Both the position numbers and the translations under genes were made by a program. Shown one piece after another: positions 1 through 64,000 of a stretch of DNA of 64,000 nucleotides. How positions within the stretch are numbered: the stretch's first letter is position 1; each line of letters starts with the position of its first letter. The notes beneath the pieces are model-generated. The model was not told the DNA's origin. It ran no database searches and was given only the letters and a program-made list of their open reading frames with translations. The stretch comes from Brevundimonas vancanneytii (lineage in GTDB: Bacteria > Bacteroidota > Bacteroidia > Chitinophagales > Chitinophagaceae): the NCBI GenBank assembly GCA_943368425.1, contig CALRLC020000006.1, positions 47,893 to 111,892 of the forward strand. The letters run 5' to 3'.

Positions 1-498
1 GTGCTTGGCGCGTAGTTCTTTGTATTGCGTATCAAAAGAAGGACTTAGAATATCTCCTACTCTCAGTGCATTTCTTCCGGTTTTATCCATGTAAGCTGGG
101 CCAATACCTTTAAGGGTAGATCCGATCTTAGCATCACCCTTTTGCAGTTCAGAAGCTTTATCCAAAGCACGATGACTTGGAACGATGAGATTGGTTCTTT
201 GTGAGATGAAAAGATTTTTACGGACATCGATACCATATGCGGCAACGGCATCGCATTCACGTTTCAATGTTACAGGATCCAATACTACTCCATTTCCAAT
301 GACATTCACAATATGCTGATGGAAAATACCGGAAGGTATCTGGTGCAACACCATTTTTTGTCCATTCACGTATAAAGTGTGTCCGGCATTCGGACCGCCC
401 TGAAAACGGGCAATAATATCATATTTGGGCGCGAAGTAATCTACAATCTTTCCTTTACCCTCATCACCCCACTGTAAACCCAGTAAAACGTCCACCAT
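1..498 (-). CDS. purA: Adenylosuccinate synthetase, 5' part only (runs off the left edge; absent from the ORF track)
   Basis: Manual translation from the ATG at 498 gives MVDVLLGLQWGDEGKGKIVDYFAPKYDIIARFQGGPNAGHT, with the PurA QWGDEGKGK and RFQGGxNAGHT motifs. Confidence 0.96.
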   Translation of the reverse strand, partial: MVDVLLGLQWGDEGKGKIVDYFAPKYDIIARFQGGPNAGHTLYVNGQKMVLHQIPSGIFHQHIVNVIGNGVVLDPVTLKRECDAVAAYGIDVRKNLFISQRTNLIVPSHRALDKASELQKGDAKIGSTLKGIGPAYMDKTGRNALRVGDILSPSFDTQYKELRAKH

Positions 499-570
499 AA
501 GTTTGCTTTGAATCGCGGCAAAAATAGGAGATAGTTTGGGGTTTCGGGAAGAATATTTTTAGGGGTAGGA

Positions 571-651
571 AGTTGACAGTTGTTAGTTGACAGTTTACAG
601 GAAAACTAGTCTTTCTTCTTTCTATCAACTTTCAACTATTATCTATCAACT
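571..651. repeat. Heptamer inverted-arm element, AGTTGAY family, empty
   Basis: AGTTGAC-AGTTGTT-AGTTGAC-AGTTTAC at 571-598 and an inverted array (c)tatcaact-ttcaact-attatct-atcaact at 622-651; lies between the spoT stop and the purA start. Confidence 0.75.
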
Positions 652-657
652 CTATTG

Positions 658-2916
658 TCATTTCTCACTCTCTGTATCAAATCGATCTACCCGTTGAATA
701 CCATTGAGGGATTTCAGTCGGTCAACCAATTCTTCTAACTCTTCTTTATCGTGTACAAATATTTTGATGGTTCCTTCGAATAAACCTTCACTGGATTCAA
801 TGGTTAAACCTGCAATATTGATTCTCAGATCACCACTGATCACATTGGTAATCTTGTTGACTACACCCACATCATCCAAACCAATGATCTTGAGTCCTGT
901 AAGGAATGAAATCTCTTTGTTTTTCGCCCATTTGGTCTTTACCACTCTATGGCCATAGTTGGCGAGTAACTGTGCTGCATTCGGACAACCTGTGCGATGT
1001 ATTATTAATCCTTTGCCGGTACTTACAAAACCAAATACGTCGTCACCCGGAATCGGGTTGCAGCATTTGGCTAGTGTATACATGATCTTGTCACTACTTT
1101 CGCCAAAAATGATTAGCTCAGAATCTTTTTTACTATAGGTTTTTTGTGCCGGATCTGTGATGATCTCCTGTACTACCGGTTTTGGTTTAGGAATTTCGAT
1201 CTTATCTCCCAAAACCTGAAAATCTTTTAGTTCTTTCAGGTCAAGGGCTTTTGTAGCAATTTTATAATGAAGGTCCAGTGAAGAAGGCAATTTGTAAAAC
1301 TGAACCAGTTCATCAATATTATATTGGCTATAGGCAGCACCCATACTTTCCAGTTTTCTTTGGAGCAAGTATTTGCCATCCTCTGCTACTTTTCTTTTTT
1401 CTTCTCTAAGCGCATCTTTGATTTTGTTTCTGGCTTTCGCTGTTACCACAAATCCCAGCCAATCTTCGGATGGTTTTTGTTTATTACTGGTAATGATCTC
1501 AATCTGATCGCCACTTCTCAGTTTGTGACTGATGGGAACCAATTTATGATGTACTTTGGCACCAATACATTTGGTACCGATCGCTGAGTGAATAGAAAAG
1601 GCAAAGTCAAGAGCTGTACTACCCATCGGAAGCATTTTCACTTCCCCTTTTGGGGTGTATACATAGATTTCTTCTGCTAGGAATGAGGTTTTGAAATCTT
1701 GTAAGAAGTCAACACCCTCAGTATCCTGCGTACTCAACACTTCCCTGATCTGACCAAACCATTTATCAAATCTGTCTTCTTCGTTATTTCCTTCCTTGTA
1801 TTTATAATGGGCCGCCAGACCTTTTTCTGCGATTTCATTCATACGTTTCGTGCGAATCTGCACTTCTACCCATTTACCTTGTGGTCCCATTACGGTTGTA
1901 TGCAATGCTTCATAGCCATTGCTCTTGGGGTTACTTAGCCAATCGCGTAAACGTTCGGGGGAAGGCATATACTCATCGGTGATCATGGAATACACTTTCC
2001 AGCAATCTTCTTTTTCTTTTTCAGTAGGGGAGTCTAAGATCACACGAATGGCAAACAGATCATACACTTCTTCAAAAGCAACACCCTTTTTTTTGATTTT
2101 ATTCCAGATAGAATGAATGCTTTTTGGACGGCCATAAATTTCAAAATTGAAATTGGCAGCTTGCATTTTCTCTTTTATCGGACGAATGAACTCATTGATA
2201 TATCGTGTTCTTTCTCTTTTGGTTTCAGCCAATTTCTTGGCAATATCACGGTAGGCTTCCGGCTCCATGTATTTCATGGATAGATCTTCCAATTCGGTCT
2301 TGATATTGTATAAACCCATTCTATGTGCCAGCGGTGCATAGACCCAAACGGTTTCTGAAGCGATCTTCAATTGCTTTTCACGCTTCATGTGATCGAGTGT
2401 TCGCATGTTATGTAAACGATCTGCCAACTTGATCAGGATCACGCGTGGATCATCCGTAAGCGTTAAAAGGATCTTCTTGAAATTTTCAGCCTGTTGTGAT
2501 GTATTGGTATCCATCACTGTAGAGATCTTGGTAAGACCGTCTACTATTCTTGCGATCTCAGTTCCAAATTCACGTTCAATATCCTCCAGTGAAATGTCTG
2601 TGTCTTCAACAGTATCATGTAATAAAGCGCAAATGGTACTTCTTACGCCAAGGCCTATTTCCTCCACACAAATCATTGCAACAGCTATAGGGTGAAGGAT
2701 GTATGGCTCGCCGCTTTTTCGACGCATGGTTTTGTGAGCATCAGCTGCCATTTGAAAGGCATGACGTACCAATTCTTTATCTCCTTTTTTGAGTTTGGAT
2801 TTCAGACTTCTCAAAAGGGCACGGTAATGCCTTAATATTTCATTCTTCTCCTGATCAGCATTCAGGTTATAACGGGGTAATGCCGCCTCTGCAGTAGTAT
2901 CTTTCGCTTGCTCCAT
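658..2916 (-). CDS. spoT: Bifunctional (p)ppGpp synthetase/hydrolase, long RelA/SpoT homologue
   Basis: Intact HD hydrolase motif (LHDTVED), synthetase motifs (GRPKSIHSI, NGYEALHT, EVQIRT), TGS, CC and ACT regions; 752 aa. Confidence 0.95.
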   Translation of the reverse strand: MEQAKDTTAEAALPRYNLNADQEKNEILRHYRALLRSLKSKLKKGDKELVRHAFQMAADAHKTMRRKSGEPYILHPIAVAMICVEEIGLGVRSTICALLHDTVEDTDISLEDIEREFGTEIARIVDGLTKISTVMDTNTSQQAENFKKILLTLTDDPRVILIKLADRLHNMRTLDHMKREKQLKIASETVWVYAPLAHRMGLYNIKTELEDLSMKYMEPEAYRDIAKKLAETKRERTRYINEFIRPIKEKMQAANFNFEIYGRPKSIHSIWNKIKKKGVAFEEVYDLFAIRVILDSPTEKEKEDCWKVYSMITDEYMPSPERLRDWLSNPKSNGYEALHTTVMGPQGKWVEVQIRTKRMNEIAEKGLAAHYKYKEGNNEEDRFDKWFGQIREVLSTQDTEGVDFLQDFKTSFLAEEIYVYTPKGEVKMLPMGSTALDFAFSIHSAIGTKCIGAKVHHKLVPISHKLRSGDQIEIITSNKQKPSEDWLGFVVTAKARNKIKDALREEKRKVAEDGKYLLQRKLESMGAAYSQYNIDELVQFYKLPSSLDLHYKIATKALDLKELKDFQVLGDKIEIPKPKPVVQEIITDPAQKTYSKKDSELIIFGESSDKIMYTLAKCCNPIPGDDVFGFVSTGKGLIIHRTGCPNAAQLLANYGHRVVKTKWAKNKEISFLTGLKIIGLDDVGVVNKITNVISGDLRINIAGLTIESSEGLFEGTIKIFVHDKEELEELVDRLKSLNGIQRVDRFDTESEK

Positions 2917-2936
2917 ATCTGAATACGAATATACGG

Positions 2937-3008
2937 ATAGTCTGTGGTCATTGGTTCATAGTCCATGACCTATAAGCCATAGACTATGGGCTATCGACCA
3001 TGGACCAT
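2937..3008. repeat. Heptamer inverted-arm element, ATRGTCY family, empty
   Basis: ATAGTCT-GTGGTCA-TTGGTTC-ATAGTCC on the left; ccatagactatgggctatcgaccatggaccat on the right (reverse complement ATGGTCC-ATGGTCG-ATAGCCC-ATAGTCT); between divergent genes. Confidence 0.7.
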
Positions 3009-3067
3009 CAAAAATTACAGCATCGGTAAACACCACCCCGCCTTAGTTGTTACCTTTGGCAACTGTC

Positions 3068-4885
3068 ATGAGTGAAACGAGTAAAAAGAAGGTATTTGAT
3101 TTTTCCTTGCTAGGCAGGGTGTTCCATTTTGTGAAGCCTTACAAAGGCATGTTCTATCTCAGTTTGGTGTTGGCTGTGGTAATGGCTTTGTTCGCCCCTA
3201 TCAGACCATATCTGATTCAGTTAACCGTAGATAAAGCAACTGGTAAATCGGTTCACGCGCCCGGATGGTTGGAGACGCTACTTTTCAATACCGATCTTTC
3301 AGATGCGAGTCGATTCATTATCGCTGTTACACTTTTTCAAATCGTATTTCTGGTCGTAGAAACATCCATACGTTTTGTTTTCAGTTTTATTACAGCGTCT
3401 ATGGGACAGCATGTGGTGAAAGACATTCGCATTGCTGTGTATAAAAAAATATTAGGGCTGAATCTTCGACAATTCGATAAAACGCCTATTGGTACATTGA
3501 CTACAAGAACCATTGATGACATTGAAAGGATCAATGATATTTTTTCTGATGGCCTTATTCCAATCATCGCAGATCTTTTGATTATTATTATTACACTCGC
3601 CACCATGTTTTGGATGGATTGGCGTCTGACACTCATCAGCCTCGCGCCTTTTCCGATCATGATCATTGCCACTTATTATTTCAAAGAAAGTGTCAATAAA
3701 AGTTTCATCAAAGTGCGCAATGCGGTGGCCAGTTTAAATGCATTTGTTCAAGAGCACATCACCGGAATGCAGGTGGTACAGGCATTTGCGGCTGAGGATA
3801 GGGAGATGAGTAAGTTCAAAAATATTAATGCTGAGCATCGAAATGCCAATATCAAAGCCATTTTTGCTTACTCTGTTTTCTTTCCTATCGTAGAAGTAGT
3901 ACTTGCATTGAGCACCGGATTATTGGTATGGTGGATAGCGGGCAAAGCATTGGATGCAGGTTTATTGATGGCTTTTATATTATACCTAAACCAGATATTT
4001 CGTCCTTTACGTGTCATTGCCGATAAGTTCAATGTATTGCAAATGGGGATGGTTGCAGCAGAAAGAGTATTCAAAGTTCTCGATAATACCGATGAACTTT
4101 CGGATGCTGATAAAGGATCTTATCAACCTGCTGTTATTAAAGGAGATATTGCTTTTGAACAAGTTTCCTTTGCTTATATCGATGAAAATTACGTACTGAA
4201 AAACGTGAGTTTTCAAGTGAAAGCAGGTGAAACAGTGGCATTGGTTGGACATACCGGCAGCGGTAAAACCTCCATCATCAGCTTATTGAACAGATTGTAC
4301 CACATTCAAAAGGGTGTGATTAATATGGATGGTGTCAATATCAATGAATATGACATTGATCGATTGAGAAAAAGTATGGGTGTGGTGTTACAAGATGTAT
4401 TCTTGTTTTCTGGTTCTGTAATGGATAATATCACACTTCGGGATCCCTCCATTCGTAAAGAACAAGTGATAGAAGCCGCGAAGATGATCGGGGTACATGA
4501 TTTTATCATGCAATTGCCGGGTGGCTATGATTACAATGTGATGGAAAGAGGGAGTACGCTTAGTTTGGGTCAAAGACAACTGCTGTCATTCATACGTGCA
4601 TTATTGTATAATCCATCTGTATTGATCTTAGATGAAGCCACATCTTCTATTGATACAGAAAGTGAAATGTTGATCGAAAAAGCGATTGATAAACTCATCT
4701 CCGGCAGAACCTCTATTGTAATTGCTCACAGACTTTCTACTATTCGCAAAGCGGATAAAATTATAGTGCTGGATAAAGGCGAGATCAAAGAGATCGGCAG
4801 TCATGATGAACTCTTGCTTATGGGTGGGTTTTATGCCAAATTACATGAGATGCAATTTGAAAAAAAGAAGACCAGCTTAGTTTAA
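3068..4885 (+). CDS. ABC exporter, fused TMD plus NBD (MsbA/MdlB-like)
   Basis: Walker A GHTGSGKT, signature LSLGQRQ, Walker B LILDEATS. Start moved to the ATG at 3068, downstream of a TACCTTTG box. Confidence 0.9.
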   Translation: MSETSKKKVFDFSLLGRVFHFVKPYKGMFYLSLVLAVVMALFAPIRPYLIQLTVDKATGKSVHAPGWLETLLFNTDLSDASRFIIAVTLFQIVFLVVETSIRFVFSFITASMGQHVVKDIRIAVYKKILGLNLRQFDKTPIGTLTTRTIDDIERINDIFSDGLIPIIADLLIIIITLATMFWMDWRLTLISLAPFPIMIIATYYFKESVNKSFIKVRNAVASLNAFVQEHITGMQVVQAFAAEDREMSKFKNINAEHRNANIKAIFAYSVFFPIVEVVLALSTGLLVWWIAGKALDAGLLMAFILYLNQIFRPLRVIADKFNVLQMGMVAAERVFKVLDNTDELSDADKGSYQPAVIKGDIAFEQVSFAYIDENYVLKNVSFQVKAGETVALVGHTGSGKTSIISLLNRLYHIQKGVINMDGVNINEYDIDRLRKSMGVVLQDVFLFSGSVMDNITLRDPSIRKEQVIEAAKMIGVHDFIMQLPGGYDYNVMERGSTLSLGQRQLLSFIRALLYNPSVLILDEATSSIDTESEMLIEKAIDKLISGRTSIVIAHRLSTIRKADKIIVLDKGEIKEIGSHDELLLMGGFYAKLHEMQFEKKKTSLV

Positions 4886-5110
4886 AAGAGGCTCTTGTGA
4901 AGATATTAACTTCATTTTTCATATAAAAGCTCTTTTCTAAAGGATATCTCGTCTCAGGATCACTAAAATAAGCTAACAGATACACCCATCAATTAGCACC
5001 CTTGAGTCTTGAAAAAATCAAAAACTTGTTGGAAAATGAGCCGGAAGGTCATAGTTGATTTTTTTCTTTCTTTTCCTGCTTAGACTTTCCTTTTTCACCC
5101 CCTTTACCCC

Positions 5111-5118
5111 TATCTTTG
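5111..5118 (+). promoter_or_regulatory. Bacteroidota -7 promoter box of the atp operon
   Basis: TATCTTTG matches TAnnTTTG, 20 nt upstream of the likely atpB ATG at 5139. Confidence 0.6.
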
Positions 5119-5138
5119 CCGCAAATTTCGAGACAGGT

Positions 5139-6478
<1,340 letters not shown>

Positions 6479-6491
6479 TCCGTTCAACTTT

Positions 6492-6531
6492 TTATACGGA
6501 CCCCATGCAAAGGGCGGAAGGGTCCGTATAA
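6492..6531 (+). other. Intra-operon hairpin between atpE and atpF
   Basis: Perfect 12-bp stem TTATACGGACCC/GGGTCCGTATAA with a 16-nt loop. Confidence 0.6.
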
Positions 6532-6573
6532 CTTTCAAAGAAAGAAATTTCAAACGTTGTATAAACATAGTTT

Positions 6574-7083
6574 ATGTTATTAGAGATCAACCCGCTGGTA
6601 TTACCTGATATCGGATTAGTATTCTGGAATACCGTTGCATTCATCGTTTTATTCTTTGTATTGCGCGCCTTCGCATGGAAGCCCATGCTAAAAGCCATTC
6701 ATGACCGCGAGCAAGGAATTGAGGATGCTTTGAGCAAAGCTGATAAAATGAAGGCTGATATAGCTGCTATGCAGAGTGAAAATGAAGCATTGCTGGCAAA
6801 AGCCCGTGAAGAAAGAGCACAGATGATCAAAGAAGCGAAAGAGACCGCTGATAAAATGGTTGCTGACGCTAAAGAGAAAGCAAAGAACGAATACGATAGA
6901 ATTGTTGCAGATGCACAATTGGCTATTAACCAACAAAAGAATGCTGCTTTAACGGATGTTAAAAATCAGGTGGGTTCTTTAGTAGTGGAAGTGGCAGAAA
7001 AAGTATTGCGTCGTGAACTGAGCAATAAAGCTGAACAGGAAAACTACATCAAGCAACTGTCTGATGGAGTGAAACTGAATTAA
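6574..7083 (+). CDS. atpF: F0 ATP synthase subunit b
   Basis: N-terminal TM helix (FWNTVAFIVLFFVLRAFAWKP) followed by a long coiled coil; expected operon position. Confidence 0.93.
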   Translation: MLLEINPLVLPDIGLVFWNTVAFIVLFFVLRAFAWKPMLKAIHDREQGIEDALSKADKMKADIAAMQSENEALLAKAREERAQMIKEAKETADKMVADAKEKAKNEYDRIVADAQLAINQQKNAALTDVKNQVGSLVVEVAEKVLRRELSNKAEQENYIKQLSDGVKLN

Positions 7084-7105
7084 TAAATTTTTCAAATTAG
7101 AATAA

Positions 7106-7669
7106 ATGCAGAATCCACGTTTAGCAGGAAGATACGCTAAGAGTCTGGTTGACCTCGCTACAGAAAAAGGGCAACTGGAGACAGTGTATGCGGATATGAA
7201 GTACCTGCAGGCTGTTTGCAAAAGCAGTAGAGATTTTGTAAACCTCTTGAAGAGTCCCGTGATCAAAGCGGATCAGAAGAATAGCATTATCACTGCTGTT
7301 ACCACTGGAAAAATCAGTGAGTTAACTGCTGCTTTTAATAACCTGTTGGTGAAGAAAGGACGTGAAGGAGATCTTCATGAGATCGCTAATGCATTCATCG
7401 ATCAATACAATGAAATCAAAGGTATCCATAAAGTAGTACTTACTACTGCAGTACCTGTGAGCGAAGAGTTGAAAAAATCTATTGAGCAGAAAGTAAAAGG
7501 TGAGAAGAGCTTTGCGAACATTGAATTGGAAACAAAAACAAATGAAAATCTGATCGGTGGATTTGTTCTTGAGTTCAATAATAACCTGGTTGATGCAAGT
7601 ATTTTGCGTGACCTGAAAGACATTAAAAAACAGTTCCTGCAGAATTTGTATGTTCAGCAGTTACGATAA
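7106..7669 (+). CDS. atpH: F1 ATP synthase subunit delta
   Basis: RYAKSL N-terminus and LIGGFVL...VDASI C-terminal motif. Confidence 0.93.
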
Positions 7670-7701
7670 TAAAAACACAATCATCATTAAAAGAATACAG
7701 T

Positions 7702-9279
7702 ATGGTGGACATTAAACCCGATGAAATATCAGCGATACTGAGACAGCAGCTCAGCAACTTCAATGTATCTGCCGATTTAGAAGAAGTGGGTACCGTGTTA
7801 CAGGTAGGTGACGGTATCGCCCGTGTGTATGGCCTGAATGGCGTACGCAGTGGTGAACTGGTTGAATTTGAAAACGGCACCAAAGCCATTGCCCTAAACC
7901 TTGAAGAAGACAACGTGGGTGTGGTATTGATGGGAGAGAGCAGTGATATCAAAGAAGGTGCTAAAGTAAAAAGAACCGGTAAGATCGCCTCTATTAAAGT
8001 GGGTGAAGGTGTGGTTGGTCGTGTGATCAATACCCTCGGAGAACCTATCGACGGTAAAGGTCCAATCACTGGTGAATTATACGAAATGCCTTTAGAGCGT
8101 AAAGCACCAGGGGTAATTTATCGTGAGCCAGTAAAAGAACCATTGCAAACAGGTATCAAAGCCATCGATGCAATGATCCCAGTAGGTCGTGGTCAGCGTG
8201 AGTTGGTGATCGGTGACCGTCAGACCGGTAAAACCGCTATCTGTATCGATACCATCATCAATCAGAAAGAATTTTACGATGCAGGAAAACCTGTATACTG
8301 TATATATGTTGCGATCGGACAAAAAGCTTCTACCGTTGCCGGTGTAATGAAGACTCTGGCTGATAATGGTGCAATGGCTTATACTACCATCGTAGCAGCT
8401 TCTGCATCTGATCCTGCACCTCAGCAGTTCTATGCTCCATTCGCCGGTGCTGCAATTGGTGAATTCTTCCGTGATACGGGTCGTCCTGCATTGATCATTT
8501 ATGATGACCTGTCTAAGCAAGCGGTTGCTTATCGTGAAGTTTCTCTGTTGTTGAGAAGACCTCCAGGACGTGAAGCATATCCGGGTGACGTATTCTACCT
8601 GCACAGCCGTTTGTTAGAGCGTGCAGCGAAAGTGATCGCGAATGATGATGTTGCTAAAAACATGAACGATCTTCCTGAGTCTATTAAGCACCTTGTAAAA
8701 GGTGGTGGTTCTTTGACAGCATTGCCGATCATTGAAACACAAGCAGGTGACGTTTCTGCATACATTCCTACCAACGTAATTTCTATTACTGACGGACAGA
8801 TCTTCTTGGAAGGTAACTTGTTCAACGCAGGTATTCGTCCGGCGATCAACGTAGGTATCTCTGTAAGCCGTGTGGGTGGTAACGCACAGATAAAGTCCAT
8901 GAAAAAAGTTGCAGGTACACTGAAACTGGATCAGGCATTGTATCGTGAGATGGAAGCCTTCTCAAAATTCGGTGGTGATCTGGATGCTGCTACTAAAATG
9001 GTATTGGATAAAGGTGCCCGTAACGTAGAAATTTTGAAGCAGGCACAATATTCTCCTTTCTCTGTTGAAAAGCAAGTAGCCATCATTTACCTCGGTACAC
9101 AAGGTTTATTGCGTGAAGTTGCTGTGAAAAAAGTGAAAGACTTTGAAGCACACTTCCTCATGGAAATGGAAAACAAATTACCTGATGTACTGGCCGAATT
9201 CAAAAAAGGTAATCTGCCTGAAGACGGTATCAACAAAATGGTTGAACTGGCGAAGAGCTTGATGCCACAGTACAAATAA
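7702..9279 (+). CDS. atpA: F1 ATP synthase subunit alpha
   Basis: [32 protein letters not shown] and [14 protein letters not shown] motifs. Confidence 0.98.
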
Positions 9280-9303
9280 TCAGTCTAACCTTTATGATTA
9301 TAC

Positions 9304-9332
9304 AAGCCTCGGATTTTTTCCGGGGCTTTTTT
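9304..9332 (+). terminator. Intrinsic terminator after atpA
   Basis: Stem AAGCCTCGGA/TCCGGGGCTT followed by a T-run. Confidence 0.8.
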
Positions 9333-9373
9333 ATTGGAAATCAATTAGTTATTATAGTAATAAAAAAGTTTCA

Positions 9374-9412
9374 TTTATAATTTGGTTTATAAAATAAACT
9401 ATTCTATGTTTG
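9374..9412 (+). promoter_or_regulatory. Bacteroidota promoter (-33 TTTG, -7 TATGTTTG) with an overlapping inverted repeat
   Basis: TTTG at 9381-9384, a 20-nt spacer, TATGTTTG at 9405-9412. TTTATAA-n6-TTATAAA (9374-9393) straddles the -33 box. Confidence 0.6.
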
Positions 9413-9433
9413 TCCTGTCAAAACAACTGAACA

Positions 9434-11641
9434 ATGAAAACATGGATGATTGCCCTGATGATCGTACTACTTATAAGCGGTATTCAGGCACAGGTTAGAG
9501 TAACTGGTTCTGTAAAAGATCAAAAAGGTAGAATTCTGGCAGGAGCCAATATTGTTGTAAAAGGGTCTTATGATGGAGGTGTATCAGATTCTACCGGTGG
9601 TTTTTCTTTCAAAACTTATGAGAAAGGAAAACAATTCATTGTTGCGAGTAGCATTGGAAATAAAACAGTAGAACAAGAAGTAAACATAGATTCTCTTCCT
9701 ATTGAAATTGATTTTATCCTCAAAGAAGAGATCAGCGAACTCAAAGCAGTAACCGTTACAGCCGGAAGTTTTGAAGCAGGCGATAAAAAAAGAGCCGCTA
9801 CCGTATTAAGTTCTTTAGATGTGTATACAACAGGAGGTGCCAACGCTGATATTTCTGCGGTGGTAAAAACTTTACCGGGTGCACAACAGGTCGGCGAACA
9901 AGAAGGATTGTTTGTACGTGGTGGTGCGGGTTATGAAGCCAAACAATTTATCGATGGAACATTAGTGAACAATCCATTCTTTGCCAGTGTACCTGATATC
10001 GCTTCACGTGGACGTTTTGCTCCGGCACTTTTTAAAGGAACTGTATTCAGTACAGGAGGCTATTCAGCTTTGTACGGACAAGCACTCTCTTCCGCACTCA
10101 TCATGGAAAGTATTGATATTCCTGATCGTTCAGAAGTATCTGCATCTATCTCATCCGTATTTCTTGGAGCCGGTTTACAAAAAGTAGCAAAAGATAAAAA
10201 GTCTTCTTGGGGTGGCAACTATGGTTATACCAACCTTCTTCCTTACTTCAGTATTGTCAAACAAAAACCTGATTATTTCCGTATGCCTGAGTTTCATACT
10301 GCAGATCTCAACTTCCGTATGAAAACCAAAAACGGTGGTATGATCAAATACTATGGAACTTTTGGAGCGAGTGATCTTGGTTTACGTAGACCGAATATCG
10401 ATGACCCTAATTTGAAGAACGCTTTTGGTCTGAATAATATCAACGTATATAACAATCTCAGTTGGAGAGAAAACCTGGGGAATGGCTGGAAAATGAACCT
10501 GGGATTGGGTTACAGCACAGACTTCAATGAGATTGATCAACAAATACAGAACCAACAAAATCAAAAGATCACAACCGGACAGTCTTGGATTGATAATAAT
10601 AATTTCTTGATCAACACACGCTCAGACTTATCGCAGATCAAAGCTGTTTTTGATAAAAGATTAAGTGGTATCAGTGTCTTGCGTATGGGTGGTGAATACA
10701 TGTACTTCTATAATCGCAGTACATTCAATAACCAGACCGCAACATTACCTGACCACTTCAAAGCCATATTCTCAGAAGCGGATCTCTATATTACCAATGA
10801 TCTGGCAGCAAAAGTAGGAGCGCGTTTTGAACATTCTTCTTTGATCAATAAAGCCAATATTGCTCCACGTTTATCATTGGCATACAAAACTGGTAAAGGT
10901 GCGCAGATGAGTATTGCATACGGTGAGTTTTATCAGAAACCGGAAAACAATTATCTATATGCAACTACCAACTTTGGTTATGCCAAAGCCACACACTTTA
11001 TAGCAAACTATATTAAGAACACTGCTTTACAAACATTTCGCGTAGAAGCATTTTACAAGAAATATGATGGACTGGTAAAAACACATCCTTCATTTAACAA
11101 TGCAGGGGCCGGTGATGCAAAAGGAGTAGAATTATTCTGGAGAGATAAAAAAACATTCAAAGGGTTGGATTATTGGGTTAGTTATTCTTACCTAGATACT
11201 AAAAGAGATTTTTTGAATTATCCCAAACAACTGCAACCAACATTCGCAGCCAATCATACTGCCTCTTTTGTGATGAAGCGGTTCATCAGCAAGATCAATA
11301 CTGGATTCAATTTCACGTATTCTTATGCTACCGGTCGTCCGTACTATCATTTGGTGCAAAATGGGGCACAGTTCACCATTGCTGACCAAGGTAAAACGAT
11401 CGATTATCACAATCTCGGATTCAGCTTTAACTACCTGACCTCATTAGGAAAAGCTTATGCAGTACTAGTTGGATCAGTTACCAATGTGCTGAACAGCAAA
11501 CAAATATTCGGATACAATTACTCTTACAACGGACAAAGAAAAGAAGCCATCACCCCTCCGGCACCACAATTCTTTTTCTTAGGTGTATTCCTGAGTTGGG
11601 GAGTGGATAGAAGACAAGATGCTATAAATAATAATTTATAA
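9434..11641 (+). CDS. TonB-dependent outer-membrane receptor with an N-terminal carboxypeptidase-regulatory-like domain
   Basis: Signal peptide; VTGSVKD...GANIVVKG beta-sandwich; plug motifs (LPGAQQ, LFVRGG, FIDG); alternating beta-barrel pattern. Confidence 0.85.
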   Translation: MKTWMIALMIVLLISGIQAQVRVTGSVKDQKGRILAGANIVVKGSYDGGVSDSTGGFSFKTYEKGKQFIVASSIGNKTVEQEVNIDSLPIEIDFILKEEISELKAVTVTAGSFEAGDKKRAATVLSSLDVYTTGGANADISAVVKTLPGAQQVGEQEGLFVRGGAGYEAKQFIDGTLVNNPFFASVPDIASRGRFAPALFKGTVFSTGGYSALYGQALSSALIMESIDIPDRSEVSASISSVFLGAGLQKVAKDKKSSWGGNYGYTNLLPYFSIVKQKPDYFRMPEFHTADLNFRMKTKNGGMIKYYGTFGASDLGLRRPNIDDPNLKNAFGLNNINVYNNLSWRENLGNGWKMNLGLGYSTDFNEIDQQIQNQQNQKITTGQSWIDNNNFLINTRSDLSQIKAVFDKRLSGISVLRMGGEYMYFYNRSTFNNQTATLPDHFKAIFSEADLYITNDLAAKVGARFEHSSLINKANIAPRLSLAYKTGKGAQMSIAYGEFYQKPENNYLYATTNFGYAKATHFIANYIKNTALQTFRVEAFYKKYDGLVKTHPSFNNAGAGDAKGVELFWRDKKTFKGLDYWVSYSYLDTKRDFLNYPKQLQPTFAANHTASFVMKRFISKINTGFNFTYSYATGRPYYHLVQNGAQFTIADQGKTIDYHNLGFSFNYLTSLGKAYAVLVGSVTNVLNSKQIFGYNYSYNGQRKEAITPPAPQFFFLGVFLSWGVDRRQDAINNNL

Positions 11642-11710
11642 GCCTCAAGCTGCAAGCTACAGGCGACAAGTAAGAATCAAATCAAAGATCAAAAAATCAA
11701 AAAATCAAAC
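11641..11710. repeat. Solo arms of two families in tandem: AAGCTRC heptamers and the ATCAA(A/G) 7-8-mer array
   Basis: AGCCTCA-AGCTGCA-AGCTACA-GGCGACA at 11641-11668, then aatcaaatcaaagatcaaaaaatcaaaaaatcaaac at 11675-11710. Confidence 0.7.
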
Positions 11711-11718
11711 TTAAAACC

Positions 11719-12000
11719 ATGAATAACGAACAACGCGATGAACAACTTTGGCAAATCGCTAAAGCAAGAGCCGGATTCAAATGGGCACTTTTCAGTTACC
11801 TGATTGTAAACGCATTTTTAGTAGTGGTATGGTTTTTTACATCAGGAATCGACTCTTACTTCTGGCCTATCTGGGTAATGCTAGGATGGGGTGTAGGTCT
11901 GGCTTTTCAATATTTCCACGCATATCACGGTACAAAATTTTTGACCGCAGCTGAAGAGTATGAGAAGTTGAAGCAGAAACAGGATGCAAGTGAAAAGTGA
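11719..12000 (+). CDS. Small 2TM-domain membrane protein
   Basis: Two hydrophobic helices and a YFWPIWVMLGWGVGLAFQYF motif typical of the 2TM family. Confidence 0.75.
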   Translation: MNNEQRDEQLWQIAKARAGFKWALFSYLIVNAFLVVVWFFTSGIDSYFWPIWVMLGWGVGLAFQYFHAYHGTKFLTAAEEYEKLKQKQDASEK

Positions 12001-12062
12001 AAAGTCAAAAGTCAAAAGTCAAAAAAATAAAATCAAGAAATCAAAGATCAAAAAATCAAACT
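11995..12062. repeat. Solo arms: AAAGTSA heptamers followed by the ATCAA family right arm
   Basis: aaagtga-aaagtca-aaagtca-aaagtca, then aatcaagaaatcaaagatcaaaaaatcaaact (12031-12062), identical to 45386-45417 and 62439-62470. Confidence 0.8.
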
Positions 12063-12069
12063 TAAAACC

Positions 12070-12696
12070 ATGAAACAGATCATTATTATTTTATCGATGT
12101 TCATTGCCGGACACCTTTCTGCACAAACCAAATATGAAGCAGGAATGCAAAAAGGATTGGAACAATTCAGTGCCGCTAAAACAGCAGAGGATATGGCTGC
12201 AGCATCTGCTTTTTTTGAACGTATTGCGGATGCAGAAAAAGATAAATGGTTGCCTTACTATTACGCTGCCCATGCTAATCATCTAACTGGTTGGATGAAT
12301 CCCAAAGCGGATAAAGACAAAGTAGCTGAAAAAAGTAAAGACCTATTGAGTAAAGCAGAGGCATTGGAAAGAAATGCTGAAACCTTTGCATTACGCCATA
12401 TGATCGCAGTTCAACAAATGACTGTTGATCCTATGTCGCGCTGGCAAACATATGGTGCTGAAGCAACAACAGCTATTGAACAGGCAAAAAAAGCTGATGC
12501 AACCAATCCAAGACCTTATTTGGTAGAAGCCCAATATATGATCAATGTTCCCGAAGCTTTTGGAGGTGGTAAAGCGGTTGCTAAAAAATTAGTTGAAAAG
12601 TCGTTGGAGCTTTTTGAAACTTACAAAGCAGCATCACCTATGCATCCTAATTGGGGTAAAGATCAGGCTACTAAATTGTTAGCTGCTTGTCAGTAA
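12070..12696 (+). CDS. Secreted alpha-helical (TPR-like) hypothetical protein
   Basis: Signal peptide MKQIIIILSMFIAGHLSA; WLPYYY and NPRPYL motifs; helical-repeat character. Confidence 0.65.
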   Translation: MKQIIIILSMFIAGHLSAQTKYEAGMQKGLEQFSAAKTAEDMAAASAFFERIADAEKDKWLPYYYAAHANHLTGWMNPKADKDKVAEKSKDLLSKAEALERNAETFALRHMIAVQQMTVDPMSRWQTYGAEATTAIEQAKKADATNPRPYLVEAQYMINVPEAFGGGKAVAKKLVEKSLELFETYKAASPMHPNWGKDQATKLLAACQ

Positions 12697-12747
12697 TTTT
12701 CTGATCATTATTCAGTAAACAAAATGGTGATCCAATAACTTTAAACG

Positions 12748-13425
12748 ATGGAGCAGCTATTCACTCCTTTATTGATACTCCATATTTTGGGTGGTAGTGC
12801 CGGATTAATAACCGGCACTATTGCTGCATCTGTTAAGAAAGGTTCCAAACCTCATTTAGTGTCCGGTAAAATATTTTTCTGGGGGATGTTCTTGGCTTCT
12901 TCGAGCGCTTTAATCCTGAGTTGGATTCCAGGGCATGAGAGTCTTTTTCTTTTTGCAGTTGGAGGCTTTACACTGTACATGATCTTAAGTGGGTATAGAA
13001 TTGTACTATTGAAACGAAAATTCAAACAACAACAGCAAACCTTTTTTTCAACAGATTATCTGATCACTTTATTTGGTTTTGGTTTTGCAGTTTTTTTATT
13101 GATTCAGTCGGTCAAAGGATTGTTAAGCGGAAATACATTCAGTATTGTACCCGGCGTATTCGGATTGATATGCTTGAGTTATGTGCTTTTAGATATCAGA
13201 TTAATGACTGGGAATGCCACTGTTAAACAATCATGGTTATACAATCATATTGTAAGGATGATGGGTGCTATGATCGCTTCTTATACCGCATTTTTGGTAG
13301 TGAATGTTGAGATCGAAATGCAATGGATACTTTGGTTACTGCCTACTGTAATAGGTAGTATCTTTATTACGATCTTTTTAAGAAAATATACCGGACCCAA
13401 AAACAATGACCATGTCAAACATTGA
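12748..13425 (+). CDS. Multi-TM membrane protein (DUF2306-like)
   Basis: LHILGG...KKGSKPHLVSGKIF and HIVRMMGAMIASYTAF motifs; about 6 TM helices. Confidence 0.65.
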   Translation: MEQLFTPLLILHILGGSAGLITGTIAASVKKGSKPHLVSGKIFFWGMFLASSSALILSWIPGHESLFLFAVGGFTLYMILSGYRIVLLKRKFKQQQQTFFSTDYLITLFGFGFAVFLLIQSVKGLLSGNTFSIVPGVFGLICLSYVLLDIRLMTGNATVKQSWLYNHIVRMMGAMIASYTAFLVVNVEIEMQWILWLLPTVIGSIFITIFLRKYTGPKNNDHVKH

Positions 13426-14023
13426 TTATCCAAATGATCAGGAAAAATCATTTTCTCCGGAAGAGAGTCTGCAATTGATTCAAACAATGATCCGGAAGAC
13501 AAAAGACTCGGTAGCAGTTGATAGCTTTTATCTGCTGTTCTGGGGATGGCTTGTATTCATTTGTTGTATGGTGGAATATGTATTGATGGTCTATTTTAAA
13601 TATCCTTATCACAGTTTTGTTTGGTGGACCATGCCTATCGGTGGCATTATTTCAGGTGTATATAGTTCTCGACAGGCAAAAAAGCAAAAGTCATTTACCT
13701 ATATCGAGGAAGCATTAAGCTATTTATGGATTGCGATCGGCCTTGCCTTTTTTGTAATGGTATTTGTGAATGTTGTATCGGAAGCATGGAAGACAGCATT
13801 TACCTATTATATTCTTATGTATGGTATCGGAACTTTTGTTAGCGGTAAGCTAATCCGATTTAAACCACTTGTTATAGGGGGCATCATTAACTTTATCATC
13901 GCTGCTGTTTCTATAAAGTTTAATTTCGCAGGCCAGTTACTAATGGGAGCATTGGCCATATTGATTAGCTACATCATTCCAGGACACTTATTGCGTATCC
14001 GATACAATACTAAAAAGAACTAA
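13406..14023 (+). CDS. Hypothetical membrane protein (paralogue of the next gene)
   Basis: SPEESLQLIQTMI...YLLFWG, then several TMs ending in IIPGHLL. Confidence 0.65.
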   Translation: MTMSNIDYPNDQEKSFSPEESLQLIQTMIRKTKDSVAVDSFYLLFWGWLVFICCMVEYVLMVYFKYPYHSFVWWTMPIGGIISGVYSSRQAKKQKSFTYIEEALSYLWIAIGLAFFVMVFVNVVSEAWKTAFTYYILMYGIGTFVSGKLIRFKPLVIGGIINFIIAAVSIKFNFAGQLLMGALAILISYIIPGHLLRIRYNTKKN

Positions 14024-14026
14024 TTC

Positions 14027-14713
14027 ATGGCAGACCAGAAACAAATGACCGAACAGGAAAGTCTTGACCTGATCACCAACATGATTCAAAAGGCCAAGGG
14101 TGGCTATCATGAAACAGGTATTGGTTCTCTGTTATGGGGAACAGTGGTAACTATTGCATCTGTAGTGACATATTTCGAACGCACGTATGATTTTTCTATT
14201 GGATTTGACATATGGCTGATTGTATTGGCGGCCATTATTCCTCAGATTGTTATTTCAATACAACAAAAAAGGTCGAATAAAGTAAAAAAATACGAAGACG
14301 ATGCATTGAATGCCGTTTGGTTGGTATTTGGGATTACTATTTTCGGTTTAAACACTTATCAGATCATTGTTCCGCAAATAACCAATGAATTCATCAAACA
14401 AGAGGGATGGCAATTGACCAAACATTATCTAAATAGTAATAAAGCAGATGAAGCCATCAGTGCTTTTACACCGAGTCTTTATTCCTTATTCATCCTCATA
14501 TATGCGCTTCCTACATTGATTACAGGTATCGTAAAAAAATTTAAACCCATGTTGTATGGGGCATTGGTTACTTATGGACTTTTCATCGCCTCTTGCTTTA
14601 CCATTTCAGAATATGACTTTTTATTGGGAGGAGTTGCAGCGCTCATCTGTTGGTTCATTCCCGGCGTGATTTTAAGAAGAAAATACCTAGCACAACAAAA
14701 AGCGAATGTTTAA
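14027..14713 (+). CDS. Hypothetical membrane protein (paralogue of the previous gene)
   Basis: TEQESLDLITNMI...SLLWG, several TMs ending in FIPGVIL. Confidence 0.65.
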   Translation: MADQKQMTEQESLDLITNMIQKAKGGYHETGIGSLLWGTVVTIASVVTYFERTYDFSIGFDIWLIVLAAIIPQIVISIQQKRSNKVKKYEDDALNAVWLVFGITIFGLNTYQIIVPQITNEFIKQEGWQLTKHYLNSNKADEAISAFTPSLYSLFILIYALPTLITGIVKKFKPMLYGALVTYGLFIASCFTISEYDFLLGGVAALICWFIPGVILRRKYLAQQKANV

Positions 14714-14999
14714 AGAGCTGGATCCCATATTACATTCTCAGTTGCGACTGGCAGTTGTAAGTCTGCTCATTGGAGTAAAGGAGGCTGAGTTTACCTTTAT
14801 CCGTGAAAAGACCAATGCTACAGCCGGTAATCTCAGCGTACAGGTACAAAAGCTCAAAGAAGCGGGTTATATCGAGGTAACCAAACAATTCAAAGACAAT
14901 TATCCTCAAACTACCTGTAAAATAACGCCCAAAGGCATAGAGGCTTTTGAAGCCTATGTTCAGGCGCTTCAGCAATATCTTCAAGTGGGAAAAGAATAA
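14706..14999 (+). CDS. Winged-helix transcriptional regulator (ArsR/MarR-like)
   Basis: LDPILHSQLRLAVVSLL, TAGNLSVQVQKLKEAGYI and a wing ending in ITPKG. Confidence 0.85.
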   Translation: MFKELDPILHSQLRLAVVSLLIGVKEAEFTFIREKTNATAGNLSVQVQKLKEAGYIEVTKQFKDNYPQTTCKITPKGIEAFEAYVQALQQYLQVGKE

Positions 15000-15071
15000 G
15001 CTCTTTTCCTTCACTTTTCACATTTCCCTTTTCACCTGCTGCGAACTTACTACGTACCTTCGTTGTTATAC

Positions 15072-16004
15072 ATGGAAATGAAGGAAATCATACAGGTAAA
15101 TCATCTTACCAAATCATTCAAAAATTTAACCGCTGTTAACGATCTTTCTTTTTCGGTCAGAGAAGGGGATGTTTATGGATTCCTTGGGCAAAACGGAGCC
15201 GGAAAAAGTACCACCATCCGCATGCTCTTAACACTCATTGAACCTACAGCCGGCTCCATTGAACTATTCGGTTTATCACTTCAGACACATAGAACCGAAA
15301 TACTTAGACAAGTAGGTGCTGTGATCGAAAAACCGGATGTATACAAATACCTAAGTGCAATAGATAATTTACAGTTGTTTGCTCGTTTAAGCGGATTGAA
15401 CCCTACACGCCAACAACTCATGGATCAATTAGAGATGGTGGGTCTTGCCGCCAGAGCAAAAGATACCGTGAAAACTTTTTCTCAGGGTATGAAGCAAAGA
15501 TTAGGAATTGCTGTGGCATTGGTACATGATCCTAAACTCATTATTCTTGATGAACCTACCAATGGCTTGGATCCTCAAGGTATTGCAGATATCAGAAACT
15601 TGATTCGACATCTAAGTAAAGACCTGAATAAAACCGTTCTTGTATCATCACATTTATTAAATGAGATCGAACAAATTGCTACAAGGGTATTGATCATTGA
15701 TAAGGGGAAAAAACTCGTGGAAGGATCAGCAGCTGAACTTTTTGATCCTGCTCAAACATTGATAGAGCTTGAGACTTTAGACAATGAAGCAGCATTCTTG
15801 CAGCTACAACAAAGCAAATGGAAAGATGCACTGCAAACCAGAAGATCAAATACCATTCTCATCAAGATTCACAGAGATAATATCCCTGTCTTACACAAAG
15901 ACTTGGTTGGGTTGAATATCCCTGTTTTGTCCTTACAACCCAGACATTCATTAGAAGACTTTTTCTTACAGGTAACATCCGGTCAATATGCGAACACTCA
16001 TTAA
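15072..16004 (+). CDS. ABC transporter ATP-binding protein (BcrA/ABC-2 type)
   Basis: GQNGAGKST, FSQGMKQRLG and ILDEPTNGLDP motifs. Confidence 0.9.
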   Translation: MEMKEIIQVNHLTKSFKNLTAVNDLSFSVREGDVYGFLGQNGAGKSTTIRMLLTLIEPTAGSIELFGLSLQTHRTEILRQVGAVIEKPDVYKYLSAIDNLQLFARLSGLNPTRQQLMDQLEMVGLAARAKDTVKTFSQGMKQRLGIAVALVHDPKLIILDEPTNGLDPQGIADIRNLIRHLSKDLNKTVLVSSHLLNEIEQIATRVLIIDKGKKLVEGSAAELFDPAQTLIELETLDNEAAFLQLQQSKWKDALQTRRSNTILIKIHRDNIPVLHKDLVGLNIPVLSLQPRHSLEDFFLQVTSGQYANTH

Positions 16005-16863
16005 CATAGAGCTTTATAAAATTTTCAAAAGACCACGTACATACATTGCGTTTGCTGCTATTACTGCATTAATTGTGATGATTCAGTTTGGTTTAAAAGT
16101 AGATGGGAAGACTTATGTAGACTTCATGCTGAATGATCTTGGGTCTACATTGGAAATTGATGGCAATATCATGAATGGCTATTTGGTTTGTTATGTGATG
16201 TTGCAACTATTATTGGTACATGTGCCATTGTTAATTGCGTTGATCGCAGCTGATATGATTTCAGGAGAAGCCAATATGGGTACATTACGTGTCTTGCTTT
16301 CTAAGCCATATAGTAGAACTCAATTCATGCTCGCAAAGTTTATTGCTTCTACAATCTATACATTGATGTTGTTAGTATGGTTGGCATTTCTCGCACTATT
16401 CGTAAGCATGTGGATCTTTGGAACCGATGATATGTTCTTGATGAAAAGTAGTTACGTAGTACTACTAAAAGAAAGTGATGTTTTTTGGCGATATGTGGGT
16501 GCTTTTGGATTTGCAGCATTAGCTATGACAACAGTTGCAGCACTTGGTTTTTTCTTATCTGTCTTTGCAGAAAATTCAATAGGTCCAATTGTTGCTACGA
16601 TGAGTGTGATCATCTTCTTTACCATACTCAGTACCATGAATATACCCATATTCAATTTAGTAAAGCCCTATCTCTTTACAACACATATGATCGGCTGGAA
16701 AGAATTTTTTGATATTCAGGTAACAGATACCAATGAAGCGATTGTAGGTAGCATTCAATATCCGGAACGAATTATTAACTCTGCATTAGTACTCTTTATT
16801 CATATCATTTTATTTGTGGCTGCAGCAATTGTTGTGTTCAGAAAGAAAGATGTTTTAAGCTAA
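15988..16863 (+). CDS. ABC-2 family permease
   Basis: About 6 TMs; SGEANMGTLRVLLSKPYSR motif; overlaps the NBD gene. Confidence 0.85.
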   Translation: MRTLINIELYKIFKRPRTYIAFAAITALIVMIQFGLKVDGKTYVDFMLNDLGSTLEIDGNIMNGYLVCYVMLQLLLVHVPLLIALIAADMISGEANMGTLRVLLSKPYSRTQFMLAKFIASTIYTLMLLVWLAFLALFVSMWIFGTDDMFLMKSSYVVLLKESDVFWRYVGAFGFAALAMTTVAALGFFLSVFAENSIGPIVATMSVIIFFTILSTMNIPIFNLVKPYLFTTHMIGWKEFFDIQVTDTNEAIVGSIQYPERIINSALVLFIHIILFVAAAIVVFRKKDVLS

Positions 16864-16873
16864 ATCAACAACC

Positions 16874-17569
16874 ATGAGAACACTCATCATACTAATTTTC
16901 ACTTTTCACTTTTCCCTTTTCACTTCTTCTGCCCAAGATATGACCTCTTTGGTGATGAAAGTCAAAGCCAAACTCGATCAGGTCAATGATTATGAAGCAG
17001 ACGGTAGAATGAAAACAGATGTGGCCTTTATCAAAGCGCCAGTTGGCAAAGTCAAGATCTATTTCAAGAAACCAGATAAATTTCGTCTGAAAAAAGACGG
17101 AGGAATATCATTGCTGCCGAAAGGTGGTGTTTCTGTGAATATGAATTCAATTGTAACCACAGATCAGTTCGTTGCGTTGGCAGCCGGAGAAGCAATGGTG
17201 GGAGGAATAAAAACCAAAGTGGTGAAAATGCTTCCGGTGAATGAAAACAGTGATGTGGTGCTTACAACTATGTATATCGACGAAGCCAATTTACTGGTTC
17301 GAAAAGCTGTGACCACAACGAAAGAAAATGGTACTTATGAAATTGAAATGAGCTACGGAAAATTTGCCAGCTTCGGATTACCTGATAAGGTCACTTTTAG
17401 CTTTAATACCAAGAATTACAAATTACCCAAAGGACTTACTTTAGAATTCGATGACAATGAAAAGCCACTCACTGAAGAACAAAAATTGAAGAATAAAAAG
17501 GGTAGGGTGGAAATTGTATATACGAATTATGCGATCAACAAAGGAATCGCTGATGCCATCTTCAAGTAA
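16874..17569 (+). CDS. Secreted LolA-like (lipoprotein carrier fold) protein
   Basis: Signal peptide; GKVKIYFKKPDKFRL and MYIDEANLLVRK resemble LolA-like beta-sheet motifs. Confidence 0.6.
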   Translation: MRTLIILIFTFHFSLFTSSAQDMTSLVMKVKAKLDQVNDYEADGRMKTDVAFIKAPVGKVKIYFKKPDKFRLKKDGGISLLPKGGVSVNMNSIVTTDQFVALAAGEAMVGGIKTKVVKMLPVNENSDVVLTTMYIDEANLLVRKAVTTTKENGTYEIEMSYGKFASFGLPDKVTFSFNTKNYKLPKGLTLEFDDNEKPLTEEQKLKNKKGRVEIVYTNYAINKGIADAIFK

Positions 17570-18439
17570 TTAAAAAACTTCTACGGACCATTGTCTGTTC
17601 ATCATTGTTTTAGGCGATAATTGATGGATACCTTCTTTATTGATCAGTTCTCCATTACTATCAGCTGCGTCAGCAATACCGCACCAAGGCTCTATGCAAA
17701 CAAAGTCTGCATCTTTTGCACTCCAAATTCCCATGTAAGGGAAGTTCTCATAGCGTAAAGTGATGCCATGTTTGTGTTGCGGAGATAGAATTGAAATAGC
17801 TTTTGATAGAAGTGATTTAAAAACAAGTGCATCACCATAAAACAATTCCTTTCGTAAAGCTATTTTACTTTGCTGATGAAAGAAAGCGACCGGATTATTC
17901 AATATCAATCCTTCATTTGATAAAGGCCAGATAGGAGCATTCTCGATTTGATCGAAAGCTAAATAATAGTCTTCAAAATTAGTATCAGGCATTAAAGGTA
18001 CAGCAAAAGCAGGGTGTGCACCCACTGAACAAAACATTACTTCTTCTCCAATATTCTCAATCTGATAACTCACCACTAATTTATTTCCGATCAATTGATA
18101 ACGGATGGAAAAAATAAAATCAAAGGGATAGACAGCTTTAGTTTCTTCATCTGATTTCAATGAAAAAGTCACACTATCTTCTGTTTGTTTACTGATGGTA
18201 AATGCACGATCTCTTGCAAAGCCATGCCTACCCATAGAATACTCCTTACCCTTAAATGTGTATCGATTATTTTTCAGACCACCTACAATTGGAAATAAGA
18301 CCGGACTTTTCTTTCCCCAAAATGCAGGATTACCGGACCACATGTATTCAATGCCAGTATGCTTTCCAACAATACTTTGTAGTTCCGCTCCTTTGGAACT
18401 GATCACAACACTTAACTGGTCATTCGATAATTCGTACAT
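17570..18439 (-). CDS. Aldose 1-epimerase family protein (LacX-like)
   Basis: GAEL, SPVLFPIVG, HGFARD, GAHPAF and FVCIEPW motifs. Confidence 0.88.
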   Translation of the reverse strand: MYELSNDQLSVVISSKGAELQSIVGKHTGIEYMWSGNPAFWGKKSPVLFPIVGGLKNNRYTFKGKEYSMGRHGFARDRAFTISKQTEDSVTFSLKSDEETKAVYPFDFIFSIRYQLIGNKLVVSYQIENIGEEVMFCSVGAHPAFAVPLMPDTNFEDYYLAFDQIENAPIWPLSNEGLILNNPVAFFHQQSKIALRKELFYGDALVFKSLLSKAISILSPQHKHGITLRYENFPYMGIWSAKDADFVCIEPWCGIADAADSNGELINKEGIHQLSPKTMMNRQWSVEVF

Positions 18440-18442
18440 GCA

Positions 18443-19534
18443 CTATTCGGTTTCTTCAATACGTTCATCAACCGCATTGGCGATCATTCGTGCACTCATT
18501 TTGCGTAGTGGATTCAGTCGCATTTCTGCATAACCCATTCTCATACGAATGATTTCAATACAAGTAAAAGTTGCAGCTAAAAATGAGCTATGATCTGCTT
18601 TGCCTTTTCCGGCTATATCAAAAGCGGTTCCATGATCCGGACTGGTTCTAACGGCATTCAATCCGGCTGTATAATTCACGCCTTCTCCAATGGCCAATGA
18701 TTTAAAAGGAATTAGTCCCTGGTCATGGTACATGGCAAGCACTGCATCAAATCGTTCATGCTGCCCTCTTGCAAAAAAGGCATCGGCACTATAAGGACCG
18801 AATACCATTATCTGATGCTTTGCTTCTTTGATAGCAGGCTTGATGACATTTTCTTCTTCACTGCCTATCAATCCTTCATCACCTGCATGAGGATTTAATC
18901 CTAAAACAGCAATTTTTGGTTTATCAATACCAAAATCTTTTTGGAGACTGGCATTCATGATCTTCAACTTGCTGATGATATTTTCTTTAGTAATGTGTTT
19001 AGAAACATCCGCAACAGTAACATGTTCAGTCAGTAAACCAATACGCATATTGTCGGCTACCATGAACATCAGTACATCATTCACTCCAAACAATTCTTTT
19101 AAGAAGGGGGTATGTCCGGTATGATGAAAATCTTCTGATTGAATATTCTTTTTGTGGATGGGTGCAGTGACCAATCCATGGATATGTCCGTCTTTTAAGG
19201 CTTGTGCAGCTTCTTTCAGAGAGAGTAAACCATACTTTCCGCCTATTTCATTGAGTTGACCAGGTGTGATAGCTACTTCTTCTTCCCAGCAATTATATAT
19301 ATTCACCTGTTTAGGATTCAATCTGCTGAAATCCCTGCCACTGGCATAGTTGAAATTGATATCAGGCAAACTTTTTCTGTAAAAATTGATGCTTTTATTA
19401 CTTGCAAAAACAACAGGGGTGCAGAAATCCAGTAAACGATGATCACCTAGTGTTTTCAATATCAATTCAATCCCTATTCCATTCAAATCACCACAAGAGA
19501 AACCAATCACAGGCTTTTGCATTTCATTACTCAT
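18443..19534 (-). CDS. pdxA: 4-hydroxythreonine-4-phosphate dehydrogenase
   Basis: GDLNGIG, LVTAPIHK, GHT, GLNPHAG, MYHDQG and RTSPDHGTAFDIAG motifs. Start moved to 19534 because the upstream ORF extension is repeat sequence. Confidence 0.93.
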   Translation of the reverse strand: MSNEMQKPVIGFSCGDLNGIGIELILKTLGDHRLLDFCTPVVFASNKSINFYRKSLPDINFNYASGRDFSRLNPKQVNIYNCWEEEVAITPGQLNEIGGKYGLLSLKEAAQALKDGHIHGLVTAPIHKKNIQSEDFHHTGHTPFLKELFGVNDVLMFMVADNMRIGLLTEHVTVADVSKHITKENIISKLKIMNASLQKDFGIDKPKIAVLGLNPHAGDEGLIGSEEENVIKPAIKEAKHQIMVFGPYSADAFFARGQHERFDAVLAMYHDQGLIPFKSLAIGEGVNYTAGLNAVRTSPDHGTAFDIAGKGKADHSSFLAATFTCIEIIRMRMGYAEMRLNPLRKMSARMIANAVDERIEETE

Positions 19535-19566
19535 CAGTATAGCTTTAGGGTATAAAAATACGACTT

Positions 19567-19631
19567 TAGTCCATAGTCTATGGACCATAGTGAATAGATG
19601 ATCAACTATGTACCATGGACCATGGACTATC
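19567..19631. repeat. Heptamer inverted-arm element, ATRGTCY family, empty
   Basis: tagtccatagtctatggaccatagtgaatag ... actatgtaccatggaccatggactatc, between divergent pdxA and rsmA. Confidence 0.7.
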
Positions 19632-19659
19632 AGCCAAGATACTACCTACCTTTGCCCCA

Positions 19660-20418
19660 ATGGAATATACCCTCAAAAAATCACTCGGACAGCATTTTCT
19701 GAAAGATGAATCAGTGTGTGAGCGCATTGTGGATGCTTTGCAGCAAGATAAGCCTGCACAGCTGGTGGAAGTAGGGCCTGGCGGTGGTGCGCTCACGAAA
19801 TATTTGCTGGACTTACCGGATATTTCATTGAAAGCTGTGGAATTGGATGATGAGAAAGTAGCCTACCTTGAAAAGACCTATCCTTCTATAAAAGGTAAAA
19901 TCATTCATCAAAGTATTCTTGATACTCCTGTTCCTTTTACAGATCAATTCACGGTAGTAGGTAATTTTCCGTATAACATTTCCTCACAGATATTGTTTCG
20001 TATTCTGGAATGGAAAGAACAAGTGCCTGTGATGATCGGAATGTTTCAAAAAGAAGTCGCACAAAGAGTGGTGTCTTCTTCCGGAAGTAAAGATTATGGA
20101 ATTCTAAGTGTATTGATACAAGCATTTTATGAAGTAGAATACTTGTTTGATGTACCACCTGAATCTTTTAATCCTCCTCCCAAAGTTATGAGTGGCGTGA
20201 TCCGATTGAGGAGACGCATTATTTATGAACCCATGAAATCAGAACGAAGTTTTTTTGTACTGGTCAAGGCAGCGTTCAATCAGCGAAGAAAAATGCTCCG
20301 TAATCCCTTGAAAGGGATGTTTGATACCGATACTTTGCAGGAAGAGATATTTACAAAAAGAGCAGAACAATTAACCGTTGCTGATTTTGCAGCGCTCACA
20401 TATAAAATGAAGTCATAG
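19660..20418 (+). CDS. rsmA: 16S rRNA m6,2A dimethyltransferase
   Basis: KKSLGQHFL, EVGPG, VGNFPYNISS and FNQRRKMLRN motifs. The ATG at 19660 is 5 nt after TACCTTTG (19647-19654). Confidence 0.95.
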   Translation: MEYTLKKSLGQHFLKDESVCERIVDALQQDKPAQLVEVGPGGGALTKYLLDLPDISLKAVELDDEKVAYLEKTYPSIKGKIIHQSILDTPVPFTDQFTVVGNFPYNISSQILFRILEWKEQVPVMIGMFQKEVAQRVVSSSGSKDYGILSVLIQAFYEVEYLFDVPPESFNPPPKVMSGVIRLRRRIIYEPMKSERSFFVLVKAAFNQRRKMLRNPLKGMFDTDTLQEEIFTKRAEQLTVADFAALTYKMKS

Positions 20419-20437
20419 CAGTAAATAGAACGAATAC

Positions 20438-21373
20438 ATGTCAGCTTCCAAAGTCATCATTACAGCAAAAGTACATCCTTATCTTCTTGAACGACTGGAA
20501 AAGGCCGGCTATCAATGCGTGTATGAGCCATTGATTGGGTATGATGATTTGAAAAAAATGATTGGTAATGCTATAGGATTGATCGTAACCACTCGTTTGA
20601 AGATCGATAGATCTATATTAGATGCCGCAACTTCTCTTCAATGGATCGGGAGACTGGGTAGTGGAATGGAGTTGATCGATGTAGCATATGCTACTACCAA
20701 AGGTATACGCTGCGAAAGTAGCCCGGAAGGGAACAGAAATGCGGTGGCAGAACATACTTTAGGGATGTTGCTAAACCTCATGAATAAGATCAATAGCAGT
20801 AATCAAGAGATTCGTGAGGGAAAGTGGTTACGCGATGCTAATAGAGCAGATGAATTGACCGGTAAAACCGTTGGTATCATTGGATTTGGTAATACCGGGC
20901 AAGCGTTCGCAAAATTATTATCTGTATTCAATGTTACAGTGTTGGCCTTGGATACAAATAAATCTGGCTTTGGGGCTGGTTATATTAAAGAAGCTTCTTT
21001 AGAGCAGATTCAACGTTATGCTGATGCAGTGAGTCTCCATTTGCCATTGACAGATGAAACTTTGCACTATGCAAACGAATCATTCTTTAGCGGCTTTCAA
21101 AAACAGCCATACTTTCTCACTACATGCCGAGGAAAAGTGACCGATACAAAAGCAGTGATCAAGGCATTACAAAACCATCAAATAAAAGCTGCAGGATTGG
21201 ATGTATTGGAAAATGAAAAACTTGAAACGTATACATCGGAAGAGAGCGCTGATTTAGATTGGCTGCTCTCACAAGCTAATGTGATCATTACACCACATAT
21301 TGCAGGATATAGTCATGAAGCTTTTTACCTGATGGCCAAAGTGGTATTGGATAAATTAGGGATCAGTCATTAA
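20438..21373 (+). CDS. D-isomer-specific 2-hydroxyacid dehydrogenase (SerA/PdxB-like, no ACT domain)
   Basis: GIIGFGNTG Rossmann motif, [13 protein letters not shown] and TPHIAGYS. Confidence 0.85.
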
Positions 21374-22080
21374 CTATTTGCTTTTATAAACACCTTCTCT
21401 CCGTCTTTTTTTCTCAGCCAAAGCCATGTCATCAGTGCAGGAATGAATACTTGGTATAGTATCATGAAAAGAAATGACGCTAATTCATTTTGCTCAAAAG
21501 AAGTATCTTTTATCGGAATCAATATATACTTGCCGATTGAGCCTTGGGAGAATAATAAACTACCTGTACAGTTCCACCCGAAATGAAGTCCAATAGTTGC
21601 ATAAAGTGACCCTGTTTTAATGAATGCATAACCATACATCCAGCCTGCAGCAGCAGTAATCAAAAAAATAAACAGCATTTGAAAGGGTTGTCCAAATGCA
21701 CCATAAGAAAACCAATGATAGATACCGAAAGCGATCACAGAGAGCCATAATGCTTTTTTTGCACCTAGTCTTTTCAAGGCAATATAAAATAGTGCACCTC
21801 TGAAAATGAGTTCCTCATAGAGTACGGATCGAAGCATCCACCAAAGTCCATTCAACAAATCTGCATAGCGAAAGGAAGGGTTTTTATGCCAGCTGGTGCC
21901 GGATAAAAGTCCACTGATAAGATGAAATGTTGATGCGATTATAATAGCTAGGAAAATTCCTATGCATAATTGAAAGAAGCGTTGACTTGATGGCTTCCAG
22001 CCCAGAACAGACAAGTTTTGTTTCTCCAACCACCACAATAGAAGGACAGATAAGAGTAGTTGAATCAAAATTCCAATCAT
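21370..22080 (-). CDS. CPBP/Abi-family intramembrane glutamic endopeptidase
   Basis: [13 protein letters not shown] and HFGWN motifs. The start at 22080 is inferred. Confidence 0.85.
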
Positions 22081-22260
22081 AATTTGTTGAATATCATAGT
22101 CATAGTTGTGACGGCGATAACAATTTAAAGTAGCCCTATTTTCAATAAAAAACAATAAAAGAGTGGTTCATTCTGAAGATTTATTTATTTTTGGCTATCT
22201 GTGCAACGCTGCAATCAAATGTGGCGTTGTATTTTTTTTACCCTTTTTAAACGAAAGTGT

Positions 22261-22737
22261 ATGAGCGAGAGTACTATGTATGTTACCAAGGAGACATTTG
22301 ACAAAATGCGTGAAGAGTTGCAGCGAATGAAATCAGTGGATCGTCCTGCAGCATCAAGAGCGATTGCAGAAGCCCGTGAAAAAGGTGATTTGAAAGAAAA
22401 TGCAGAGTATGATGCAGCCAAAGAAGCCCAAGGAATGCTTGAAGCAAAGATCAAGCAATTAGAAGGTGCTATTGCAAATGCTAAGATCATTGATACCAGT
22501 GATATTGATACCAGCAAAGTAACCATATTGACAAAGGTTACAATCACGAATATTGCAACAAAGAAAACAGTGACCTATCAGATTGTCGGGGAAAAAGAAG
22601 CTGATTTGAAAGCAGGTAAAATATCTGCAGGCTCTCCTATTGGTAAAGGATTAATGGGAAAAGCGAAGGGTGAAGTTGCTGAAGTGCAAGCGCCAACAGG
22701 TATTATTAAGTTTAAGATTGAAGACATTACCGTCTAA
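22261..22737 (+). CDS. greA: Transcription elongation factor GreA
   Basis: AREKGDLKENAEYDAAKE and ISAGSPIGKGL motifs. Confidence 0.95.
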   Translation: MSESTMYVTKETFDKMREELQRMKSVDRPAASRAIAEAREKGDLKENAEYDAAKEAQGMLEAKIKQLEGAIANAKIIDTSDIDTSKVTILTKVTITNIATKKTVTYQIVGEKEADLKAGKISAGSPIGKGLMGKAKGEVAEVQAPTGIIKFKIEDITV

Positions 22738-22813
22738 TGATTGCTAAGCATGTTGAGATGATGTATTACCTTTCATTTCAACATGCTTTTTTTATTGTAT
22801 AAAGCTTTATACT

Positions 22814-23203
22814 ATGACCATTTTCTCAAAGATCATTGCTGGTGAGATCCCTTCTTATAAGATTGCAGAGAATGAAAAATTCTTTGCGTTTCTAGACATC
22901 TTTCCATTGGTTGAAGGTCATGTACTGGTTGTTCCCAAACAGGAAACCGATAATTTCTTCGATCTGGATGCATCGTATTTATCTGAGATATTTCTCTTTG
23001 CTCGACCCATAGCAAAAGCCATCGAAAAAGCATTCCCATGTAATCGTTGTGGAATGAGCGTGGTAGGTTTGGAAGTACCACATGCGCATGTTCATTTGAT
23101 CCCAATCAATACAGCCGATGATCTTAATTTCACACGTGGAAAATTGAAGTTATCGCCTGAACAGCTTCAGCAGGTACAAAAGAAGATACTGGCTAAGTTG
23201 TAA
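22814..23203 (+). CDS. HIT family nucleotide hydrolase
   Basis: TIFSKII, GHVLVVPK and HAHVHLIP motifs. Confidence 0.92.
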   Translation: MTIFSKIIAGEIPSYKIAENEKFFAFLDIFPLVEGHVLVVPKQETDNFFDLDASYLSEIFLFARPIAKAIEKAFPCNRCGMSVVGLEVPHAHVHLIPINTADDLNFTRGKLKLSPEQLQQVQKKILAKL

Positions 23204-23209
23204 GAAGGG

Positions 23210-23314
23210 AGTGAAAGGTGAAAAGTGAAAGGACAAATGTATTTTTCCTGCTATGGGCTATAGTCCATGGTAGGAAAATTTTTTTGACTTTTCACTTTTG
23301 ACTTTTCACTTTTG
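23210..23314. repeat. AAAGTGA-family inverted arms enclosing a nested ATRGTCY-type hairpin
   Basis: Left arm agtgaaaggtgaaaagtgaaagg; right arm ttttgac-ttttcac-ttttgac-ttttcac-ttttg; inner hairpin ttttcctgctatgggctatagtccatggtaggaaaa at 23243-23278. Confidence 0.75.
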
Positions 23315-23357
23315 AACCTCACACTTTCCCCTATCTTTAAGAACCAAAACCCTCCAC

Positions 23358-24677
23358 ATGCAAACAACTGCATCTAAAAAAGTCATTAATGGCTGGGCCA
23401 TGTATGACTGGGCGAATAGTGTGTACAATCTGGTGATTACTTCAACTATTTTCCCTGCTTATTTTGAAGCTGTAACCGGCGATGGCAATGATGCCACTTA
23501 CAATGATACCGTTCGTTTATTTGGTAGAGAGTTTGTCAATACTTCCCTCTACAACTATGCACTCGGTGTTGCTTTTATTGTTGTGGCCTTAATGTCGCCG
23601 ATGCTATCATCAATAGCTGATTATAAAGGCAACAAGAAAAAATTTCTTTTCTTTTTTTGTACGCTGGGAAGTATTGCATGTAGTGCTTTGTTTTTTTATA
23701 ACAGTAGTAATTTGGCTTATGGATTGATCTGTATGATCATTGCTTGCATAGGTTATTGGAGTAGTTTGGTGTTCTATAACTCATTTCTACCTGAAATAGC
23801 CGCTCCTGCTGATCAAGACAGAGTGAGTGCCAAGGGTTTTGCCATGGGATACATTGGTAGTGTTATCTTACAGATCGTTTGTTTTGTATTTGTATTAATG
23901 CCTGACACATTTGGTATCACAACAGGGAAAGCTTCACAGATCTCTTTTTTACTCGTAGGGATTTGGTGGTGGGGATTTGGCCAATTGGCATTGAGCCGAC
24001 TACCTAAAAGTACTCCTGCCGGGCAACCGTCTGCAAAAGGGAACATATTTACACATGGTTATAAAGAGTTGAATAAGGTATGGAAGCAATTGTCACATCT
24101 TCCTGTATTGAAACGTTATCTCGCAGCTTTTTTCTTTTACAATATGGGTGTTCAAACGGTGATGCTTGCCGCAACTTTGTATGGTAAAAGCGAATTGAAT
24201 ATTCCTACTCAGAATCTCATCATCGCCATATTGATCATTCAATTGGTGGCAGTACCCGGTGCTTATACGATTGCAAAATTATCTGATAAATTAGGGAATT
24301 TTCGTGCATTGATGGTGACAGTTTCATTATGGATCATACTATGTATCATCGGATATCTATTGCCTCGTGATGGCGTAAATGAATTTTATGCACTGGCCGT
24401 ATTAGTAGGCTTTGTAATGGGAGGTATACAATCGCTTAGCAGAAGTACTTATGCTAAGCTGATGCCTGAAACAAAGGATACTACTTCGTTCTTTAGTTTC
24501 TATGATGTAACAGAGAAGATCGCTATTGTAATAGGCATGTTCAGTTTTGGTTATATCAATGAATATACCGGGTCGCAGCGTAATTCAGTATTAGCATTGG
24601 TGGTATTCTTTGTAATTGGCTTGATATTACTGACCTTTGCCTCTGCAACGAAACATAAACAAGGAAAAGTCAACTGA
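23358..24677 (+). CDS. MFS transporter (UMF1/Atg22-like)
   Basis: GWAMYDWANS, YNSFLPEIA and GGIQSLSRS motifs; about 12 TMs. Confidence 0.88.
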   Translation: MQTTASKKVINGWAMYDWANSVYNLVITSTIFPAYFEAVTGDGNDATYNDTVRLFGREFVNTSLYNYALGVAFIVVALMSPMLSSIADYKGNKKKFLFFFCTLGSIACSALFFYNSSNLAYGLICMIIACIGYWSSLVFYNSFLPEIAAPADQDRVSAKGFAMGYIGSVILQIVCFVFVLMPDTFGITTGKASQISFLLVGIWWWGFGQLALSRLPKSTPAGQPSAKGNIFTHGYKELNKVWKQLSHLPVLKRYLAAFFFYNMGVQTVMLAATLYGKSELNIPTQNLIIAILIIQLVAVPGAYTIAKLSDKLGNFRALMVTVSLWIILCIIGYLLPRDGVNEFYALAVLVGFVMGGIQSLSRSTYAKLMPETKDTTSFFSFYDVTEKIAIVIGMFSFGYINEYTGSQRNSVLALVVFFVIGLILLTFASATKHKQGKVN

Positions 24678-24680
24678 TCT

Positions 24681-25550
24681 ATGAAATTGTATACGATCAA
24701 TAGCGGAAATTTTAAATTGGATGGTGGGGCCATGTTTGGTGTTGTTCCTAAAAGCATGTGGAATAAGTTGAATCCGGCAGATGAAAATAATATGTGCTCT
24801 TGGGCCATGCGTTGTCTATTGATCGAGGATGGTAATAAACTGATACTGATCGATAATGGCATGGGAAATAAGCAAGATGCCAAATTCTTTGGTCATTACT
24901 ACCTGCATGGAGATGATACATTGGATAAATCATTGGCACGTCATGGATTTCATAGAGATGACATCACCGATGTTTTTCTCACCCATCTTCACTTTGATCA
25001 TTGTGGTGGCAGTATCATTCGGGATGGAGATCAGTTAGTGCCCGCATTTAAAAATGCAGTTTATTGGAGCAATGAACGTCATTGGAATTGGGCAGTTAAA
25101 CCCAATGATCGGGAAAAAGCTTCTTTTCTTAAAGAGAATATTCTTCCCATACAAGAAAGTGGTCAATTGCATTTTGTTGAAAGTCCGGCCTCCGGTTTAC
25201 GGGAAGATGGTAAGCTGCATAGTGTTGAACTTTTCAATCATTTTTCAGTTCGATTCGTCAATGGACATACAGAAAAAATGATGTTGCCACAGATCCAATA
25301 CAAAGGACATACCCTTGTTTATATGGCGGATCTATTACCTTCTACCGCGCATTTGCCTATTCCTTATGTGATGGCATATGATATGTTCCCATTAACCACA
25401 CTACAAGAGAAAAAGAATTTCCTACAAGAAGCTGTAGAAAATAACTACATATTATACTTCGAACACGATTATCATAACGAATGCTGCACCTTACAGCTTA
25501 CAGAAAAAGGGGTTCGTGTTGCTGAAACCTTTGCCCTAAATACATTGTAA
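24681..25550 (+). CDS. Metallo-beta-lactamase fold hydrolase (YtnP-like)
   Basis: LDGGAMFGVVPK, THLHFDHCGG, GHT and FEHD motifs. Confidence 0.9.
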   Translation: MKLYTINSGNFKLDGGAMFGVVPKSMWNKLNPADENNMCSWAMRCLLIEDGNKLILIDNGMGNKQDAKFFGHYYLHGDDTLDKSLARHGFHRDDITDVFLTHLHFDHCGGSIIRDGDQLVPAFKNAVYWSNERHWNWAVKPNDREKASFLKENILPIQESGQLHFVESPASGLREDGKLHSVELFNHFSVRFVNGHTEKMMLPQIQYKGHTLVYMADLLPSTAHLPIPYVMAYDMFPLTTLQEKKNFLQEAVENNYILYFEHDYHNECCTLQLTEKGVRVAETFALNTL

Positions 25551-25702
25551 TTTTTACTTGTATGTAGTGAAAAGCCTGATTTTTTGCGACAAAAATCCGT
25601 GAAAAAACGGCTAAAAATCGGTGTTTTTCAGACACTCAGTCCGATTGTTTCATATTAAGTTTACATCAGAATCCTAGCTTTAACAAGCAATTTTAAAATC
25701 CA

Positions 25703-26083
25703 ATGTCCAAAAACCAAGTAGTGGGATGTCCGAGCTGCGGATGCCGGATATCTTTTAAGCAATTTATTTTGCTCAACAATTTTTCCGCCATCAACTGCGA
25801 TACCTGCCATGCCAGAATCGAGATCTCAAATCGTGATGGCAATGCAGTTATCGCAGCTGTTTCTGGAGTTGTTTCTGCAGCCACACTTGTATTCAGTGCC
25901 TACATCGGTAAACAATATTATGATTCTTTTTGGTGGGGGTTGATCGCCGGTATTTCATTGGCAACATTATTTGTTGTTATTGTTTGCAGGGTCTTATATA
26001 AACGATCGCAACTGTACCAAAATGTGCATACAAGATCTATTCATTATCGACCAGCAGAAAACCCTATAATAATCAACGGTTGA
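25703..26083 (+). CDS. Small CxxC-x19-CxxC zinc-ribbon membrane protein
   Basis: CPSC and CDTC followed by two hydrophobic helices. Confidence 0.6.
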   Translation: MSKNQVVGCPSCGCRISFKQFILLNNFSAINCDTCHARIEISNRDGNAVIAAVSGVVSAATLVFSAYIGKQYYDSFWWGLIAGISLATLFVVIVCRVLYKRSQLYQNVHTRSIHYRPAENPIIING

Positions 26084-26867
26084 AACTGATCATGGAGCTA
26101 AGTGGATAACGTAGATTTCGATACTGCATCATATCTACTTTCACACTTCCCACTACGATCGGACTCTCAATTCTGAGTGGAATATGATTAGGGTCATCGC
26201 TTACCCAAACCGTCATTTTTTCACCACCTTCAAACAAGGTTCCTTTTACCAGTAAAGGTTTGAATTTAATCGCGCGAAACTTGCCATACTTGGTTTTAAT
26301 GGTTTCTTTTCCTAAGTACTTAATGTAGAGATTGTACACTTCATTATCCAGAAACATGGAAAATGGAATTTTTTCCTCAGGCTTATATTTACTGAAATCA
26401 ATATTACGGGCATAATAAATAGAACTCAAAACATCCTGAATACATCCCGGTACTTTGAAAACCCCTTCCGTAGTTACTGCAGTATTATTTTCTTGATTGA
26501 ATGTGATGTTCTCAAATTTCTTGTAGCCTCCTTCTTCAATATTTCGAATGAATTTTAGCGGCTGTAAATTTGCAGTGTCGATATAACTCTCGTAACGATC
26601 ACGCACTTTGAATATCCAGTCATAACTCGGATTGGAGCTCCCTTTTCCCACTACATGATACGCAATACGGTTATTCATCTTATCCAGAGAAACAGAAAAA
26701 TTAGCACTGCCAGCATTTACATACAATCCAATGACTGAATAGAACACATTATAAGAAATACTTTCTCCCTCTTCAAAAGCCCTGTTTCGGATGCCACAAA
26801 ATTCATCCCCCGCAGAAATGGGCTCAAATCCCATAATCAAGATCATTAAAAACAATAATTTCTTCAT
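26073..26867 (-). CDS. DUF3108 family secreted protein
   Basis: Signal peptide; FKVRDRYESYID and VWVSDDPNHIPLRIES motifs. Confidence 0.8.
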   Translation of the reverse strand: MKKLLFLMILIMGFEPISAGDEFCGIRNRAFEEGESISYNVFYSVIGLYVNAGSANFSVSLDKMNNRIAYHVVGKGSSNPSYDWIFKVRDRYESYIDTANLQPLKFIRNIEEGGYKKFENITFNQENNTAVTTEGVFKVPGCIQDVLSSIYYARNIDFSKYKPEEKIPFSMFLDNEVYNLYIKYLGKETIKTKYGKFRAIKFKPLLVKGTLFEGGEKMTVWVSDDPNHIPLRIESPIVVGSVKVDMMQYRNLRYPLSSMISFNR

Positions 26868-26875
26868 TTCCGCTT

Positions 26876-27868
26876 TTATTTATTATTCCTGAACAACCGG
26901 ATGCCCAACAAAAAAATCGTACCTGCAATTGCTGGAATGATCAGGTTAATAACCCAGATACCGGCAGCCGTTGCAACGATGCCTACAATATTGGAACTCA
27001 GTAATCCCAGTAACTGAATACTGACCTTACCTCTAAAACCAAGTTCTGCTAAAGCGATTGACGGTACAATAGACAATACCAAAAACATAACAGTAAGTAG
27101 TGCTGAGGCATCCATTGTATCAATGTTCACTTCGAATACTGATAACAATAGCACATATTGTACCACAAATACAACGTACCTGGCGGCAGAAAGGATTAAA
27201 ATTTTTGTTAAGAACCACCAGTGTAATGATTCCATATTCTCTACTACAAACCGATACTTCGCCACTATTGGTATCTTTTCCAGCAAACGGATCAACCATG
27301 ATAACCTGAAAAATAACAAAATGAATACCACCGTTACCAAAGTCATCACGCTCATTAATCCCGTCAGCCAAAATATCGACAATCCTTCTAGATGATGTGT
27401 TGCATCCAAAATAAATGAACGCATATATACCAATCCGATCAGACCAAAAACATAGGTAATGATGGTCTGGCTCATGCTACCTACGAGCGATATGGCAATT
27501 CCCTTCAATCGTTTTCCTTCTTCCAGAAACAAAGCTCGTCCTGCAGAATCACCCAATCCATTGATCGTATTGAACGCAAGCGCCTGGCCTGAAAAAACTG
27601 CTTTAAAAGCCCGCCAATAAGTAACCTGTTGTACCGGACTCACCAACCACTGCCATTTCAATGATTCTAGTGCCCAATTCAATAGCATGAGAACAAGTAC
27701 CAAATAGAGTTTATAGGATTGTGGTCCTGAGAAACAGTTCAAGATCATCTCCCAAGAAGATTGCACATCTTTTTGTGCTTGTATCTGTTGATAGATCGAA
27801 TAACTGAGCCAGATGAAGAGGATCGGCCCGAGATAATAATTGAGAAATATTTTTAGTTTCTTATTCAG
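26876..27868 (-). CDS. Lysylphosphatidylglycerol synthase TM-region (flippase-like) membrane protein
   Basis: LMLLNWALESLKWQWL, GDSAGR and ELGFRG motifs. The frame is open upstream of the tracked GTG (27766) to a CTG at 27868, adding the first TM helix. Confidence 0.75.
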   Translation of the reverse strand: MNKKLKIFLNYYLGPILFIWLSYSIYQQIQAQKDVQSSWEMILNCFSGPQSYKLYLVLVLMLLNWALESLKWQWLVSPVQQVTYWRAFKAVFSGQALAFNTINGLGDSAGRALFLEEGKRLKGIAISLVGSMSQTIITYVFGLIGLVYMRSFILDATHHLEGLSIFWLTGLMSVMTLVTVVFILLFFRLSWLIRLLEKIPIVAKYRFVVENMESLHWWFLTKILILSAARYVVFVVQYVLLLSVFEVNIDTMDASALLTVMFLVLSIVPSIALAELGFRGKVSIQLLGLLSSNIVGIVATAAGIWVINLIIPAIAGTIFLLGIRLFRNNK

Positions 27869-27905
27869 TGCTTGCTTTTTAGGTCATTACAAAGAAAAGG
27901 TAAAG

Positions 27906-28013
27906 AAGTCAAAGGGGAAAAGTGAAAGGTGAAGAGGGGTATTTCTGATGTATGAATGTGCTCTTGCTAGTAGATTTATTCTGTGATTTGACTTTTCACC
28001 TTTCACTTTTCAC
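27906..28013. repeat. AAAGTGA-family inverted-arm element, empty
   Basis: aagtcaaaggggaaaagtgaaaggtgaa ... tttgacttttcacctttcacttttcact, between divergent genes. Confidence 0.7.
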
Positions 28014-28026
28014 TATTTTCATCCCC

Positions 28027-28593
28027 ATGGCAAAAGATGAGATCATTTTAGGGATCGATCCGGGCACCCAATTGATGGGATATGCATTATTGCGTATTCA
28101 TAAAGGTCAACCTCAGGTTCTTTTAATGGATGTTCTTAAACTCACCAAAGAAAAAGACATTTATGCACGTCTTGAAATGATCCATACCCGGGTATGTGAA
28201 CTGGTTAAATTGTACAAACCATCTACTTTCGCTATTGAAGCTCCTTTTTTTGGAAAGAATGTTCAAAGTATGCTAAAGTTGGGCAGGGCACAAGGTGTGG
28301 CTATTGCCGCAGCGATGCAAGCCGGATTGAATGTTACAGAATATTCACCCAAAAAAGTAAAACAATCCATCACCGGTAATGGCAATGCAGATAAGGAGCA
28401 GATCTGGAAGATGCTGCAAAGAATTTTACAGATCGAAGAAAAACCGCAATACTTTGATGCGACGGATGCTTTAGCTGTTGCACTCTGTCATCATTATCAA
28501 TCATCTTCACCTCTTATTCAAAAAGGTAAACCTTTAAAAGGGTGGGAAGATTTTTTAAATAAAAATCCGGAGAGGGTGAAGAAGAAATCTTAG
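28027..28593 (+). CDS. ruvC: Holliday junction resolvase RuvC
   Basis: ILGIDPG, FAIE, KLGRAQGVA, KVKQSITGNG and DATDALAVALCH motifs. Confidence 0.95.
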   Translation: MAKDEIILGIDPGTQLMGYALLRIHKGQPQVLLMDVLKLTKEKDIYARLEMIHTRVCELVKLYKPSTFAIEAPFFGKNVQSMLKLGRAQGVAIAAAMQAGLNVTEYSPKKVKQSITGNGNADKEQIWKMLQRILQIEEKPQYFDATDALAVALCHHYQSSSPLIQKGKPLKGWEDFLNKNPERVKKKS

Positions 28594-28642
28594 ATGTCAG
28601 ATATAATATCAAATCTGACATCTAAGATTTGACATCTGAAAT
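28591..28642. repeat. AGATGTC-family inverted repeat between convergent ruvC and uppP
   Basis: Perfect 12-bp stem tagatgtcagat/atctgacatcta, plus a further tttgacatctgaaat copy. Confidence 0.65.
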
Positions 28643-29439
28643 CATTTCAAGTATCCCGTCAACACCAATACCAACAAAATCGTTCCACCAATAACACGAT
28701 ACCAGCCAAATAGGCGGAAGCCATGTTTTTGAAGAAAGCCGATGAAGAATTTGATGGCTAGCATGGCTACAATAAATGCTACAACATTACCTACAGCCAA
28801 TGCAATAAGGTTATCGGTATTCGTAAGCATTTCAGGAGTTTCTTTCCAGGCTTTCAATAATTTATAACCTGTGGCTGCCGCCATCGTTGGTACGGCGAGG
28901 AAAAAAGAAAATTCAGCTGCAAGATTTCTGGTTAACTTTTGTTGCATACCTCCAATGATACTGGCAGCACTTCTGCTAACACCGGGTATCATGGCCACAC
29001 ATTGCCAAAATCCGATCATCAATGCGCGACCAAAACTCACTTCTTGTTCTTTTTCAATAATCGGCTGCTGAAATAATTTATCAATAAACAGAAGTACAAA
29101 GCCTCCTGCAAGCATCGTAATAGCAACCGTTAGGGGACTTTCTAATAATGCATCAATCTTGTCAGAGAACAATGCACCCAATCCCAATGCAGGAATAACA
29201 GCCACCAATAATTTCAGATAAAAATTCCATCTGTTAAGAGGGAAGAACTTTTTATGATACAAGACTACCACCGATAGTATGGCACCCAGTTGAATCGCAA
29301 CCTCAAACAACTTGGTAAAATCATCTTTTGCAATTCCCAAAAAAGAACTGGCAATGATCATATGCCCGGTAGATGATACCGGTAAAAATTCAGTCAATCC
29401 TTCAACAATCGCAATAATGATAGCGTCGAAAATACTCAT
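28642..29439 (-). CDS. uppP: Undecaprenyl-diphosphatase
   Basis: [28 protein letters not shown] and [10 protein letters not shown] motifs. Confidence 0.95.
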
Positions 29440-29465
29440 GGGAGGGAGGTTGGTGAGCGTAGCAA

Positions 29466-29533
29466 ATAGTTAATAGCTTATGGCTCATAGCAAAAGATAT
29501 ACTATTCGCTATGAACCATAAGCATTAGGCTAT
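29466..29533. repeat. ATAGCTT/ATGGCTC-family heptamer inverted-arm element, empty
   Basis: ATAGTTA-ATAGCTT-ATGGCTC-ATAGC, spacer aaaagatata, then ctattcg-ctatgaa-ccataag-cattagg-ctat. Confidence 0.7.
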
Positions 29534-29766
29534 TTCTTCTTAAAAATCGCAAAGATCTCAATCGCCAAGCCAATCACGATGAGTATGGGAGCGATAGTAA
29601 TGCGAGTCGTACCGTATACTTCTTTGTAGTCAAATACATTTGGATCACTGCTCTTGCCACCACTCATTAAAAAGAATCCGATTGCAATAATCACAGCGCC
29701 AATGATCATCCACTTATAATTCTCTTTCGTAAAAAGCGGGCTCATGGTATTTTTTGTTTCACTCAT
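29530..29766 (-). CDS. DUF3098 small membrane protein
   Basis: LFTKENYKWM, GFFLMSGG and RITIAPIL motifs; lies downstream of ftsX as usual in Bacteroidota. Confidence 0.85.
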   Translation of the reverse strand: MSETKNTMSPLFTKENYKWMIIGAVIIAIGFFLMSGGKSSDPNVFDYKEVYGTTRITIAPILIVIGLAIEIFAIFKKK

Positions 29767-29780
29767 GGGAGTTGTTTTTT

Positions 29781-29862
29781 AGTGAATAGGAATAGTGAGT
29801 AGTGAATAGTGAGTAGTGAGTATTTGGTTTCTTACTCACGACTCACTATTCACTTCTCACTA
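29781..29862. repeat. AGTGAGT-family inverted-arm element, empty
   Basis: agtgaat/agtgagt arrays at 29781-29822; inverted tactcac-gactcac-tattcac-ttctcac-ta at 29833-29862. Confidence 0.8.
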
Positions 29863-30735
29863 ATAAAGATCATCCAATTTCATTTTCAAATACTTCAGCA
29901 CACTGCGATGGGTTGAATATACAGAGATACCTACACCTAATATAATCAATCCACCAAAGAGTATAAAAGTAAGCTTCCAGTCGCGAATAGCTTTCAGTTG
30001 CGGAAACTGACTCTCTGCCCAACTGATGATGCTGAACAATAAAACGATCGCAATACCGGAACTGATCAATCCATTCACCACAGCCCTGATATTCAACGGA
30101 CGGGCAATGAATCCTCTCGTAGCACCCACCATCTGCATGGTTTTGATCAGGAATCGATTACTGAACATCGCCAAACGAATGGTATTATCAATACTGATGA
30201 TCACAATGATACACAGAATGATCGCGATCACTAAAAATATCAAACCGATCTTGGCAGCACGCTCATTTAAGTTGCCCACCAATGTTTGCGGATATTGAAT
30301 ATCTGTGATTTGATTTCCGTACTTGCCCAATAATTCGGCAGATATTTTATTCAGACTGTCCTTGTTCACATAGTCCGCCTTAGCATAAAAATCTATGCTT
30401 TCTGGAAGCGGATTTACATCCAGGATCTTCGCCCAATCTTCATTGTTCTCACGGTTCCAAATTTCCTGTGCCGTTTTTTTATCTACATAAGTCACCGTTT
30501 TGGTATACGGACGCGATGCAATATGTTGTTGGATCTGACCAATGGTATCTTTATTCAAGGTCCTCAAATAGGCGCTGATACGAATATCTTCCTTAAAAGC
30601 ACTGCCTACCGAATTGATATTAAGGAAAAACCATCCCATGATACCCATGATCAACAATACCAACGCCACACCCACAATGGTGTAGATATAATTCGGTTTA
30701 CTACGCTTCAAAGAAGATTTTGCACTATCTACCAT
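29860..30735 (-). CDS. ftsX: Cell division permease FtsX
   Basis: NPLPESID and IDNTIRLAMFSNRFLIKTMQMVGATRGFIARP motifs. Confidence 0.92.
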   Translation of the reverse strand: MVDSAKSSLKRSKPNYIYTIVGVALVLLIMGIMGWFFLNINSVGSAFKEDIRISAYLRTLNKDTIGQIQQHIASRPYTKTVTYVDKKTAQEIWNRENNEDWAKILDVNPLPESIDFYAKADYVNKDSLNKISAELLGKYGNQITDIQYPQTLVGNLNERAAKIGLIFLVIAIILCIIVIISIDNTIRLAMFSNRFLIKTMQMVGATRGFIARPLNIRAVVNGLISSGIAIVLLFSIISWAESQFPQLKAIRDWKLTFILFGGLIILGVGISVYSTHRSVLKYLKMKLDDLY

Positions 30736-30754
30736 ATTCTAATAATTTTTAGCC

Positions 30755-30777
30755 CCCTTCTCCCCACAGGAGAAGGG
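30755..30777. repeat. GC-rich REP-like hairpin
   Basis: CCCTTCTCC-ccaca-GGAGAAGGG, between divergent ftsX and leuS. Confidence 0.45.
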
Positions 30778-30894
30778 CCGGGGAAGAGGTCACAAATGTA
30801 GGGTTTTGACGCCTAAAGACTTACATTTGCAACCATTCTAACGATCAATTTGCCATTGAAAATAGAGCAATCTCAACGTATTTGGGTTAAATAT

Positions 30895-30969
30895 ATGTTA
30901 GGATTGCCGGCAGCGCTTGCATGTGGCCGAATCTCCGGACTTGAACATGCCTTGCTGACACTTCAATAA
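30895..30969 (+). other. Putative Leu-rich upstream ORF in the leuS leader
   Basis: MLGLPAALACGRISGLEHALLTLQ* has 7 Leu in 24 codons and lies downstream of TACATTTG (30822-30829). Confidence 0.3.
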
Positions 30970-31009
30970 CGATCAAACAGCATAAAAATTATAAGTAGAC
31001 GTATAACTT

Positions 31010-33826
31010 ATGGAATACAATTTCAGGGACATTGAAAAGAAATGGCAGAAAGAATGGACTGATACCCATGCCTATCAGGTAAAGAATGACAGCACTAAGC
31101 CTAAATATTATGTGCTGGATATGTTCCCTTATCCGAGTGGAGCTGGATTGCATGTTGGGCATCCGCTAGGTTATATTGCTTCGGATATCGTAAGCCGTTT
31201 CAAAAGGCTCAAAGGTTTCAATGTATTACACCCTATGGGTTATGATGCGTTTGGCTTACCTGCTGAACAATATGCATTGGAGCATGGTGTACATCCTGCA
31301 AAAAGTACCGCCCAGAATATTGATAATTTCAGAAAGCAGTTAGACAATATCGGATTCAGTTATGATTGGAATCGTGAAGTACGAACCTGTGATGCTGATT
31401 ACTATAAATGGACCCAATGGATATTCCTTCAACTCTTCAATAGTTTCTACGATCGTCACCAACAAAAAGCTGTGGCGATTAGTGAACTGATCAACTCTTT
31501 TGAGCAAGAAGGAAACACAAAACATATTTGTCCGGGTAACCCTACGCTGGAATTTACTGCTGAAGCATGGAAAGCTTTTTCTGAAAAGGAACAGCAAGAT
31601 ATTCTGATGGATTATCGTCTTGCTTTTTGTGGTTATGGTGAAGTGAACTGGTGTGAGGCCTTGGGAACTGTATTGGCCAATGATGAAGTAGTGAATGGTG
31701 TGAGTGAACGTGGCGGGCATCCTGTTGTAAAAAAGAAATTGCGTCAGTGGTATTTACGTATCACTGAATATGCTGATCGTTTGTTAAGCGGACTTGATAC
31801 CATCGAGTTCAGCGAAGCGATGAAAGAAATGCAGACGAATTGGATCGGTAAATCTTCGGGAGCGGAGATTAGCTTCAAGCTTCAGGCTGCAAGCCACAAG
31901 CAAGAGCAATCAAGCTTGCAGCTTGAAGCTAGCAGCTTGGAGCTCCTCGTCTACACTACCCGTCCCGATACCATTTTCGGTGTAGACTTTATGGTGGTGG
32001 CGCCGGAGCATGAATTGATCGAAAAAATTACAACAGCTGAGCAGAAAGAAGCTGTAGAGGCATATATCACTTATGTAAAAAGCAGGAGCGATAGAGAGCG
32101 TCAGGCCGAGAAAAAAAATACGGGATGTTTTACAGGAGCTTATGCCATCAATCCTTTTGATGGAAGAGAGATTCCGGTATGGATATCAGAATATGTACTC
32201 GCAGGTTATGGAACGGGAGCTATCATGGCCGTTCCTTGTGGCGATGAAAGGGATTTCAAATTTGCTAAGCATTTCAATATTCCTGTCACCAATATCATAG
32301 GTGATGCATTTGATGGAACAGATGCCAATCCAACCAAAGATGCAGTGCTGAGCAATAGCGGATTTTTGAATGGCATGAAAATGCGCAATGCCATTGAAGT
32401 GGTGATTGAGAAGTTAGAAGCCATGGGTATCGGCAAACGCAAAGTGAATTACAAAATGCGTGATGCGGCTTTCAGTCGCCAGCGTTATTGGGGTGAACCA
32501 TTTCCGATCGTTTGGCAGGATGGTATTGCGTATCCATTGGATGAGAAAGAATTACCACTCTTATTACCCGATGTAGAGAGTTATGGTCCGGGGCCGGATG
32601 GAGAAGGGCCACTAGCCAATTTGAGTGATTGGAAGAGCACAACTTACAATGGTAAACCCGCAGTGCGTGAAACCAATACCATGCCCGGTTATGCAGGTAG
32701 CAGTTGGTATTTCCTGCGTTATATGGATCCTAACAATGAACAGGCATTTTGCGATAAGAAGGTCAGTGATTATTGGAATCAGGTAGATCTGTATATCGGT
32801 GGAACAGAACATGCGGTTGGACATTTATTGTACAGCCGTATGTGGACCAAAGCCTTGTATGACTTAGGTTATATAGGATTTGATGAACCGTTTAGGAAAT
32901 TGTTGAATCAGGGGATGATACAAGGGAGTAGTAGGTTTGTGTATCGAAAAAAAGGGACGCAGACTTTTGTTTCCTCAAACCTAAAGCAAGATATAGAAGT
33001 AGATGAGTTACACGTTGATGTCAACATTGTGGATGGTGTTGAATTAGATATTGACGCTTTCAAGAAATGGCGCAATGGTGAATATGCCAATGCTGAATTT
33101 ATTTTAGAAGATGGCAAATACATCTGCGGCGTTGAAGTCGAAAAAATGTCCAAATCCAAATTCAACACTGTAAATCCGGATACATTGGTGGAGAAGTTTG
33201 GTGCCGATACTTTCCGCATGTACGAAATGTTCCTCGGTCCTGTTGATCAAAGCAAACCATGGGATACCAAGGGTATTGAAGGGGTACATCGTTTCCTGAA
33301 AAAATTATGGCGTTTATTTTTTGATGAGAACAAAGGAAAGATCTGGACGGATGAACAACCCACTGCGGAAGAATTGAAAGTATTACATCGCACCATCAAA
33401 AAAATTGATGACGATACAGAACGTTATAGTTTCAATACAGCTGTGAGCAGCTTTATGATTTGTGTGAATGAATTGAGTGATCTGAAGTGTCATAAAAAAC
33501 AAATCCTTCAGGATGTATTGATTCTCTTGACTCCCTATGCGCCACATATTGCAGCGGAACTCTGGAAGCAATTGGGTAATGAAGGATCTGTACTGGATGC
33601 AAGCTTCCCGACATTCAATGCTGCGTATGTTACTGAGACAAGCAAAGAATATCCCATCAGTATCAATGGTAAAACACGTACCAATATTTCCATTGCATTG
33701 GATGCTACGGAAGATCAGGTAAAAGAGATCGTTCTCTCCAATGAGTTAGTACAAAAATGGATGGAAGGAAAGCCTTTGAAGAAACTCATCTTCGTAAAAG
33801 GAAAAATGATCAATGTAGTCATATAA
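31010..33826 (+). CDS. leuS: Leucyl-tRNA synthetase
   Basis: MFPYPSGAGLHVGH, TTRPDT editing motif and KMSKS. Confidence 0.98.
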   Translation: MEYNFRDIEKKWQKEWTDTHAYQVKNDSTKPKYYVLDMFPYPSGAGLHVGHPLGYIASDIVSRFKRLKGFNVLHPMGYDAFGLPAEQYALEHGVHPAKSTAQNIDNFRKQLDNIGFSYDWNREVRTCDADYYKWTQWIFLQLFNSFYDRHQQKAVAISELINSFEQEGNTKHICPGNPTLEFTAEAWKAFSEKEQQDILMDYRLAFCGYGEVNWCEALGTVLANDEVVNGVSERGGHPVVKKKLRQWYLRITEYADRLLSGLDTIEFSEAMKEMQTNWIGKSSGAEISFKLQAASHKQEQSSLQLEASSLELLVYTTRPDTIFGVDFMVVAPEHELIEKITTAEQKEAVEAYITYVKSRSDRERQAEKKNTGCFTGAYAINPFDGREIPVWISEYVLAGYGTGAIMAVPCGDERDFKFAKHFNIPVTNIIGDAFDGTDANPTKDAVLSNSGFLNGMKMRNAIEVVIEKLEAMGIGKRKVNYKMRDAAFSRQRYWGEPFPIVWQDGIAYPLDEKELPLLLPDVESYGPGPDGEGPLANLSDWKSTTYNGKPAVRETNTMPGYAGSSWYFLRYMDPNNEQAFCDKKVSDYWNQVDLYIGGTEHAVGHLLYSRMWTKALYDLGYIGFDEPFRKLLNQGMIQGSSRFVYRKKGTQTFVSSNLKQDIEVDELHVDVNIVDGVELDIDAFKKWRNGEYANAEFILEDGKYICGVEVEKMSKSKFNTVNPDTLVEKFGADTFRMYEMFLGPVDQSKPWDTKGIEGVHRFLKKLWRLFFDENKGKIWTDEQPTAEELKVLHRTIKKIDDDTERYSFNTAVSSFMICVNELSDLKCHKKQILQDVLILLTPYAPHIAAELWKQLGNEGSVLDASFPTFNAAYVTETSKEYPISINGKTRTNISIALDATEDQVKEIVLSNELVQKWMEGKPLKKLIFVKGKMINVVI
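31871..31944. repeat. AAGCTRC-family inverted-arm element lying in frame inside leuS
   Basis: aagcttc-aggctgc-aagccac-aagc ... gcttgca-gcttgaa-gctagca-gcttg; encodes SFKLQAASHKQEQSSLQLEASSLEL. Confidence 0.8.
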
Positions 33827-33894
33827 TTTCAGTGCTCTTCTGTGTATTCAGTGGCAATAAATAATGCCACTGAACACACAGAGAAACAGAGAAA
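33827..33894. repeat. Nonamer-period inverted repeat (cagtggca/tgccactg family) between convergent leuS and the SbtA-like gene
   Basis: tttcagtgctcttctgtgtattcagtggca-ataaataa-tgccactgaacacacagagaaacagagaaa. Confidence 0.75.
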
Positions 33895-33899
33895 AGTAT

Positions 33900-34856
33900 T
33901 TATACAATCACACAATAATACAAAGGCATCCCAACTGTAATATTGATGGGGAAAGTAACTGCCAATGTCATCGGTAAGAATAATCCCGGATTGGCTTGTG
34001 GTGCTGCTATTTTCATAGCAGCGGGTACAGCGATATAGGAAGCACTCGCCGCAAGAATTGCCAGCACAAATCGATTTGATACATCAGGTGTTACAAACTG
34101 GCTCAACCATGCTGCTGCAATACCATTGAACAGCGGAACGCAAATTGCGAATGCAAATGGGAACCAACCAAATCCAAACAGTGATTTTAATTTCCTTCCG
34201 CTGGTAATACCCATATCCAATAAAAAGATGGCCAGAAAACCTTTGAATAGGTCATTGGTAAAAGGCTTGATATCTTCTGCCTGTTTATTGTTGGCCAGAA
34301 AACCAATGATCAAACTTCCCAGGATCAACAATACGCTACCATTGGTAATGGCATGCTTGGCAACGGATCTTTTTGAAAACTCATTCGATTCGGTAGTAGA
34401 GAAAAATGAAATCAGTAAAAGTCCAATGATGATCGCTGGTGATTCCATGAGAGCCATCACGGCAACCATGTATCCGTGTAAATGCAATTGTTGCTGTTCA
34501 AGATAGGAAGTAGCGGTTACAAAAGTTACGGCACTTACAGACCCATAAGCAGCAGCAATAGCACCTGCATCAAACACATTGAATTTCTTTTTCAGGATGA
34601 AAAAAGTATACAATGGAATGATCAACGAAATAGCGATTCCAGATAACATCAGCCAAATGATCTCACTCGTAAGTACTTCATGAGAGAGTTCTTGTCCACC
34701 CCTGAACCCAATGGCAAATAGCAGGTACAGTGAAATGAACTTGGAGGAGTTCGGTGGAATTTCAAGATCGCTCTTCAGCAGTACTGCTACAATACCAAGA
34801 ACAAAAAATAAAAGTGCAGGGTTGGTTAAATTTTCAAGTAAAAGATCAAAATTCAT
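33900..34856 (-). CDS. SbtA-like sodium-dependent bicarbonate transporter family permease (DUF897/Sbt_1)
   Basis: KSDLEIP...SKFISLYLLFAIGFRGG, AAAYGSVSAVTF, MESPAII, SASYIAVPAA and FPINITVGMPLY motifs. Confidence 0.88.
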   Translation of the reverse strand: MNFDLLLENLTNPALLFFVLGIVAVLLKSDLEIPPNSSKFISLYLLFAIGFRGGQELSHEVLTSEIIWLMLSGIAISLIIPLYTFFILKKKFNVFDAGAIAAAYGSVSAVTFVTATSYLEQQQLHLHGYMVAVMALMESPAIIIGLLLISFFSTTESNEFSKRSVAKHAITNGSVLLILGSLIIGFLANNKQAEDIKPFTNDLFKGFLAIFLLDMGITSGRKLKSLFGFGWFPFAFAICVPLFNGIAAAWLSQFVTPDVSNRFVLAILAASASYIAVPAAMKIAAPQANPGLFLPMTLAVTFPINITVGMPLYYCVIV

Positions 34857-34907
34857 GAACGTATCTGGATAAATGAAAAAAAGGAATGTATAGGTAGTTC
34901 TGATCAC

Positions 34908-35237
34908 TTATTGTAATTCACCTATAAAACCAATTTCAACAGCAGAACTGATCTTGATCATCTGGTTGCTCTTTTCCGCCTCTCTAATAGCTTCAGTTAC
35001 TTTTTGTAAGCTGATACGTAAAGATTCAATACGAGCCAAAGAAGCACTGTGAGGACGACCATAACGCTCCTGATGGCTGAAATTTTTCATGTTATGGAAG
35101 TTGATCTTGCTATTGTACAGATTGGTCAGAATTTCTTTAGCCTCCTCTGTAGAGAATACCCCGTCTATCAGATTGATAGTGCGAATGGGATGCTGTGTCT
35201 TAGAAGTGGGTGCTGTTGTCAGAGTTTTTGTATCCAT
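34908..35237 (-). CDS. Hypothetical 109-aa protein upstream of the SbtA-like gene
   Basis: ATG start, helical amphipathic sequence (INLIDGVFSTEEAKEILTNLYNSKINFH), co-oriented with the transporter gene. Confidence 0.65.
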   Translation of the reverse strand: MDTKTLTTAPTSKTQHPIRTINLIDGVFSTEEAKEILTNLYNSKINFHNMKNFSHQERYGRPHSASLARIESLRISLQKVTEAIREAEKSNQMIKISSAVEIGFIGELQ

Positions 35238-35295
35238 GGATTTAATTTGACCGCAAAGTTGTGTGAAAGAAGTTATAAGTATTTATATATCTTTA

Positions 35296-35310
35296 TTATG
35301 TTAATCATAA
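35296..35310. promoter_or_regulatory. Putative LysR operator (T-N11-A inverted repeat)
   Basis: TTATG-ttaat-CATAA in the divergent intergenic region; a second ATAAgtatTTAT lies nearby. Confidence 0.5.
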
Positions 35311-35319
35311 ATAATTTTT

Positions 35320-36240
35320 ATGAACTATACTTTGAACCAATTGGAAATATTCTTATCAGTCGTTAAAAACAAGAGTGTATCAAAGGCTGCGGAAGAGCTA
35401 TTTCTGACACAACCGGCGGTATCTATTCAGTTAAAAAATTTCCAGCAACAATTTGATCTGCCACTTACTGAAATGATCGGTCGAACCTTGTATATCACTG
35501 ATTTTGGCAAAGAGATAGCGGCATCAGCTCAGGAGATCATGTATCAGGTGATGGCGATCCAACATAAAATGCATGCTTATCAGGGGCAGCTGACAGGCCG
35601 ACTTAAAATATCGGTTGTATCAACCGGGAAATATGTCATGCCCTATTTTCTTTCTTCCTTCATGCGGGAAAACCAGGGTGTAACATTGGAAATGGATGTA
35701 ACGAATAAGAGTGCCGTGGTACAAAGCTTGCAAAACAATGAAGTAGATTTTGCATTGGTATCGATTCTTCCTGAAAAATTAGCAATAGAAAAAGTGGATC
35801 TATTGCAGAATAAACTTTTTCTGATAGGTAAATCAGGGCAGAAAATAAAAAACCTGCATTCAAAAGAAATTTTCGATCAATTACCATTGATTTTCCGGGA
35901 GTCCGGTTCAGGTACAAGACAAACCATGGAAAGTTTCATTCAGCGTAAACGAATCAAAGTGGCAAAAAAAATGGAGTTGACTTCTAATGAAGCTGTGAAG
36001 CAGGCTGTTTTGGCAGGGTTAGGATTTTCAATTATGCCATTGATCGGTATTCGCAATGAATTACGTAACCAAGAATTACAAATTATCCCTATTCCTGGAT
36101 TACCTATCAAAACAACTTGGAGTTTGATCTGGTTGAAGGGGAAAAAACATGCAGCTGTTGCTGCTGAACTCTTGAAATACATCAAAAAAGAAAAGTCGAA
36201 GATCGTACATGAGCAGTTTGATTGGTATGAGAAGTACTAA
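35320..36240 (+). CDS. LysR-family regulator (CbbR/CmpR-like)
   Basis: TLNQLEIF...AAEELFLTQPAVSIQLK HTH; FRESGSGTRQ and SNEAVKQAVLAGLG motifs. Confidence 0.9.
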   Translation: MNYTLNQLEIFLSVVKNKSVSKAAEELFLTQPAVSIQLKNFQQQFDLPLTEMIGRTLYITDFGKEIAASAQEIMYQVMAIQHKMHAYQGQLTGRLKISVVSTGKYVMPYFLSSFMRENQGVTLEMDVTNKSAVVQSLQNNEVDFALVSILPEKLAIEKVDLLQNKLFLIGKSGQKIKNLHSKEIFDQLPLIFRESGSGTRQTMESFIQRKRIKVAKKMELTSNEAVKQAVLAGLGFSIMPLIGIRNELRNQELQIIPIPGLPIKTTWSLIWLKGKKHAAVAAELLKYIKKEKSKIVHEQFDWYEKY

Positions 36241-36372
36241 TAAACCCTTGGTATATTAAGTCTTTTATAAAATTTTGAGGAATCCCACCCCTTTTTTTCT
36301 ACCACTCTTCCCAACCCCCTTGTAAAATAGTGGGGCTTATGTTTATCTTACCACTCCAAAACTTATTGTCCA

Positions 36373-39300
36373 ATGAAACTCATTTTTTCATTTTTAATGT
36401 CTTGCTTGTCTCTTACAGTTATAGCACAGGGCGGACAAGCTTATTTTTTATCCAATCCTGCTTTGAGTCCGGATGGTGAAACAGTGGTCTTTGCTTTTGA
36501 AGGAGATCTGTGGAAGGCTTCCGTCAAAGATGGTCAAGCCACAAGATTGACAGCAATGCAAGGTTATGAATCAAGCCCACGTATTTCACCTGATGGTAAA
36601 TGGGTAGCATTTAGTAGCAGACAACTGGGTAATGCAGATGTATATGTAATGCCATTGACGGGTGGAGAAATCAAAAGACTTACTTATCACAGTGCCAATG
36701 ATGAGGTAAATAACTGGAGTTGGGATAGTAAGAAGATCTATTTCACGTCCAATCGTATGGGACAGCAATCTGGTTTTATGGTGGCACTTACAGGAGGTAC
36801 TGCTCAGCGCTTGTTTGGGGATCATTTTTATTTATTAGATCATGGGATTGCTGAACATCCCTCCGGTGATATTTATTTCAATGATACCTGGGAAAGTTCT
36901 AATCAATTAACACGTAAACGTTACAAAGGTCCTTTCAATCCGGATATCCAATCGTACAACCCTGCTACCAAGCAGTACAAAAAACATACAGATTGGGAAG
37001 GAAAGGATTTTGGTACAACCATTGATCGTTCAGGTAAAGTTTATTTTATTTCAGATGAAGCCAATGGAGAGTATAACCTCTATACAATAGATGGAGGAAA
37101 GAAAACAGCATTAACAAGATTCAATACATCTATTAAAACACCACTTGTAAATGCCAATGGTAACAAGATTGTATTTGAAAAAGATTATCAGCTATGGCTA
37201 TATGACGTTAGTGCTAAGAAAGCCGAAAAATTAAACATCAATCTGGTTCGTAACTATGTTTTACCTGTTGATAAGGATTATAATGTTCGAGGTAATATCA
37301 CCAATTTAGATGTGTCACCTGATGGTAAAAAGATCGCGTTTACATCTCGTGGTGAAATTTTCGTAAGTGATGTAGATGGCAAATTTGTTCAACAGATCAA
37401 TAAAGGAAATACAGAACGTGCGAGAGAGGTAAAATGGATGAGTGATAATAAAACATTGCTATTCAATCAAACTGTTGACGGCTGGCTGAATTGGTTTACA
37501 GTAGCTGCAGATGGTAGTGCTTCTGTAAAACCAATTACGAATGAAACAAGAAATAATCGTTCTGGTGTATTGAATAAGAACAGAACTAAAATGGTATATC
37601 TGAGTGGTCGTGATGAAGTGAGATTATTGGATCTCAAAACTTGGGAAAATAAAACCATCGTGAAAGATGAGATCTGGGCTTTTCAAAACTCAGATCCCGG
37701 ATTTTCGCCCAATGATGAATATGTTTTGTTTACAGCGATCCGAAATTTTGAGCAGGATGTATTTGTATACAATATCAAAGAAAATAAAACCATCAATCTT
37801 ACCAATACAGGTGTAACAGAAGCAGGACCTGTATGGGGACCTGACGGAAAACATATCTATTTCATTTCTGCAAGAACAAAACCTTCTTATCCATTTGGAA
37901 TGCAAGACCCACGTATCTATCGCATGCCATTGGAAAAGATCGACGCACCTTATCGAAGTGATAAATATGAAGCCTTGTTCAAAACAGAAAAGAAAGATAC
38001 TTCTAAAAAAGAACCGGCTCCTATTAAAATCGATATGTCAGGTATCATGGGCAGACTGGAACAGGTAGGGCCAAATTTTGGTTCTCAATTTTTAGTGAAT
38101 GTTTTACAGAAAGGAGATAAAACCACTATTCTCTATGTAAGTAACCATGATGAAGGTAGGCCTGCTCTTTGGAAAACAGTATTAGAACCTTTTGAAGCAC
38201 CAAAAACAGAAAAGATCAATGGTGCTGATGCATTCAGTGTTGATTATGCGGAGGGCGGTGATAAGACCATGGCATTGATCAATGGTTCGATCTATAAGTT
38301 GAACATAGATGGAAATAAAGCAGATCCTGTAAACATCGTCTACACATTCAGAAGAAGTTTATCAGGTGAGTTCACACAGATGTTCAAGGAGGCCTGGGCA
38401 CATCTGAATGAGAATTTTTATGATGAAAAATTTCATGGAATTGATTGGTTGGCTACACGTAAGCGTTATGAGGCTTTCGTTCCACATGTGAATACAAGAG
38501 GAGACCTCCGAGCATTATTGGCAGATATGTTGGGAGAATTGAATTCCTCACATTTAGGGTTTAACTCATTTGGAGAGGAAGAAAATGTTCAGCTATCCAA
38601 TCGTACAATGGAAACAGGGATCATTTTTGAAAATAGTAATCCATACAAGATAAAATACATAGCAGCAAGAAGTAATGCAGACAAAGCAACTGTGGATGTA
38701 CAGGCTGGTGATGTATTAGTAAAAGTGAATGATGAAACGGTAGATCCATCTATGGATAGAAGCTACTATTTCAGTAAGCCTTCATTGGATGGAGAGATCG
38801 CACTCACTTTTAATCGAAATGGTCAGATGGTTACTACGAAAATTCATCCGCAAGCTTCATTGTTTGTGAATTTATCGGAAGAGTGGAGTGATATCAATCA
38901 GAAAAGAGTGGATGAGAAAAGCAAGAAACGTATTGCTTATCACAATATGAAAGATATGGGAGGTGGGGAGCTTGAAAAATTCCTGATCGATATGACACAG
39001 GATTTTTATCAGAAAGATGCATTGATCTTGGATTTACGTTACAATACAGGTGGTAATGTGCATGATGAAGTTTTGAAATTTCTGAGTCAGCGTTCTTATC
39101 TACAATGGAAATATCGTGAAGGCAAACTGACGCCTCAATCCAATTTCGCACCGGCTGATAAGCCAATTATTTTATTGATCAACGAGCAATCGCTGAGTGA
39201 TGCTGAGATGACAGCTCAAGGTTTTAAAGCTTTGAAATTGGGAACTATCATTGGAATGCCAACTTATCGCTGGATCATCTTCACCAGTGGAACAGGATTG

Positions 39301-39483
39301 GTGGACGGATCATTTGTGCGTTTGCCTAGTTGGGGTTGTTATAGTTTGGATGGGAAGGACTTAGAGATCACAGGAGTAGAACCGGATATCAAGATCCCAA
39401 TGAATTTCGAAGATCGCATCAATGGTCGTGATCCACAGTTGGATCGTGCTATTGAAGAGATTTTGAAGAAGTTGAAGAACTAG
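36373..39483 (+). CDS. Tricorn-like S41 protease (secreted; beta-propellers, PDZ and catalytic domain)
   Basis: PD40 repeats (SPDG); LGELNSSH; DLRYNTGG; catalytic SLSDAE; IGMPTYRW; GVEPDI. Confidence 0.88.
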   Translation: MKLIFSFLMSCLSLTVIAQGGQAYFLSNPALSPDGETVVFAFEGDLWKASVKDGQATRLTAMQGYESSPRISPDGKWVAFSSRQLGNADVYVMPLTGGEIKRLTYHSANDEVNNWSWDSKKIYFTSNRMGQQSGFMVALTGGTAQRLFGDHFYLLDHGIAEHPSGDIYFNDTWESSNQLTRKRYKGPFNPDIQSYNPATKQYKKHTDWEGKDFGTTIDRSGKVYFISDEANGEYNLYTIDGGKKTALTRFNTSIKTPLVNANGNKIVFEKDYQLWLYDVSAKKAEKLNINLVRNYVLPVDKDYNVRGNITNLDVSPDGKKIAFTSRGEIFVSDVDGKFVQQINKGNTERAREVKWMSDNKTLLFNQTVDGWLNWFTVAADGSASVKPITNETRNNRSGVLNKNRTKMVYLSGRDEVRLLDLKTWENKTIVKDEIWAFQNSDPGFSPNDEYVLFTAIRNFEQDVFVYNIKENKTINLTNTGVTEAGPVWGPDGKHIYFISARTKPSYPFGMQDPRIYRMPLEKIDAPYRSDKYEALFKTEKKDTSKKEPAPIKIDMSGIMGRLEQVGPNFGSQFLVNVLQKGDKTTILYVSNHDEGRPALWKTVLEPFEAPKTEKINGADAFSVDYAEGGDKTMALINGSIYKLNIDGNKADPVNIVYTFRRSLSGEFTQMFKEAWAHLNENFYDEKFHGIDWLATRKRYEAFVPHVNTRGDLRALLADMLGELNSSHLGFNSFGEEENVQLSNRTMETGIIFENSNPYKIKYIAARSNADKATVDVQAGDVLVKVNDETVDPSMDRSYYFSKPSLDGEIALTFNRNGQMVTTKIHPQASLFVNLSEEWSDINQKRVDEKSKKRIAYHNMKDMGGGELEKFLIDMTQDFYQKDALILDLRYNTGGNVHDEVLKFLSQRSYLQWKYREGKLTPQSNFAPADKPIILLINEQSLSDAEMTAQGFKALKLGTIIGMPTYRWIIFTSGTGLVDGSFVRLPSWGCYSLDGKDLEITGVEPDIKIPMNFEDRINGRDPQLDRAIEEILKKLKN

Positions 39484-39500
39484 TGTATTGAACTTTTATA

Positions 39501-39548
39501 ATCTGCGAATCTGCGGCTAAAATTCAGCCGCAGATTCGCAGATTTTTT
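39501..39548 (+). terminator. Long hairpin with internal aatctgcg repeats plus a U-tract (terminator/repeat)
   Basis: Perfect 18-bp stem atctgcgaatctgcggct/agccgcagattcgcagat followed by a T-run. Confidence 0.75.
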
Positions 39549-39590
39549 TTTACAAGTAATTCAATGAAACTTTGTAGAAATATTTGATTC

Positions 39591-40241
39591 ATGTTTCATC
39601 CTGTAGTTCCATTTGAAATAGGTGTAGACCAATTACTGACTTTGGATCTGACTGCCAACAACAAAGCAGTTACTGAAACGATGGTCAATGATATTGATCT
39701 TTTTTCAGCTTATATCGATCAATGTTTAATGGACTCGGGCGCTCGTTATGCAGTTGGTGGATACAATGAGCACAGAACGGTATACAGCAGGAGTAGGGTC
39801 TTTGATGATGCGGAAGAACCGCGTCGGCTTCATTTAGGAACAGACATATGGGGACATGCAGGAACGCCTGTATTTGCACCTCTGAATGGTATTGTACACA
39901 GTTTTGGTTTTCACGAAACTTATGGCGATTATGGTGCCGTAATCATTTTGCAACATGAATGGGAGGGAGAGGTGCTACACACTTTGTATGGACACTTATC
40001 CTTTCATGACCTCGATGAATTGTATGAAGGGAAAGCCATTTACAAAGGAGAAGCTATTGCTCATTTTGGAGAACCGCTTGAAAATGGACATTGGCCTCCG
40101 CATCTGCATTTTCAATTAATTAAAGATATGCATGGAAAAGTAGGTGATTATCCGGGTGTCTGTAAATTCAGTGAAAGAGAACAGTATTTGTCTAACTGTC
40201 CGGATCCAAGTATTATTTTAAAAAATACTTTCTATAAATAA
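39591..40241 (+). CDS. M23 family metallopeptidase
   Basis: HLGTD (HxxxD), LYGHL and HLHFQ (HxH) motifs. Confidence 0.85.
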   Translation: MFHPVVPFEIGVDQLLTLDLTANNKAVTETMVNDIDLFSAYIDQCLMDSGARYAVGGYNEHRTVYSRSRVFDDAEEPRRLHLGTDIWGHAGTPVFAPLNGIVHSFGFHETYGDYGAVIILQHEWEGEVLHTLYGHLSFHDLDELYEGKAIYKGEAIAHFGEPLENGHWPPHLHFQLIKDMHGKVGDYPGVCKFSEREQYLSNCPDPSIILKNTFYK

Positions 40242-40246
40242 TCTTA

Positions 40247-40310
40247 TTCAGTGATTTTCAGTGTTCTCTGTGGCACTTTTATTGCCTCTGAAGACACAGG
40301 AAACACAGAA
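40247..40310. repeat. Nonamer-period inverted repeat, second copy, between convergent genes
   Basis: ttcagtgattttcagtgttctctgtggca-cttttat-tgcctctgaagacacaggaaacacagaa. Confidence 0.7.
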
Positions 40311-40313
40311 GTG

Positions 40314-40964
40314 TTACTCAAATGTTTTTATCTCATCTGAAGAGAAGACATAAGTTCCATTTACATTATGATGCGCTGCATCTTGCATAGACCTTGCTAA
40401 TGCCAATGCTGAAACAGGTTTGTATTGTTTGAGTGGTCCAATCAAAAGAGGGCTCATTAGTTTGGCGATGAAAATGCCAATCTTTTCTCCCACTCTGTTT
40501 TCGGATCTATCACCCATGATAAAAGAAGGTCTGAAAATACAGAGGCAGGGATATCTTAATAAGCTCAACGCTTTTTCGAGCTGGCCTTTAGTTCTGCTAT
40601 AAAAAATGGAGGACTTCTCATCAGCACCTACCGCACTGATCACTAAAAATTTTTGGGAGCCTGCGGCTAATTGCAGTGCTGCAATTTTTTGTGGATAGAT
40701 GAGATCCACTTGTTTGAATGCATCTTGTGATCCCGCTTTTTTAATAGTAGTACCTAAACAACAAAAAACATCTGTTGCATCTATCCCGGTATCTATTTTT
40801 TCAAAATCAATGATCTGCTGTACCAGTTTAGGATGGCTTATTTGTACCGGCTTACGAACATACACTGTTATCTGACGATATAATGGGTCATTCAATAACA
40901 ATTCCAATAAGTGTTTTCCTGTTAATCCACTAGCGCCAAGTATGAGTGCTGTTTTTTGTTGCAT
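40314..40964 (-). CDS. NAD(P)-binding oxidoreductase (TIP30/CC3-like atypical SDR)
   Basis: ILGASGLTG, VFCCLGTTIKKAGS, FYSRTKG and FRPS motifs. The tracked N-terminal extension is repeat sequence. Confidence 0.85.
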   Translation of the reverse strand: MQQKTALILGASGLTGKHLLELLLNDPLYRQITVYVRKPVQISHPKLVQQIIDFEKIDTGIDATDVFCCLGTTIKKAGSQDAFKQVDLIYPQKIAALQLAAGSQKFLVISAVGADEKSSIFYSRTKGQLEKALSLLRYPCLCIFRPSFIMGDRSENRVGEKIGIFIAKLMSPLLIGPLKQYKPVSALALARSMQDAAHHNVNGTYVFSSDEIKTFE

Positions 40965-40991
40965 GGGTGTTTTTTCAAGGCTAAGATAGGG

Positions 40992-41073
40992 TAGTGAGTA
41001 GTGAATAGTCAGTAGTGAGTAAGATATTTTATTGTTCTTAGTTTTACTCACTACTGACTATTCGCTATCTCAC
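40992..41073. repeat. AGTGAGT-family inverted-arm element, empty
   Basis: tagtgag-tagtgaa-tagtcag-tagtgag-ta, spacer containing agatattt, inverted tactcac-tactgac-tattcgc-tatctcac. Confidence 0.8.
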
Positions 41074-41092
41074 AATTTACTACCTTTACTCC

Positions 41093-42127
41093 ATGTCCAA
41101 TCCCAACTTGAACAGAGATCCGATGAACCTTAGTGCAGCTGAAAAGGAGTTTGAGAATGCCATTCGTCCGGCAGAGATCAATGACTTTTCTGGACAGCCA
41201 CAATTGATCGAGAATCTGGTCATCTTTATAAAGGCTGCCAAGCTGCGAGGGGAAGCATTGGATCATATTTTGTTTCATGGTCCACCGGGATTGGGTAAGA
41301 CCACACTCAGCAGAATTGTTGCGAATGAATTGGGGGTGAATATCAAAGAAACATCTGGACCTGTGATTGAGAAGCCGGGTGATCTGGCTGGACTACTCAC
41401 CAATTTGCAACCCAATGATGTGTTGTTCATTGATGAAATACATCGTTTAAGTACAGTAGTGGAAGAGTATTTGTATGCTGCGATGGAAGATTTCAAGATC
41501 GATATCATGATTGATTCCGGTCCGAATGCCAGAAGTGTACAGATCAATTTGAATCCATTTACATTGGTGGGAGCAACTACAAGAAGTGGTTTGTTGACTG
41601 CACCTTTATTGTCGCGTTTTGGGATCAAATCAAGGTTAGAATATTATCACGCAGAGACGCTGAAGAAAATCATTGAACGAAGCGCTGCGATTTTGAATAC
41701 AGGGATTCTTTCGGATGCGGCTTTTGAAATAGCAAGAAGAAGTCGGGGAACACCACGTATTGCCAATGGCTTATTGCGTCGTGTACGAGATTTTGCACAG
41801 GTATTGAATGATGGTAAGATTGATTTAGGAATAACTCAACATGCATTAAAAGCATTGAATGTAGATGAACATGGGTTAGATGAAATGGATAATCGTATTT
41901 TATCAGCCATTATCGATAAATTCAAGGGAGGGCCTGTTGGACTTACTACCATCGCAACTGCAGTGGGTGAAGAAGCGGGAACATTGGAAGAAGTGTATGA
42001 ACCCTTTTTGATACAAGAAGGATTTTTGCAACGAACACCACGCGGAAGAGAAGTGACTTTAAAAGCGTATCAACATTTGGGAAAAGATCGTCCTTCGATG
42101 GGGAATCAATCTGAGTTGTTTAGATAG
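41093..42127 (+). CDS. ruvB: Holliday junction branch migration ATPase RuvB
   Basis: [24 protein letters not shown] and RTPRGR motifs. Confidence 0.97.
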
Positions 42128-42156
42128 ATTGCCACTGAAAGCACAGAGATATACTG

Positions 42157-42191
42157 AAACAGGAGTTCAGATTTAATCTGAACTCCTGTTT
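42157..42191. terminator. Bidirectional intrinsic terminator between ruvB and hemL
   Basis: Near-perfect palindrome aaacaggagttcagatt-t-aatctgaactcctgttt. Confidence 0.8.
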
Positions 42192-42194
42192 TAT

Positions 42195-43484
42195 TTATAA
42201 TATTTCTGAGAGGCTTTCTTTAGTTGCTTGTATAGTTGCATCAAGATCTTCATAAGAGAGTGCATTGTTGAGGAACCAACTTTCAAATGCGGAAGGAGGT
42301 AAGTAGATCCCTTTTTTCAGCATGGCATGAAAGTATTTGTTGAACAATGCATTGTTGGCTGCAGATGCAGATGCAAAATCGGTAACAGCTTTTTCACTGA
42401 AATGAACACTGATCATGGATCCAAATCTGTTGATCACAAATGGAGTTCCGCTTTCTGTGAGTACTTTATTCAAGCCCTCGTGTAAGTAAGCGGTTTTATC
42501 ATTCAGTTCTTGATAGAGCGAAGGATTGCTTTTTAATTCATTCAACAAAGTATACCCGGCGATCATCGCAATAGGGTTACCACTCAAAGTTCCAGCTTGG
42601 TATACATTTCCAAGTGGTGCGATTTTTTCCATGATAGCACGTTTGCCACCAAAAGCACCTACCGGCATACCCGCACCGATCACTTTTCCATAAGTAATAA
42701 GGTCTGCATCTACATTCAATACTTGTTGAGCACCCCCTTGTGCTAAACGGAATCCAGTCATTACTTCATCAAAAATGAATACAATGCCTTCTTCATCGCA
42801 AATGGTTCTGATACCTTCAAGAAATCCTGGTGCAGGTAATATACAACCCATGTTTCCTGCAACGGGTTCAACGATGATGGCAGCGATTTCATTCTTATGG
42901 ATAGACACTAATTTTTTGACTGCTGTTAGATCATTGTAAGCGCAAGTCAAAGTATCGGTAGAAACACCCCCTGTGATTCCTGGTACTGTTTGAATATCAA
43001 AAGTGGCCAATCCACTCCCTGCTTTTACAAGAAATGCATCGGCATGACCATGATAACAGCCTTCGAATTTGATGAATTTATTTCTGCCTGTATATCCTCT
43101 AGCCAAACGTAAGGCACTCATGCAAGCTTCGGTACCACTGCTCACCATTCTGATCAGGTCAACATTGGGTGCCATGCTTTTAATGAGTTCTGCCATTTCA
43201 ATTTCCAACTCTGTAGGTGCACCATACGACGTAGATAAAACTGCTTTTTCCTGAATGGCTTTTACTACCGGCTCATAGGCATGCCCCAAAATCATAGGTC
43301 CCCATGAAGCGATATAATCGATATAACGATTGCCATCAGCATCATAGAGATAAGCACCTTTAGCTTTTTCAATAAAGATGGGCGTACCACCTACACTTTT
43401 AAAAGCTCTTACCGGAGAGTTTACGCCTCCGGGGATAGATTGTTGTGCGCGTTGGAAGAGTGCAATACTTTTTGATGTTTCCAT
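42195..43484 (-). CDS. hemL: Glutamate-1-semialdehyde 2,1-aminomutase
   Basis: [33 protein letters not shown] and GTLSGNP motifs. Confidence 0.97.
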
Positions 43485-43489
43485 ATTTT

Positions 43490-43958
43490 AGTGAGTAGTC
43501 AGTAGTGAGTAGTTAGTTATCTGAGCTAATCATTACTGAGATCATTTTAAAATTTTCTATTATCAAATCTTTTATGCTATCTAGTTTTTCAAGTGTGATA
43601 TATTTAAGATCTACCGCTAATCCAATTGCTGTATCAACCTCAATTAGTGATCCTCTTGCAATTTCAAAAAACCTCTTTCTTTCAAGATTTGATTTGCGAG
43701 AACATCCTTCTGCAATATTCAAATGAACAGAAGATGATGCTCTTCTGATTTGTTGAACTAAAGCAAATCTTTCATCAGTAGGGAAATTTCTTGATAGCTT
43801 ATAGCATTCAAGTACCAAATCCCTAGATTTTAAAAAGACTGATAGTTTTGTATGAGCAAGCTGTAAAAACATAGTTGTCAAAACTAGTCTCTAACAGCGA
43901 TGAAGATTTACGTATTTCCCGCAAAACTAAACTCACTACTCACTATTGACTACTCACT
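43490..43958 (-). mobile_element. Putative cargo-loaded element: AGTGAGT-family inverted arms enclosing a four-helix-bundle gene
   Basis: Arms at 43490-43517 and 43931-43958 match at 26/28 nt as inverted repeats and enclose the gene at 43513-43872. Mobility is inferred, not shown. Confidence 0.55.
43513..43872 (-). CDS. Four-helix-bundle protein (23S rRNA IVS protein/Avd-like family)
   Basis: FPTDERFALVQQIRRASSSVHLNIAEG and RFFEIARGSLIEV motifs. The ATG at 43872 is 6 nt after TAGTTTTG. Confidence 0.9.
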   Translation of the reverse strand: MFLQLAHTKLSVFLKSRDLVLECYKLSRNFPTDERFALVQQIRRASSSVHLNIAEGCSRKSNLERKRFFEIARGSLIEVDTAIGLAVDLKYITLEKLDSIKDLIIENFKMISVMISSDN

Positions 43959-44927
43959 AATCAGCCTGATCGCATCTTTAGCGAAATAGGTTGCAATCAA
44001 ATCGGCGCCTGCTCGTTTAATTGATGTAAGGCTCTCAATGATCGCTTTTTCTTCATTCAGCCAACCCATTTTTGATGCTGCTTTGATCATTGCATATTCA
44101 CCGCTTACCTGATAAGCGCTTACCGGAACTTCTACTGCATTCTTCACTTCGCGGATGATATCCAGATAAGCCATGGCAGGTTTTACCATGACGATATCAG
44201 CTCCTTCTTCAATATCCATTAACGTTTCTTTGATGGCTTCTGTTCGGTTGGCGAAATCCATTTGATACGTTTTTTTATCGCCGAATCCGGGAGCGCTATC
44301 CAATGCATCTCTGAATGGACCATAGAAACATGAGGCATACTTGGCGCTATAACTCATGATACCCACTTTCGTGAATCCACTATCTTCTAAACCGTTTCTT
44401 ATTGCGCCAATTCTACCATCCATCATGTCACTGGGGGCAACAAAATCGCATCCTGCTTCTGCATGACTGATACTCATCTTTACCAAAGCTTCTACTGTTT
44501 CATCATTCACGATCTCGCCGTCTTTTACGATGCCATCGTGTCCGTAAGAAGAGAATGGATCTAAGGCAACATCAGTCATTACTATTATTTCCGGAACAGC
44601 ATCTTTGATCGCTTTAATACTTCTTTGCATCAATCCGTTTTTGTTCCATGCTTCTTTGCCTGTATTATCTTTCAGTTCATCTTTACATTTGATGAACAGC
44701 AGTACACAACGAATACCCATCTCCCACAATACTTTCACTTCTTTTACAGTAAAATCTAAAGACATCCTGTAATACCCCGGCATCGAAGCGATCTCCGTTT
44801 TCACATTTTCTCCTTCATCAATAAATAACGGAGCAATAAAATCAGCCGGCTTCAATATCGTTTCAGCCACCATTGCACGGATAGCATGTGATTGGCGGAG
44901 GATGCGGTTGCGTCGTTGGAGGTACAT
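43950..44927 (-). CDS. hemB: Porphobilinogen synthase
   Basis: DVALDPFSSYGHDG, PSDMMDGR, MSYSAKYAS, MVKP and YQVSGEY motifs. The Cys-cluster Zn site is absent, suggesting a Mg/K-type enzyme. Confidence 0.97.
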   Translation of the reverse strand: MYLQRRNRILRQSHAIRAMVAETILKPADFIAPLFIDEGENVKTEIASMPGYYRMSLDFTVKEVKVLWEMGIRCVLLFIKCKDELKDNTGKEAWNKNGLMQRSIKAIKDAVPEIIVMTDVALDPFSSYGHDGIVKDGEIVNDETVEALVKMSISHAEAGCDFVAPSDMMDGRIGAIRNGLEDSGFTKVGIMSYSAKYASCFYGPFRDALDSAPGFGDKKTYQMDFANRTEAIKETLMDIEEGADIVMVKPAMAYLDIIREVKNAVEVPVSAYQVSGEYAMIKAASKMGWLNEEKAIIESLTSIKRAGADLIATYFAKDAIRLISE

Positions 44928-44932
44928 GAATC

Positions 44933-45415
44933 TTTGATTTTTTGATCTTTGATTTCTTGATTTATTGTTTGGTCTGCTTGATTTTTAAATCAAACGTTTT
45001 ATTCGCGGCAGTAAATATGGCTGTTAGTTCATTTGCTTCTGCTATTAATTGATCTATGATACTATTGGTACTAAGTTTTGTTGCCTTGATGATTTCTAGC
45101 CAATAATGTGACTCGTCGATTTCTTCCAGAACAATTTTTAATTTATGTGCAAAATCAGCTTGTGATTTTGATCTGTTTGTTGCACGATAATTAGCTCCTA
45201 CCGATCCTGAAGAACGTATCAATTGTTTCGCAATTTCAAAGCCAGCAGGTGTTTTCGGCAGACAATCACAAAATAATACAATATCAATATTGAACTGTTT
45301 TGTTCTGTCTTGTAAAGTTTTCCGATTCATTCTGTAAAATTATGCTAGATCACCTCGAACGATACGGAGCGTTTGTTATGAAATAAATCAAGAAATCAAA
45401 GATCAAAAAATCAAA
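44933..45415 (-). mobile_element. Putative cargo-loaded element: perfect 33-bp ATCAA-family inverted repeats enclosing a four-helix-bundle gene
   Basis: 44933-44965 is the exact reverse complement of 45383-45415 (ataaatcaagaaatcaaagatcaaaaaatcaaa). Confidence 0.6.
44962..45330 (-). CDS. Four-helix-bundle protein (23S rRNA IVS protein/Avd-like family)
   Basis: QLIRSSGSVGANYRA, FAHKLKIVLEEIDESHYWLE and EANELTAIF motifs. Confidence 0.9.
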   Translation of the reverse strand: MNRKTLQDRTKQFNIDIVLFCDCLPKTPAGFEIAKQLIRSSGSVGANYRATNRSKSQADFAHKLKIVLEEIDESHYWLEIIKATKLSTNSIIDQLIAEANELTAIFTAANKTFDLKIKQTKQ

Positions 45416-45416
45416 C

Positions 45417-46325
45417 TTATATCCATTCCTTTGGATGTAAGCAAGCTTGCCACAATTCCCATTCTTTTGAACCTTCAGTCGGTTGATGATTGTAATCAAA
45501 TCTTACTGTTGGCGGTAGACTCATCAGAATACTTTCAATTCTTCCATTGGTCTTTAGTCCAAATATAGTTCCACGATCATGCACCAGATTGAATTCTGTG
45601 TACCTGCCCCTGCGTATTTCCTGCCAATATTTATTCTCTGGAGTGAATTCGGTATGTTTTCTTTTCTCAACAATGGGAATATAGCTATCGATAAACGCAT
45701 AACCACAAGCTTTTGCAAATGCCATCCAGAATTGAACGTCTTTACTTTCATCCGGACGTTGGTAATCGTAAAAAATACCGCCAATGCCTCTTCTTTCTTT
45801 ATTACGATGCCAGTTCACAAAATATTCATCACATTCTTTTTTGAATGCCGGATAAAATGCAGGATCGAATGGATCACAAGCATTTTTATACGTCTGATGA
45901 AAGTGAATGGCATCTTCTTCAAATAGATAATAAGGCGTAAGATCAGTACCACCACCAAACCATCTGTCAATCACTTCTCCTTTTTCATCATACAACTCAA
46001 ACATGCGATAATTACAATGTACAGTAGGCACGAAGGGATTATAAGGATGAATCACTAGACTCAATCCACATGCAAACCAACTATGTCCATTGATCTTTAA
46101 TTGTGTTCGCATCAAGTCTGTAACCGGACCAAACACCACAGAAGTATTCACGCCTCCTTTTTCCAACACTGCACCATTGCCAATTACACGTGTGCGGCCG
46201 CCGCCACCTTCTTCTCGGTCCCATTTATCTTCCTGAAATCTAGCTTTTCCATCTACTTTCTCCAGTGCAGCGCAGATATCATCCTGCAGCTGATGAATAA
46301 AGGAGATCCATTGTTCTTTTATCAT
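45417..46325 (-). CDS. hemF: Oxygen-dependent coproporphyrinogen III oxidase
   Basis: PTVHCNYR, WFGGGTDLTP, RGIGGIFYD and RRGRYTEFNLVHDRGTIFGL motifs. Confidence 0.96.
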   Translation of the reverse strand: MIKEQWISFIHQLQDDICAALEKVDGKARFQEDKWDREEGGGGRTRVIGNGAVLEKGGVNTSVVFGPVTDLMRTQLKINGHSWFACGLSLVIHPYNPFVPTVHCNYRMFELYDEKGEVIDRWFGGGTDLTPYYLFEEDAIHFHQTYKNACDPFDPAFYPAFKKECDEYFVNWHRNKERRGIGGIFYDYQRPDESKDVQFWMAFAKACGYAFIDSYIPIVEKRKHTEFTPENKYWQEIRRGRYTEFNLVHDRGTIFGLKTNGRIESILMSLPPTVRFDYNHQPTEGSKEWELWQACLHPKEWI

Positions 46326-46336
46326 AAGTTCGTATT

Positions 46337-46407
46337 AGTGAGTAGTCAGTAGTGAGTAGTCAGTAGGAAAAAGATATTTATTCACTACTGACAATTCACT
46401 ACTCACT
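46337..46407. repeat. AGTGAGT-family inverted-arm element, empty (hemE/hemF junction)
   Basis: agtgagt-agtcagt-agtgagt-agtcagt, spacer ggaaaaagatattt, inverted attcact-actgaca-attcact-actcact. Confidence 0.8.
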
Positions 46408-47432
46408 TAATGTCGAAATTCTTTCACCGCATCTACAAATGCCCTTGCATGATCAACAGGAACATTTGGAAGGATGCCATGTCCAAGGTTGGCGATATGT
46501 CTACCCGGACCAAATGCACGCAGCATGTCTTTTACTTCTTTTTGAATCACAGGGATCGGTGATAATAATTTCGCAGGATCAAAATTCCCTTGCAGTGTAA
46601 CATGATTACCTGCGAACTGACGAGCCAATTCAGGCTTGATACACCAATCAATTCCTAAACCATGAGCGCCAGTAGCGGCCATACTATCCAAGCTATGCCA
46701 TGCACCTTTTGCAAATACGATCGTGGGTACTTCATCTTTCAATGCCGCAACGATCTGACGCATATATTGTAATGACAGGTTTTCAAAATCATGCGGACTT
46801 AATAATCCACCCCAGCTATCAAAAATTTGAACCGTATCTGCACCTGCTTTCACTTGTGCTTTCAGGTAGGCGATTGTAGTATCAGTGATCATTTGTAATA
46901 ACTGGTGTGCCAGTTCAGGTTGTGTATAGCAGAATGCTTTTGCTTCATCAAAAGTTTTAGAACCTTTGCCCTGCACCATGTAACAAAGTAAGGTCCATGG
47001 CGCCCCGGCAAAGCCGATCAATGGAACTCTTCCGTTGAGTTCTTGTTTAATAAGTTTAATGGCATCCATCACATAGCCTAAAGTTTCATCAACATCCGGT
47101 ACACGAACGCGCGCCATGTCTTTATTGGTTTTTATTGGGTCCGGTAGAACAGGTCCTTTACTTTCGATCAACTGTACTTCCAGTCCCATTGCTTGTGGCA
47201 CTACCAGAATATCAGAAAACAAGATAGCAGCATCCACACCAACGATATCTATTGGTTGTAATGTGATTTCACATGCCAGTTCAGGTGTCTGACAACGTTC
47301 AAAGAATCCGTATTTCTCACGCAACACCATGTACTCAGGAAGGTATCGTCCGGCCTGACGCATCATCCACACAGGAGTTCTTTCAGTTGCTTCACCGCGA
47401 AGGGTTCGGAGGAGTAGGTCGTTTTTTAGCAT
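46407..47432 (-). CDS. hemE: Uroporphyrinogen decarboxylase
   Basis: [34 protein letters not shown] and NLGHGI motifs. Confidence 0.97.
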
Positions 47433-47441
47433 AGATTATAA

Positions 47442-47512
47442 AGTGAGTAGTGAGTAGTCAGTAGTCAGTAGGGAGAGATATTTACTCACTACTGACTATT
47501 CACTACTCACTA
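47442..47512. repeat. AGTGAGT-family inverted-arm element, empty (hemD/hemE junction)
   Basis: agtgagt-agtgagt-agtcagt-agtcagt, spacer gggagagatatt, inverted tactcac-tactgac-tattcac-tactcac-ta. Confidence 0.8.
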
Positions 47513-48210
47513 AAATGTTGAATCGCTTTCCTCACCAGTTCTTCTTTTCCTGGTGAGTGAGCTGTGATGATTGAATTGTTTGTATATTTTTTGATGGCTG
47601 CTTCAGTAGTAGTTCCTATGGCAAAGAATACTGTTGAAGTAGCGGCTTTATTTTGATTGAAAAAACTTTCTACTGCACTCGGACTAAAAAATATAATACC
47701 ATTATAAGTAGTATCCATTTTTTGATGGAGTGGGATCGTTTTGTATACGATGATCTCTTCAACACTGATACCTTCTTCTTTTAGTTTGGCAGGTAATTCA
47801 TCTCTTCGCTGATCACCACAGAAGAAGAACACTTCATCTAATTCATCATTGTCTGATAAAATGGTTTCTGCAAGTTCTGATGCATTGTTGCCAGTGCCAC
47901 TAATAGACTGTTCTCCAAAATAGTTGTGTATCAGTTCTTGTGTTGTATTACCCATACAATAAATATTCCATTCCGGCACTTGTTGGTCTAGCATGGTGAT
48001 TACACTTTCTACAGCATTCATGCTTGTAAATACAACCGTGGCATATTGCAAAGCGATTTGTTCAACCTCCTGTTGTGTATCAATGTCCTGAACAGGTTCT
48101 GTATCGATCAAAGGAATGATATCCAACTGAATGTTTTGTTCAGCGGCTTCCTGTATCAGTGTTTCTTTTACAGGTCTGGTAGATAATATTTTCTTTTTAC
48201 TTTCCTGCAT
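47503..48210 (-). CDS. hemD: Uroporphyrinogen-III synthase
   Basis: ILSTRP, VVFTSMNAVES, VYKT, FFSPSAVESF and FAIGTTT motifs; expected operon position. Confidence 0.88.
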   Translation of the reverse strand: MQESKKKILSTRPVKETLIQEAAEQNIQLDIIPLIDTEPVQDIDTQQEVEQIALQYATVVFTSMNAVESVITMLDQQVPEWNIYCMGNTTQELIHNYFGEQSISGTGNNASELAETILSDNDELDEVFFFCGDQRRDELPAKLKEEGISVEEIIVYKTIPLHQKMDTTYNGIIFFSPSAVESFFNQNKAATSTVFFAIGTTTEAAIKKYTNNSIITAHSPGKEELVRKAIQHFSE

Positions 48211-49162
48211 TTCTGATTTCCTGTATGATTTCTTCTGCACCCATCGCTAAGATTTCTTGTCCGGCTTCTGTGCCTATTGCAGCCCCAACGGAAATAGGTA
48301 CGTTAGTGCTGATATCAACTTTCTGACGACCATCAAGAGATACCACATTGCCCTGGAAAAAAATCTGATCACCCTGTATTTGTGCGAGTGCAGAAATAGG
48401 TGTAGCGCAACCGCCCATCAACTGACGTAAAAAATTTCTTTCTGCATGCGCACAGATCGCTGTTTCGTTATGGTGTAGTTGCTGACAGCTATTGAAGATT
48501 TCAGTTTCTCCTTCTCTGCACACAACCATCACGGCACCTTGTGCCGGAGCAGGTAACATCCAATCCAAATCAATTGCTTTTTCCGGACGAAGGTTGATTC
48601 TTTCAAGTCCTGCAGCTGCAAAGATGGCACCTTGCCAATTGCTTTCATCCAGTTTACGCAGTCGGGTATTGACGTTGCCACGTAAGTTATCAAACTGATG
48701 ATTGGGATAACGATTGAGCCATTGTGCTTTACGGCGAACGCTGCTGGTGGCGAATAGTCCATGGTCCATAGTCCATGGTCTATGGACCATGGACCATTCA
48801 CCATTCACATAACCCAGCGCTTCCGGTATATCCTCTTCCTTATAAACAAGAATGTCTTTGTATGATGCACGTTTTAATACTGCAGCTTCTTGTATGCCTT
48901 TAGCAAGTTGTGTAGGCACGTCTTTCATGGAGTGAACAGCAATATCAATTTTGTTACTGAGCAATGCAGCATCTAGCGTTTTAGTGAAGATACCCTGAAC
49001 ACCGATCTCATAAAGTGGTGTAACTAGATCAATATCTCCTTCACTTTTGATGTACACGAGTTCAGAAGCCACTCCTTTTTCTTTCAGGAGTTCTTGCACC
49101 CATGTGGCTTGCCACACGGCGAGCTGACTGTCGCGTGTTCCTATACGTACTACCTTGGTCAT
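48197..49162 (-). CDS. hemC: Hydroxymethylbilane synthase (carries a repeat-derived insertion)
   Basis: RIGTRDSQLAVWQA, DIAVHSMKD, TSSVRR, RGNVNTRL and GGCATP motifs. Confidence 0.96.
   Translation of the reverse strand: MTKVVRIGTRDSQLAVWQATWVQELLKEKGVASELVYIKSEGDIDLVTPLYEIGVQGIFTKTLDAALLSNKIDIAVHSMKDVPTQLAKGIQEAAVLKRASYKDILVYKEEDIPEALGYVNGEWSMVHRPWTMDHGLFATSSVRRKAQWLNRYPNHQFDNLRGNVNTRLRKLDESNWQGAIFAAAGLERINLRPEKAIDLDWMLPAPAQGAVMVVCREGETEIFNSCQQLHHNETAICAHAERNFLRQLMGGCATPISALAQIQGDQIFFQGNVVSLDGRQKVDISTNVPISVGAAIGTEAGQEILAMGAEEIIQEIRNAGK
48754..48808. repeat. ATRGTCY-family inverted-arm element lying in frame inside hemC
   Basis: atagtcc-atggtcc-atagtcc-atggtct-atggacc-atggacc-attcacc-attcac; encodes VNGEWSMVHRPWTMDHGL. 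Confidence 0.82.
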
Positions 49163-49170
49163 ATCTAGGT

Positions 49171-50379
49171 TTAATGACTGCTCGTCATGAAGTCGTTGAT
49201 GGCTTCAATGTAATAACAACCGGGCTGATGTCTGTTACGCATCTTAACGGCTACATTGTTCACCACTTTCTGAATGGCTTCTGTATTGATATCTTCTGAT
49301 GCTCTCCGTGAAGTTAAAAACAATCCACAGGAATGCATATCATGTAATTTTTGCTTCACCGCCTTTAAAATAGGAACATGACGGCGCTGATGATTCCATA
49401 GCACAAACTCATTCATGTGTTTGCATATGATGTTCATTGCTTTGGGTACTTCTGCTTTTCTTTTCTGCAGGGTTTGATCATTGATCTTGGACAGATCATC
49501 CACATTTGCCAGCACTACATTTTTTTGTTGTGCCAATGATGGATCAATATTATGAGGAATAGAAAGATCGATCAGGATCTTTTTAGTGTTTGCTTTCAAA
49601 TTCTTTGTAGTCACTACCGGCTGCTCTGCATTGGTTGCCACAATAATGATATCAGCACTGTTTATCTCATTCTCCAACTGATTCCAATCTGCACTTTCTA
49701 ACTGTAGGTTTTCGGCCAGTTCAGCTGCTTTTTCAGCAGTTCTGTTAATGAGTGTGATGTTTTTTGTATCTAAATAATCAACCAGATTCTTACAGGTATT
49801 TCTGCCGATCTTCCCTGTTCCGAGTAAGACGATCTTTTTATCAGCAGTCTCTGTCAATTGCTGGCGAATGAATTGAATGGCAGCAAAGGAAACAGAAATG
49901 GTACCACCACTCAATGCAGTTTCATTTTTGATCTGTTTGGACGATTGTAAAACAGTATTGAATAAACGTTCAATAAATGAGCCAATCATTCCTTTTTCTT
50001 TCGCAAATTTTATCGCGAGCTTCATCTGCCCAACGATCTCATAATCTCCCAGAATTTGAGAATCCAGTCCTGCGCCTACAGAAAAAATATGTTGTAAAGC
50101 TTCTTCGTCTTGTTTGATATAACAGCGTTGAACAAAATCAATCTTGCTTCCGATGGTCACTGCACACAATAAGTCAATTAAAGTATTCGAATCAGGTGCA
50201 ATGCCATAGATCTCTGTACGGTTACAGGTGCTCAACACAAACAATTCCTTGATGCCAGCTGCTTTAGCCCGTTGAAGAATAATGGTATATTGTTCCGGAT
50301 TGATCGCATAGTTACCACGAACAGCCGCATCGGTCTTTTTGTAGTTGATTCCTGCTATGAAAAATTGTCCTGTCTCCAT
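49171..50379 (-). CDS. hemA: Glutamyl-tRNA reductase
   Basis: LSTCNRTEIY, GLDSQILGDYEIVGQ, LLGTGKIG and IDLSIPHNI motifs. Confidence 0.96.
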   Translation of the reverse strand: METGQFFIAGINYKKTDAAVRGNYAINPEQYTIILQRAKAAGIKELFVLSTCNRTEIYGIAPDSNTLIDLLCAVTIGSKIDFVQRCYIKQDEEALQHIFSVGAGLDSQILGDYEIVGQMKLAIKFAKEKGMIGSFIERLFNTVLQSSKQIKNETALSGGTISVSFAAIQFIRQQLTETADKKIVLLGTGKIGRNTCKNLVDYLDTKNITLINRTAEKAAELAENLQLESADWNQLENEINSADIIIVATNAEQPVVTTKNLKANTKKILIDLSIPHNIDPSLAQQKNVVLANVDDLSKINDQTLQKRKAEVPKAMNIICKHMNEFVLWNHQRRHVPILKAVKQKLHDMHSCGLFLTSRRASEDINTEAIQKVVNNVAVKMRNRHQPGCYYIEAINDFMTSSH

Positions 50380-50419
50380 AAACTGCCACGATCCTTTTGG
50401 TCTCGCTCAAATAAGTACG

Positions 50420-50464
50420 CAAAGGTATCCTGCATGGTTTCTTTTAAAACATGACAAACGTCAT
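50420..50464 (-). promoter_or_regulatory. hemA promoter -7 box with an upstream palindrome
   Basis: TACCTTTG on the minus strand at 50420-50427; ATGAC-aaac-GTCAT at 50451-50464. Confidence 0.45.
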
Positions 50465-50622
50465 TACATTGTCATTTCTCTGTCAGTTTTCTGATAAGCG
50501 GTCTTTTACGGTGTTGAAATAAAACCCTTTTTGTTTTTGTTTCGTTCTTTTCTGCAAACAAATCTGTTAGAACTTTTAAGTAAGCGATTTGTTACTCTAA
50601 CTTTGCAAACTCAAATGTGATT

Positions 50623-51675
50623 ATGGCAACGAATGCGAAACGTGCACTCTTATTGATGAATCTTGGCTCACCTGATTCAACAGAAGTAAAAGATGTAAGA
50701 AAATACCTGAATCAGTTTTTAATGGATGGACGAGTGATTGATATCCCTTATATCGTAAGGGCTTTATTGGTTCGTGGTATCATCGTTCCTTTTCGTGCAC
50801 CTAAGTCTGCAGAGGCATACAGAAGCATTTGGACTGATGAGGGTTCCCCTTTGATCGTACTTACCAAACAATTAAAAGAGGCATTGCAACATGATATAGA
50901 AGAACCCATTGGTATTGCGATGCGCTATGGTACACCTTATCCTAAAGAAGCTTATGATGCATTGTTAAAAGAGCATCCTAATTTGGAAGAAGTGGTACTA
51001 CTACCGTTGTATCCACATTATGCGATGAGTAGTTATGAAACAGCAGTGGAATATGCAAAAGAGCAGCATAAAGAATATGGTTACACATTTAAGTTAAGCG
51101 TCATCAAACCTTTCTACGATGATGAAGCCTATATCAGTGCGTTGGCAGATTCCATCAGACCTTACACCGAACAAGAATATGATCATATTTTATTCAGCTA
51201 CCATGGTGTACCGCAAAGACATATTCGTAAAAGTGATATCACCGGTTGCCATTGTCTAAAAGTGGAGAACTGTTGTGAAGTGGCTTCTCCCGCACATAAA
51301 GAATGTTATCGTCATCAATTGGTAGTAACCACTAAACTGGTAGCTGAAAAATTAGGTATTCCAAAAGATAAATACAGTCTTTCCTTCCAATCAAGATTGG
51401 GTAGTGGATGGCTGCAACCCTTTACAGATAAGCGTTTGGAAGCTATGCCGGGTGAAGGCGTAAAGAGATTATTGGTGGCATGCCCGGCATTCATTAGCGA
51501 TTGTTTGGAAACCATTGAAGAAATAGGAGAGGAAGGAAAAGAAACTTTCCTTCATGCGGGTGGTGAATCATTCACATTGATCCCCTGTCTCAACGTACAC
51601 CCCGCATGGACTGCCACGATTAAGCAATGGATGGAGGAGATCAGAAGTGGGAAGGAGGAGATGATTTTGGCGTAA
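50623..51675 (+). CDS. hemH: Ferrochelatase
   Basis: LLMNLGSPDS, AMRYG, LPLYPHYA, FSYHG, FQSRLG and FISDCLETIEEI motifs; TAACTTTG box at 50598-50605. Confidence 0.96.
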   Translation: MATNAKRALLLMNLGSPDSTEVKDVRKYLNQFLMDGRVIDIPYIVRALLVRGIIVPFRAPKSAEAYRSIWTDEGSPLIVLTKQLKEALQHDIEEPIGIAMRYGTPYPKEAYDALLKEHPNLEEVVLLPLYPHYAMSSYETAVEYAKEQHKEYGYTFKLSVIKPFYDDEAYISALADSIRPYTEQEYDHILFSYHGVPQRHIRKSDITGCHCLKVENCCEVASPAHKECYRHQLVVTTKLVAEKLGIPKDKYSLSFQSRLGSGWLQPFTDKRLEAMPGEGVKRLLVACPAFISDCLETIEEIGEEGKETFLHAGGESFTLIPCLNVHPAWTATIKQWMEEIRSGKEEMILA

Positions 51676-51679
51676 GTTA

Positions 51680-51846
51680 ATAGCATATAGTTCATGGCGA
51701 ATAGTTGCTTACTATTGTGGAAAGATTAAAATTTTAATTACTGAAGTTTATTTTTTTGCTAAACCAATTACAATTTCTTCCTACTATAGGCTATGATCTA
51801 TTTACCATCAACGATAAGCTATCACCCATAACCCATCACCTATCAA
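51680..51846. repeat. ATAG/ATGG-family inverted arms with an expanded right array
   Basis: Left atagcat-atagttc-atggcga-atagtt; right arm of nine heptamers ctatagg-ctatgat-ctattta-ccatcaa-cgataag-ctatcac-ccataac-ccatcac-ctatcaa. Confidence 0.65.
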
Positions 51847-51851
51847 CCCCC

Positions 51852-52394
51852 ATGTACGAATACCTCAAATCACTTCATATTATCTTTATCGTTACCTGGT
51901 TTGCGGGGTTGTTTTATATGCCCAGACTTTTTATTTACGCAACTGAGGCGGGTGATAGAAATGAAATGGAATGTAAAGTCTTACGTGACCAGTTTTCCAT
52001 TATGATGAAACGATTGTGGTACGGAATCACATGGCCATCTGCGATTCTTACTTTGATATTCGGGTTGTCTGTTTTATTTCATGGCAACTGGGATAAAGTT
52101 GTTTTTGATGCATCGGGAAGATGGCTGTTGGTGAAACTCATTTTTGTTTTGTTTTTGTATGTCTATCACTTCTCACTACATCGCATTTTCAAACAGGAGA
52201 TGGCAGGCATTTATCGATATTCTTCTAACCAACTCCGTATCTGGAATGAAGTGGCCACTATTTTCCTTATCTCCATCGTCATGCTGGTGGTAGTCAAACA
52301 AAGCCTCAGTTTTGTGTGGGGGCTGGTGGGATTGATCCTTTTTGTACTGTTACTGATGAGCGCGATTCGGGTGTATAAGCGTATTAGAGGGTAA
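51852..52394 (+). CDS. hemJ: Protoporphyrinogen oxidase HemJ
   Basis: YLKSLHIIFIVTWFAGLFYMPRLF, WLLVKL and RIWNEVAT motifs; adjacent to hemH. Confidence 0.9.
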   Translation: MYEYLKSLHIIFIVTWFAGLFYMPRLFIYATEAGDRNEMECKVLRDQFSIMMKRLWYGITWPSAILTLIFGLSVLFHGNWDKVVFDASGRWLLVKLIFVLFLYVYHFSLHRIFKQEMAGIYRYSSNQLRIWNEVATIFLISIVMLVVVKQSLSFVWGLVGLILFVLLLMSAIRVYKRIRG

Positions 52395-52401
52395 TGAATT
52401 C

Positions 52402-52588
52402 AAAAGTCAAATGTGAAAAGTCAAATGTGAAAAGTCAAATGTGAAAAGTGAAAAGTGAAAGGTGGCTTTATTTTCATAATTCTTTTACGATTTTATTTTC
52501 TTTAAATTATTGATAATCAGCGAATTAAATTCTTTTTTGAATCTGTAACCACTTTTTGACTTTTGACTTTTGACTTTTCACTTTTCAC
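52402..52588. repeat. AAAGTSA-family inverted arms with a 14-mer expansion
   Basis: (aaaagtcaaatgtg)x3 followed by aaaagtg-aaaagtg-aaaggtg; right arm (ttttgac)x3(ttttcac)x2 at 52554-52588. Confidence 0.85.
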
Positions 52589-52683
52589 CCCTCCCTTTTC
52601 CTCCCCCACATTTCATACCTTCGCAGCCTTTAAAACCTGCCTGTTAAAGGATTACAGGCTATTTTCAAGCTGACCGAAAGACT

Positions 52684-55600
52684 ATGAGTGCTAAATACGC
52701 TGAATTTTCAGGATTGAACCTGCCGGCTATCGAAAAAGAGATACTGGCCAAATGGAAGGATGGGCAGGCTTTTGAACAAAGTGTTACGCTTCGAGAAGGC
52801 AAAACACCTTTTGTGTTTTATGAAGGTCCGCCAAGTGCTAATGGTATGCCCGGTATTCACCATGTCATTTCTCGTACGTTGAAAGATATGGTGTGTCGCT
52901 ATAAGACCATGCAAGGTTTTCAGGTGAAGCGTAAAGGTGGATGGGATACACATGGTTTGCCAGTGGAATTGGGTGTTGAGAAAGAATTAGGTATTACGAA
53001 AGAAGATATCGGCAAGAAAATTTCTGTAGAAGAGTACAACCAGAAATGTCGTGAAGCAGTGATGCGTTACAAAGACATCTGGGATGATATCACCACCAAA
53101 ATGGGATACTGGGTAGATTTGAATGATCCCTATATCACTTTTGACAACAAATACATTGAATCACTGTGGTGGATATTGAGTCAGTTGTATAAAAAAGGAT
53201 ACTTGTATGAAAGTGTATCCATTCAACCATATTCACCGGCAGCAGGAACAGGATTGAGTTCACATGAGTTGAATCAGCCCGGGACTTATAAAGATGTAAA
53301 GGATACATCTGCAGTAGCAATGTTCAAGGCAATCAAAAGCAACAAGACACAATTTCTTTTTGATGCTGCTGGTTCTGATGAAGTGTTTTTCATGGCTTGG
53401 ACAACCACTCCATGGACACTTCCATCTAACTTAGGATTGACTGTTGGACCAAATATTGATTATGTATTGGTGCAGACATTTAATCCGTATACACACTTAC
53501 CTGTATTTGTTGTACTTGCGAAAGCCTTGCTGGGTAAGTATTTCAAGCCGGAAGGTGAGAATGGTGATTTTGATGGATACAATGCAGAAGTAAAATTATT
53601 GCCCTGGAAAATCATTACTGAGTTCAAAGGTGCAGCTATTGAAGATGCTACTTACGAACAATTGCTTCCTTACGAAGCAAATTCACCATCTGTTGTTGAA
53701 GAGATCACTCCGGGTGCGAAACCATTCCGTGTTTTATGTGGTGATTTTGTAACTACAGAAGACGGTACCGGTATCGTTCACACGGCTCCTGCATTTGGTG
53801 CAGATGACTATAAGGTTGGACAGAAATACAATATCGGTATTCTCACCATGGTGGATAGAGAAGGAAAATTTGTGGATGGATTGGGTGAGTTCAGCGGTCG
53901 CTACGTAAAGAATTACAAAGACGAAAAAGAGTATGTAGATGTGAATGTTGACATCTGCGTAAAACTGAAAAAAGAGAACCGCGCATTTAAGGTTGAAAAA
54001 TATGAGCACAGTTATCCGCATTGTTGGAGAACTGATAAGCCTATTCTTTATTATCCGTTAGATGCCTGGTTCATCAAGACCACCGCGGTGAAAGACAGAA
54101 TGGTGGAATTGAATAAGACCATCAACTGGAAACCCAAGAGTACCGGTGAAGGACGTTTCGGTAACTGGCTGGAAAACATGGTCGATTGGAACTTGAGTCG
54201 TAGTCGCTATTGGGGAACACCATTGCCTGTTTGGCGTACAGAAGATGGTAGTGAAGAAATTTGTATCGGTTCCATCGAAGAATTGAATGAAGGTATTCGC
54301 AAAGCCAATGAAGTATTGGGTGGCGATGTCAATAAACATTATTTGCATGAAGGTATTCTAGATCTACACAAGCCTTATGTGGATGAGATCGTTTTGGTGA
54401 GTCCTTCAGTAAAACCCATGCATCGTGTTCCGGATCTTATTGACGTGTGGTTTGATAGTGGAGCTATGCCATATGCACAATGGCATTATCCTTTTGAAAA
54501 CAAAGAGTTAGTTGATAAGGGTCAATCATTCCCTGCAGACTTTATCGCAGAAGGTGTTGACCAAACGCGTGGCTGGTTTTATACTTTGCACGCTATTGGT
54601 GTGATGTTGTTTGACAGCGTAGCTTACAAAACCGTTGTGAGTAATGGATTGGTGTTGGATAAGAACGGAAACAAAATGAGTAAGCGTTTGGGTAATGTGG
54701 TGAATCCGTTTGAAACCATTGAGAAATATGGCGCCGATGCAACACGTTGGTATTTGATCACGAATGCATCGCCTTGGGATAATTTAAAATTTGATCTGGC
54801 CGGCATTCAGGAAGTGCAGCGTAAATTCTTTGGTACTTTATACAATACCTATCAGTTCTTTGTTTTGTACGCAAACGTAGATGGTTTTGCATTCAAAGAA
54901 GCGCCGATCGCATTGGCTGATAGACCTGAGATCGATCGATGGATTCTTTCTTCACTCAATACTTTGGTGAAAAAAGTTACGGCAGCCATGGATGATTATG
55001 AGCCGACAATCGCAGGAAGAGCCATTGAAGAGTTTGTAGATGAGCATTTGAGTAACTGGTATGTACGTTTATGTCGCCGTCGCTTCTGGAAAGGTGAATA
55101 TGAAGCAGACAAGATCAGTGCTTACCAAACTTTGTATGAATGTTTGGAGACCATCGTAAGATTGATGGCACCTATTTCTCCATTCTTTAGTGATGCGGTA
55201 TTCAGAAACCTGAATGCGGTAACGAATAGATTCAATGTTACCTCTGTTCACCATGCAGATTTCCCTGTAGCCAATGAAGCAGCCATTGATGAAGTGTTGG
55301 AGGAGAGAATGCAATTGGCACAGGATGTTTGTTCCCTGGTATTATCACTACGTAAAAAAGTAAACATTAAAGTAAGACAGCCTTTGCAGAAAGTGTTGAT
55401 CCCGGTACTTGATCCCAACATGAAACATCAGTTGGAATTGATCGAAGACCTGATCAAGGCAGAAGTGAATGTAAAGGAGATGGAATACATCACGGATACG
55501 GAAGGTATTATCAAGAAAAAGATCAAGCCCAACTTTAAAGCATTGGGAACCAAACTGGGTGCAAAAATGAAAGCAGCGGGCGCATTGATCACCGGTTTTG

Positions 55601-56037
55601 GTCAGCATGAGATCGCTACGATTGAAAAAGCGGGTCAAATAGACCTGAAACTAGATGGTGAGACTATTACCATTTTGTTATCTGAGGTGGAGATCGCTGC
55701 AGAAGATATTCCGGGATGGAGTGTGGCAGGGAAGGGCAGTTTGACCGTAGCCTTGGATATCACCCTCACAGAAGAGCTAAAACAAGAGGGAGATGCCAGA
55801 GAATTCGTCAATCGGATACAAAATATCAGGAAAGAAAGCGGTTTTGAACTCACAGACCGTATATTCGTGACCGTTCTTGAGGCAGAAGGCCTTAAAGAGT
55901 CCATTGTTAAGTATAACGATTATATTTGCCGCGAAATTTTGGCAGATGTTATCCAGTGGGTGCCTGAATTACAAGAGGGCACAGACATTGAGGTTAACGA
56001 TATTCTGTTAAAAGTGGTAGTAAACAAAAAAGGATAA
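52684..56037 (+). CDS. ileS: Isoleucyl-tRNA synthetase (long type 2)
   Basis: EGPPSANGMPGIHH, WTTTPWTLPSN, GTGIVH, DQTRGWF and KMSKR motifs. Confidence 0.97.
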   Translation: MSAKYAEFSGLNLPAIEKEILAKWKDGQAFEQSVTLREGKTPFVFYEGPPSANGMPGIHHVISRTLKDMVCRYKTMQGFQVKRKGGWDTHGLPVELGVEKELGITKEDIGKKISVEEYNQKCREAVMRYKDIWDDITTKMGYWVDLNDPYITFDNKYIESLWWILSQLYKKGYLYESVSIQPYSPAAGTGLSSHELNQPGTYKDVKDTSAVAMFKAIKSNKTQFLFDAAGSDEVFFMAWTTTPWTLPSNLGLTVGPNIDYVLVQTFNPYTHLPVFVVLAKALLGKYFKPEGENGDFDGYNAEVKLLPWKIITEFKGAAIEDATYEQLLPYEANSPSVVEEITPGAKPFRVLCGDFVTTEDGTGIVHTAPAFGADDYKVGQKYNIGILTMVDREGKFVDGLGEFSGRYVKNYKDEKEYVDVNVDICVKLKKENRAFKVEKYEHSYPHCWRTDKPILYYPLDAWFIKTTAVKDRMVELNKTINWKPKSTGEGRFGNWLENMVDWNLSRSRYWGTPLPVWRTEDGSEEICIGSIEELNEGIRKANEVLGGDVNKHYLHEGILDLHKPYVDEIVLVSPSVKPMHRVPDLIDVWFDSGAMPYAQWHYPFENKELVDKGQSFPADFIAEGVDQTRGWFYTLHAIGVMLFDSVAYKTVVSNGLVLDKNGNKMSKRLGNVVNPFETIEKYGADATRWYLITNASPWDNLKFDLAGIQEVQRKFFGTLYNTYQFFVLYANVDGFAFKEAPIALADRPEIDRWILSSLNTLVKKVTAAMDDYEPTIAGRAIEEFVDEHLSNWYVRLCRRRFWKGEYEADKISAYQTLYECLETIVRLMAPISPFFSDAVFRNLNAVTNRFNVTSVHHADFPVANEAAIDEVLEERMQLAQDVCSLVLSLRKKVNIKVRQPLQKVLIPVLDPNMKHQLELIEDLIKAEVNVKEMEYITDTEGIIKKKIKPNFKALGTKLGAKMKAAGALITGFGQHEIATIEKAGQIDLKLDGETITILLSEVEIAAEDIPGWSVAGKGSLTVALDITLTEELKQEGDAREFVNRIQNIRKESGFELTDRIFVTVLEAEGLKESIVKYNDYICREILADVIQWVPELQEGTDIEVNDILLKVVVNKKG

Positions 56038-56043
56038 AAGCGT

Positions 56044-56994
56044 ATGGCTACTAAGAAACCAGCCCCTAAGGCGGCAAAAAAACCGGCTCCAAAGGCGGCA
56101 CCAGCCAAGAAAACAGCTTCAAAACCAGCGCCTAAGAAGGCTGCTGCTAAACCTGCTCCTAAAAAAGCAGCGAAACCGGCACCTAAACCGGCAGCAAAAA
56201 AAGCGGCTCCTGCAAAGAAAGCAGTGGTGAAACCAGCGCCTGCAAAAAAAGCGGCTCCTGCTAAACCTGCTCCTAAGCCAGTAGCTAAAGCGCCTGTAAA
56301 AGCAGCAAAACCTGCACCGGCTCCGGCTCCTGTGAAAAAGGCAGCTGCACCAGCGAAGCCTGCTGCGAAAGCTCCTGTAAAGCCTGCAGCTCCCGCACCT
56401 GTTGCTAAGCCTGTATCAACGCCTTTACCTCCGATGAAAAAACCTGAACCTAAAGGGCCACCTGCTCCGCCTGTTAAACCAGTGCGTAAAGCACCAGAGC
56501 CGTTGAAAGAGGTAAAAGTTCCTAAGACTAGTACCAAAAGCAGCGTCCCTTATCAGCCCGGATATACACCATTAGAAAAAAGAGTAGAAACTGTGAGAAG
56601 CAACGAAACATTAGTAAAGTACAGTGATGCGGACTTAAATGAATTCCGCGAGTTAATCAATAAAAAACTGGAAGCAGCTAAAAAAGAGCTGACTTACCTG
56701 CAAGGTTTGATCACCCGTAAAGATGAAATGGGTGGTGATAACGACGATGCTCGTTACATGACCATGGAAGACGGCAGTATGAGTATGGAAAGAGAGCAGC
56801 TCAGCCAAATGGCCAGCCGTCAGATTACTTATATTGATCACCTTGAAAAAGCATTGATGCGTATCGAAAACAAAACCTACGGTATTTGCCGTGTTACAGG
56901 TAAGTTGATCGATAAAGCTCGCTTACGCGCGGTGCCGCATGCTACATTGAGTTTGGAAGCAAAACTGGGTTTAGTGAAGCCTAGTGCTGAATAG
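56044..56994 (+). CDS. DksA/TraR-family protein with a long Lys/Ala/Pro-rich N-terminal extension
   Basis: C-terminal KYSDADLNEFR...ALMRIENKTYGICRVTGKLIDKARLRAVPHATLS; about 160 aa of KPAP/KKAA repeats at the N-terminus. Confidence 0.88.
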   Translation: MATKKPAPKAAKKPAPKAAPAKKTASKPAPKKAAAKPAPKKAAKPAPKPAAKKAAPAKKAVVKPAPAKKAAPAKPAPKPVAKAPVKAAKPAPAPAPVKKAAAPAKPAAKAPVKPAAPAPVAKPVSTPLPPMKKPEPKGPPAPPVKPVRKAPEPLKEVKVPKTSTKSSVPYQPGYTPLEKRVETVRSNETLVKYSDADLNEFRELINKKLEAAKKELTYLQGLITRKDEMGGDNDDARYMTMEDGSMSMEREQLSQMASRQITYIDHLEKALMRIENKTYGICRVTGKLIDKARLRAVPHATLSLEAKLGLVKPSAE

Positions 56995-57116
56995 TGAGTA
57001 GTGAGTAGTCAGTAGTGAGTTTGCACTATTTAAAAATAAAAGAGAAGCCCTCAATTTTACTTGAGGGCTTCTCTTATTATGTTACTCACTATTGACTACT
57101 CACTATTCACTATTCA
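56990..57116. repeat. AGTGAGT-family inverted arms enclosing a terminator
   Basis: Left arm 56990-57020, right arm 57083-57116. Confidence 0.8.
57040..57075. terminator. Bidirectional intrinsic terminator between the dksA-like and msbA-like genes
   Basis: 15-bp stem aagagaagccctcaa/ttgagggcttctctt with a 6-nt loop. Confidence 0.85.
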
Positions 57117-58934
57117 TCTCACTTCCTGCATCTCAACCAACTTTTTATAAATTCCTCCCATCAACAGCAGTTCATCGTGTGTACCTCTTTCTGCGATCTC
57201 GCCTTTTTGTAGAACGATGATCTCGTCAGCATTGCGAATCGTGGAGAGGCGATGGGCAATGACAATTGAAGTACGTTGTTGCATCATATTATTGATAGCA
57301 TCTTGTACCAGTCGCTCACTTTCAGTATCCAATGATGAAGTTGCTTCATCCAAAATCAAAATCGGGGGATTCTTTAATACAGCACGTGCAATGGTTACAC
57401 GCTGACGTTCACCACCACTTAGTTTACTTCCTCTATCACCAATATTGGTATCAAATCCTTCTTCTTTACGCTGAATAAAATCATAGGCATTGGCAACCTT
57501 GGCTGCTTGTTCAATTTGCTTTTGATCTGCATGATCTATACCTAGAGCAATATTATTCGCAATGGTATCATTGAATAAGATGGGCTCTTGTGTTACAATT
57601 CCCATTTGACTTCTAATGGAATGCAACGTGTACTCTTTGATGTTTACACCATCGATCAATAATTCACCACCACTGACATCATGAAAACGTGGAATGAGAT
57701 CTGCCAATGTACTTTTTCCTGCACCCGATGAGCCTACCAAAGCAATTGTTTTTCCTTTTTTGATTTTGAGGTTGATATTTTTTAAGATGGTTACATCCTC
57801 ATAAGAAAAAGAAACATTTTTAAATTCAATGCTGTCATTGAATTCGGTTAGGGTTTTGGCATTGGGCTGATCAGTAACAGTTACAGGAGCTTTTAAAATT
57901 TCTTCAATTCGCTGAATGGCAGCACTACCACGTTGTGCGCTGTAAAATGAACCGGATAAGGATTTTGCCGGATTGATGATCTGTGTGAAGAATACGATAT
58001 AAGTAATAAAACTCTCCGGTTCTAAACCGAATTGTCCGTCTAACACCAATTTACCGCCAAACCAAAGAATACAAGACAATACCAATACACCCAAGAATTC
58101 AGACATAGGTGAAGCCAGATCCTTTCTGAAGTTCATCTTGTTACGGATCTGGTTCAGCGTATTGTTATTACTGATGAATTTGTTATGTAAAATCTTCTCT
58201 GCATTGAATGCTTTGATGACACGTAATCCGCCAAGTGTTTCATCTAGAATCGACATTAACGTACCCAATTTCTCTTGTGAAGAAGTGGATTGTTTTTTTA
58301 GTGAGCGACTTAGTCTACCAATGATAAAGCCAGTCAGGGGTAACAATACTAGTAAGAATAATGACAATGCCGGACTCAACATCACCAGAAAAACGAGAAT
58401 GATGATAATGTTTAATGGATCACGTATCAATGCTTCCAATGTTCCCATTACACTCCATTCTACTTCGTTGGCATCATTGCTCATTCGACTGATGATATCG
58501 CCTTTGCGTTGTTCTGTGAAATACCCGATAGGGAGTTCTAAGATTTTGCTGTATAGATCGGCGCGTAGTTTGGTCATAACGTAGTTCCGCATAGGCGCCA
58601 ACACACGAAATGAGAGATACGTAAAAACATTTTTGAAGAATATGGAAACAATAATGAGCCCGCAAATGGCACCTAAAGCATATATTTCACCTTTGTCGGT
58701 GATTAGTTTGCTGATAAAGTATTTCAGATAATTTAACACGCCATTAGCGGTTAAAGAGAACTCGGGTTCAACATTGATCAATGCATCCTTATTGAACAAT
58801 AATTGAAGAAATGGGGCTAGCATAGCCAGTGAGATCAGCGAAAACAAGATGGAGAACAAGGTGAAAACCAAATACAGTACAATGTTCTGCTTCTGACTCC
58901 TCAGGTAAAAAAGTATTCTGGAAAAACGCTTCAT
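57114..58934 (-). CDS. MsbA-like ABC exporter
   Basis: GSSGAGKST, LSGGERQR and ILDEATS motifs; N-terminal TMD. The start at 58934 is inferred. Confidence 0.9.
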   Translation of the reverse strand: MKRFSRILFYLRSQKQNIVLYLVFTLFSILFSLISLAMLAPFLQLLFNKDALINVEPEFSLTANGVLNYLKYFISKLITDKGEIYALGAICGLIIVSIFFKNVFTYLSFRVLAPMRNYVMTKLRADLYSKILELPIGYFTEQRKGDIISRMSNDANEVEWSVMGTLEALIRDPLNIIIILVFLVMLSPALSLFLLVLLPLTGFIIGRLSRSLKKQSTSSQEKLGTLMSILDETLGGLRVIKAFNAEKILHNKFISNNNTLNQIRNKMNFRKDLASPMSEFLGVLVLSCILWFGGKLVLDGQFGLEPESFITYIVFFTQIINPAKSLSGSFYSAQRGSAAIQRIEEILKAPVTVTDQPNAKTLTEFNDSIEFKNVSFSYEDVTILKNINLKIKKGKTIALVGSSGAGKSTLADLIPRFHDVSGGELLIDGVNIKEYTLHSIRSQMGIVTQEPILFNDTIANNIALGIDHADQKQIEQAAKVANAYDFIQRKEEGFDTNIGDRGSKLSGGERQRVTIARAVLKNPPILILDEATSSLDTESERLVQDAINNMMQQRTSIVIAHRLSTIRNADEIIVLQKGEIAERGTHDELLLMGGIYKKLVEMQEVR

Positions 58935-58998
58935 ATCAGGATAAAATCGGTAAAACACAGCAAAGTAAGTAATTTTACAGCCAATCAAACAGTTCAAC

Positions 58999-59373
58999 AT
59001 GGAAGAAGGAAAACGTCAGCGTCAGGTAGCGGGAGCCATTCAGGAGGAAATGAATGATATTTTCAGGAGACTGAATCTTTCCATGCTCGATGGAGGAATG
59101 GTGTCAATATCCTCTGTTAAAGTCACCCCCGATCTGTTGGAAGCCAGAATTTATCTCAGCTTGTTTCAGGTAAAAGATGCAAAAGCTACGATGAAAACTA
59201 TCGAAAGCCGCGCATGGGAAATCAAAAAAGAACTCGCTGATAAAATGAAACATCAACTCCGCAGAATACCCGTTCTTCATTTCTATCTAGATGATACTTT
59301 GGATTATGTGTTCAAGATGGAAGAAATCTTTAAGAATATTAGTGAGGAGAAGAAAGGGGAAGAGAGTGAGTAA
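58999..59373 (+). CDS. rbfA: Ribosome-binding factor A
   Basis: RQRQVAGAIQEE, VKVTPDLLEARIYLS and RRIPVLHFYLDDTLDY motifs. Confidence 0.93.
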   Translation: MEEGKRQRQVAGAIQEEMNDIFRRLNLSMLDGGMVSISSVKVTPDLLEARIYLSLFQVKDAKATMKTIESRAWEIKKELADKMKHQLRRIPVLHFYLDDTLDYVFKMEEIFKNISEEKKGEESE

Positions 59374-59437
59374 TGAATAGTGAGTAGTCAGTAGTGAGTG
59401 ATTTTTATACTCACTACTGACTATTCACTACTCACTC
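59365..59437. repeat. AGTGAGT-family inverted-arm element, empty
   Basis: agtgagt-aatgaat-agtgagt-agtcagt-agtgagt, a 9-nt spacer, then actcact-actgact-attcact-actcact. Confidence 0.85.
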
Positions 59438-59474
59438 AAACTAATACATTTAACCAACCACACGACCCAATCCC

Positions 59475-60680
59475 GTGAACTTTCTATTCGCCTGGCGCTA
59501 TTTCAGATCGAAAAAATCTACCAATGCTATCAATGTCATTGCGTGGATTAGCGTTACGGCTATTACAGTGGGATGTGCAGCACTCATCATCATACTTAGC
59601 GTATTCAATGGGTTTGAAGAATTGGTAAAAGGGCTGTATACAGATTTCTATACCGACATTCGTATCTCTCCGGCAAAAGGGAAAACCATTCTACTCAATG
59701 ATCAATTACAAAAACAAATCAAAGCCACGCCGGGAGTAGCTGTTTTTAGTTTAGTAGCTGAAGAAAAAGCTTTGTTGGTGAATGGCCCTTATCAATCTAT
59801 TGTTTTGGTGAAGGGGGTGGATGAGCAGTATGCGGCTACGAATAAAATTTCAGCTCACATCAAGCGAGGAGAGTTCTCATTGGGAAATTTGGAAACACCG
59901 TCTATTGTTTTGGGTTATGGAATTGAAAATGCCATTGGCGCAGATGTAGAACGAGGTATATATCCACTTACATTGTATACGCCTAACAGAAAAGCCAGTT
60001 TCAATTCTTTGGATGGACTCAGCGTAAATAATATTACTGCGAGTGGAACTTTTCAAGTGCAACAAGAGTTTGATAACAAATATGCATTTACCAATCTTGT
60101 TTTCTTTCGTTATATGTTAAACATGGGGGCAGATGAGTACAGTGCTGCTGAAATTAAAGTGAATGGAGATGCAGATAAGATCAAAGAGCAATTGCAAACA
60201 ACATTGGGAGAGAAGTACCTGGTTCAAACCAGGTATGAGCAGAATAAGAGTTTATACGCAGTCATGCAAATGGAAAAATGGGTGATCTATGCCATTCTAT
60301 CTTTGATATTAGTAGTAGCTGCTTTCAATATGATCGGTGCACTTACCATGTTGGTATTGGAAAAGCAAAAAGACATCGCAGTATTGCAAGCCATGGGTGC
60401 CTCGCAAAAAAGAATACAAACCATTTTTCTTGCTGAAGGAATGCTGCTTGCCGGTTTCGGCGCTGCATTAGGAATGCTACTTGCAACTATTATCTGCTGG
60501 ATGCAGATCAAATTTGAACTGATTAAATTAGCCGGCGACACTTTCATTGTCAAAGCATATCCTGTAAAACTGATTCCAACAGATTATTTGTTGGTCCTAG
60601 TAACTGTTATGTTCATCGGTTTTCTTGCTGCATGGATTCCTTCACGTAAAGCAAGTCGTCAAGAACTTGCTCTTAAATAA
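59475..60680 (+). CDS. LolC/E (MacB-FtsX) family ABC permease
   Basis: FAWRYFRSKK, ILSVFNGF, FNMIGALTMLVLEKQKDIAVL and AAWIPSRKA motifs. Confidence 0.88.
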   Translation: MNFLFAWRYFRSKKSTNAINVIAWISVTAITVGCAALIIILSVFNGFEELVKGLYTDFYTDIRISPAKGKTILLNDQLQKQIKATPGVAVFSLVAEEKALLVNGPYQSIVLVKGVDEQYAATNKISAHIKRGEFSLGNLETPSIVLGYGIENAIGADVERGIYPLTLYTPNRKASFNSLDGLSVNNITASGTFQVQQEFDNKYAFTNLVFFRYMLNMGADEYSAAEIKVNGDADKIKEQLQTTLGEKYLVQTRYEQNKSLYAVMQMEKWVIYAILSLILVVAAFNMIGALTMLVLEKQKDIAVLQAMGASQKRIQTIFLAEGMLLAGFGAALGMLLATIICWMQIKFELIKLAGDTFIVKAYPVKLIPTDYLLVLVTVMFIGFLAAWIPSRKASRQELALK

Positions 60681-60725
60681 TGTCTGAGTTTTTAATATGT
60701 AATTGCAAAGAGTTTTACATAAAGA

Positions 60726-60750
60726 AGCCGCTTAGTTTTTCTAAGCGGCT
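60726..60750. terminator. Intrinsic terminator between convergent genes
   Basis: agccgcttag-ttttt-ctaagcggct. Confidence 0.7.
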
Positions 60751-60795
60751 CTGATAAAAATATTTTGAATTTTTACTTTTGATTTTTGACTTCTC

Positions 60796-61638
60796 CTAAT
60801 AGTCTCCCAAAGTTTCCTCTAACTGACCTAAAGCTTTCGCCAATTGCTCATCACTTGGAGCAATGCCGTGCCATTCGTGGCTGCCTTCCATGAAGTCAAC
60901 ACCTTTACCCATTTCTGTTTTCATCATGATACAGATGGGTTTACCTTGTCCGGTCATAGATTTGGCTTTGTCGAGAACAGCCACCACATCTTCCATATCG
61001 TTGCCATTCATGTCTAGAACGGTCCAGTTAAAAGCTTTGAATTTATCGTGAAGATTATCCAGTGATAATACTTTGCTGGTTGGACCATCGATCTGTTGCC
61101 CGTTCCAGTCAACAGTAGCAATCAGGTTATCCACTTTGTTGTGTGCTGCAAACATAACTGCTTCCCATATTTGTCCTTCCTGTAATTCGCCATCGCCATG
61201 CAGAGAGAAAACGAGGTGTGGATCATTGTTGAATTTTTTGGTAAGAGCGGCACCGATCGCTACACTCATACCCTGACCCAAAGAACCGCTGGCAATTCTT
61301 ACACCCGGTAAATCTTCATGTGTTGTAGGGTGACCTTGTAAACGGGTATTCAGTTTACGGAAGCTGGCTAGTTCTTTCTTATCAAAATAACCGGAACGTG
61401 AAAGTACAGAATAGTAAACAGGAGAAATATGTCCGTTAGAGAGGAAGAAAAGGTCTTCGCCAACTCCATCCATTTTGAATTGACGGTCATGTTTCATCGT
61501 ATGAAAAAACAGGGCGGTGAGGAAATCGGTACAACCCAAAGACCCCCCCGGGTGTCCACTCTGAACCCCATGAACCATTCGAACGATATCGCGCCTGATC
61601 TGACTGGCCGCGGCTTTCAATTCCTGAATACTTGCCAT
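60796..61638 (-). CDS. Transketolase, N-terminal (TPP-binding) subunit only
   Basis: SGHPGGSLG, LSNGH, LQGHP, GSLGQG, GDGELQEG and KGVDFME motifs; about 280 aa. Confidence 0.92.
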   Translation of the reverse strand: MASIQELKAAASQIRRDIVRMVHGVQSGHPGGSLGCTDFLTALFFHTMKHDRQFKMDGVGEDLFFLSNGHISPVYYSVLSRSGYFDKKELASFRKLNTRLQGHPTTHEDLPGVRIASGSLGQGMSVAIGAALTKKFNNDPHLVFSLHGDGELQEGQIWEAVMFAAHNKVDNLIATVDWNGQQIDGPTSKVLSLDNLHDKFKAFNWTVLDMNGNDMEDVVAVLDKAKSMTGQGKPICIMMKTEMGKGVDFMEGSHEWHGIAPSDEQLAKALGQLEETLGDY

Positions 61639-61672
61639 ATGCTTGTTTTGTGGTTGCGAAGATAATGGAAAT

Positions 61673-61805
61673 ACTGAGTAGTGAGTAGTCAGTAGTGGGT
61701 AGGGTATAAATTGTGAATGAGCATGGTAATAGGTGGTGGCGTATATGAGATTAGGTAAAAAATATTGACTATTCACTACTCACTACTCACCATTGACAAT
61801 TCACT
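61673..61805. repeat. AGTGAGT-family inverted arms with a roughly 60-nt spacer
   Basis: Left actgagt-agtgagt-agtcagt-agtgggt; right attgact-attcact-actcact-actcacc-attgaca-attcact, running into TATATTTG (61805-61812). Confidence 0.8.
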
Positions 61806-61830
61806 ATATTTGCCCCCACAAAACCACTAT

Positions 61831-62394
61831 ATGTCAGAAGATCTGGATTTAATATTGGCCGATACGGAAGAAAGTATGACAAAGGCCATCAGTCATTTGG
61901 AAACAGAACTTACCAAGATCAGGGCGGGAAAAGCAAATCCAACCATGTTGGATGGTATTATGGTCGATTATTATGGGTCACCAACACCCATTAATCAGGT
62001 AGCGAATATCAGTGTGCTGGATGTTCGTACCATCAGCATTCAGCCTTGGGAAAAGAACATGTTGGCAGCTATTGAAAGAGCGATCATGGCAGCAAATATT
62101 GGTATCACTCCACAAAATGATGGTGTTCAATTGCGTTTGTTCTTGCCACCATTGACTGAAGAAAGAAGAAGAGAGTTGGTGAAAAAAGCTGCGGGTGAGG
62201 GCGAGCATTCAAAAGTAGCAATTAGAAATATTCGTCGTGATGCCATTGAGCAAGTGAAGAAATTACAGAAAGATGGTTTGAGTGAAGACGCAGCAAAAGA
62301 TGCTGAGAAAAGTATTCAGGATATCACAGATAAATTCATTTCACTCGTAGATAAACATTTAGCCGCTAAAGAAAAAGAAGTGATGGCGGTGTGA
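61831..62394 (+). CDS. frr: Ribosome recycling factor
   Basis: KIRAGKANP, YYGSPTP, PPLTEERR and RNIRRDA motifs. Confidence 0.96.
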   Translation: MSEDLDLILADTEESMTKAISHLETELTKIRAGKANPTMLDGIMVDYYGSPTPINQVANISVLDVRTISIQPWEKNMLAAIERAIMAANIGITPQNDGVQLRLFLPPLTEERRRELVKKAAGEGEHSKVAIRNIRRDAIEQVKKLQKDGLSEDAAKDAEKSIQDITDKFISLVDKHLAAKEKEVMAV

Positions 62395-62396
62395 TT

Positions 62397-62468
62397 TTTG
62401 ATTTTTTGATCTTTGATTTCTTGATTCGTCTTTTCATAAATCAAGAAATCAAAGATCAAAAAATCAAA
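62397..62468. repeat. ATCAA-family element, empty (perfect 30-bp hairpin with a 12-nt loop)
   Basis: tttgattttttgatctttgatttcttgatt-cgtcttttcata-aatcaagaaatcaaagatcaaaaaatcaaa; arms identical to those at 44933 and 45386. Confidence 0.88.
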
Positions 62469-63375
62469 CTTTCTCCTTCTTATTCACCAGGTATACCCCA
62501 CAAAGAATAATTCCTAAACATCCGATCTGCAGGAGGGTGATTTGTTCTCCGTCTAATAATCCCCAGAAAACAGCAACAAAGGGAATCCCATAAGTGACCA
62601 TGGATGCGAATAACGTTCCTGCTCTTTTTACGAGCATATAGAATATGATTGAAGCGAAAGCTGTTCCTAAAACGCCAAGAATAAACGAAGCACCTGTTGC
62701 TTTAATAACGGATGTTTCAGACAAGGCCATTTCAGTATATCCTGTATAGTATAAAATGATGGCGGATGGGATGATTAGAAATACAAATGCCAATGAGGCT
62801 ATGTTCAAAGAGCCGACCTCTTTCATGTGCCTGCCTACCATGTTCACATTGATGCCATAAAAAAGAGTAGCAAGCAATACCAGACCTGCGTAGGATATAT
62901 TTTGAAAACTAACCGTCTTACCTGCAAACATCAATAAACATAATCCGATAAAGCCAATAACAACGCCGGTGATTTTGGTAGTATTCGCTTTGAGCTGAAA
63001 GAATGAGATACCCACCAATATTGTGAACAAAGGGGTCAGAGCATTTAAGATTCCGGCCAATGAGCTGTCGATCTGTGTTTCAGCGATACAGAATAAATAG
63101 GCAGGAAAGAAATTGCCAAGTAGTCCAGATAGAATTACTAGAAACCATTTGTTTCGTGGTATTTGTTTCAATGCTTTTACTGCAAAGGGGGTAAGGATCA
63201 GTCCTGCACTCAGAATACGTATAGATGCTACCTGGTAAGGTGTTAAAACATGCATGCCTTCTTTCATCAGAATAAAGGAACTTCCCCAGATAACAGATAA
63301 CAGTAAAAAGATCCCCCAATTAATGATCCTGTCTCTCAATGTGTTGTTTTTGTAAAGGTGAGGGATTGCTTTCAT
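62464..63375 (-). CDS. DMT/EamA family transporter
   Basis: IWGSSFILMK, AGILNALTPLFT and VTYGIPFVAVFWG motifs; about 10 TMs. Start uncertain. Confidence 0.88.
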   Translation of the reverse strand: MKAIPHLYKNNTLRDRIINWGIFLLLSVIWGSSFILMKEGMHVLTPYQVASIRILSAGLILTPFAVKALKQIPRNKWFLVILSGLLGNFFPAYLFCIAETQIDSSLAGILNALTPLFTILVGISFFQLKANTTKITGVVIGFIGLCLLMFAGKTVSFQNISYAGLVLLATLFYGINVNMVGRHMKEVGSLNIASLAFVFLIIPSAIILYYTGYTEMALSETSVIKATGASFILGVLGTAFASIIFYMLVKRAGTLFASMVTYGIPFVAVFWGLLDGEQITLLQIGCLGIILCGVYLVNKKEKV

Positions 63376-63423
63376 TATTCAATTTTATTGGGTATTTTCA
63401 TTACTCACCAAACCAACACAACC

Positions 63424-63858
63424 ATGGGGATGCTTAAAGAATTTAAAGACTTTGCCATGCGAGGCAATCTGGTAGATATTGCCGTTGCCTTTGTTATGGG
63501 TGCTTCATTTGGAAAGATCGTTACTTCATTTGTAGACGGAATTGTAATGCCCTTGATCGGTATGTTGACCGGTGGGGTAGATTTCAATGACAAAGTATGG
63601 ATCTTAAAAGAGGCAGTAGCTGAAGTAAAAGATGCTGCCGGAGTTGTAGTAACAGAAGCTTCTGCAGAAGTATCTGTCAAATATGGTGCATTCATTACCA
63701 ACCTATTAGATTTTATTATTGTAGCATTTGCCGTCTTTCTTGTTATTAAAGCTATCAACAAGATGAAAGGACCAGCAGAATCCGGTGCCCCAAAAGGTCC
63801 ATCAGAATCTGAGAAGCTCTTGGCTGAGATCAGGGATTCATTGAAGAAGGTAGATTAG
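63424..63858 (+). CDS. mscL: Large-conductance mechanosensitive channel
   Basis: LKEFKDFAMRGNLVDIAVAFVMGASF, YGAFI and LLAEIRDSL motifs. Confidence 0.95.
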   Translation: MGMLKEFKDFAMRGNLVDIAVAFVMGASFGKIVTSFVDGIVMPLIGMLTGGVDFNDKVWILKEAVAEVKDAAGVVVTEASAEVSVKYGAFITNLLDFIIVAFAVFLVIKAINKMKGPAESGAPKGPSESEKLLAEIRDSLKKVD

Positions 63859-64000
63859 TTGATGGTAGACTATCGACTATGGACTAAGTGGATAAATATT
63901 ACCCCCTTCCGGTCGAAATAAGGCCTGAAGGGGTTTTCTTTGCAGCTAAAGTATGTGTCGTGAATACAGTGAATTATCAAATTAAATTAGACCAGTTTGA

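Follow-up and report, generated by a model that had tools for sequence, protein, structure and literature searches.

Inverted heptamer arrays bracket four-helix-bundle genes in the operon spacers of a Chitinophagaceae genome

Heptamer tandem arrays of the STRR type are said to have been described in cyanobacteria by Mazel in 1990. Dispersed heptamer arrays also occur in Xanthomonas (GGGAATC) and Nostoc (GGGGAYT) (PMC4692102), and Geobacter metallireducens carries heptanucleotide elements of four or five units (PMC2700814). ORF-bearing intervening sequences (IVSs) of 23S rRNA are known from Leptospira (Ralph & McClelland 1993) and Coxiella burnetii (Afseth 1995; Warrier 2016, PMC4990558). The Coxiella IVS is 428-444 nt long, carries an S23p ORF and has a 28-bp stem with heptamers in tandem where RNase III cuts (PMC4990558). 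RNase III cutting has been shown experimentally for the S23p-bearing 23S rRNA IVSs of both Coxiella and Leptospira. Genes annotated 23S_rRNA_IVP have further been found wedged in cas operons and read as having cas-associated functions (Zhang et al. 2013, PMC3936711). In no paper did we find PF05635 or four-helix-bundle (4HB) genes tied to heptamer repeats.

We analysed a stretch of 64,000 nt from a member of the Chitinophagaceae (hereafter the window), in which a preliminary description had listed tandem arrays with a period of roughly 7 nt. The arrays are real: Tandem Repeats Finder calls period-7 or period-8 arrays at essentially all of the listed positions, and the shorter ones at 2937, 19567, 28591, 29466 and 51680 are visible in the sequence without such a call. 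Those at 571-651, 29466 and 51680 are weak or short. Arm alignment (score of at least 30) yields 17 inverted-arm hairpins in the window, plus short ones, with a period of 7 and in some cases 8, and there are at least seven solo arrays. The features are as follows, with the strand where one is assigned and the evidence in brackets:

571..651, weak AGTTGAC pair (Tandem Repeats Finder, arm alignment)
2937..3010, ATRGTCY palindromic element (read in sequence)
11675..12060, + strand, two copies of an ATCAA right arm plus ACTTAAAACCATGA, direct not inverted (sequence, domain search)
11679-11709, 11988-12060, 15010-15035, 16896-16925, 60763-60792 and 63868-63886, solo arrays
19567..19627, ATRGTCY hairpin (arm alignment)
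23210..23315, AAAGTGA hairpin with an ATRGTCY palindrome nested in its loop (arm alignment)
27906..28014, AAAGTSA hairpin (arm alignment)
28590..28640, short AGATGTC hairpin (read in sequence)
29780..29862, AGTGAGT hairpin without cargo (Tandem Repeats Finder, arm alignment, fold z = -10.4)
31871..31944, + strand, AAGCTRC palindrome translated in frame in LeuRS (fold z = -4.9)
40991..41073, AGTGAGT hairpin without cargo (arm alignment, fold z = -11.9)
43488..43963, - strand, loaded cassette 1, hemB-hemL spacer (arm alignment score 52)
44930..45415, - strand, loaded cassette 2, hemF-hemB spacer (arm alignment score 68)
46336..46407, AGTGAGT hairpin without cargo, hemE-hemF junction (arm alignment, folding)
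47442..47512, AGTGAGT hairpin without cargo, 5' of hemE (arm alignment, fold z = -8.7)
48754..48808, - strand, ATRGTCY palindrome translated in frame in HemC (fold z = -8.0)
52402..52588, AAAGTSA hairpin with a 90-nt loop (Tandem Repeats Finder, arm alignment)
56988..57116, AGTGAGT hairpin at a convergent junction (fold z = -15.8)
59364..59437, AGTGAGT hairpin without cargo (arm alignment, fold z = -9.8)
61675..61807, AGTGAGT hairpin with a 60-nt loop (arm alignment)
62392..62468, hairpin without cargo, with the arms of cassette 2 (arm alignment, fold z = -8.9)

The direct ATCAA plus ACTTAAAACCATGA copies flank a 93-aa 2TM-domain gene (11719-12000), and an AAAGTSA solo array (11988-12024) lies inside the same region. 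The loop of the hairpin at 56988..57116 contains a second, unrelated G+C-rich terminator-like hairpin, and AGTTGAC, the word of the weak pair at 571..651, is also the arm word of one 4HB cassette in another genome, L084. The two in-frame elements are genuine and lengthen their proteins relative to those of relatives, adding 14 aa to the CP1-entry linker of LeuRS (protein alignment, 28 relatives) and 14-15 aa to HemC (alignment, 4 relatives). An independent array occupies the same LeuRS linker in another family.

Two arm pairs had been proposed to enclose four-helix-bundle genes, and domain searches assign both genes to PF05635/TIGR02436. Cassettes 1 and 2 span 476 and 486 nt, with arms of 31 and 34 nt, and both have the dimensions of an IVS (an ORF in a stem of about 28 bp, about 430-760 nt in total). 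The inverted AGTGAGT-type arms of cassette 1 (43488-43518 and 43930-43960) bracket a gene at 43513-43881 (- strand) that matches PF05635 (E = 1e-32) and TIGR02436 (E = 2e-30, above the cut-off of that model), and whose product matches PDB 2GSC (E = 4e-18); its closing stem is present in the MFE and centroid folds (z = -6.6). Cassette 2 has perfect arms of 33-34 nt built on TTTGATYT, with a period of 8, around a gene at 44962-45330 (- strand; PF05635, E = 3e-16). Its 34-bp closing stem likewise appears in the MFE and centroid folds (z = -5.7), and its arm is matched by 68 arrays genome-wide. Loaded and empty states alternate at orthologous junctions, as the preliminary description had anticipated: at hemB-hemL the window, L001 and L004 have a loaded cassette, L002 has a hairpin without cargo and others have neither, and at hemF-hemB the cassette is present in the window and in L007, whereas L002 has the empty state and others are bare. 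At positional orthologues double changes keep the pairing, with AGTGAGT/ACTCACT here and GGTGAAT/ATTCACC in L001 and L004.

The association of 4HB genes with arms extends beyond this locus. All nine 4HB genes of the genome are armed, compared with 6 of 380 other small genes (90-160 aa; Fisher p = 1e-14), so the expectation that they are arm-flanked more often than other small genes is borne out. All nine cassettes lie between or next to protein-coding genes, and none in helix 9, 25 or 45 of 23S rRNA. In other genomes, where our samples favoured top-scoring family members, arms flank 46 of 61 4HB genes in Chitinophagales (1/433 shifted controls) and 37 of 62 in seven other groups, including Cyanobacteria, Flavobacteriia, Chlorobi and Akkermansia (0/358), which leaves a quarter to half of the sampled genes without detectable arms. 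At the cyanobacterial loci sampled, arrays bracket PF05635 genes in 9 of 16. The density of 4HB genes correlates weakly with that of heptamer arrays across 17 related genomes (rho = 0.37, p = 0.14), and the genes are still armed in relatives with background array levels and no empty hairpins in 100-kb samples.

A typical cassette is about 450 nt long and encodes 120 aa, with arms of 31 nt at the median, 23 nt from arm to ATG and 14 nt from stop to arm, and the period is 7 in 55 of 83 elements. The 4HB gene points the same way as the gene upstream of it in 76 of 91 cases; at tandem junctions 64 are sense and 5 antisense. Cassettes offer no space for a promoter, and the spacer on the 5' side shows no enrichment of TAnnTTTG, the promoter box of Bacteroidota (1/63, with 2 expected). 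The proteins evolve under purifying selection (dN/dS about 0.13-0.25), and the nine resident ones share just 15-61% identity. The higher the protein identity, the more similar the arms (Mantel, 0/500), and this holds across phyla: a Chlorobi and a cyanobacterial cassette have one word in common, and their proteins are 67% identical.

Genome-wide we count 708 period-7 arrays; contig C6 has 57, compared with 5 in a shuffled copy. Adjacent arrays form 177 inverted-repeat pairs at a score that 4% of random array pairs reach, and pairing of arms by family is thus far above chance. A dozen or more different words coexist in the genome, and what lies between the arms may be a 4HB gene, a YjbR-like gene, a CBM-like gene, a terminator hairpin or nothing. 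For the arms of resident cassettes the median number of matching cargo-less arrays in the genome is 34, and for those of foreign cassettes it is 0 (p = 2e-5); six of the nine resident cassettes have 24-128 cargo-less arrays each with the same arms. The view of one architecture written in different words holds, and the arms of cassettes turn up again without cargo elsewhere in this genome. Near-identical arms and loops (AGATATTT) are found at many sites, and the word families AAATAAG, AGTTGAC and GTGAATG have no resident cassette. Short hairpins are intergenic in 147 of 150 cases. In 108 of 170 cases an empty hairpin begins no more than 5 nt from the stop codon upstream of it, and empty hairpins are twice as frequent at convergent (43/478) as at tandem junctions (84/1919). 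Divergent gene pairs have 20 hairpins between them, and some hairpins are intragenic. The G-rich 5' arms close all three frames in 100 of 177 hairpins, as against 18 of 177 for 3' arms.

These elements share with the 23S rRNA IVS an S23p/PF05635 protein, a length of about 430-480 nt, a terminal-inverted-repeat stem of 28-31 bp around the ORF, heptamers in the stem, an ORF located a few nt inside it, ORF-less versions, sporadic distribution and horizontal transfer. They differ in lying between protein-coding cistrons, or in frame within two genes, instead of in helices 9/25/45; in that a single genome carries many cassettes, which differ in their words, and large cargo-less families; and in that RNase III excision is here a prediction from stem length and pairing. 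As dispersed, mostly intergenic 7-nt tandem arrays they are of STRR type, in a host from the Bacteroidota and not a cyanobacterium. Like published heptamer arrays, they comprise four to six units, lie near the end of the upstream gene, often form convergent pairs capable of a stem-loop and sometimes fall inside genes; those reports name no gene family, whereas here PF05635 genes are bracketed. The cas-operon genes represent the same family between cistrons of unrelated operons, but flanking repeats are unreported in Zhang et al. 2013 (PMC3936711).

Our favoured reading, which we hold to be slightly more likely than not, is that these are IVS-type cassettes that reside not in rRNA but in the spacers of operons, and that cargo-less derivatives of them have multiplied in the genome. 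It builds on the observed anatomy, association, orientation, polarity, co-inheritance and site polymorphism of the cassettes. The unit would be a PF05635 ORF of about 120 aa packed between two inverted arms of about 31 nt, each repeating in tandem a 7-nt word peculiar to that cassette. Because the cassette lacks its own promoter and lies in the sense direction between host cistrons, it would be transcribed within the host mRNA, where the arms may form a long double-stranded stem. By analogy with the Coxiella and Leptospira IVSs, RNase III would cut this stem, excising the cassette RNA and separating the flanking cistrons, and the insertion could thereby be tolerated. The stop codons of the G-rich 5' arm, which the period of 7 places in all three frames, would immediately shut any reading frame entering from upstream. 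The arms would be inherited and transferred with the gene as one unit, and cargo-less hairpins, solo arrays and in-frame inserts would be derivatives that spread or persist alone. Against this reading count the lack of a G·U excess in the stems (below), the 4HB genes sampled elsewhere that lack detectable arms, the word families with no resident cassette and the weak correlation between gene and array densities.

The elements might instead be transposon-like and act as DNA, a possible but doubtful alternative in which the arms are terminal inverted repeats of iterated binding sites and a 4HB pentamer is the word-specific reader, binding DNA or RNA as an adaptor, like Avd for the reverse transcriptase (RT) of diversity-generating retroelements (DGRs), and recruiting a host enzyme; cargo-less hairpins would then be non-autonomous copies, each depending in trans on the resident cassette that shares its word. 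Stem symmetry fits a DNA-level palindrome equally well: on the sense strand, G·U mismatches do not outnumber A·C mismatches in the stems (55 versus 72 in empty, 75 versus 100 in loaded elements), so long-term selection on an RNA helix is not visible. The cargo-less arrays that share the arms of six of nine resident cassettes (none at the median for foreign arms), the variable cargo, the in-frame copies in LeuRS and HemC and the recurrent use of the LeuRS linker also point this way, as do arms of about 4-5 units beside a solved homologue that is, as cited in PMC4990558, a pentamer (Lin et al. 2006). Word-protein co-variation across phyla agrees too, but is equally expected from common descent of the unit, and some word families lack a resident cassette. 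As regards MITEs, inverted arms are common to loaded and empty copies, and the cargo is no known transposase. The window holds no transposase or RT, as first described, and the genome holds one of each; no catalytic partner was identified. The single Y1 transposase (RAYT, PF01797; G000:C15:60765-61109) is flanked by G+C-rich AACCCCnnnGGGGTT-type palindromes (REP) and not by heptamer arrays, and we reject a REP/REPIN-RAYT system on this ground. Such systems (PMC3116915) resemble ours in that short palindromes are repeated many times outside genes, with one coding 'master' for each family; but the RAYT is flanked by REPs, whereas our repeat encloses its coding partner, a four-helix bundle for which no catalytic activity is known, and our arms are internally periodic. 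The sole RT (C4:116039-116935) belongs to an integrase-bearing defence island far from every 4HB gene. A DGR is likewise rejected: Avd, a pentameric nucleic-acid-binding adaptor, has a homologous fold (weak PF22296 and NF033474 matches, far below Avd cut-offs), but neither an adjacent RT nor template/variable repeats are present. We saw no insertion event, recent duplicate of a loaded cassette or mobilising enzyme, and by eye no target duplication is evident in five AGTGAGT copies. Given these results and the low identity among the proteins, the proposal that loaded cassettes are the autonomous form stays unproven; of the original interpretation, arm-flanking, pairing by family and junction polymorphism stand, while an RNA-specific constraint on the stems is not evident.

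It is unlikely that the hairpins serve the host at 3' ends, as REP-like terminators or stabilisers of mRNA made in place by heptamer slippage, with 4HB genes accumulating in their loops as safe harbours, like the tetraloops of 23S helices 9, 25 and 45. Empty hairpins do follow stops directly and favour convergent junctions, loops accept nested hairpins (23210-23315, 56988-57116), and gene-less arrays or inverted pairs are published for Xanthomonas, Nostoc and Geobacter (PMC4692102, PMC2700814). However, 4HB genes are armed even in relatives with background arrays and no empty hairpins, arms track the protein and not the site or genome, and hairpins occur between divergent genes and inside genes; slippage in place fails because near-identical arms and loops recur at many sites. 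We give practically no credence to chance or low complexity in an A+T-rich genome, for which only the weak arrays speak and which the shuffled-contig, shifted (1/791 combined) and folding controls (z of -5 to -16) refute.

The cassettes thus join two things that both lack an explanation, a protein family and the heptamer repeats of bacteria.

The arrays of roughly 7-nt period (8 nt in some) claimed in the preliminary description are present at their positions: Tandem Repeats Finder detects them, and the shorter ones that it misses are plain in the sequence. When arrays are aligned with the reverse complement of their surroundings, most pair as hairpins of a left arm and an inverted right arm, as had also been described; the window holds 17 clear pairs with arms of 20-35 nt, and at least 7 solo arrays. 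Folded as RNA, hairpins without a gene between the arms ("empty") give z = -7 to -16. Contig C6 of this genome contains 57 period-7 arrays compared with 5 after shuffling, and the whole genome (3.49 Mb) contains 708, of which 177 neighbouring arrays are inverted partners with a score equalled in 4% of random array pairs; the shuffled-contig and random-pair controls rule out low complexity as their source. No Rfam families were found in the window. Loop length has a bimodal distribution among the inverted pairs: it is <100 nt in the majority and 340-490 nt in a further set, whose loops are almost entirely genes for PF05635/TIGR02436 four-helix-bundle (4HB) proteins. Two such gene-loaded pairs lie in the heme operon:

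42195-47432, minus strand: hem region, in the order hemE, hairpin, hemF, 4HB cassette, hemB, 4HB cassette, hemL
43488-43963, minus strand: cassette 1, between hemB and hemL, with AGTGAGT arms
44930-45415, minus strand: cassette 2, between hemF and hemB, with TTTGATYT arms

The relatives of HemB are from Chitinophagaceae (Ferruginibacter, Ilyomonas, Puia); because the window genes are not cyanobacterial, cyanobacterial STRRs serve as an analogy and not as an explanation. The closest hemB loci, L001 and L002, come from metagenome-assembled genomes titled Caulobacter sp. and Citrobacter freundii, labels that look wrong, as both carry a Chitinophagaceae hem operon bearing heptamer hairpins.

The preliminary description predicted that 4HB genes would be enriched between arms, and the genome bears this out strongly. 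All nine of its PF05635 matches lie between inverted arms, compared with 6 of the 380 remaining genes that encode 90-160 aa in a crude background set (Fisher p=1e-14). Each pair has its own repeated unit, or word (GAGCTAC, CCTAGYA, GCYAACA, AGTGAGT, AAAGTCA, ATAGCTA-like, TTTGATYT, CAGATGK and ATGAATG), and the elements span 448-640 nt. Since the nine proteins are just 15-61% identical to one another, they are not recent copies. In other genomes, where the sample consists mostly of top-scoring family members and the alignment criterion is permissive, inverted arms flank 46 of 61 PF05635 genes in 18 further genomes of the order (score at least 28; 1 of 433 intervals shifted by 1.2-4 kb), and, among groups reached through hemB loci, 9/16 in Cyanobacteria, 12/26 in Flavobacteriia, 3/5 in Balneolaceae, 5/5 in Cyclobacteriaceae, 3/3 in Sphingobacteriales, 2/3 in Chlorobi, 1/1 in Holophagaceae and 2/3 in Akkermansia (0/358 controls for these groups). 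The best arm period is 7 in 55 of 83 cases, 8 in nine and 6 in four. Full-text literature searches found no published link between PF05635 genes and heptamer arrays. Heptamer arrays and convergent pairs have been reported in Xanthomonas and Nostoc (PMC4692102) and in Geobacter (PMC2700814) without any gene family, and 23S_rRNA_IVP genes have been reported between cas cistrons with arms unmentioned (PMC3936711).

Arm similarity rises with the identity of the enclosed proteins, from 0.20 (<40% identity) to 0.33 (50-60%) and 0.44 (60-80%; Mantel test, 0/500 permutations). The word GGATAAT is common to Chlorobi and Okeania cassettes whose proteins are 67% identical, and AATTACG cassettes occur in three Chitinophagales families. 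Judged from these comparisons, the arms belong with the gene and not with the site. Between hemB and hemL, related 4HB genes are found in the window and at L001 and L004 (48-67% identity, dN/dS ~0.13-0.25), and the word shifts from AGTGAGT/ACTCACT to GGTGAAT/ATTCACC by two compensated changes per unit in both arms. Loaded and empty states had been proposed to alternate at orthologous junctions, and they do so at both heme junctions. At hemB-hemL, L002 has an empty hairpin with an unrelated word, L006 and L011 have solo arrays, and L005, L007, L009 and L010 are bare; hemF-hemB is loaded in the window and at L007, empty at L002 and bare in four other loci. In Okeania, what looked like a recently duplicated loaded cassette (L184/L185) proved to be one 8.3-kb region assembled twice.

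Across 83 foreign and nine resident cassettes, the median arm is 31 nt and the ORF 120 aa, with 23 nt from the 5' arm to the ATG (often 0-6) and 14 nt from the stop codon to the 3' arm (often overlapping). Cassettes 1 and 2 are closed by stems of 31 bp and 34 bp in both minimum-free-energy and centroid folds (z=-6.6 and -5.7). Cassette 1 contains a Bacteroidota -7 box (TAnnTTTG), but a set of 63 cassettes shows no enrichment of this box, and the space between arm and ORF is too small; we therefore rejected an internal promoter. In 76 of 91 cases the 4HB gene and the gene upstream of it point in one direction, and at tandem junctions 64 are sense and 5 antisense. With no room for a promoter and with this co-direction, the ORF would rely on host transcription, and both arms would have to lie within the host transcript. 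The Coxiella 23S rRNA intervening sequence (IVS) has this layout, with 428-444 nt, a 28-bp terminal stem, the S23p ORF just inside it and tandem GACAGAT heptamers at the RNase III cut site, heptamers being noted for one IVS (PMC4990558). The protein of cassette 1 matches the solved pentameric Xcc0516 (2GSC) with E=4e-18.

Many hairpins without cargo share their arms with resident cassettes. Relaxed word matching (at most one mismatch per 7-mer) assigned 69% of arrays to a resident cassette and was dropped as too permissive in favour of an alignment test with foreign-arm controls. By that test, six resident cassettes out of nine have arms that each match 24-128 further arrays of the genome, compared with a median of 0 for the arms of 83 foreign cassettes (p=2e-5). 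Perfect copies of the 33-nt cassette 2 arms stand at 62392-62468, and the AGTGAGT hairpins also share a loop motif, AGATATTT; empty hairpins are thus copies of one another and not products of local slippage. In a few cases the arms surround a different small gene: a YjbR-like one, a CBM-like one and a lysine-rich ORF of 60 aa.

The 150 short hairpins comprise 43 at convergent, 84 at tandem and 20 at divergent junctions, and three within genes; a convergent junction carries a hairpin with twice the frequency of a tandem one. The distance from stop codon to arm is at most 5 nt in 108 of 170 cases, and in 54 the host stop codon falls within the array. The in-frame state claimed earlier is real in that two palindromes are translated, adding 14 aa to LeuRS in the CP1-entry linker (31871-31944, plus strand) and 14-15 aa to HemC (48754-48808, minus strand). 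The LeuRS of another family in the order (L157, G025:C1:86859-87461) carries a GTTCAGA x4 array with a small palindrome, in frame and in the same linker, which is one tolerant site colonised independently in two families.

The arms are polar. Whichever strand is read, it is the 5' arm that is rich in G and poor in C (141 versus 31 among the hairpins of the genome, and 68 versus 9 among loaded cassettes from all phyla), a polarity not noted before. All three reading frames are closed in 100 of 177 5' arms versus 18 of 177 3' arms, as raw counts that include base composition. Because the period is 7, one stop triplet passes through all frames within three units. Three-frame stops may be a simple reason why arms are tolerated at gene ends, and base composition may contribute.

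Some hairpins are nested in the loops of others (23210-23315, 56988-57116). At 56988-57116, where two genes converge, the AGTGAGT loop contains a perfect G+C-rich hairpin of 15 bp (AAGAGAAGCCCTCAA...TTGAGGGCTTCTCTT), apparently the original terminator; either this hairpin entered the loop by insertion or the arms arose on both sides of it. At 11675-12060, an ATCAA arm and the following ACTTAAAACCATGA occur twice in direct orientation, each copy ending in the ATG of a gene (at 11719 for the 2TM-domain ORF, at 12070 for the ORF that follows), and it looks as if this arm carries translation start context.

Mismatches in the stems, read on the sense strand, show no G·U excess over A·C (55 vs 72 in empty and 75 vs 100 in loaded elements), so this measure gives no sign of RNA-level constraint; strand-symmetric palindromes without such an excess make a DNA-level role, as terminal repeats or protein-binding iterons, possible. 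Among the genome's transposase and reverse transcriptase candidates we found no mobiliser for the heptamer elements. A RAYT was rejected because the sole Y1 transposase is flanked by different REPs, and a reverse transcriptase partner because the sole such gene lies in an unrelated island. The Y1/RAYT-type gene (C15:60765-61109, region 60300-61250, outside the window) has several G+C-rich palindromes upstream, of the types AACCCCTCCGGGGTT and AACCCCAGAGGGGTT, and appears to form a classical REP-RAYT system of its own; a 4HB cassette lies about 2 kb away. The island, also outside the window (C4:112311-116935, adjoining mnmE), encodes a reverse transcriptase of 298 aa together with a tyrosine integrase and an uncharacterised partner of 343 aa, and is probably a retron- or DRT-type defence module. 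Small GIY-YIG-family genes outside the window (88-103 aa; C1:210180-211137, C1:43106-43372, C5:35176-35487) are flanked by other inverted or dispersed repeats, such as TTGTCACCCTGAGGAG and GTCACCTCGACGTTAGGAG, and one of these genes is also bracketed by AAGCTGC heptamer arms.

Same-genus genomes without 4HB genes have a background density of 1-6 arrays per 100 kb, compared with 20 here, and samples of them contained no inverted pairs. However, some 4HB-bearing genomes are equally array-poor, and the weak correlation (rho=0.37, p=0.14) does not support a genome-level dependence of arrays on 4HB genes. A HemC match is present in 0/15 same-genus genomes (G001-G015, 1.3-2.9 Mb), in contrast to the complete hem operon of the window genome; it seems that some genomes of this genus are reduced and lack the heme pathway, and these are also without 4HB genes and heptamer hairpins.

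Together, the inverted arm pairs and the 9/9 association uphold the structural interpretation strongly. As to mechanism, we lean, by a modest degree, towards an IVS-type cassette that rides in host transcripts and has given rise to cargo-less hairpins; by analogy with IVSs, RNase III would cleave the arm stem. The 4HB protein may have a role at the arms. A bolder and rather improbable extension is that 4HB pentamers recognise their own heptamer arrays by sequence, each subunit reading one 7-nt unit, the protein and arms forming a self-contained system that colonises any transcribed DNA, be it an operon spacer, a tolerant protein linker or an rRNA helix, and gives rise to families of hairpins without cargo. 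If so, a single element class would have produced both the 23S rRNA IVS and the STRR/heptamer repeats known from cyanobacteria, Xanthomonas and Geobacter. Two old puzzles would be joined: the excess of tandem heptamer repeats in many bacteria, and the nature of the 23S rRNA IVS and its conserved S23p/four-helix-bundle ORF, which as late as 2016 were described as unclear in origin and function. This genome is well suited to testing such ideas: its nine cassettes have nine words, empty copies with the same words number in the dozens, and two essential enzymes contain in-frame copies. If gene and arms are one element, the "hypothetical four helix bundle protein" genes, which number in the thousands and some of which have been reported in cas operons, would be cassette passengers and not parts of host pathways. 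From their position between cistrons one would also expect operon mRNAs, that of the heme operon among them, to be segmented in an RNase III-dependent way.

Follow-up and report, generated by a model that had tools for sequence, protein, structure and literature searches.

The leuS gene of this Sediminibacterium genome contains a 74-base hairpin of 7-base repeats that is translated in frame. It lies in the window, which is the whole stretch of DNA that was analysed (64,000 nucleotides). The initial annotation had described a palindromic heptamer element at 31871-31944, and its sequence, coordinates and arms are confirmed here. The gene and the parts of the element are:

31010..33826, + strand: leuS (leucyl-tRNA synthetase, 938 aa), the host gene; from the ORF, matches to solved LeuRS structures and congener orthologues
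31871..31944, + strand: the whole in-frame heptamer hairpin, with about 10.7 units that share one AGCTNNN register and encode SFKLQAASHKQEQSSLQLEASSLEL; from TRF, arm pairing and RNA fold
31871..31901, + strand: left arm, AGCTTCA AGCTTCA GGCTGCA AGCCACA AGC; from an inverted-arm search
31902..31913, + strand: apical spacer of the hairpin, AAGAGCAATCAA, with no stops in the leuS frame; from the inverted-arm search and RNA fold
31914..31944, + strand: right arm, inverted units GCTTGC AGCTTGA AGCTAGC AGCTTGG AGCT; from the inverted-arm search and RNA fold
31925..31945, + strand: GAAGCTAGCAGCTTGGAGCTC, 21 nt, which is 3 heptamers or 7 codons (EASSLEL), missing from 20-residue alleles such as that of Sediminibacterium sp. 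KACHI17; from DNA comparison and protein length classes

The element and its host protein

The two 31-nt arms (31871-31901 and 31914-31944) are 77% complementary, rising to 88% in the core arms (31871-31894 and 31914-31937). TRF places period-7 arrays at 31871-31894 and 31913-31944. The RNA fold has an energy of -42.9 kcal/mol against -29.7 +/- 3.2 in dinucleotide shuffles (z -4.19), and none of 200 shuffles folds as stably. Allowing up to 2 mismatches, AAGCTRCAAGCTRC matches the window 11 times where 1.2 matches are expected and the largest shuffle gives 4. Seven of these matches are in the leuS element and three are in a solo arm, at 11640-11667. The unit had been given as AAGCTRC. The heptamer with an AGCT core is correct, but the variable position is N rather than R, as it is T, T, G and A here.

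The leuS product matches solved LeuRS structures over its full length (E about 1e-190), and the orthologues in congeners are 79% identical. It has the class I catalytic core and CP1 editing domain of a bacterial LeuRS, and the threonine-rich editing motif TTRPDT is intact. The insert is at the tip of a beta-hairpin that leads out of the catalytic core and begins the CP1 editing domain, and the translation around it reads NWIGKSSGAEISFKLQAASHKQEQSSLQLEASSLELLVYTTRPDT. The claim that this entry loop is normally shorter is borne out. The NWIG...TTRPDT stretch is 45 aa here versus 31 aa in many relatives, with an inner loop of 13 residues in many of them, many congeners included. The alignment to Thermus thermophilus LeuRS has a 14-residue gap precisely at the insert. 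In the Neisseria LeuRS of solved structures the loop is naturally longer. The net gain over the 31-aa baseline is 14 aa (42 nt), with the 74-nt element overlaying old strand codons. The first TTC of the left arm is the codon of Phe289, which is invariant in 46 LeuS orthologues, and Phe289 is preserved along with the Leu-x-Val pattern in the flanking strands.

Structure modelling had been proposed as a check, and it predicts confident flanking strands around a low-confidence insert. An AF2 model of the CP1 segment (pTM 0.71) has confident strands on both sides and a CP1 core with pLDDT of ~90, and residues 296-306 fall below 50. The full-length AF2 model is poor (pLDDT 64.8, pTM 0.38) and was used for noting strands only. 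The 14 extra residues at the loop tip are probably floppy.

The repeat family and the leuS loop in relatives

TRF finds 746 period-7 arrays with 150 canonical units across the genome. There are 634 arrays with at least 3 copies, and 315 of these fall in 163 inverted pairs. Head-to-tail 7-nt units in many arrays and several unit families per genome are the marks of heptanucleotide repeats. The AGCT-core family accounts for 73 period-7 loci, typically 3-5 units, a loop and 3-5 inverted units. The loops are AT-rich and unique at each locus, and one unit position is heterogeneous within each array. The genome has 11 matches per strand to a pattern of four AGCT units, which is missing from 30 relatives, 18 congeners among them; the pattern is also present in the sister genomes G031 and G032. 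Four other repeat loci in the window are useful for comparison:

11640..11670, + strand: solo intergenic arm of the AGCT family (AAGCCTC AAGCTGC AAGCTAC AGGCGAC AAG), directly after a stop codon; from a pattern search
27906..28014, no strand: intergenic AAAGTGA/TTTCACT hairpin slot with a 50-nt loop, occupied by a GTCCATR hairpin at the orthologous site in G032; from orthologous-site comparison
29780..29862, no strand: TAGTGAR/TACTCAC hairpin between genes, downstream of ftsX, where the 'slot' persists but a sister genome with identical flanks has a different unit in it; from orthologous-site comparison
48754..48808, - strand: in-frame heptamer palindrome of the GTCCATG family, a different one from leuS, inside hemC; from TRF and Pfam (porphobilinogen deaminase)

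The first of these is the solo arm that the initial annotation put at 11641, and solo it is, with no inverted partner within about 3 kb.

Period-7 arrays are depleted from genes. Only 56 of the 634 are gene-internal, though the genome is 88.6% coding. The genes that do hold them are real housekeeping genes, including those for ValS (two arrays), MetG, ArgS, HisS, NrdJ, HemC, LpxB, GcvP, an E1 dehydrogenase and PurN. By our reading of the Pfam ranges, 6 of 11 gene-internal sites are in linkers between domains. At least one frame is open in 13 of 16 compact AAGCTNC hairpins versus 0 of 30 for the commonest family, ACTACTC.

The family also changes between species. The ratio of AAGCT to GAGCT matches is 22:8 in this genome (G000), 4:26 in G031 and 36:11 in G032 (Fisher p = 5e-6). 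Of 8 orthologous AGCT slots, 6 have A in this genome and G in G031 at the same unit position, matched by a complementary substitution in the opposite arm. One slot has A, G and T in three species, and its loop is recognisably homologous between G000 and G031. A random slot is expected to match the majority, so we do not count agreement between the leuS subtype and the genome-dominant subtype as independent evidence.

The same loop carries repeats elsewhere. The DNA is 7-periodic in 12 of 14 long loops at the leuS site (lag-7 identity of 0.45-0.89 versus about 0.25 at other lags). Across the Chitinophagaceae this loop has been occupied by at least four unit families (AGCT, CTCAC, GGAGTCG and AATCTTC), which makes it a recurrent hotspot. 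The initial annotation had staked its reading on an alignment of LeuS orthologues, and it survives that comparison: their loops are either short, with 13 inner residues, or long with 7-periodic DNA. The unit family that occupies the loop also has many copies elsewhere in the genome of the same organism: AGCT in G031, G032 and G034, and GTSAGT/CTCAC in G040, G041 and G044. Genomes with decayed loops have few copies. The idea that integrity of the leuS hairpin tracks family abundance was not upheld, as the stem in L042 has decayed despite 302 GTSAGT matches in that genome.

Length, sequence and exchange of leuS alleles

There are two classes of leuS allele in public data, with units of AAGCTNC or GAGCTNC. 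Among 120 LeuS protein clusters these appear as a K-type of 27 aa and an E-type of 26 aa. The insert is retained in more than 100 of the clusters, and its loop ranges from 18 to 29 residues. Lengths come in pairs (27/20, 26/19 and 25/18) that are separated by 7 residues, or three heptamers. At the DNA level the right arm of the allele in Sediminibacterium sp. KACHI17, a cultured relative, is shorter by exactly 21 nt, and the hairpin that is left is weak (-14.6 kcal/mol). Such a change by whole units, here three, is how heptanucleotide repeats vary in length, and orthologous intergenic arrays differ in copy number too. A three-heptamer step (21 nt, 7 aa) is the only slippage step that preserves the frame. 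The initial annotation argued that a frame-preserving insertion in an essential gene is hard to put down to intergenic slippage alone. The in-frame element in an essential gene stands, but slippage matters after all since alleles are 21 nt apart. The presence of the element in independent assemblies rules out an assembly artefact. The insert is not a recent single event but an old polymorphism shared by many Sediminibacterium-like lineages and inherited as two allele classes.

Conservation lies in the nucleic acid rather than in the peptide. The element is 60.6% identical to that of L031 versus 92% for the rest of leuS (p = 3e-13), yet both fold strongly (-41 and -50 kcal/mol). Both sides have changed in 6 of 27 predicted pairs. 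The inserted peptides of the K and E classes share 14 of 27 residues (52%), and the rest of the protein is 97% identical. This shows that paired changes preserve the complementarity of the arms, whereas conservation of the encoded peptide is poor. Compared with L032 the pattern is reversed, the element being 90.5% identical and the rest of leuS 79.5% (p = 0.009).

Alleles also move between strains. P0074 and P0011 have near-identical LeuS proteins with different insert alleles. The sole changed block in leuS is ~100-130 nt and includes flanking synonymous sites, and the neighbouring hairpin slots keep their families. This shows that leuS alleles are swapped by short-tract homologous recombination. 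Rapid genome-wide rewriting was considered for this switch and rejected, given the short tract and the unchanged slots next to it.

Origin and upkeep of the insert

We argue that the leuS element is probably a tolerated, selfish-type repeat, one copy of a lineage-specific AGCT-core hairpin family (AAGCTNC and its complement) that is translated as 14 extra residues. The insert would then be a passenger rather than a working part of LeuRS. It would have survived because the loop tip is structurally permissive and AGCT-core units seldom make stop codons. The most likely route of first arrival would be the copying of a family hairpin into the loop through short homologies, TTCAA at the Phe289 codon and CTTG at the Leu codon. 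DNA-level processes, rather than a role in LeuRS, would keep up the hairpin. These may be replication slippage, arm-to-arm correction by template switching and exchange with other copies of the family, with selection against stops also shaping it. Quasipalindrome correction by template switching, described in E. coli, can transfer a change from one arm of an imperfect inverted repeat to its partner. The paired arm changes between K and E alleles look like its product, although it is a mutational mechanism and not an element family.

The leuS element has no target-site duplication and no conserved termini to mark an insertion, and no transposase tied to the heptamer family was found. Nor does the family resemble MITEs, which have IS-derived terminal inverted repeats and target-site duplications: there is no duplication at filled versus differently filled orthologous slots, the flanks pass straight into the arms and no parent IS was found. 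We rejected a RAYT as mobiliser because the sole Y1 transposase gene (PF01797, G000 C15:60765-61109) has a different palindrome in its flanks, of the GC-rich ccctccgggg type. The heptamer arrays near it belong to a PF05635 gene.

One can imagine a scenario with nothing imported, where the array grew locally from seeds, AGCTTCAA at the Ser-Phe-Lys codons and AAGCT in the old loop, and slippage and a strand switch made the inverted arm. We consider this possible but doubtful. It fits the overlay of old strand codons with only 42 nt added. It also fits the nearest short-loop relative, L002, which reads AGCTTCCAGGTGGAGGCCAC where this genome has AGCTTCA(AGCTTCA)GGCTGCAAGCCAC. The loop of L093 has a right-arm array only, beginning in the conserved Leu-Thr-Val codons (CTCACCG), and GGAGTCG units go from two in L072, L076 and L085 to six in L101; local growth would account for both, and for loops that are unique at each AGCT-core locus. 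However, seeds alone would yield locus-specific units, and the leuS element has the full canonical anatomy of its family. The match between the loop's unit family and the abundant family of the same organism also speaks against it. A role at the RNA level seems improbable. In this case the hairpin would be kept by selection, either slowing ribosomes at the boundary of the catalytic core and CP1 for folding or stabilising or processing leuS mRNA. Compensatory changes preserve complementarity in both allele classes, the element is better conserved than the rest of leuS against L032, several other in-frame arrays are at domain boundaries and intergenic hairpin slots persist through sequence turnover. 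However, a tolerance filter predicts domain boundaries equally well. Many congeners do without the insert, KACHI17-type alleles keep only their weak hairpin, and the fold is lost in old inserts of other lineages (z about 0 for L042, L057, L093 and L052). There is no T-run after the stem, so that a terminator or attenuator was rejected, and no Rfam family match; the Rfam search of the element gave sub-threshold microRNA-precursor matches only, as a generic hairpin would.

It is very hard to see the peptide as an adaptive extension of LeuRS, such as a lengthened beta-ribbon that contacts tRNA or adjusts how the editing domain moves. Its position at the CP1 hinge, its retention in so many clusters and the preserved flanking pattern (Phe289 and Leu-x-Val) speak for this. 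Against it, the peptide differs between allele classes far more than the protein around it, its length is variable, model confidence within it is low and many congeners and Thermus LeuRS lack the longer loop. Its composition (Q, S, L, A, E) is the plain coding output of AGCT-core units. A trans-acting system that writes or reads the units, sets their identity genome-wide and updates the leuS copy with the others is an unlikely alternative. Subtype dominance does differ between G000, G031 and G032, orthologous slots do differ between A and G together with their arms, and a single unit position is heterogeneous inside every array. This genome has 9 PF05635 four-helix-bundle genes, as does G022, the only one of 30 searched relatives with many TAYTSAC arrays, compared with 0-2 in 18 congeners that have no arrays. 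However, several relatives have PF05635 genes and none of the searched arrays, and no candidate enzyme was found. The leuS allele switch at shallow divergence is a local recombination tract beside slots that keep their family. Over species-level time, the known process of gene conversion among dispersed arms is explanation enough. The broader proposal would make heptamer-array hairpins more than slippage debris: a distinct, widespread prokaryotic repeat class in which a trans-acting factor that reads or writes the units sets their identity across the genome, with a possible link to PF05635 (Avd-like) genes riding in loops, and with essential-gene copies kept in step. We give that little chance.

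It must be noted that the tolerated repeat we favour has its own difficulties, the missing marks of insertion and the lack of a transposase tied to the family among them. The higher conservation of the element than of the rest of leuS against L032 could mean constraint on the hairpin itself. The arms are complementary in both old allele classes, which is not required of a purely neutral passenger. Related species also show subtype shifts that agree in direction across many scattered orthologous slots, and local slippage alone does not account for this.

Relation to known repeats

The initial annotation took Rickettsia palindromic elements (RPEs) as its precedent. This holds for the way of working but not for family membership. 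RPEs are palindromic repeats found between genes and in frame in many unrelated housekeeping genes, aminoacyl-tRNA synthetases included (Ogata et al. 2000, per PMC10969869). The leuS family is likewise intergenic and in frame in housekeeping genes (leuS and at least 10 other Pfam-confirmed genes, with most copies intergenic), and, like RPEs, is read through as extra, apparently harmless surface peptide. However, RPEs are ~100-150 bp long, each family has a conserved sequence and peptide of its own, and their host is an obligate intracellular alphaproteobacterium (PMC10969869). The leuS element measures 74 nt and has only its heptamer unit in common with other copies; loops are unique and the peptide is poorly conserved. 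It consists of tandem heptamers and inverted copies only, in many coexisting unit families with three-unit length steps, and it occurs in a free-living Bacteroidota.

Tandem heptanucleotide repeats are known as STRR or long simple sequence repeats (LSSR; Mrazek et al. 2007; TAACTGA, PMC4679880) from Cyanobacteria, Beggiatoaceae and some Bacteroidetes, and stop-codon content limits where TAACTGA can be placed (PMC4679880). The period of 7, the many arrays per genome, the mostly intergenic sites, often beside start codons, the sporadic distribution across lineages and location dictated by stop content are all shared. However, those are direct arrays mostly outside genes, whereas half of the arrays here pair up into hairpins, and entire hairpins are translated in essential genes. 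In the literature searched we found no report of hairpin-paired heptamer arrays translated inside essential genes. REP/REPIN sequences are GC-rich palindromes of 20-40 nt with a conserved GTAG/CGTC head, clustered around a RAYT gene and extragenic by definition (PMC3116915, PMC3733652). They share with the heptamer family that they are short hairpins dispersed at gene ends and that their copies evolve as a population within the genome. However, the GC-rich palindromes flanking the single-copy Y1 gene here are its own and not heptamer arrays.

Translated selfish repeats, best known from Rickettsia, are thus also found in free-living Bacteroidota, in the form of hairpins with 7-base units. The leuS insert has more than 100 public variants that show frame-keeping steps, paired-change alleles, exchange by recombination and repeated colonisation of one loop. 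This system is suited to asking how short repeats arise and stay hairpins, which loops tolerate random peptide and whether dispersed repeats can evolve in concert across a genome. It is also a warning for annotation: odd low-complexity loops in conserved enzymes of these lineages originate from repeat DNA and are not functional motifs.

A heptamer hairpin translated in LeuRS

The ORF at window 31010-33826 (938 aa) is LeuRS, matching solved structures at E ~1e-190. Within it, positions 31871-31944 are made up of about 10.7 heptamers in a single register (AGCTTCA AGCTTCA GGCTGCA AGCCACA AGCAAGA GCAATCA AGCTTGC AGCTTGA AGCTAGC AGCTTGG AGCT). The halves are inverted copies of each other. The 31-nt arms are 77% complementary, the 24-nt cores 88%, and TRF calls period-7 arrays on either side of the element. 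Its RNA folds at -42.9 kcal/mol (z -4.19), and 0 of 200 dinucleotide shuffles is equally stable. The element is in frame and encodes SFKLQAASHKQEQSSLQLEASSLEL between WIGKSSGAEI and LVYTTRPDT. The heptamer palindrome that the initial annotation read in frame inside leuS is thus borne out by sequence, inverted arms, TRF, fold and translation. The lone arm of the same family that it placed at 11641 is also there, spanning 11640-11670 with no partner within ~3 kb. The two-unit pattern has 11 matches in the window versus 1.2 expected.

It had also described the loop at the entry to CP1 as normally shorter, and this holds. The NWIG-to-TTRPDT stretch has 45 residues in the host versus 31 in many relatives. 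In the alignment with Thermus thermophilus LeuRS (1H3N), a gap of 14 residues falls precisely at the insert (GAEILFPVE / GKEVRIPVFTTRPDT). The loop is naturally longer at this position in the solved structures of Neisseria gonorrhoeae LeuRS, and crystallised CP1 domains start immediately downstream. The editing domain opens with a beta-hairpin, and these comparisons place the insert at its tip, which it lengthens. The full-length AF2 model is poor (pLDDT 64.8). A model of the CP1 segment is usable (pTM 0.71, CP1 core ~90); it places strands at residues 279-293 and 311-316 of LeuS, and pLDDT is <50 at 296-306.

The SbtA-like transporter region adjoining leuS (33827-36437) is ~1.9 kb shorter or absent in the sister genome G032 (C37:12778-13502). 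Downstream of leuS, the gene for a Tricorn-like protease (L139 6218-8519 vs L141) has diverged much more than the genes around it, a recombination mosaic between otherwise near-identical contigs.

Heptamer arrays in the host genome

The host genome (3.49 Mb, 38.9% G+C) has 746 period-7 arrays in 150 canonical units by TRF. There are 634 with at least three copies, and 315 of these have an inverted partner, giving 163 pairs separated by a median of 29 nt. The AGCT core accounts for 73 loci. A typical one has 3-5 AAGCTNC units, a unique AT-rich loop and 3-5 inverted units, and the leuS copy, a member of this family, has the same anatomy. Position 5 of the unit (AGCT-N-C-A) varies within every AGCT-core array; the other six are homogenised.

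A rough gene call (88.6% coding) puts 56 of the 634 arrays inside genes, 122 touching gene ends and 456 between genes. A large share stop no more than a few tens of bases short of a downstream start codon, e.g. at window 16896-16925, 40991-41021 and 46336-46366, and TAACTGA repeats in Beggiatoaceae are likewise reported upstream of start codons. Gene-internal arrays are found in ValS (two), MetG, ArgS, HisS, class II ribonucleotide reductase, HemC, LpxB and GcvP, as well as a fused E1 dehydrogenase and a PurN fusion. By our own reading of Pfam ranges, 6 of 11 such sites are in inter-domain linkers. At least ten Pfam-confirmed housekeeping genes besides leuS carry in-frame arrays or whole hairpins, and the array-bearing genes include five aminoacyl-tRNA synthetases, counting leuS.

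In-frame arrays in other genes of the host genome (G000; C-numbers are contigs)
C1:753735-753763 and C1:754238-754263, ValS
C6:129450-129476, MetG
C1:306925-306980, ArgS
C7:74554-74586, HisS
C6:125116-125144, NrdJ
C14:57296-57380, LpxB
C10:59707-59729, GcvP
C4:151444-151518, E1 dehydrogenase
C4:260225-260300, PurN fusion

AAGCTNC arrays cannot contain stop codons on the left-arm strand, and on the other strand only some values of N give them. Accordingly, 13 of 16 compact AAGCTNC hairpins have an open frame, versus 0 of 30 in the commonest family.

Four AGCT cores at period 7 match 11 times per strand in the host and 0 times in 30 relatives, 18 of them congeners. Many of the compared genomes are metagenome bins. 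Sister genomes with the same leuS insert also hold the family. The TAYTSAC family has 137 matches in the host and 24 in a single distant relative; the other genomes have next to none.

Turnover at the leuS loop and other slots

The initial annotation had proposed aligning orthologues for a variable or absent loop, and the alignment agrees with it. Many lineages among 104 LeuS sequences have a 13-residue inner loop. Where there are at least six extra residues the loop DNA is 7-periodic in 12 of 14 sequences (lag-7 identity 0.45-0.89 vs ~0.25 at other lags). The units differ between lineages.

Loop units by LeuS sequence
AGCT-core: host, L031, L032, L069, L108
GTGAGTC/CTCACC: L033, L042, L057
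Right arm only: L093
GGAGTCG: two units in L072, L076 and L085, six in L101
AATCTTC: L103

On a tree built without the loop (FastTree, as for all LeuS trees here, on recombining genes) these families need several independent events. The CP1-entry loop is a recurrent hotspot for heptamer arrays. A second site near residue 181, unoccupied in the host, has 7-periodic inserts in L075, L106, L069 and L087 (lag-7 identity 0.41-0.64).

Public proteins divide the AGCT-type loop into two alleles. Nearly all of 120 clusters matching LeuS residues 230-345 have such a loop. The K class (SFKLQAAS...SSLQLEASSLELLV, 27 aa) is built on AAGCTNC units and the E class (SFELRASS...SQLAAHSSKLLV, 26 aa) on GAGCTNN. 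Lengths include 27, 26 and 25 with partners at 20, 19 and 18. The allele of Sediminibacterium sp. KACHI17 is short by precisely GAAGCTAGCAGCTTGGAGCTC (window 31925-31945), equal to three heptamers (seven codons), and folds at only -14.6 kcal/mol. This implies a working leuS does not need the full hairpin.

A tree of 113 proteins that leaves out the loop intermingles the K and E classes. Its well-supported branches require no fewer than 12-14 changes, and the host K allele sits amid 11 E-type relatives. Clusters P0074 (E) and P0011 (K) differ, apart from the loop, at ~0.002 per site. The two contigs share 95.4% identity over 14 kb and are mosaic. The sole changed block in leuS is ~100-130 nt around the element, flanking synonymous sites included. 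At the other hairpin slots of this pair the family is unchanged and copy numbers are about one unit apart. The host and P0003 have almost the same element, although outside it the host gene is closer to L031 (92% vs 88%). At shallow divergence, therefore, old alleles are switched by homologous recombination over short tracts.

The L031 protein is 97% identical to the host outside the loop, and its element is only 60.6% identical versus 92% for the rest of the gene (p = 3e-13). Despite this it folds at -49.6 kcal/mol. The change runs in concert: the base preceding each AGCT core is A in the host and G in L031, with the complementary change in the opposite arm. RNAalifold gives 27 pairs, 6 changed on both sides. 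The inserted peptides share 14 of 27 residues. Compared with L032, it is the element that is better conserved (90.5% vs 79.5% for the gene, p = 0.009). Old inserts of other lineages have lost the fold (z ~0). Conservation lies in the nucleic acid rather than the peptide.

Beyond leuS, hairpin sites stay in place as their units drift in concert. Intergenic slots around leuS have flanks conserved up to the stem base in the sister genomes G031 and G032 and different contents.

Hairpin slots compared with orthologous sites in L112 and L114
Window 27906-28014
Window 28588-28648
Window 29442-29540
Window 29780-29862

TAGTGAR in the host corresponds to GTGAATG in G031, AAAGTGA to GTCCATR in G032, and ATAGCTN to GTCCATG in G031 and to an unrelated non-heptamer palindrome in G032. 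The remaining slots keep their family and differ in copy number or a single unit position. Counting leuS, G031 retains an AGCT-core hairpin at eight slots (15 AAGCTNC slots elsewhere in the genome were examined). At 6 of the 8 a unit position that is A in the host is G in G031, and G032 carries T at three slots. G000 C8:125076-125192 compared with L124 and L137 has all three (A in host, G in G031, T in G032), with complementary changes in the other arm; the loops of G000 and G031 are recognisably homologous. Genome-wide, AAGCT:GAGCT array matches are 22:8 in the host, 4:26 in G031 and 36:11 in G032 (p = 5e-6), undercounts from strict patterns. The base before the AGCT core has made a concerted, genome-wide shift.

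To account for this drift, gene conversion between dispersed arms on a species-level timescale would be enough. A trans-acting system setting unit identity across the genome is improbable. It would fit the PF05635 genes (23S rRNA IVS / Avd-like, four-helix-bundle), of which the host and G022 have 9 each and the 18 congeners 0-2; G022 is the only other genome among the 30 relatives with many TAYTSAC arrays, and the congeners have none. In several relatives further removed there are 1-6 of these genes yet no TAYTSAC arrays.

At G000 C11:38659-38757 the host has an empty AAGCTNC hairpin. The orthologous L120 (G031 C2:1564-2140) has AATAAGG arms around an ORF that by eye is a putative PF05635-type four-helix bundle, and G032 has an AATGTCC hairpin nested within AACAGAGGAA arms.

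Origin and relation to known repeats

The element belongs to the heptanucleotide tandem repeats (PMC4679880 and work cited there). The Rickettsia palindromic element (PMC10969869) invoked as a precedent is the nearest analogue in behaviour, but the kinship stops there: that element is a conserved 100-150 bp sequence with its peptide, and since the heptamer element has neither it falls outside the family. The definition of a MITE does not fit the orthologous slots compared, nor does that of REP/RAYT fit the element. A single-copy Y1 (IS200/IS605-type, RAYT-like) transposase gene (G000 C15:60765-61109) has repeated GC-rich palindromes (ccctccgggg / cccagagggg) within the ~700 nt upstream of it, and seems to be a REP-like system of its own with no relation to the arrays. 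The literature searched holds no description of essential genes in which heptamer hairpins are translated.

The first copy more probably came from the genomic pool, since the leuS-loop family matches the genome's abundant one. Genomes with CTCAC-type loops have 156, 302, 57 and 11 matches of that family, and decayed-loop genomes 0-6. Growth in place within the loop is the less likely route, yet it would account for the element overlaying old codons, the seed-like sequence in L002 and the partial arrays in L093 and L072. A function of the hairpin as RNA is doubtful, and one for the inserted peptide very unlikely indeed. Many congeners have a short loop, a truncated allele exists, stems have decayed in other lineages and the peptide is poorly conserved. 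We infer that the insert is a tolerated passenger. Selection would act as a filter, keeping the frame and excluding stops at a permissive loop, and slippage, correction of one arm against the other and exchange with further family members may maintain the hairpin itself.

Follow-up and report, generated by a model that had tools for sequence, protein, structure and literature searches.

The PF05635 protein family was first found within rRNA intervening sequences (IVSs), and its relative Avd works on RNA together with a reverse transcriptase (RT). Since 1990, rRNA IVSs have been regarded as a curiosity: to our knowledge, neither their origin nor the way they move nor the function of their ORF is known, and we know of no catalytic activity of the four-helix-bundle protein. 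The 23S IVS of Coxiella burnetii is 428-444 nt long, carries an S23p ORF and has a 28-bp stem that is cut by RNase III (PMC4990558). The presence of genes of this family in cas operons has led to its interpretation as cas-associated (PMC3936711). Heptamer arrays described in Xanthomonas start just past stop codons (PMC4692102), as do the gene-less hairpins described below.

We found that the hemB-hemL junction in the window (the whole stretch of 64,000 nt analyzed here) is filled by a 473-nt insert. It contains a 119-aa PF05635 gene (hereafter, the cargo) between two 31-nt arms, which are inverted arrays of AGTGAGT-type heptamers with 29/31 positions paired. The locus is organized as follows:

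43950 to 44927, minus strand: hemB, porphobilinogen synthase, the upstream host gene (PF00490, E 7e-144)
43930 to 43960, minus strand: 5' arm (RNA sense), an AGTGAGT/AGTCAAT heptamer array with the hemB stop codon TAG (43950-43952) inside
43873 to 43929, minus strand: leader from the 5' arm to the cargo ATG, with two TAGTTTTG boxes (43922-43929 and 43879-43886) and the motif GCGGGAAATACGTAA
43513 to 43872, minus strand: cargo gene, 119 aa, a PF05635/TIGR02436 four-helix bundle by profile, PDB and fold searches
43488 to 43518, minus strand: 3' arm (RNA sense), an ACTCACT-type array with the cargo stop codon TAA (43513-43515) inside and the hemL ATG 3 nt beyond
42195 to 43484, minus strand: hemL, glutamate-1-semialdehyde aminomutase, the downstream host gene (PF00202, E 3e-78)

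An earlier note on this DNA had described the cargo as exactly bracketed by inverted AGTGAGT arms between hemB and hemL, and the sequence confirmed this arrangement. The arms (43488-43518 and 43930-43960) are 31 nt each, 94% complementary and 411 nt apart, and the 28-nt arms of the note, matching at 26/28, form their core. As claimed, the hemB stop lies in the upstream arm and the cargo stop in the downstream arm; the arm sequence also forms the last two codons and the stop of hemB (AGT GAG TAG). Measured to the base of the 31-nt stem, the hemL ATG (43482-43484) is 3 nt away; the 5 nt given previously is correct for the 28-nt core. Both TAGTTTTG boxes were found on the minus strand within the loop, the second 6 nt before the cargo ATG (43870-43872). 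The leader is 97% and 93% identical in the two closest relatives, and its boxes are not conserved across the wider family.

Folding of the minus-strand RNA gave a 31-bp closing stem in both the minimum free energy and the centroid structures (-136.9 kcal/mol, z = -4.96), an energy matched by 0/100 shuffled sequences. An Rfam scan of positions 41000-51000 detected no rRNA or other family, only sub-threshold look-alikes of miRNA precursors on the hairpins. No direct repeat flanks the arms, and filled and empty junctions have no duplicated bases in common. As no transposase lies within the cassette either, a MITE or insertion sequence was rejected.

The cargo scored 113 bits against PF05635 (cut-off 33.8; E 1e-32) and 105 bits against TIGR02436 (cut-off 24), and matched PDB entry 2GSC with E 5e-18. 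Its AlphaFold model (pLDDT 90.5) is an up-down four-helix bundle superposable on the solved PF05635 members 2GSC and 2RLD (TM 0.82-0.87, rmsd 1.2-2.0), and the sequence contains the motif R..S...N..E as given in PMC3936711. The 2GSC structure is from Xanthomonas campestris, a species studied in the heptamer-array papers. The protein is basic (pI 9.0), probably pentameric, and under purifying selection (dN/dS 0.14-0.21). Profile searches at E up to 10 returned only PF05635 and a weak bAvd match, and no HUH/Y1 (IS200/IS605-like) transposase. Members of the subfamily have an R-x5-H in helix 2, yet no HEPN model matched at E up to 10. The earlier note had likened the locus to an IVS; the cargo itself proved to be a PF05635 "23S rRNA intervening-sequence protein" within a layout like that of the C. 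burnetii 23S IVS, and the analogy holds for both architecture and homology.

Additional cassettes and hairpins were present in the same genome. Inverted heptamer arms were clear at seven of its nine PF05635 genes, with a different unit at each, and degenerate at the other two; six paralogues were mutually divergent (16-36% identity). Cassettes E3 and E4 were flanked by two complete local hairpins, not by single long-range arms. Within the window, AGTGAGT occurred 37 times compared to 5.9 expected (shuffle maximum 11), and all seven AGTGAGT inverted pairs reported by the earlier note to have no gene inside were located:

44933 to 45415, minus strand: second cassette, at the hemF/hemB junction, with a 122-aa PF05635 gene (44962-45330) and perfect inverted TTTGATT-type arms of at least 31 nt
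46337 to 46407, no strand assigned: gene-less AGTGAGT hairpin upstream of hemF, one of the seven empty ones in the window
29794-29847, 40993-41052, 47442-47511, 56993-57104, 59365-59436 and 61680-61784: the other gene-less AGTGAGT pairs in the window

The second cassette also folded strongly (z = -6.3). In the whole genome we counted 512 period-7 tracts, compared to 39 of period 6 and 21 of period 8, and the GTGAGT-type family of the cargo with its close variants accounted for only about a fifth of them. About 130 gene-less hairpins were built from the same heptamer families and began a median of 2 nt past a stop codon; adjacent stops lay within -10 to +15 nt of the stem base in 117/147 cases. 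Thus, the features of Xanthomonas-type arrays (tandem heptamers, about 4 units, convergent pairs, position at or over stop codons) are all found here. YjbR-like, tadA and sodA genes were considered as further bracketed cargo and rejected, each lying between two complete local hairpins or near-palindromic AAGCT arrays instead.

The cassettes were co-oriented with both neighbors in 64/71 cases, and the 5' arm started within -12 to +15 nt of the upstream stop in 60/68; the unit thus lies within transcription units, in the direction of the host genes, and its 5' arm begins at the stop codon of the upstream gene. A consensus terminator scan of hemB-cargo-hemL detected no convincing terminator; the single candidate, 7 bp and weak, was in the cargo ORF, and the strongest terminator-like site in the scan (42155-42193, 18 pairs) was just past the end of hemL. 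The co-orientation and the lack of a convincing terminator between the three genes make read-through transcription a simpler reading than an own promoter. The latter had been proposed by the earlier note and did not stand as a family trait: the Bacteroidetes -7 box TAnnTTTG was found upstream in 5/78 relatives compared to 6.4 in shuffles, being present only in the three closest genomes. The interpretation of that note as a whole is partly supported.

We further checked the arms of related genes. Among Chitinophagaceae relatives of the cargo (53-92% identity), 63/80 had arms scoring at least 14, compared to about 9 in shuffled sequences, and all 63 had GTGAGT-type arms of the same polarity. More distant relatives within the order were armed in 9/10 cases, with yet other units, and E6-like genes had GATGTC-type arms in 5/5 genomes; arm type follows the protein subfamily in all three sets. 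Arms paired with their own partner at a score of 17.9 and with permuted partners at 13.2 (maximum of 5000 permutations, 14.7), and the two arms remain complementary while their sequence drifts. With GTGAGT-type inverted arms in 63/80 relatives and co-varying arms, the flanks of the cargo are not unrelated across the family, the case in which the earlier note would have given up its reading. The abundance of heptamer arrays in the genome (512 period-7 tracts) might suggest that two half-hairpins came to flank an ordinary small gene by chance, but a 31-nt match at 94%, the repetition of the bracket at 7/9 paralogues and in 63/80 relatives, and the co-variation of the arms make such a coincidence vanishingly improbable, and we regard it as refuted by the arms of paralogues and relatives and by their co-variation.

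The presence of an E1-like gene and of GTSART arrays was strongly associated across genomes (OR 19, p = 6.5e-13). However, 20/108 genomes had GTSART arrays and no E1-like gene, E6-like genes also predicted GTSART arrays (OR 7.8), and G022 had 178 GTGAGT-type arrays while lacking any close cargo relative; protein subfamilies are linked to their own arrays with only partial specificity. For E6-type arrays, a pattern of three CAGATGN units was too narrow, as E6-like genes elsewhere have GATGTCT-type arms, and a widened pattern gave weak support for proliferation (OR 4.4, p = 0.07 for at least 5 arrays). Most genomes of the genus had neither arrays nor genes, and pseudogenized copies of the cassette genes were common.

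Two alternative views of the gene-array association were weighed. In one, the hairpins are an independent, REP-like intergenic class that stabilizes or terminates mRNA 3' ends, while the four-helix-bundle gene, a small selfish gene in its own right, lands in their harmless loops, and the arms lie outside the element. Such an origin would fit the placement of the roughly 130 gene-less hairpins just after stop codons, shared by the Xanthomonas arrays (PMC4692102), as well as the presence of terminator-like hairpins (56993-57104) and once of a non-four-helix-bundle ORF (C2:442037-442443) in loops, the nesting of hairpins within other hairpins, the persistence of sites though the hairpin family changes, and the arrays in genomes lacking an E1-like gene. 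We nevertheless consider it improbable: GTGAGT-type arms occurred at 63/63 armed loci in 29 contexts, although this family makes up only about one-fifth of the heptamer tracts in this genome, E6-like genes retained GATGTC-type arms in 5/5 genomes, and this linkage would not be expected from random landing unless each gene sought out hairpins of its own type, which is a cognate relation again. In the other view, the protein is a host-domesticated, nucleic acid-binding regulator that controls its own gene through the arms as operator and has the approximately 130 post-stop hairpins as targets for mRNA stability or translation termination. Purifying selection, the basic pI, a fold resembling Avd (an RNA- and RT-binding pentamer), the enrichment of GTSART arrays in genomes with an E1-like gene and the stop codons in or beside arms are consistent with a regulator. 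A core regulator, however, would hardly be so patchy among congeners, and the common pseudogenes, the persistence of arrays without the gene and the nonspecific cross-association also argue against this view, to which we assign a similarly low probability.

Comparison of junctions provided evidence for movement of the cassette. The 73 cargo-family loci were spread over 29 different contexts, and 115/171 cassette pairs with at least 70% identity had no common neighbor; the gene and its arms are inherited and relocated jointly as one unit. The hemB|hemL junction contains the cassette in L013 and L014, and not in the congeners G017, G019 and G022. The cultured relative Sediminibacterium goheungense DSM 28323, which also has the cassette, gave 13 PF05635 matches. 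An empty junction in relatives, for which the earlier note had proposed a synteny search, was indeed found: it is 12 nt long in G019, and unrelated hairpins occupy it in G017 and G022. Well-supported branches of the tree place at least two independent occupations at hemB|hemL, which rules out a single ancient insertion. The second cassette, at hemF-hemB, is present in L013, and in the sister genome G041 it is replaced by an empty ATGTCAG-type hairpin. Among close relatives, genome comparison shows junctions changing from one state to another (empty, hairpin-only or loaded) and from one cassette to another. Neither an enzyme for such movement (transposase, integrase or partner RT) nor a target-site duplication was found. 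The only RT of the genome (C4:116039-116935, on another contig) was rejected as a partner, being a type VI retron far from the cassettes.

These exchanges could also reflect a device that acts at the DNA level, in which the arrays serve as cruciforms, single-strand hairpins at the replication fork or recombination substrates through which the cassette is inverted, exchanged or deleted, with the RNA stem as a functionless by-product. Mismatches in the stems, read as sense RNA, were of the G.U type in 23 cases and of the A.C type in 32 (p = 0.28), and this lack of a G.U excess gives no sign of selection at the RNA level, being if anything slightly against it, so that pairing could act in DNA instead. 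Most of these mismatches stem from variant units out of register. Whole cassettes were swapped at a fixed junction with the outermost arm units kept (E8/F1), unit number changed fast (E6/F6), and third-position identity was 87/83% in the hem cassette compared to 67-76% in its flanks, which fits recent exchange. At the E4/F4 junction, the cassettes of G000 and G041 are oppositely oriented, a point in favor of such a device, but their identity is only 56% and their arms are unrelated, and this difference is therefore a replacement and not a simple flip. A purely DNA-level inverting element would also not keep the co-orientation observed in 64/71 cassettes, and for the rRNA relatives, processing is known to take place on the RNA. 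We regard a DNA-level device as unlikely.

The explanation we favor, and think probably correct, is that the hemB-hemL insert is an IVS-type cassette of the same design as the ORF-bearing 23S rRNA IVSs, placed in an operon: a PF05635 gene between two inverted arrays, each of about four heptamers. Such a cassette would be transcribed by read-through from the hem promoter, and its arms would close a 31-bp duplex in the transcript, long enough for RNase III, for which the genome has one gene (rnc). Cleavage, or plain sequestration, would then uncouple the selfish cargo from hemB and hemL, so that the insert would be as tolerable to the operon as an IVS is to rRNA. The protein, which is basic, would most likely bind heptamer arrays of its own kind.

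The recurrence of gene and arms at many junctions points to a putative widespread gene-plus-hairpin element; within the papers that could be searched, we found no description of this class. A broader reading, possible but doubtful in our judgment, is that PF05635 proteins together with inverted heptamer arrays constitute a single genetic system, comparable to REP/RAYT but based on a wholly different protein. Each subfamily would recognize its own array and promote the spread, replacement or maintenance of such hairpins, which would settle preferentially at existing hairpins or stop codons; the loaded cassettes would be master copies, the hundreds of gene-less hairpins their derivatives, and the classical 23S rRNA IVSs copies that landed in the tips of rRNA helices. 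If true, it would also account for the excess of heptamer repeats that has long been noted in bacterial genomes. The present locus offers an rRNA-IVS module in an ordinary operon, within a lineage whose close relatives can be compared for loaded, empty, hairpin-only and replaced versions at a given junction, and a candidate protein for heptamer arrays, linking a family of unknown function to the unexplained stop-codon arrays of Xanthomonas and others. Should RNase III cut at the arms, hundreds of such hairpins would constitute a layer of operon processing absent from standard annotation. The cassette view may also offer a simpler explanation for the occurrence of PF05635 genes in cas operons.

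Of the systems compared, 23S rRNA IVSs (C. burnetii helix 45, Leptospira; PMC4990558) share with the hem cassette an S23p/PF05635 ORF in the loop, a similar size (473 nt for the cassette, 428-444 nt in C. burnetii), inverted repeats at the ends that pair into a stem of about 28-31 bp, a sense orientation within the host transcript and a sporadic distribution among close relatives, including gene-less versions. They differ in interrupting an rRNA helix (known sites are helix 9, 25 or 45), whereas the hem cassette is outside rRNA, in an mRNA operon, with arms that overlap the host stop codon, abut a start codon and consist of plain tandem heptamers common to about 130 dispersed hairpins. Excision by RNase III has been shown for the rRNA elements and is only predicted for the cassette.

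Integron cassettes are likewise small single-gene units that apparently lack a promoter, point the same way as the upstream transcription on which they depend, end in imperfect inverted repeats able to form hairpins, and can be exchanged at fixed sites. In contrast to them, our cassettes have no integrase and no attI/attC structure, carry arms on both sides of the gene, and are scattered singly through operons rather than arrayed. The Avd proteins of diversity-generating retroelements (DGRs) belong to the superfamily of the cargo and share its fold (4DWL and 8UB7, TM 0.72-0.77; weak PF22296/NF033474 matches), but the cargo is far below the cut-offs (NF033474, 23.5 vs 80 bits; PF22296, 22.5 vs 40 bits) and has no adjacent RT and no template or variable repeats, and its assignment as a DGR Avd was rejected on these grounds.

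In REP/REPIN systems, a single-copy RAYT gene is also flanked by an inverted short repeat that is dispersed as intergenic hairpins just downstream of stop codons, and different gene subfamilies go with different repeat families, a link that is only partly specific here. However, RAYT is an HUH/Y1 transposase and the cargo a 119-aa four-helix bundle, and REP is a fixed 20-40-nt palindrome with a GTAG/CGTC tag rather than a tandem heptamer array. Finally, the inverted (GGGAATC) arrays of Xanthomonas and the heptamer repeats of cyanobacteria, Beggiatoaceae and Geobacter (PMC4692102, PMC4679880, PMC2700814) resemble the arms in form, being intergenic tandem heptamers of about four units, often in convergent stem-loop pairs, with a strong bias to stop codons and mostly transcribed. 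No gene family is linked to the arrays in those papers, whereas the arrays described here bracket PF05635 genes.

We identified a gene for a 119-aa four-helix-bundle protein (the cargo) that is enclosed by inverted heptamer arrays at the junction of hemB and hemL. The ORFs of this region, with the hem genes assigned by a domain search of the window, are as follows:

45417-46325, minus strand, hemF
44962-45330, minus strand, 122-aa ORF between hemF and hemB
43950-44927, minus strand, hemB
43513-43872, minus strand, 119-aa ORF (cargo) between hemB and hemL
42195-43484, minus strand, hemL

The arms around the cargo (43488-43518 and 43930-43960) are 31 nt each, 94% complementary and separated by 411 nt. 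Read from the sequence, the hemB stop codon (TAG, 43950-43952) lies inside one arm, the cargo stop codon (TAA, 43513-43515) lies inside the opposite arm, and the stem base is 3 nt from the hemL ATG. The window contains 37 copies of the arm unit AGTGAGT (5.9 expected), and seven more AGTGAGT inverted pairs were found there, all without a gene inside. Folding of the minus-strand RNA paired the arms as a closing stem, in the MFE structure as well as in the centroid (z = -4.96). An earlier note had described this layout, and its arms, both stop codons, hemL start and seven gene-less pairs were all borne out; the hemB-hemL finding is real and out of the ordinary. The last two hemB codons and the stop are themselves arm sequence, and the protein ends in ...LISE* here versus ...LINQ* in the congener G022. 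The 122-aa ORF, also a PF05635 gene, forms a second cassette with perfect TTTGATT-type arms of at least 31 nt.

Profile searches placed the cargo in PF05635 ('23S rRNA intervening-sequence protein', E 1e-32) and TIGR02436 ('four helix bundle protein'), and it matched the solved structure 2GSC (Xanthomonas campestris XCC0516) with an E-value of 5e-18. An AlphaFold model built from 29 relatives (pLDDT 90.5) was a four-helix bundle similar to 2GSC and 2RLD (TM 0.82-0.87). Compared with the two closest relatives, the cargo had a dN/dS of 0.14-0.21, so selection keeps the protein intact. The model also resembled the DGR protein Avd (TM 0.72-0.77). A DGR was rejected, since in profile searches the cargo scored far below the Avd cut-offs and the sole RT encoded in this genome, on another contig (C4:116039-116935), belongs to a type VI retron (PADLOC E 9e-74). 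The retron RT is preceded by an HTH gene and followed by a 343-aa REase-like partner; this locus (C4:114031-117517) is probably a defence island and has no relation to the cassettes.

We detected nine PF05635 genes in this genome, of which two contain internal stops. Seven were surrounded by clear inverted tandem-heptamer arms with a different unit each time (AGTGAGT, TTTGATT, GGGTACT, TGGCTGT, AAAGTCA, ATGTCAG and TTTTGAA), and the remaining two had degenerate heptamer arms. Tandem tracts of period 7 were abundant (512, versus 39 of period 6 and 21 of period 8) and gave rise to approximately 130 short-loop hairpins (133 in the stop/start analysis) of about 40 unit families. The median hairpin start was 2 nt past the neighboring stop codon (117 of 147 within -10 to +15 nt), and the median distance to the neighboring start codon was 47 nt. 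They were somewhat enriched between convergent genes (29% vs 17% of spacers). Stop-codon bias, a preference for about four units and convergent pairs have been reported for GGGAATC arrays of Xanthomonas, for which no gene was named (PMC4692102).

Four hairpins were located inside ORFs, and the two in the window were confirmed to be in frame. One, of AAGCTNC type (31870-31937), is translated in leucyl-tRNA synthetase (ORF 31007-33823, plus strand) as ISFKLQAASHKQEQSSLQLEASSL; the array is 71 nt long, and a different array of 68 nt occupies the same place in the sister genome G041. The other (48753-48809) lies in HemC (ORF 48200-49204, minus strand), where the peptide YVNGEWSMVHRPWTMDHGLF precedes ATSSVRR; HemC of G041 has a 57-nt stretch at the matching position. 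In addition, a non-4HB ORF of about 95 aa (CBM-like by eye) was found between single AAGCT-type inverted arms (C2:442037-442443), so loops are able to carry other cargo. In some hairpin or cassette loops, a GC-rich stem with T's after it, resembling a terminator, lay between the cargo and the 5' arm (window 56993-57104, C6:41350-41950 and the C1:863129 region of G041), and these sequences differed between the sister genomes at the matching relative place.

We further scanned one genome per species and obtained 80 loci coding for cargo relatives (53-92% identity), nearly all in Chitinophagaceae, with Sediminibacterium closest. At 63 loci the best inverted flank match scored at least 14, compared with about 9 for shuffled flanks, and all 63 had a GTGAGT-type array as the 5' arm and an ACTCAC-type array as the 3' arm. 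The variable positions of the units (AGTGAGT, GGTGAGT, TGTGAGT, AATGAGT and CGTGAGT) changed jointly in both arms; mean pairing was 17.9 for own arms versus 13.2 for permuted partners (maximum of 5000 permutations, 14.7). Relatives of the paralog E6 retained GATGTC-type arms in all five genomes, and for PF05635 genes further removed within the order (28-44% identity), arms consisted of quite different units in nine of ten cases. As an unconstrained sequence that merely pairs should have drifted at this level of protein divergence, the conserved heptamer type would favor sequence-specific recognition. Cassette pseudogenes were common, many matches in other genomes having internal stops with arms still around them; in one hemB/hemL cassette (L058:1501-1851) the gene stops after 53 codons.

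GTSART arrays were also unevenly distributed. We counted arrays of three units in 41 relatives and obtained 312 in this genome, 178 in G022, 69 in G028, 10 in G027, 3 in G034 and 1 in each of two others; none occurred in the remaining 34, complete congeners of 3.2-3.7 Mb among them, and a control pattern had no more than 2 matches. G022 has no close cargo relative, and its assembly (89% complete, 550 contigs) breaks at these repeats. Across Chitinophagaceae (151 genomes, 135 genera), at least five GTSART arrays were present in 35 and absent in 8 genomes with an E1-like (cargo-like) gene, versus 20 and 88 without one (OR 19, p = 6.5e-13). In cross-controls, E6-like genes also predicted GTSART arrays (OR 7.8), and GATGKNW arrays were not predicted by E1-like genes (OR 1.4). 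Co-occurrence of gene and arrays is thus shown, albeit with exceptions, and the hairpins may depend on a cognate protein.

Cargo relatives were mostly oriented in the same way as both neighbors (64 of 71), and the 5' array began -12 to +15 nt from the upstream stop codon in 60 of 68 cases. A terminator scan of the locus found no convincing terminator separating hemB, cargo and hemL. The simplest reading is that the cassette may be transcribed by read-through from the hem operon, as an IVS (intervening sequence of 23S rRNA) is in the rRNA operon. Such a transcript would include both arms, whose 31-bp duplex, exceeding two helical turns, may be cleaved by RNase III, an enzyme encoded in this genome. 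In Coxiella, the 28-bp stem of an IVS carrying the same ORF family is cut by RNase III (PMC4990558). No excess of G.U at stem mismatches was observed in the sense RNA (23 vs 32). The IVS-like reading of the earlier note was upheld in its architecture and strengthened by the PF05635 homology, of which that note was unaware. Its proposal that the cargo has its own promoter was not: TAGTTTTG is present at both places indicated, and TAnnTTTG boxes do not extend beyond the three closest genomes (5 of 78, versus 6.4 in shuffles).

Twenty-nine different junctions were occupied among 73 loci with both neighbors resolved, and among the 171 pairs of cassettes whose proteins are at least 70% identical, 115 had no common neighbor family. 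The hemB/cassette/hemL order was found in six further genomes; these cassettes split in the protein tree, implying at least two origins. The window cassette grouped with two near relatives and an S. goheungense cassette located after hemL (support 100/98), and the remaining hemB/hemL cassettes each paired with cassettes of other contexts. These patterns indicate that the cassette moves between junctions. In genomes of the same GTDB genus having hemB, the hemB-hemL spacer was 12 nt in G019; G022 has 77 nt containing an unrelated palindrome, and G017 has 144 nt containing a GTCATCCCGAG-type hairpin. The latter genome lacks PF05635 genes as well as GTGAGT arrays, and its hemB-hemL and hemF-hemB junctions both carry GTCATCCCGAGCG...CTCGGGATGAC palindromes (L003:1351-1494 and L003:2473-2602), another hairpin family at the same sites.

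At silent sites, the cassette was less diverged than its flanking genes. Relative to the two closest loci, L013 and L014, third-position identity was 87% and 83% for the cargo ORF (dS 0.21 and 0.32), compared with 76% and 70% for hemB (0.49 and 0.77) and 73% and 67% for hemL (0.57 and 0.81); the arm and non-coding leader were best conserved (97% and 93%). Either nucleotide-level constraint on the whole cassette or coalescence more recent than that of the host genes may explain this. G041, the genome of L014 (aligned DNA about 87% identical), shares five cassette sites with this genome:

E6 / F6, 98% protein identity, arms of the same family, unit number differs
E1 (cargo) / F2, 91%, arms of the same family
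E3 / F5, 60%, arms related
E8 / F1, 55%, arms related
E4 / F4 (C15:44520-45190 / G041 C1:2900467-2900781), 56%, opposite orientation, arms unrelated (TGGCTGT-type vs GGTGTTA-type)

Cassette 2, present in the window and L013, is replaced by an empty ATGTCAG-type hairpin in G041. We mapped 42 hairpin sites from one genome to the other: 15 were conserved, 14 had a hairpin of a different heptamer family, 5 an array without a clear hairpin, 7 other sequence, and 1 was empty. Hairpin sites persist while their contents turn over, which, together with nested hairpins, would be compatible with new elements settling on existing hairpins.

Heptamer arrays have been reported without an associated gene (PMC4692102, PMC4679880, PMC2700814), and PF05635-family genes have been recorded inside cas operons (PMC3936711); no description of a gene-in-heptamer-hairpin unit was found in the searchable literature. 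An integron cassette and a MITE with target duplication were rejected. REP/RAYT systems have a similar layout; however, unlike RAYT, the cassette protein is not a transposase. The closest known element is the ORF-bearing 23S rRNA IVS, which has all testable features in common with the cassette except location in rRNA. Because this location defines an IVS, we do not class the cassette as one; we regard it as a variant of ORF-bearing IVS in mRNA operons.

Follow-up and report, generated by a model that had tools for sequence, protein, structure and literature searches.

A PF05635 four-helix-bundle gene between inverted heptad arrays in the hem operon of Chitinophagaceae

The window analysed here is a stretch of 64,000 nt (C6:47893-111892 of a genome of 3.49 Mb with 38.9% GC). 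In it, a gene for a small four-helix-bundle protein lies between hemF and hemB and is enclosed, on the same strand as both neighbours, by the arms of an inverted repeat. The features of this cassette and of its two neighbours, in window coordinates, are as follows.

43950-44927, minus strand: hemB (ALAD), downstream neighbour, on the same strand as hemF, with its ATG at 44927
44933-44966, minus strand: 3' arm, AAUAAAUCAAGAAAUCAAAGAUCAAAAAAUCAAA, A-rich with 3 G only, ending 5 nt short of the hemB ATG
44962-45330, minus strand: four-helix-bundle gene 2, 122 aa, PF05635/TIGR02436
45331-45381, minus strand: leader, 51 nt between the 5' arm and the cargo ATG, fast-evolving
45382-45415, minus strand: 5' arm (operon sense), reading UUUGAUUUUUUGAUCUUUGAUUUCUUGAUUUAUU, G/U-rich, with units phased at 7-8 nt, beginning 1 nt past the hemF stop
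45417-46325, minus strand: hemF (coproporphyrinogen III oxidase), upstream neighbour, with its stop at 45417-45419

In an inverted-repeat search of the window, the two arms (44933-44966 and 45382-45415) are 34 nt long, complementary at 34/34 positions and separated by 415 nt. The initial annotation had described a perfect 33-bp inverted repeat; the repeat is real and perfect, but its length is 34 bp, the only correction needed to the facts stated there. The distances from the base of the stem to the hemF stop (1 nt) and to the hemB ATG (5 nt) that had been given there agree with the coordinates, and the interval from the hemF stop to the hemB start is taken up exactly by the cassette. Each arm is AT-rich and repetitive within itself, being an array of four to five phased ATCAAAG-type units. 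A TAATTTTA box is present in the leader, 4 nt ahead of the cargo ATG, and the TAA stop of gene 2 falls within the 3' arm. In the predicted RNA fold, the 34-bp stem closes the cassette in the MFE structure (-115.4 kcal/mol, z = -5.7) and in the centroid structure alike. An Rfam scan of 42000-47500 gave no rRNA or other family, the sole match being a chance miRNA (E=0.98), and no target-site duplication was found at the hemF-hemB element, where the flanks (...TAAG on one side and GATTCATG on the other) are not duplicated.

The gene 2 protein scores 60 bits against PF05635 (cut-off 33.8) and 81 bits against TIGR02436 (cut-off 24). Its closest solved relative is the four-helix bundle of PDB 2RLD (E=7e-15, residues 4-111), and comparison with relatives places the protein under purifying selection (dN/dS 0.02-0.09). 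On the other side of hemB lies a second cassette.

43488-43960, minus strand: second cassette, between hemB and hemL, with gene 1 at 43513-43881

The arms of the second cassette (43488-43518 and 43930-43960) are of the GAGTAGT type, 31 nt long and 94% complementary, and the hemB stop codon sits in its 5' arm. Gene 1 also scores above the cut-off against both profiles (PF05635, 113 bits; TIGR02436, 105.5 bits). The two cargos had been described as divergent subtypes, marked by an NIAEG versus a GANY motif and each with a different arm family. Both motifs are visible in the translations, both proteins match PF05635/TIGR02436, and the ATCAAAG-type arms of gene 2 are indeed distinct from the GAGTAGT-type arms of gene 1.

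Arm copies and PF05635 genes across the genome

The arms are members of a family that is present throughout the genus, at high copy number, as hairpins and solo arrays. The 31-mer AAATCAAGAAATCAAAGATCAAAAAATCAAA occurs five times in the window, at 12030 (plus), 44933 (minus), 45385 (plus), 62397 (minus, with 1 mismatch) and 62438 (plus), as compared with 0 occurrences in 100 dinucleotide-preserving shuffles. Outside the cassette, the window contains the following members of the family.

62397-62468, unstranded: gene-less hairpin with 30-nt perfect arms and a 12-nt loop, 3' of the frr stop and facing a convergent transporter gene
12030-12060, plus strand: solo arm, identical to the 31-mer and with its A-rich strand as the sense strand, ending 10 nt before an ATG
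11669-11706, plus strand: incomplete arm of this family, …AATCAAAGATCAAAAAATCAAAAAATCAAA, with another ATG 13 nt downstream (C6:59563, 5 mismatches)

In the genome as a whole, the count of arm copies comes to ~60 matches within 5 mismatches, of which 13 are exact 31-mers. There are also ~17 pairs that form gene-less hairpins, in which the arms measure 20-34 nt and the loops, unrelated in sequence, 7-61 nt, and several hairpins (e.g. C1:387472 and C6:133135) have compensated changes in both arms. The initial annotation had pointed out the cargo-less hairpin after frr and the identical right arm standing alone, both of which are present, and had read them together with the cassette as empty, solo and loaded states; the genome-wide counts bear out that these are states of one arm family. 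A hairpin-containing query gives 55-122 matches in each of seven Sediminibacterium-like relatives (7/7).

This arm family is not the only one of its kind, as Tandem Repeats Finder reports 708 distinct period-7 arrays of many unit families in the genome. At 11990-12029, a GTGAAAA/GTCAAAA array abuts the solo ATCAAAG arm at 12030-12060, and different array families can thus stack in one spacer. An AAGCTNC-type heptad palindrome (31871-31944) lies in frame within the 938-aa ORF of leucyl-tRNA synthetase (31010-33826), indicating that heptad elements can occupy coding DNA; another heptad palindrome (48754-48808) lies within an uninterrupted 321-aa ORF, a putative hemC (48197-49162, minus strand).

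The genome has 9 PF05635 genes. All 9 are flanked by inverted arrays of 7-nt units, and each locus has a unit of its own. When all inverted repeats of the genome with arms of 20 nt or more are listed, their loops are most often 400-500 nt long, and of the 13 whose loops measure 300-600 nt, 7 contain a PF05635 gene. Put differently, such repeats enclose 7/9 PF05635 genes versus ~6/580 other small genes (Fisher p=1e-11). The other cargos are rare and are enclosed by 22-27-nt arms.

C2:270467-270928: PDDEXK_3 gene (GxxExxY type)
C4:146880-147435: YjbR gene
C2:441924-442558: gene with a weak AMPK1_CBM match

PDDEXK_3 was considered as a second regular cargo and rejected, the association being weak (1 of 3 genomic copies enclosed). 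As a side observation, eight genomes classified in the same genus (G001-G008, 1.3-2.9 Mb) have no hemB; seven of them have no PF05635 gene, and G003 has one. Either the genus label groups very different genomes or these lineages are haem auxotrophs. Synteny was assessed on the loci found with the cargo protein and on a hemB sample from across the family, in place of these eight genomes.

Age and turnover of the hem cassettes

A search with the cargo protein returned 33 loci, 22 of which have the gene between hemF and hemB, with arms in every case. Both hem cassettes are present in Sediminibacterium goheungense DSM 28323 (L008). Across the loci the unit drifts, being TTTGATC in Sediminibacterium and TCTGATG in Ferruginibacter, Segetibacter and others, with the two arms changing in step. 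The flanks of a locus pair better with each other than with foreign flanks (mean -50 vs -39 kcal/mol, permutation p=1e-4), and cargo identity correlates with hemB identity (rho 0.59). In four relatives (8 arm comparisons), the arms are identical at 29-31 of 31 positions in seven comparisons and at 25/31 in the eighth. In the same four relatives, third codon positions are identical at only 54-57 of 110 (49-52%), with dS of at least 1.8 where computed, and the leader is identical at 31-38 of 51 positions (31-45/51 across relatives). As judged from these sequence comparisons, the data show that the arm sequence is conserved far above neutral sites, and that the hemF-hemB cassette is an old resident across Chitinophagaceae genera that has been vertically inherited with many losses. 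Because the arms are conserved despite ~50% identity at third positions, the exact identity of copies points to constraint or continuing homogenisation and not to youth. Of the two explanations for this identity offered in the initial annotation, recent spread is contradicted by the 22 syntenic relatives, the correlation with hemB and the conserved arms; homogenisation, as a continuing process, may still contribute.

Losses and replacements were followed in an unbiased, family-wide sample of hemB from 29 other genera, 28 of which are informative (one locus is cut off at a contig end). hemF and hemB are adjacent in all 28 genera with a readable upstream flank (28/28). Their junction had been expected to be empty or to carry a different cargo in some strains, and this is what we observe: it is cassette-free in 17 genera and has a decayed cassette in 1, an unrelated insert in 1 and an intact cassette in 9. 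The 17 cassette-free junctions are ~18-175 nt long and include one with possible arm relics (L069), and the decayed cassette (L068) keeps arm relics. The unrelated insert (L075, ~900-1500) is ~600 nt long and contains two small ORFs resembling a toxin-antitoxin pair. In the family-wide protein search, several matches have in-frame stops.

The hemB-hemL slot varies even among close relatives in which the hem proteins are 95-98% identical. The window and one relative (L002) have GAGTAGT arms with gene 1; in two others (L001 and L003), the arms are of the GTGAATG/GTCAATT type and the protein is 55% identical to gene 1; in a further two (L004 and L005), the cassette is absent and there is another hairpin only. 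The arms provide the hemB stop codon at this slot, and no target duplication is visible at the swapped slot. The hairpin at cassette-free hemB-hemL junctions (L004, L005, L026 and L014) has CACAGAG/CTCTGTG-type arms.

The hairpin at the frr junction is also old, and its arm family changes between relatives. Among close relatives, the arms at this junction are ATCAAAG, CAGACAT or, in L100, unmatched AAAAGTC/ACTCACT. In three relatives (L096, L097 and L098), the heptad arms enclose a canonical GC-rich hairpin with a T-run, which is terminator-like. The presence of a terminator-like hairpin inside the loop suggests that the arms alone probably do not terminate transcription.

Polarity, pairing and the match between cargo and arm

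Cassettes, hairpins and solo arrays share one polarity, in which the arm on the 5' side is richer in G than in C and the G-poor arm borders start codons. In 50 of 53 distinct cassettes, G outnumbers C in the 5' arm as read in gene sense. Likewise, of 212 hairpins in the genome, 164 have a left arm with G>C and 33 one with G<C, and this asymmetry is seen between tandem (82:17), convergent (60:14) and divergent (19:1) genes. Solo arrays upstream of starts have the G-poor strand in sense (67:16), and those after stops the G-rich strand (114:63). Cassettes are also oriented relative to their neighbours. When the two hem slots are collapsed, 24 independent cassettes remain; 22 of these follow the direction of the upstream gene, 18 of them also matching the downstream gene, while 2/24 are antisense to both neighbours. 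Together, the asymmetries in arm polarity and cassette direction argue for the cassette being read within the host transcript. An own promoter as a general feature of the cassettes was rejected because a box of the form TAnnTTT[GA] at most 22 nt from the ATG is present in only 11 of 76 cassettes, compared with 7.6% of all genes. The rarity of this box is compatible with read-through transcription and is no proof of it.

Selection on RNA pairing would be expected to leave a strand-specific signature, and the mismatches between arms have no wobble bias (24 G·U vs 26 A·C). RNA pairing as the selected property is thus not supported, and the missing G·U bias suggests that complementarity is maintained at the DNA level.

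We also compared cargo clade and arm unit. When 54 cassettes are clustered by protein, all gene-2-like proteins are found with ATCAnnn units, including outside the hem operon (L016, L023, L024, L029 and C7:124506), and gene-1-like proteins go with CTCACTA/TTCACAA/TTGACAA units. In 26 non-orthologous cassettes, protein clade is associated with arm (Mantel rho 0.15, p=0.006) and arms are shared with the nearest protein neighbour (p=0.02). The correlation between clade and flanking unit for which the initial annotation had proposed a cross-genome test is thus present but weak, and arms are frequently unrelated between proteins of 50-60% identity. At the level of genomes, 150 other genera of the family, each represented by one genome, were scored for the array pattern ATCA-N3-4-ATCA-N3-4-ATCA and for presence of the gene-2 clade at E<=1e-30. 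The median number of ATCA arrays is 34 in the 16 genomes with the clade vs 11 in the 134 others (Mann-Whitney p=4e-5, with kinship ignored), and the same comparison with a reversed control pattern gives p=0.09.

ATCA arrays are also abundant in genomes without the gene-2 clade (173 in G067 and 127 in G133), and in the genome studied here, GTGAATG-type arrays are present without a matching cassette. Arrays without a matching gene indicate that the cognate protein is not required for arrays to persist. Moreover, co-inheritance of gene and arms accounts for part of the association between clade and arm. The idea that cargo subtype is matched to arm family therefore stands as a statistical tendency, seen in the Mantel test and in the array counts, and does not extend to the many unrelated arms of moderately similar proteins.

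Relation to known systems and proposed explanation

The organisation of the cassette resembles that of the intervening sequences (IVSs) of 23S rRNA. The IVS in helix 45 of Coxiella burnetii contains an S23p ORF and is excised by RNase III; its stem measures 28 bp, and its 5' end bears tandem GACAGAT heptamers (PMC4990558). The IVSs of C. burnetii, Leptospira and others and the cassette described here have an ORF of the same S23p/PF05635 family in the loop. Both have a long stem made of terminal inverted repeats (34 bp here, 28 bp in Coxiella), tandem heptamers at the 5' end (GACAGAT in Coxiella, related ATCAGAC/ATCAAAG-type units in the gene-2 clade) and a comparable size (~430-480 nt). However, the present cassette is located between protein-coding genes of an mRNA operon and not in helix 25 or 45, and because of this location it is not a 23S IVS. 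Furthermore, the Coxiella ORF has been reported to be decaying (PMC4990558), while gene 2 is under strong purifying selection, and the arms of the present cassette are part of a genome-wide family of gene-less hairpins. Finally, excision by RNase III is known in Coxiella, while the present cassette is known from its sequence and predicted fold.

Three other systems share single aspects of this design. REP/REPIN/BIME elements and MITEs are likewise high-copy intergenic hairpins with compensated arms that are found at gene ends, including those of convergent genes, and the arms described here also occur as many near-identical copies with inverted ends. The arms differ from these elements in consisting of phased 7-nt units of many unrelated families, in their fixed polarity with the G-rich arm first and in having, in some copies, a gene from one specific family inside. 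As neither a target duplication nor a matching transposase (RAYT) was found, the cassette does not conform to the MITE/REPIN type. Avd of diversity-generating retroelements has a homologous small, basic four-helix-bundle fold. Avd models match gene 1 weakly (bAvd 22.5, cut-off 40; DivGenRetAVD 23.5, cut-off 80) and gave no match to gene 2. Since the scores are under the cut-offs and there is no adjacent reverse transcriptase, the only one being on another contig, the cargo is not a DGR Avd; template and variable repeats are also absent. Lastly, heptamer repeats, including TAACTGA repeats, occur upstream of start codons in Beggiatoaceae, Cyanobacteria and Bacteroidetes (PMC4679880). Tandem heptamers have been described as the commonest periodic repeat between prokaryotic genes and have no known function (PMC6344855). 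As in the TAACTGA heptamers and the STRR of cyanobacteria, the arrays described here are intergenic tandem 7-mers that lie in one orientation a few nt upstream of starts, as seen in the 708 period-7 arrays and the G-poor sense strand before starts. Here, by contrast, most arrays occur in inverted pairs and are physically linked to a protein family. A tie of heptamers to the PF05635 family is absent from PMC4679880 and PMC6344855, and in the literature searched we found neither this cassette design outside rRNA nor a link of S23p/IVS proteins to heptamers.

Based on these data, we suggest a model, to which we give roughly even chances, in which the cassette is built like a gene-bearing 23S rRNA IVS and is lodged in an mRNA operon, with the stem insulating the insert and the arms being read by a factor. 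In this model, gene 2 would be transcribed together with the hem operon. In the transcript, the two arms would pair to form a 34-bp perfect RNA duplex that seals off the insert, and this duplex would be a substrate of RNase III, as in the 23S rRNA IVS; an RNase III gene is present in the genome. The hemF stop and the cargo stop both touch the stem. Cleavage, or melting of the stem by ribosomes terminating at these two stops, would separate hemF, cargo and hemB, and the separated hemB would keep an A-rich, unstructured leader. As a consequence of this separation, the insertion would be harmless to the operon. The long RNA stem probably insulates the insert. Complementarity of the arms, by contrast, would be upheld at the DNA level by arm-to-arm or copy-to-copy conversion and not by selection that tolerates RNA wobble.

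The constraint on arm sequence implies a trans-acting reader of the phased units. Some factor, possibly gene 2's own protein, probably reads the arms, and given the clade-arm association at the sequence level, the encoded four-helix-bundle protein appears to be the best candidate. A more general formulation, which we regard as possible but well short of probable, is that four-helix-bundle proteins of the 23S-IVS/Avd family are sequence-specific, clade-specific readers of phased 7-nt units that maintain, regulate or spread the matching hairpins and solo arrays throughout the genome. As part of the same tentative reading, the seed copy would be the gene that lies between sites of its own protein.

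An alternative is a host post-transcriptional regulon, in which each paralogue would act in trans as a reader of one heptad family at gene ends and its own gene would lie between its binding sites for autoregulation, the system being domesticated and not selfish. Such a regulon agrees with the conservation of arm sequence and not of pairing alone, with arm polarity linked to starts and stops, with the associations of clade to arm and of clade to array and with the strong purifying selection on the protein; heptamers just upstream of start codons have also been proposed as regulator sites (PMC4679880). Yet the gene is lost or decayed in many genera in which hem gene order is unchanged, abundant heptad families have no matching gene in the genome and close relatives can have different arm families at an orthologous junction, and we consider this explanation unlikely.

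It is quite unlikely that the cassette is a non-autonomous DNA transposon of the MITE/REPIN type, in which the arms are TIRs moved in trans, the gene is a passenger and empty hairpins are the usual form. The many near-identical copies, high in number in 7/7 relatives, the heptad palindromes in frame inside leuS and the putative hemC, the exchange of cassettes at hemB-hemL and a Y1 transposase gene in the genome all fit such an element. However, a target-site duplication is absent both at the hemF-hemB element and at the swapped hemB-hemL slot, copies at orthologous sites are old and conserved, and the coexisting unit families, dozens of them and unrelated, are more than one end-specific transposase would serve; moreover, the sole Y1 gene is flanked by a different, non-heptad repeat, and passenger status leaves the enclosure of 9/9 genes of one family unexplained. 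This Y1 (IS200/RAYT-type) gene (C15:60765-61109) lies 2 kb from a four-helix-bundle cassette (C15:58331-58645) and adjoins a 27-nt inverted repeat (C15:60235-60563). With one Y1 transposase and a flanking repeat that is not of the heptad type, a RAYT link is unsupported.

We think it very improbable that the elements are scars of break repair, in which the same 7-nt unit was added to both 3' ends before these were joined, a gene being captured or not. In that case, a polymerase adding the units might be helped by an Avd-like protein. The G-first polarity on both strands, which is found in tandem, convergent and divergent contexts alike, could arise in this way, as could the variable unit numbers and loops and the absence of wobble bias and target duplication. 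Against this, no candidate enzyme was found, the single reverse transcriptase having no adjacent four-helix-bundle gene, and solo arrays follow gene polarity, for which selection on expression is the simpler explanation. The reverse transcriptase (298 aa; C4:116228-116752, L093) shares its operon with an HTH gene and an ORF of 343 aa; it is possibly an RT of the defence type and seemingly unrelated to the cassettes. A link between it and the cassettes was considered and is unsupported.

A chance match in low-complexity, AT-rich spacer DNA, to which AT-rich and internally repetitive arms might give rise, has practically no probability and is refuted by the shuffles (0/100 gave a match), by the compensated arm changes across copies and loci, by the conservation of the arms across the genus and by the better pairing of own than of foreign flanks (p=1e-4).

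Two old puzzles meet at this locus, namely the function of the S23p/IVS four-helix-bundle proteins and the reason why tandem heptamers are so common (PMC6344855). The locus is a natural experiment, in that gene order in a housekeeping operon is fixed while the state of its two slots varies over a well-sampled family, from filled or differently filled to decayed or empty, and in that the arm family can be counted genome-wide and compared with the presence of the protein clade. New here are the strong constraint on arm sequence, the G-first polarity in every gene context, the cassettes that follow the direction of host transcription, the lack of wobble bias in arm mismatches and the genome-level association of cargo clade with arm family; together, these results narrow the models. 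If four-helix-bundle proteins of this family are indeed clade-specific readers of phased heptads, this would provide a function for an orphan protein family and for the most abundant unexplained periodic repeat in the intergenic DNA of prokaryotes, and the intervening sequences of rRNA would represent one landing site of the same system.
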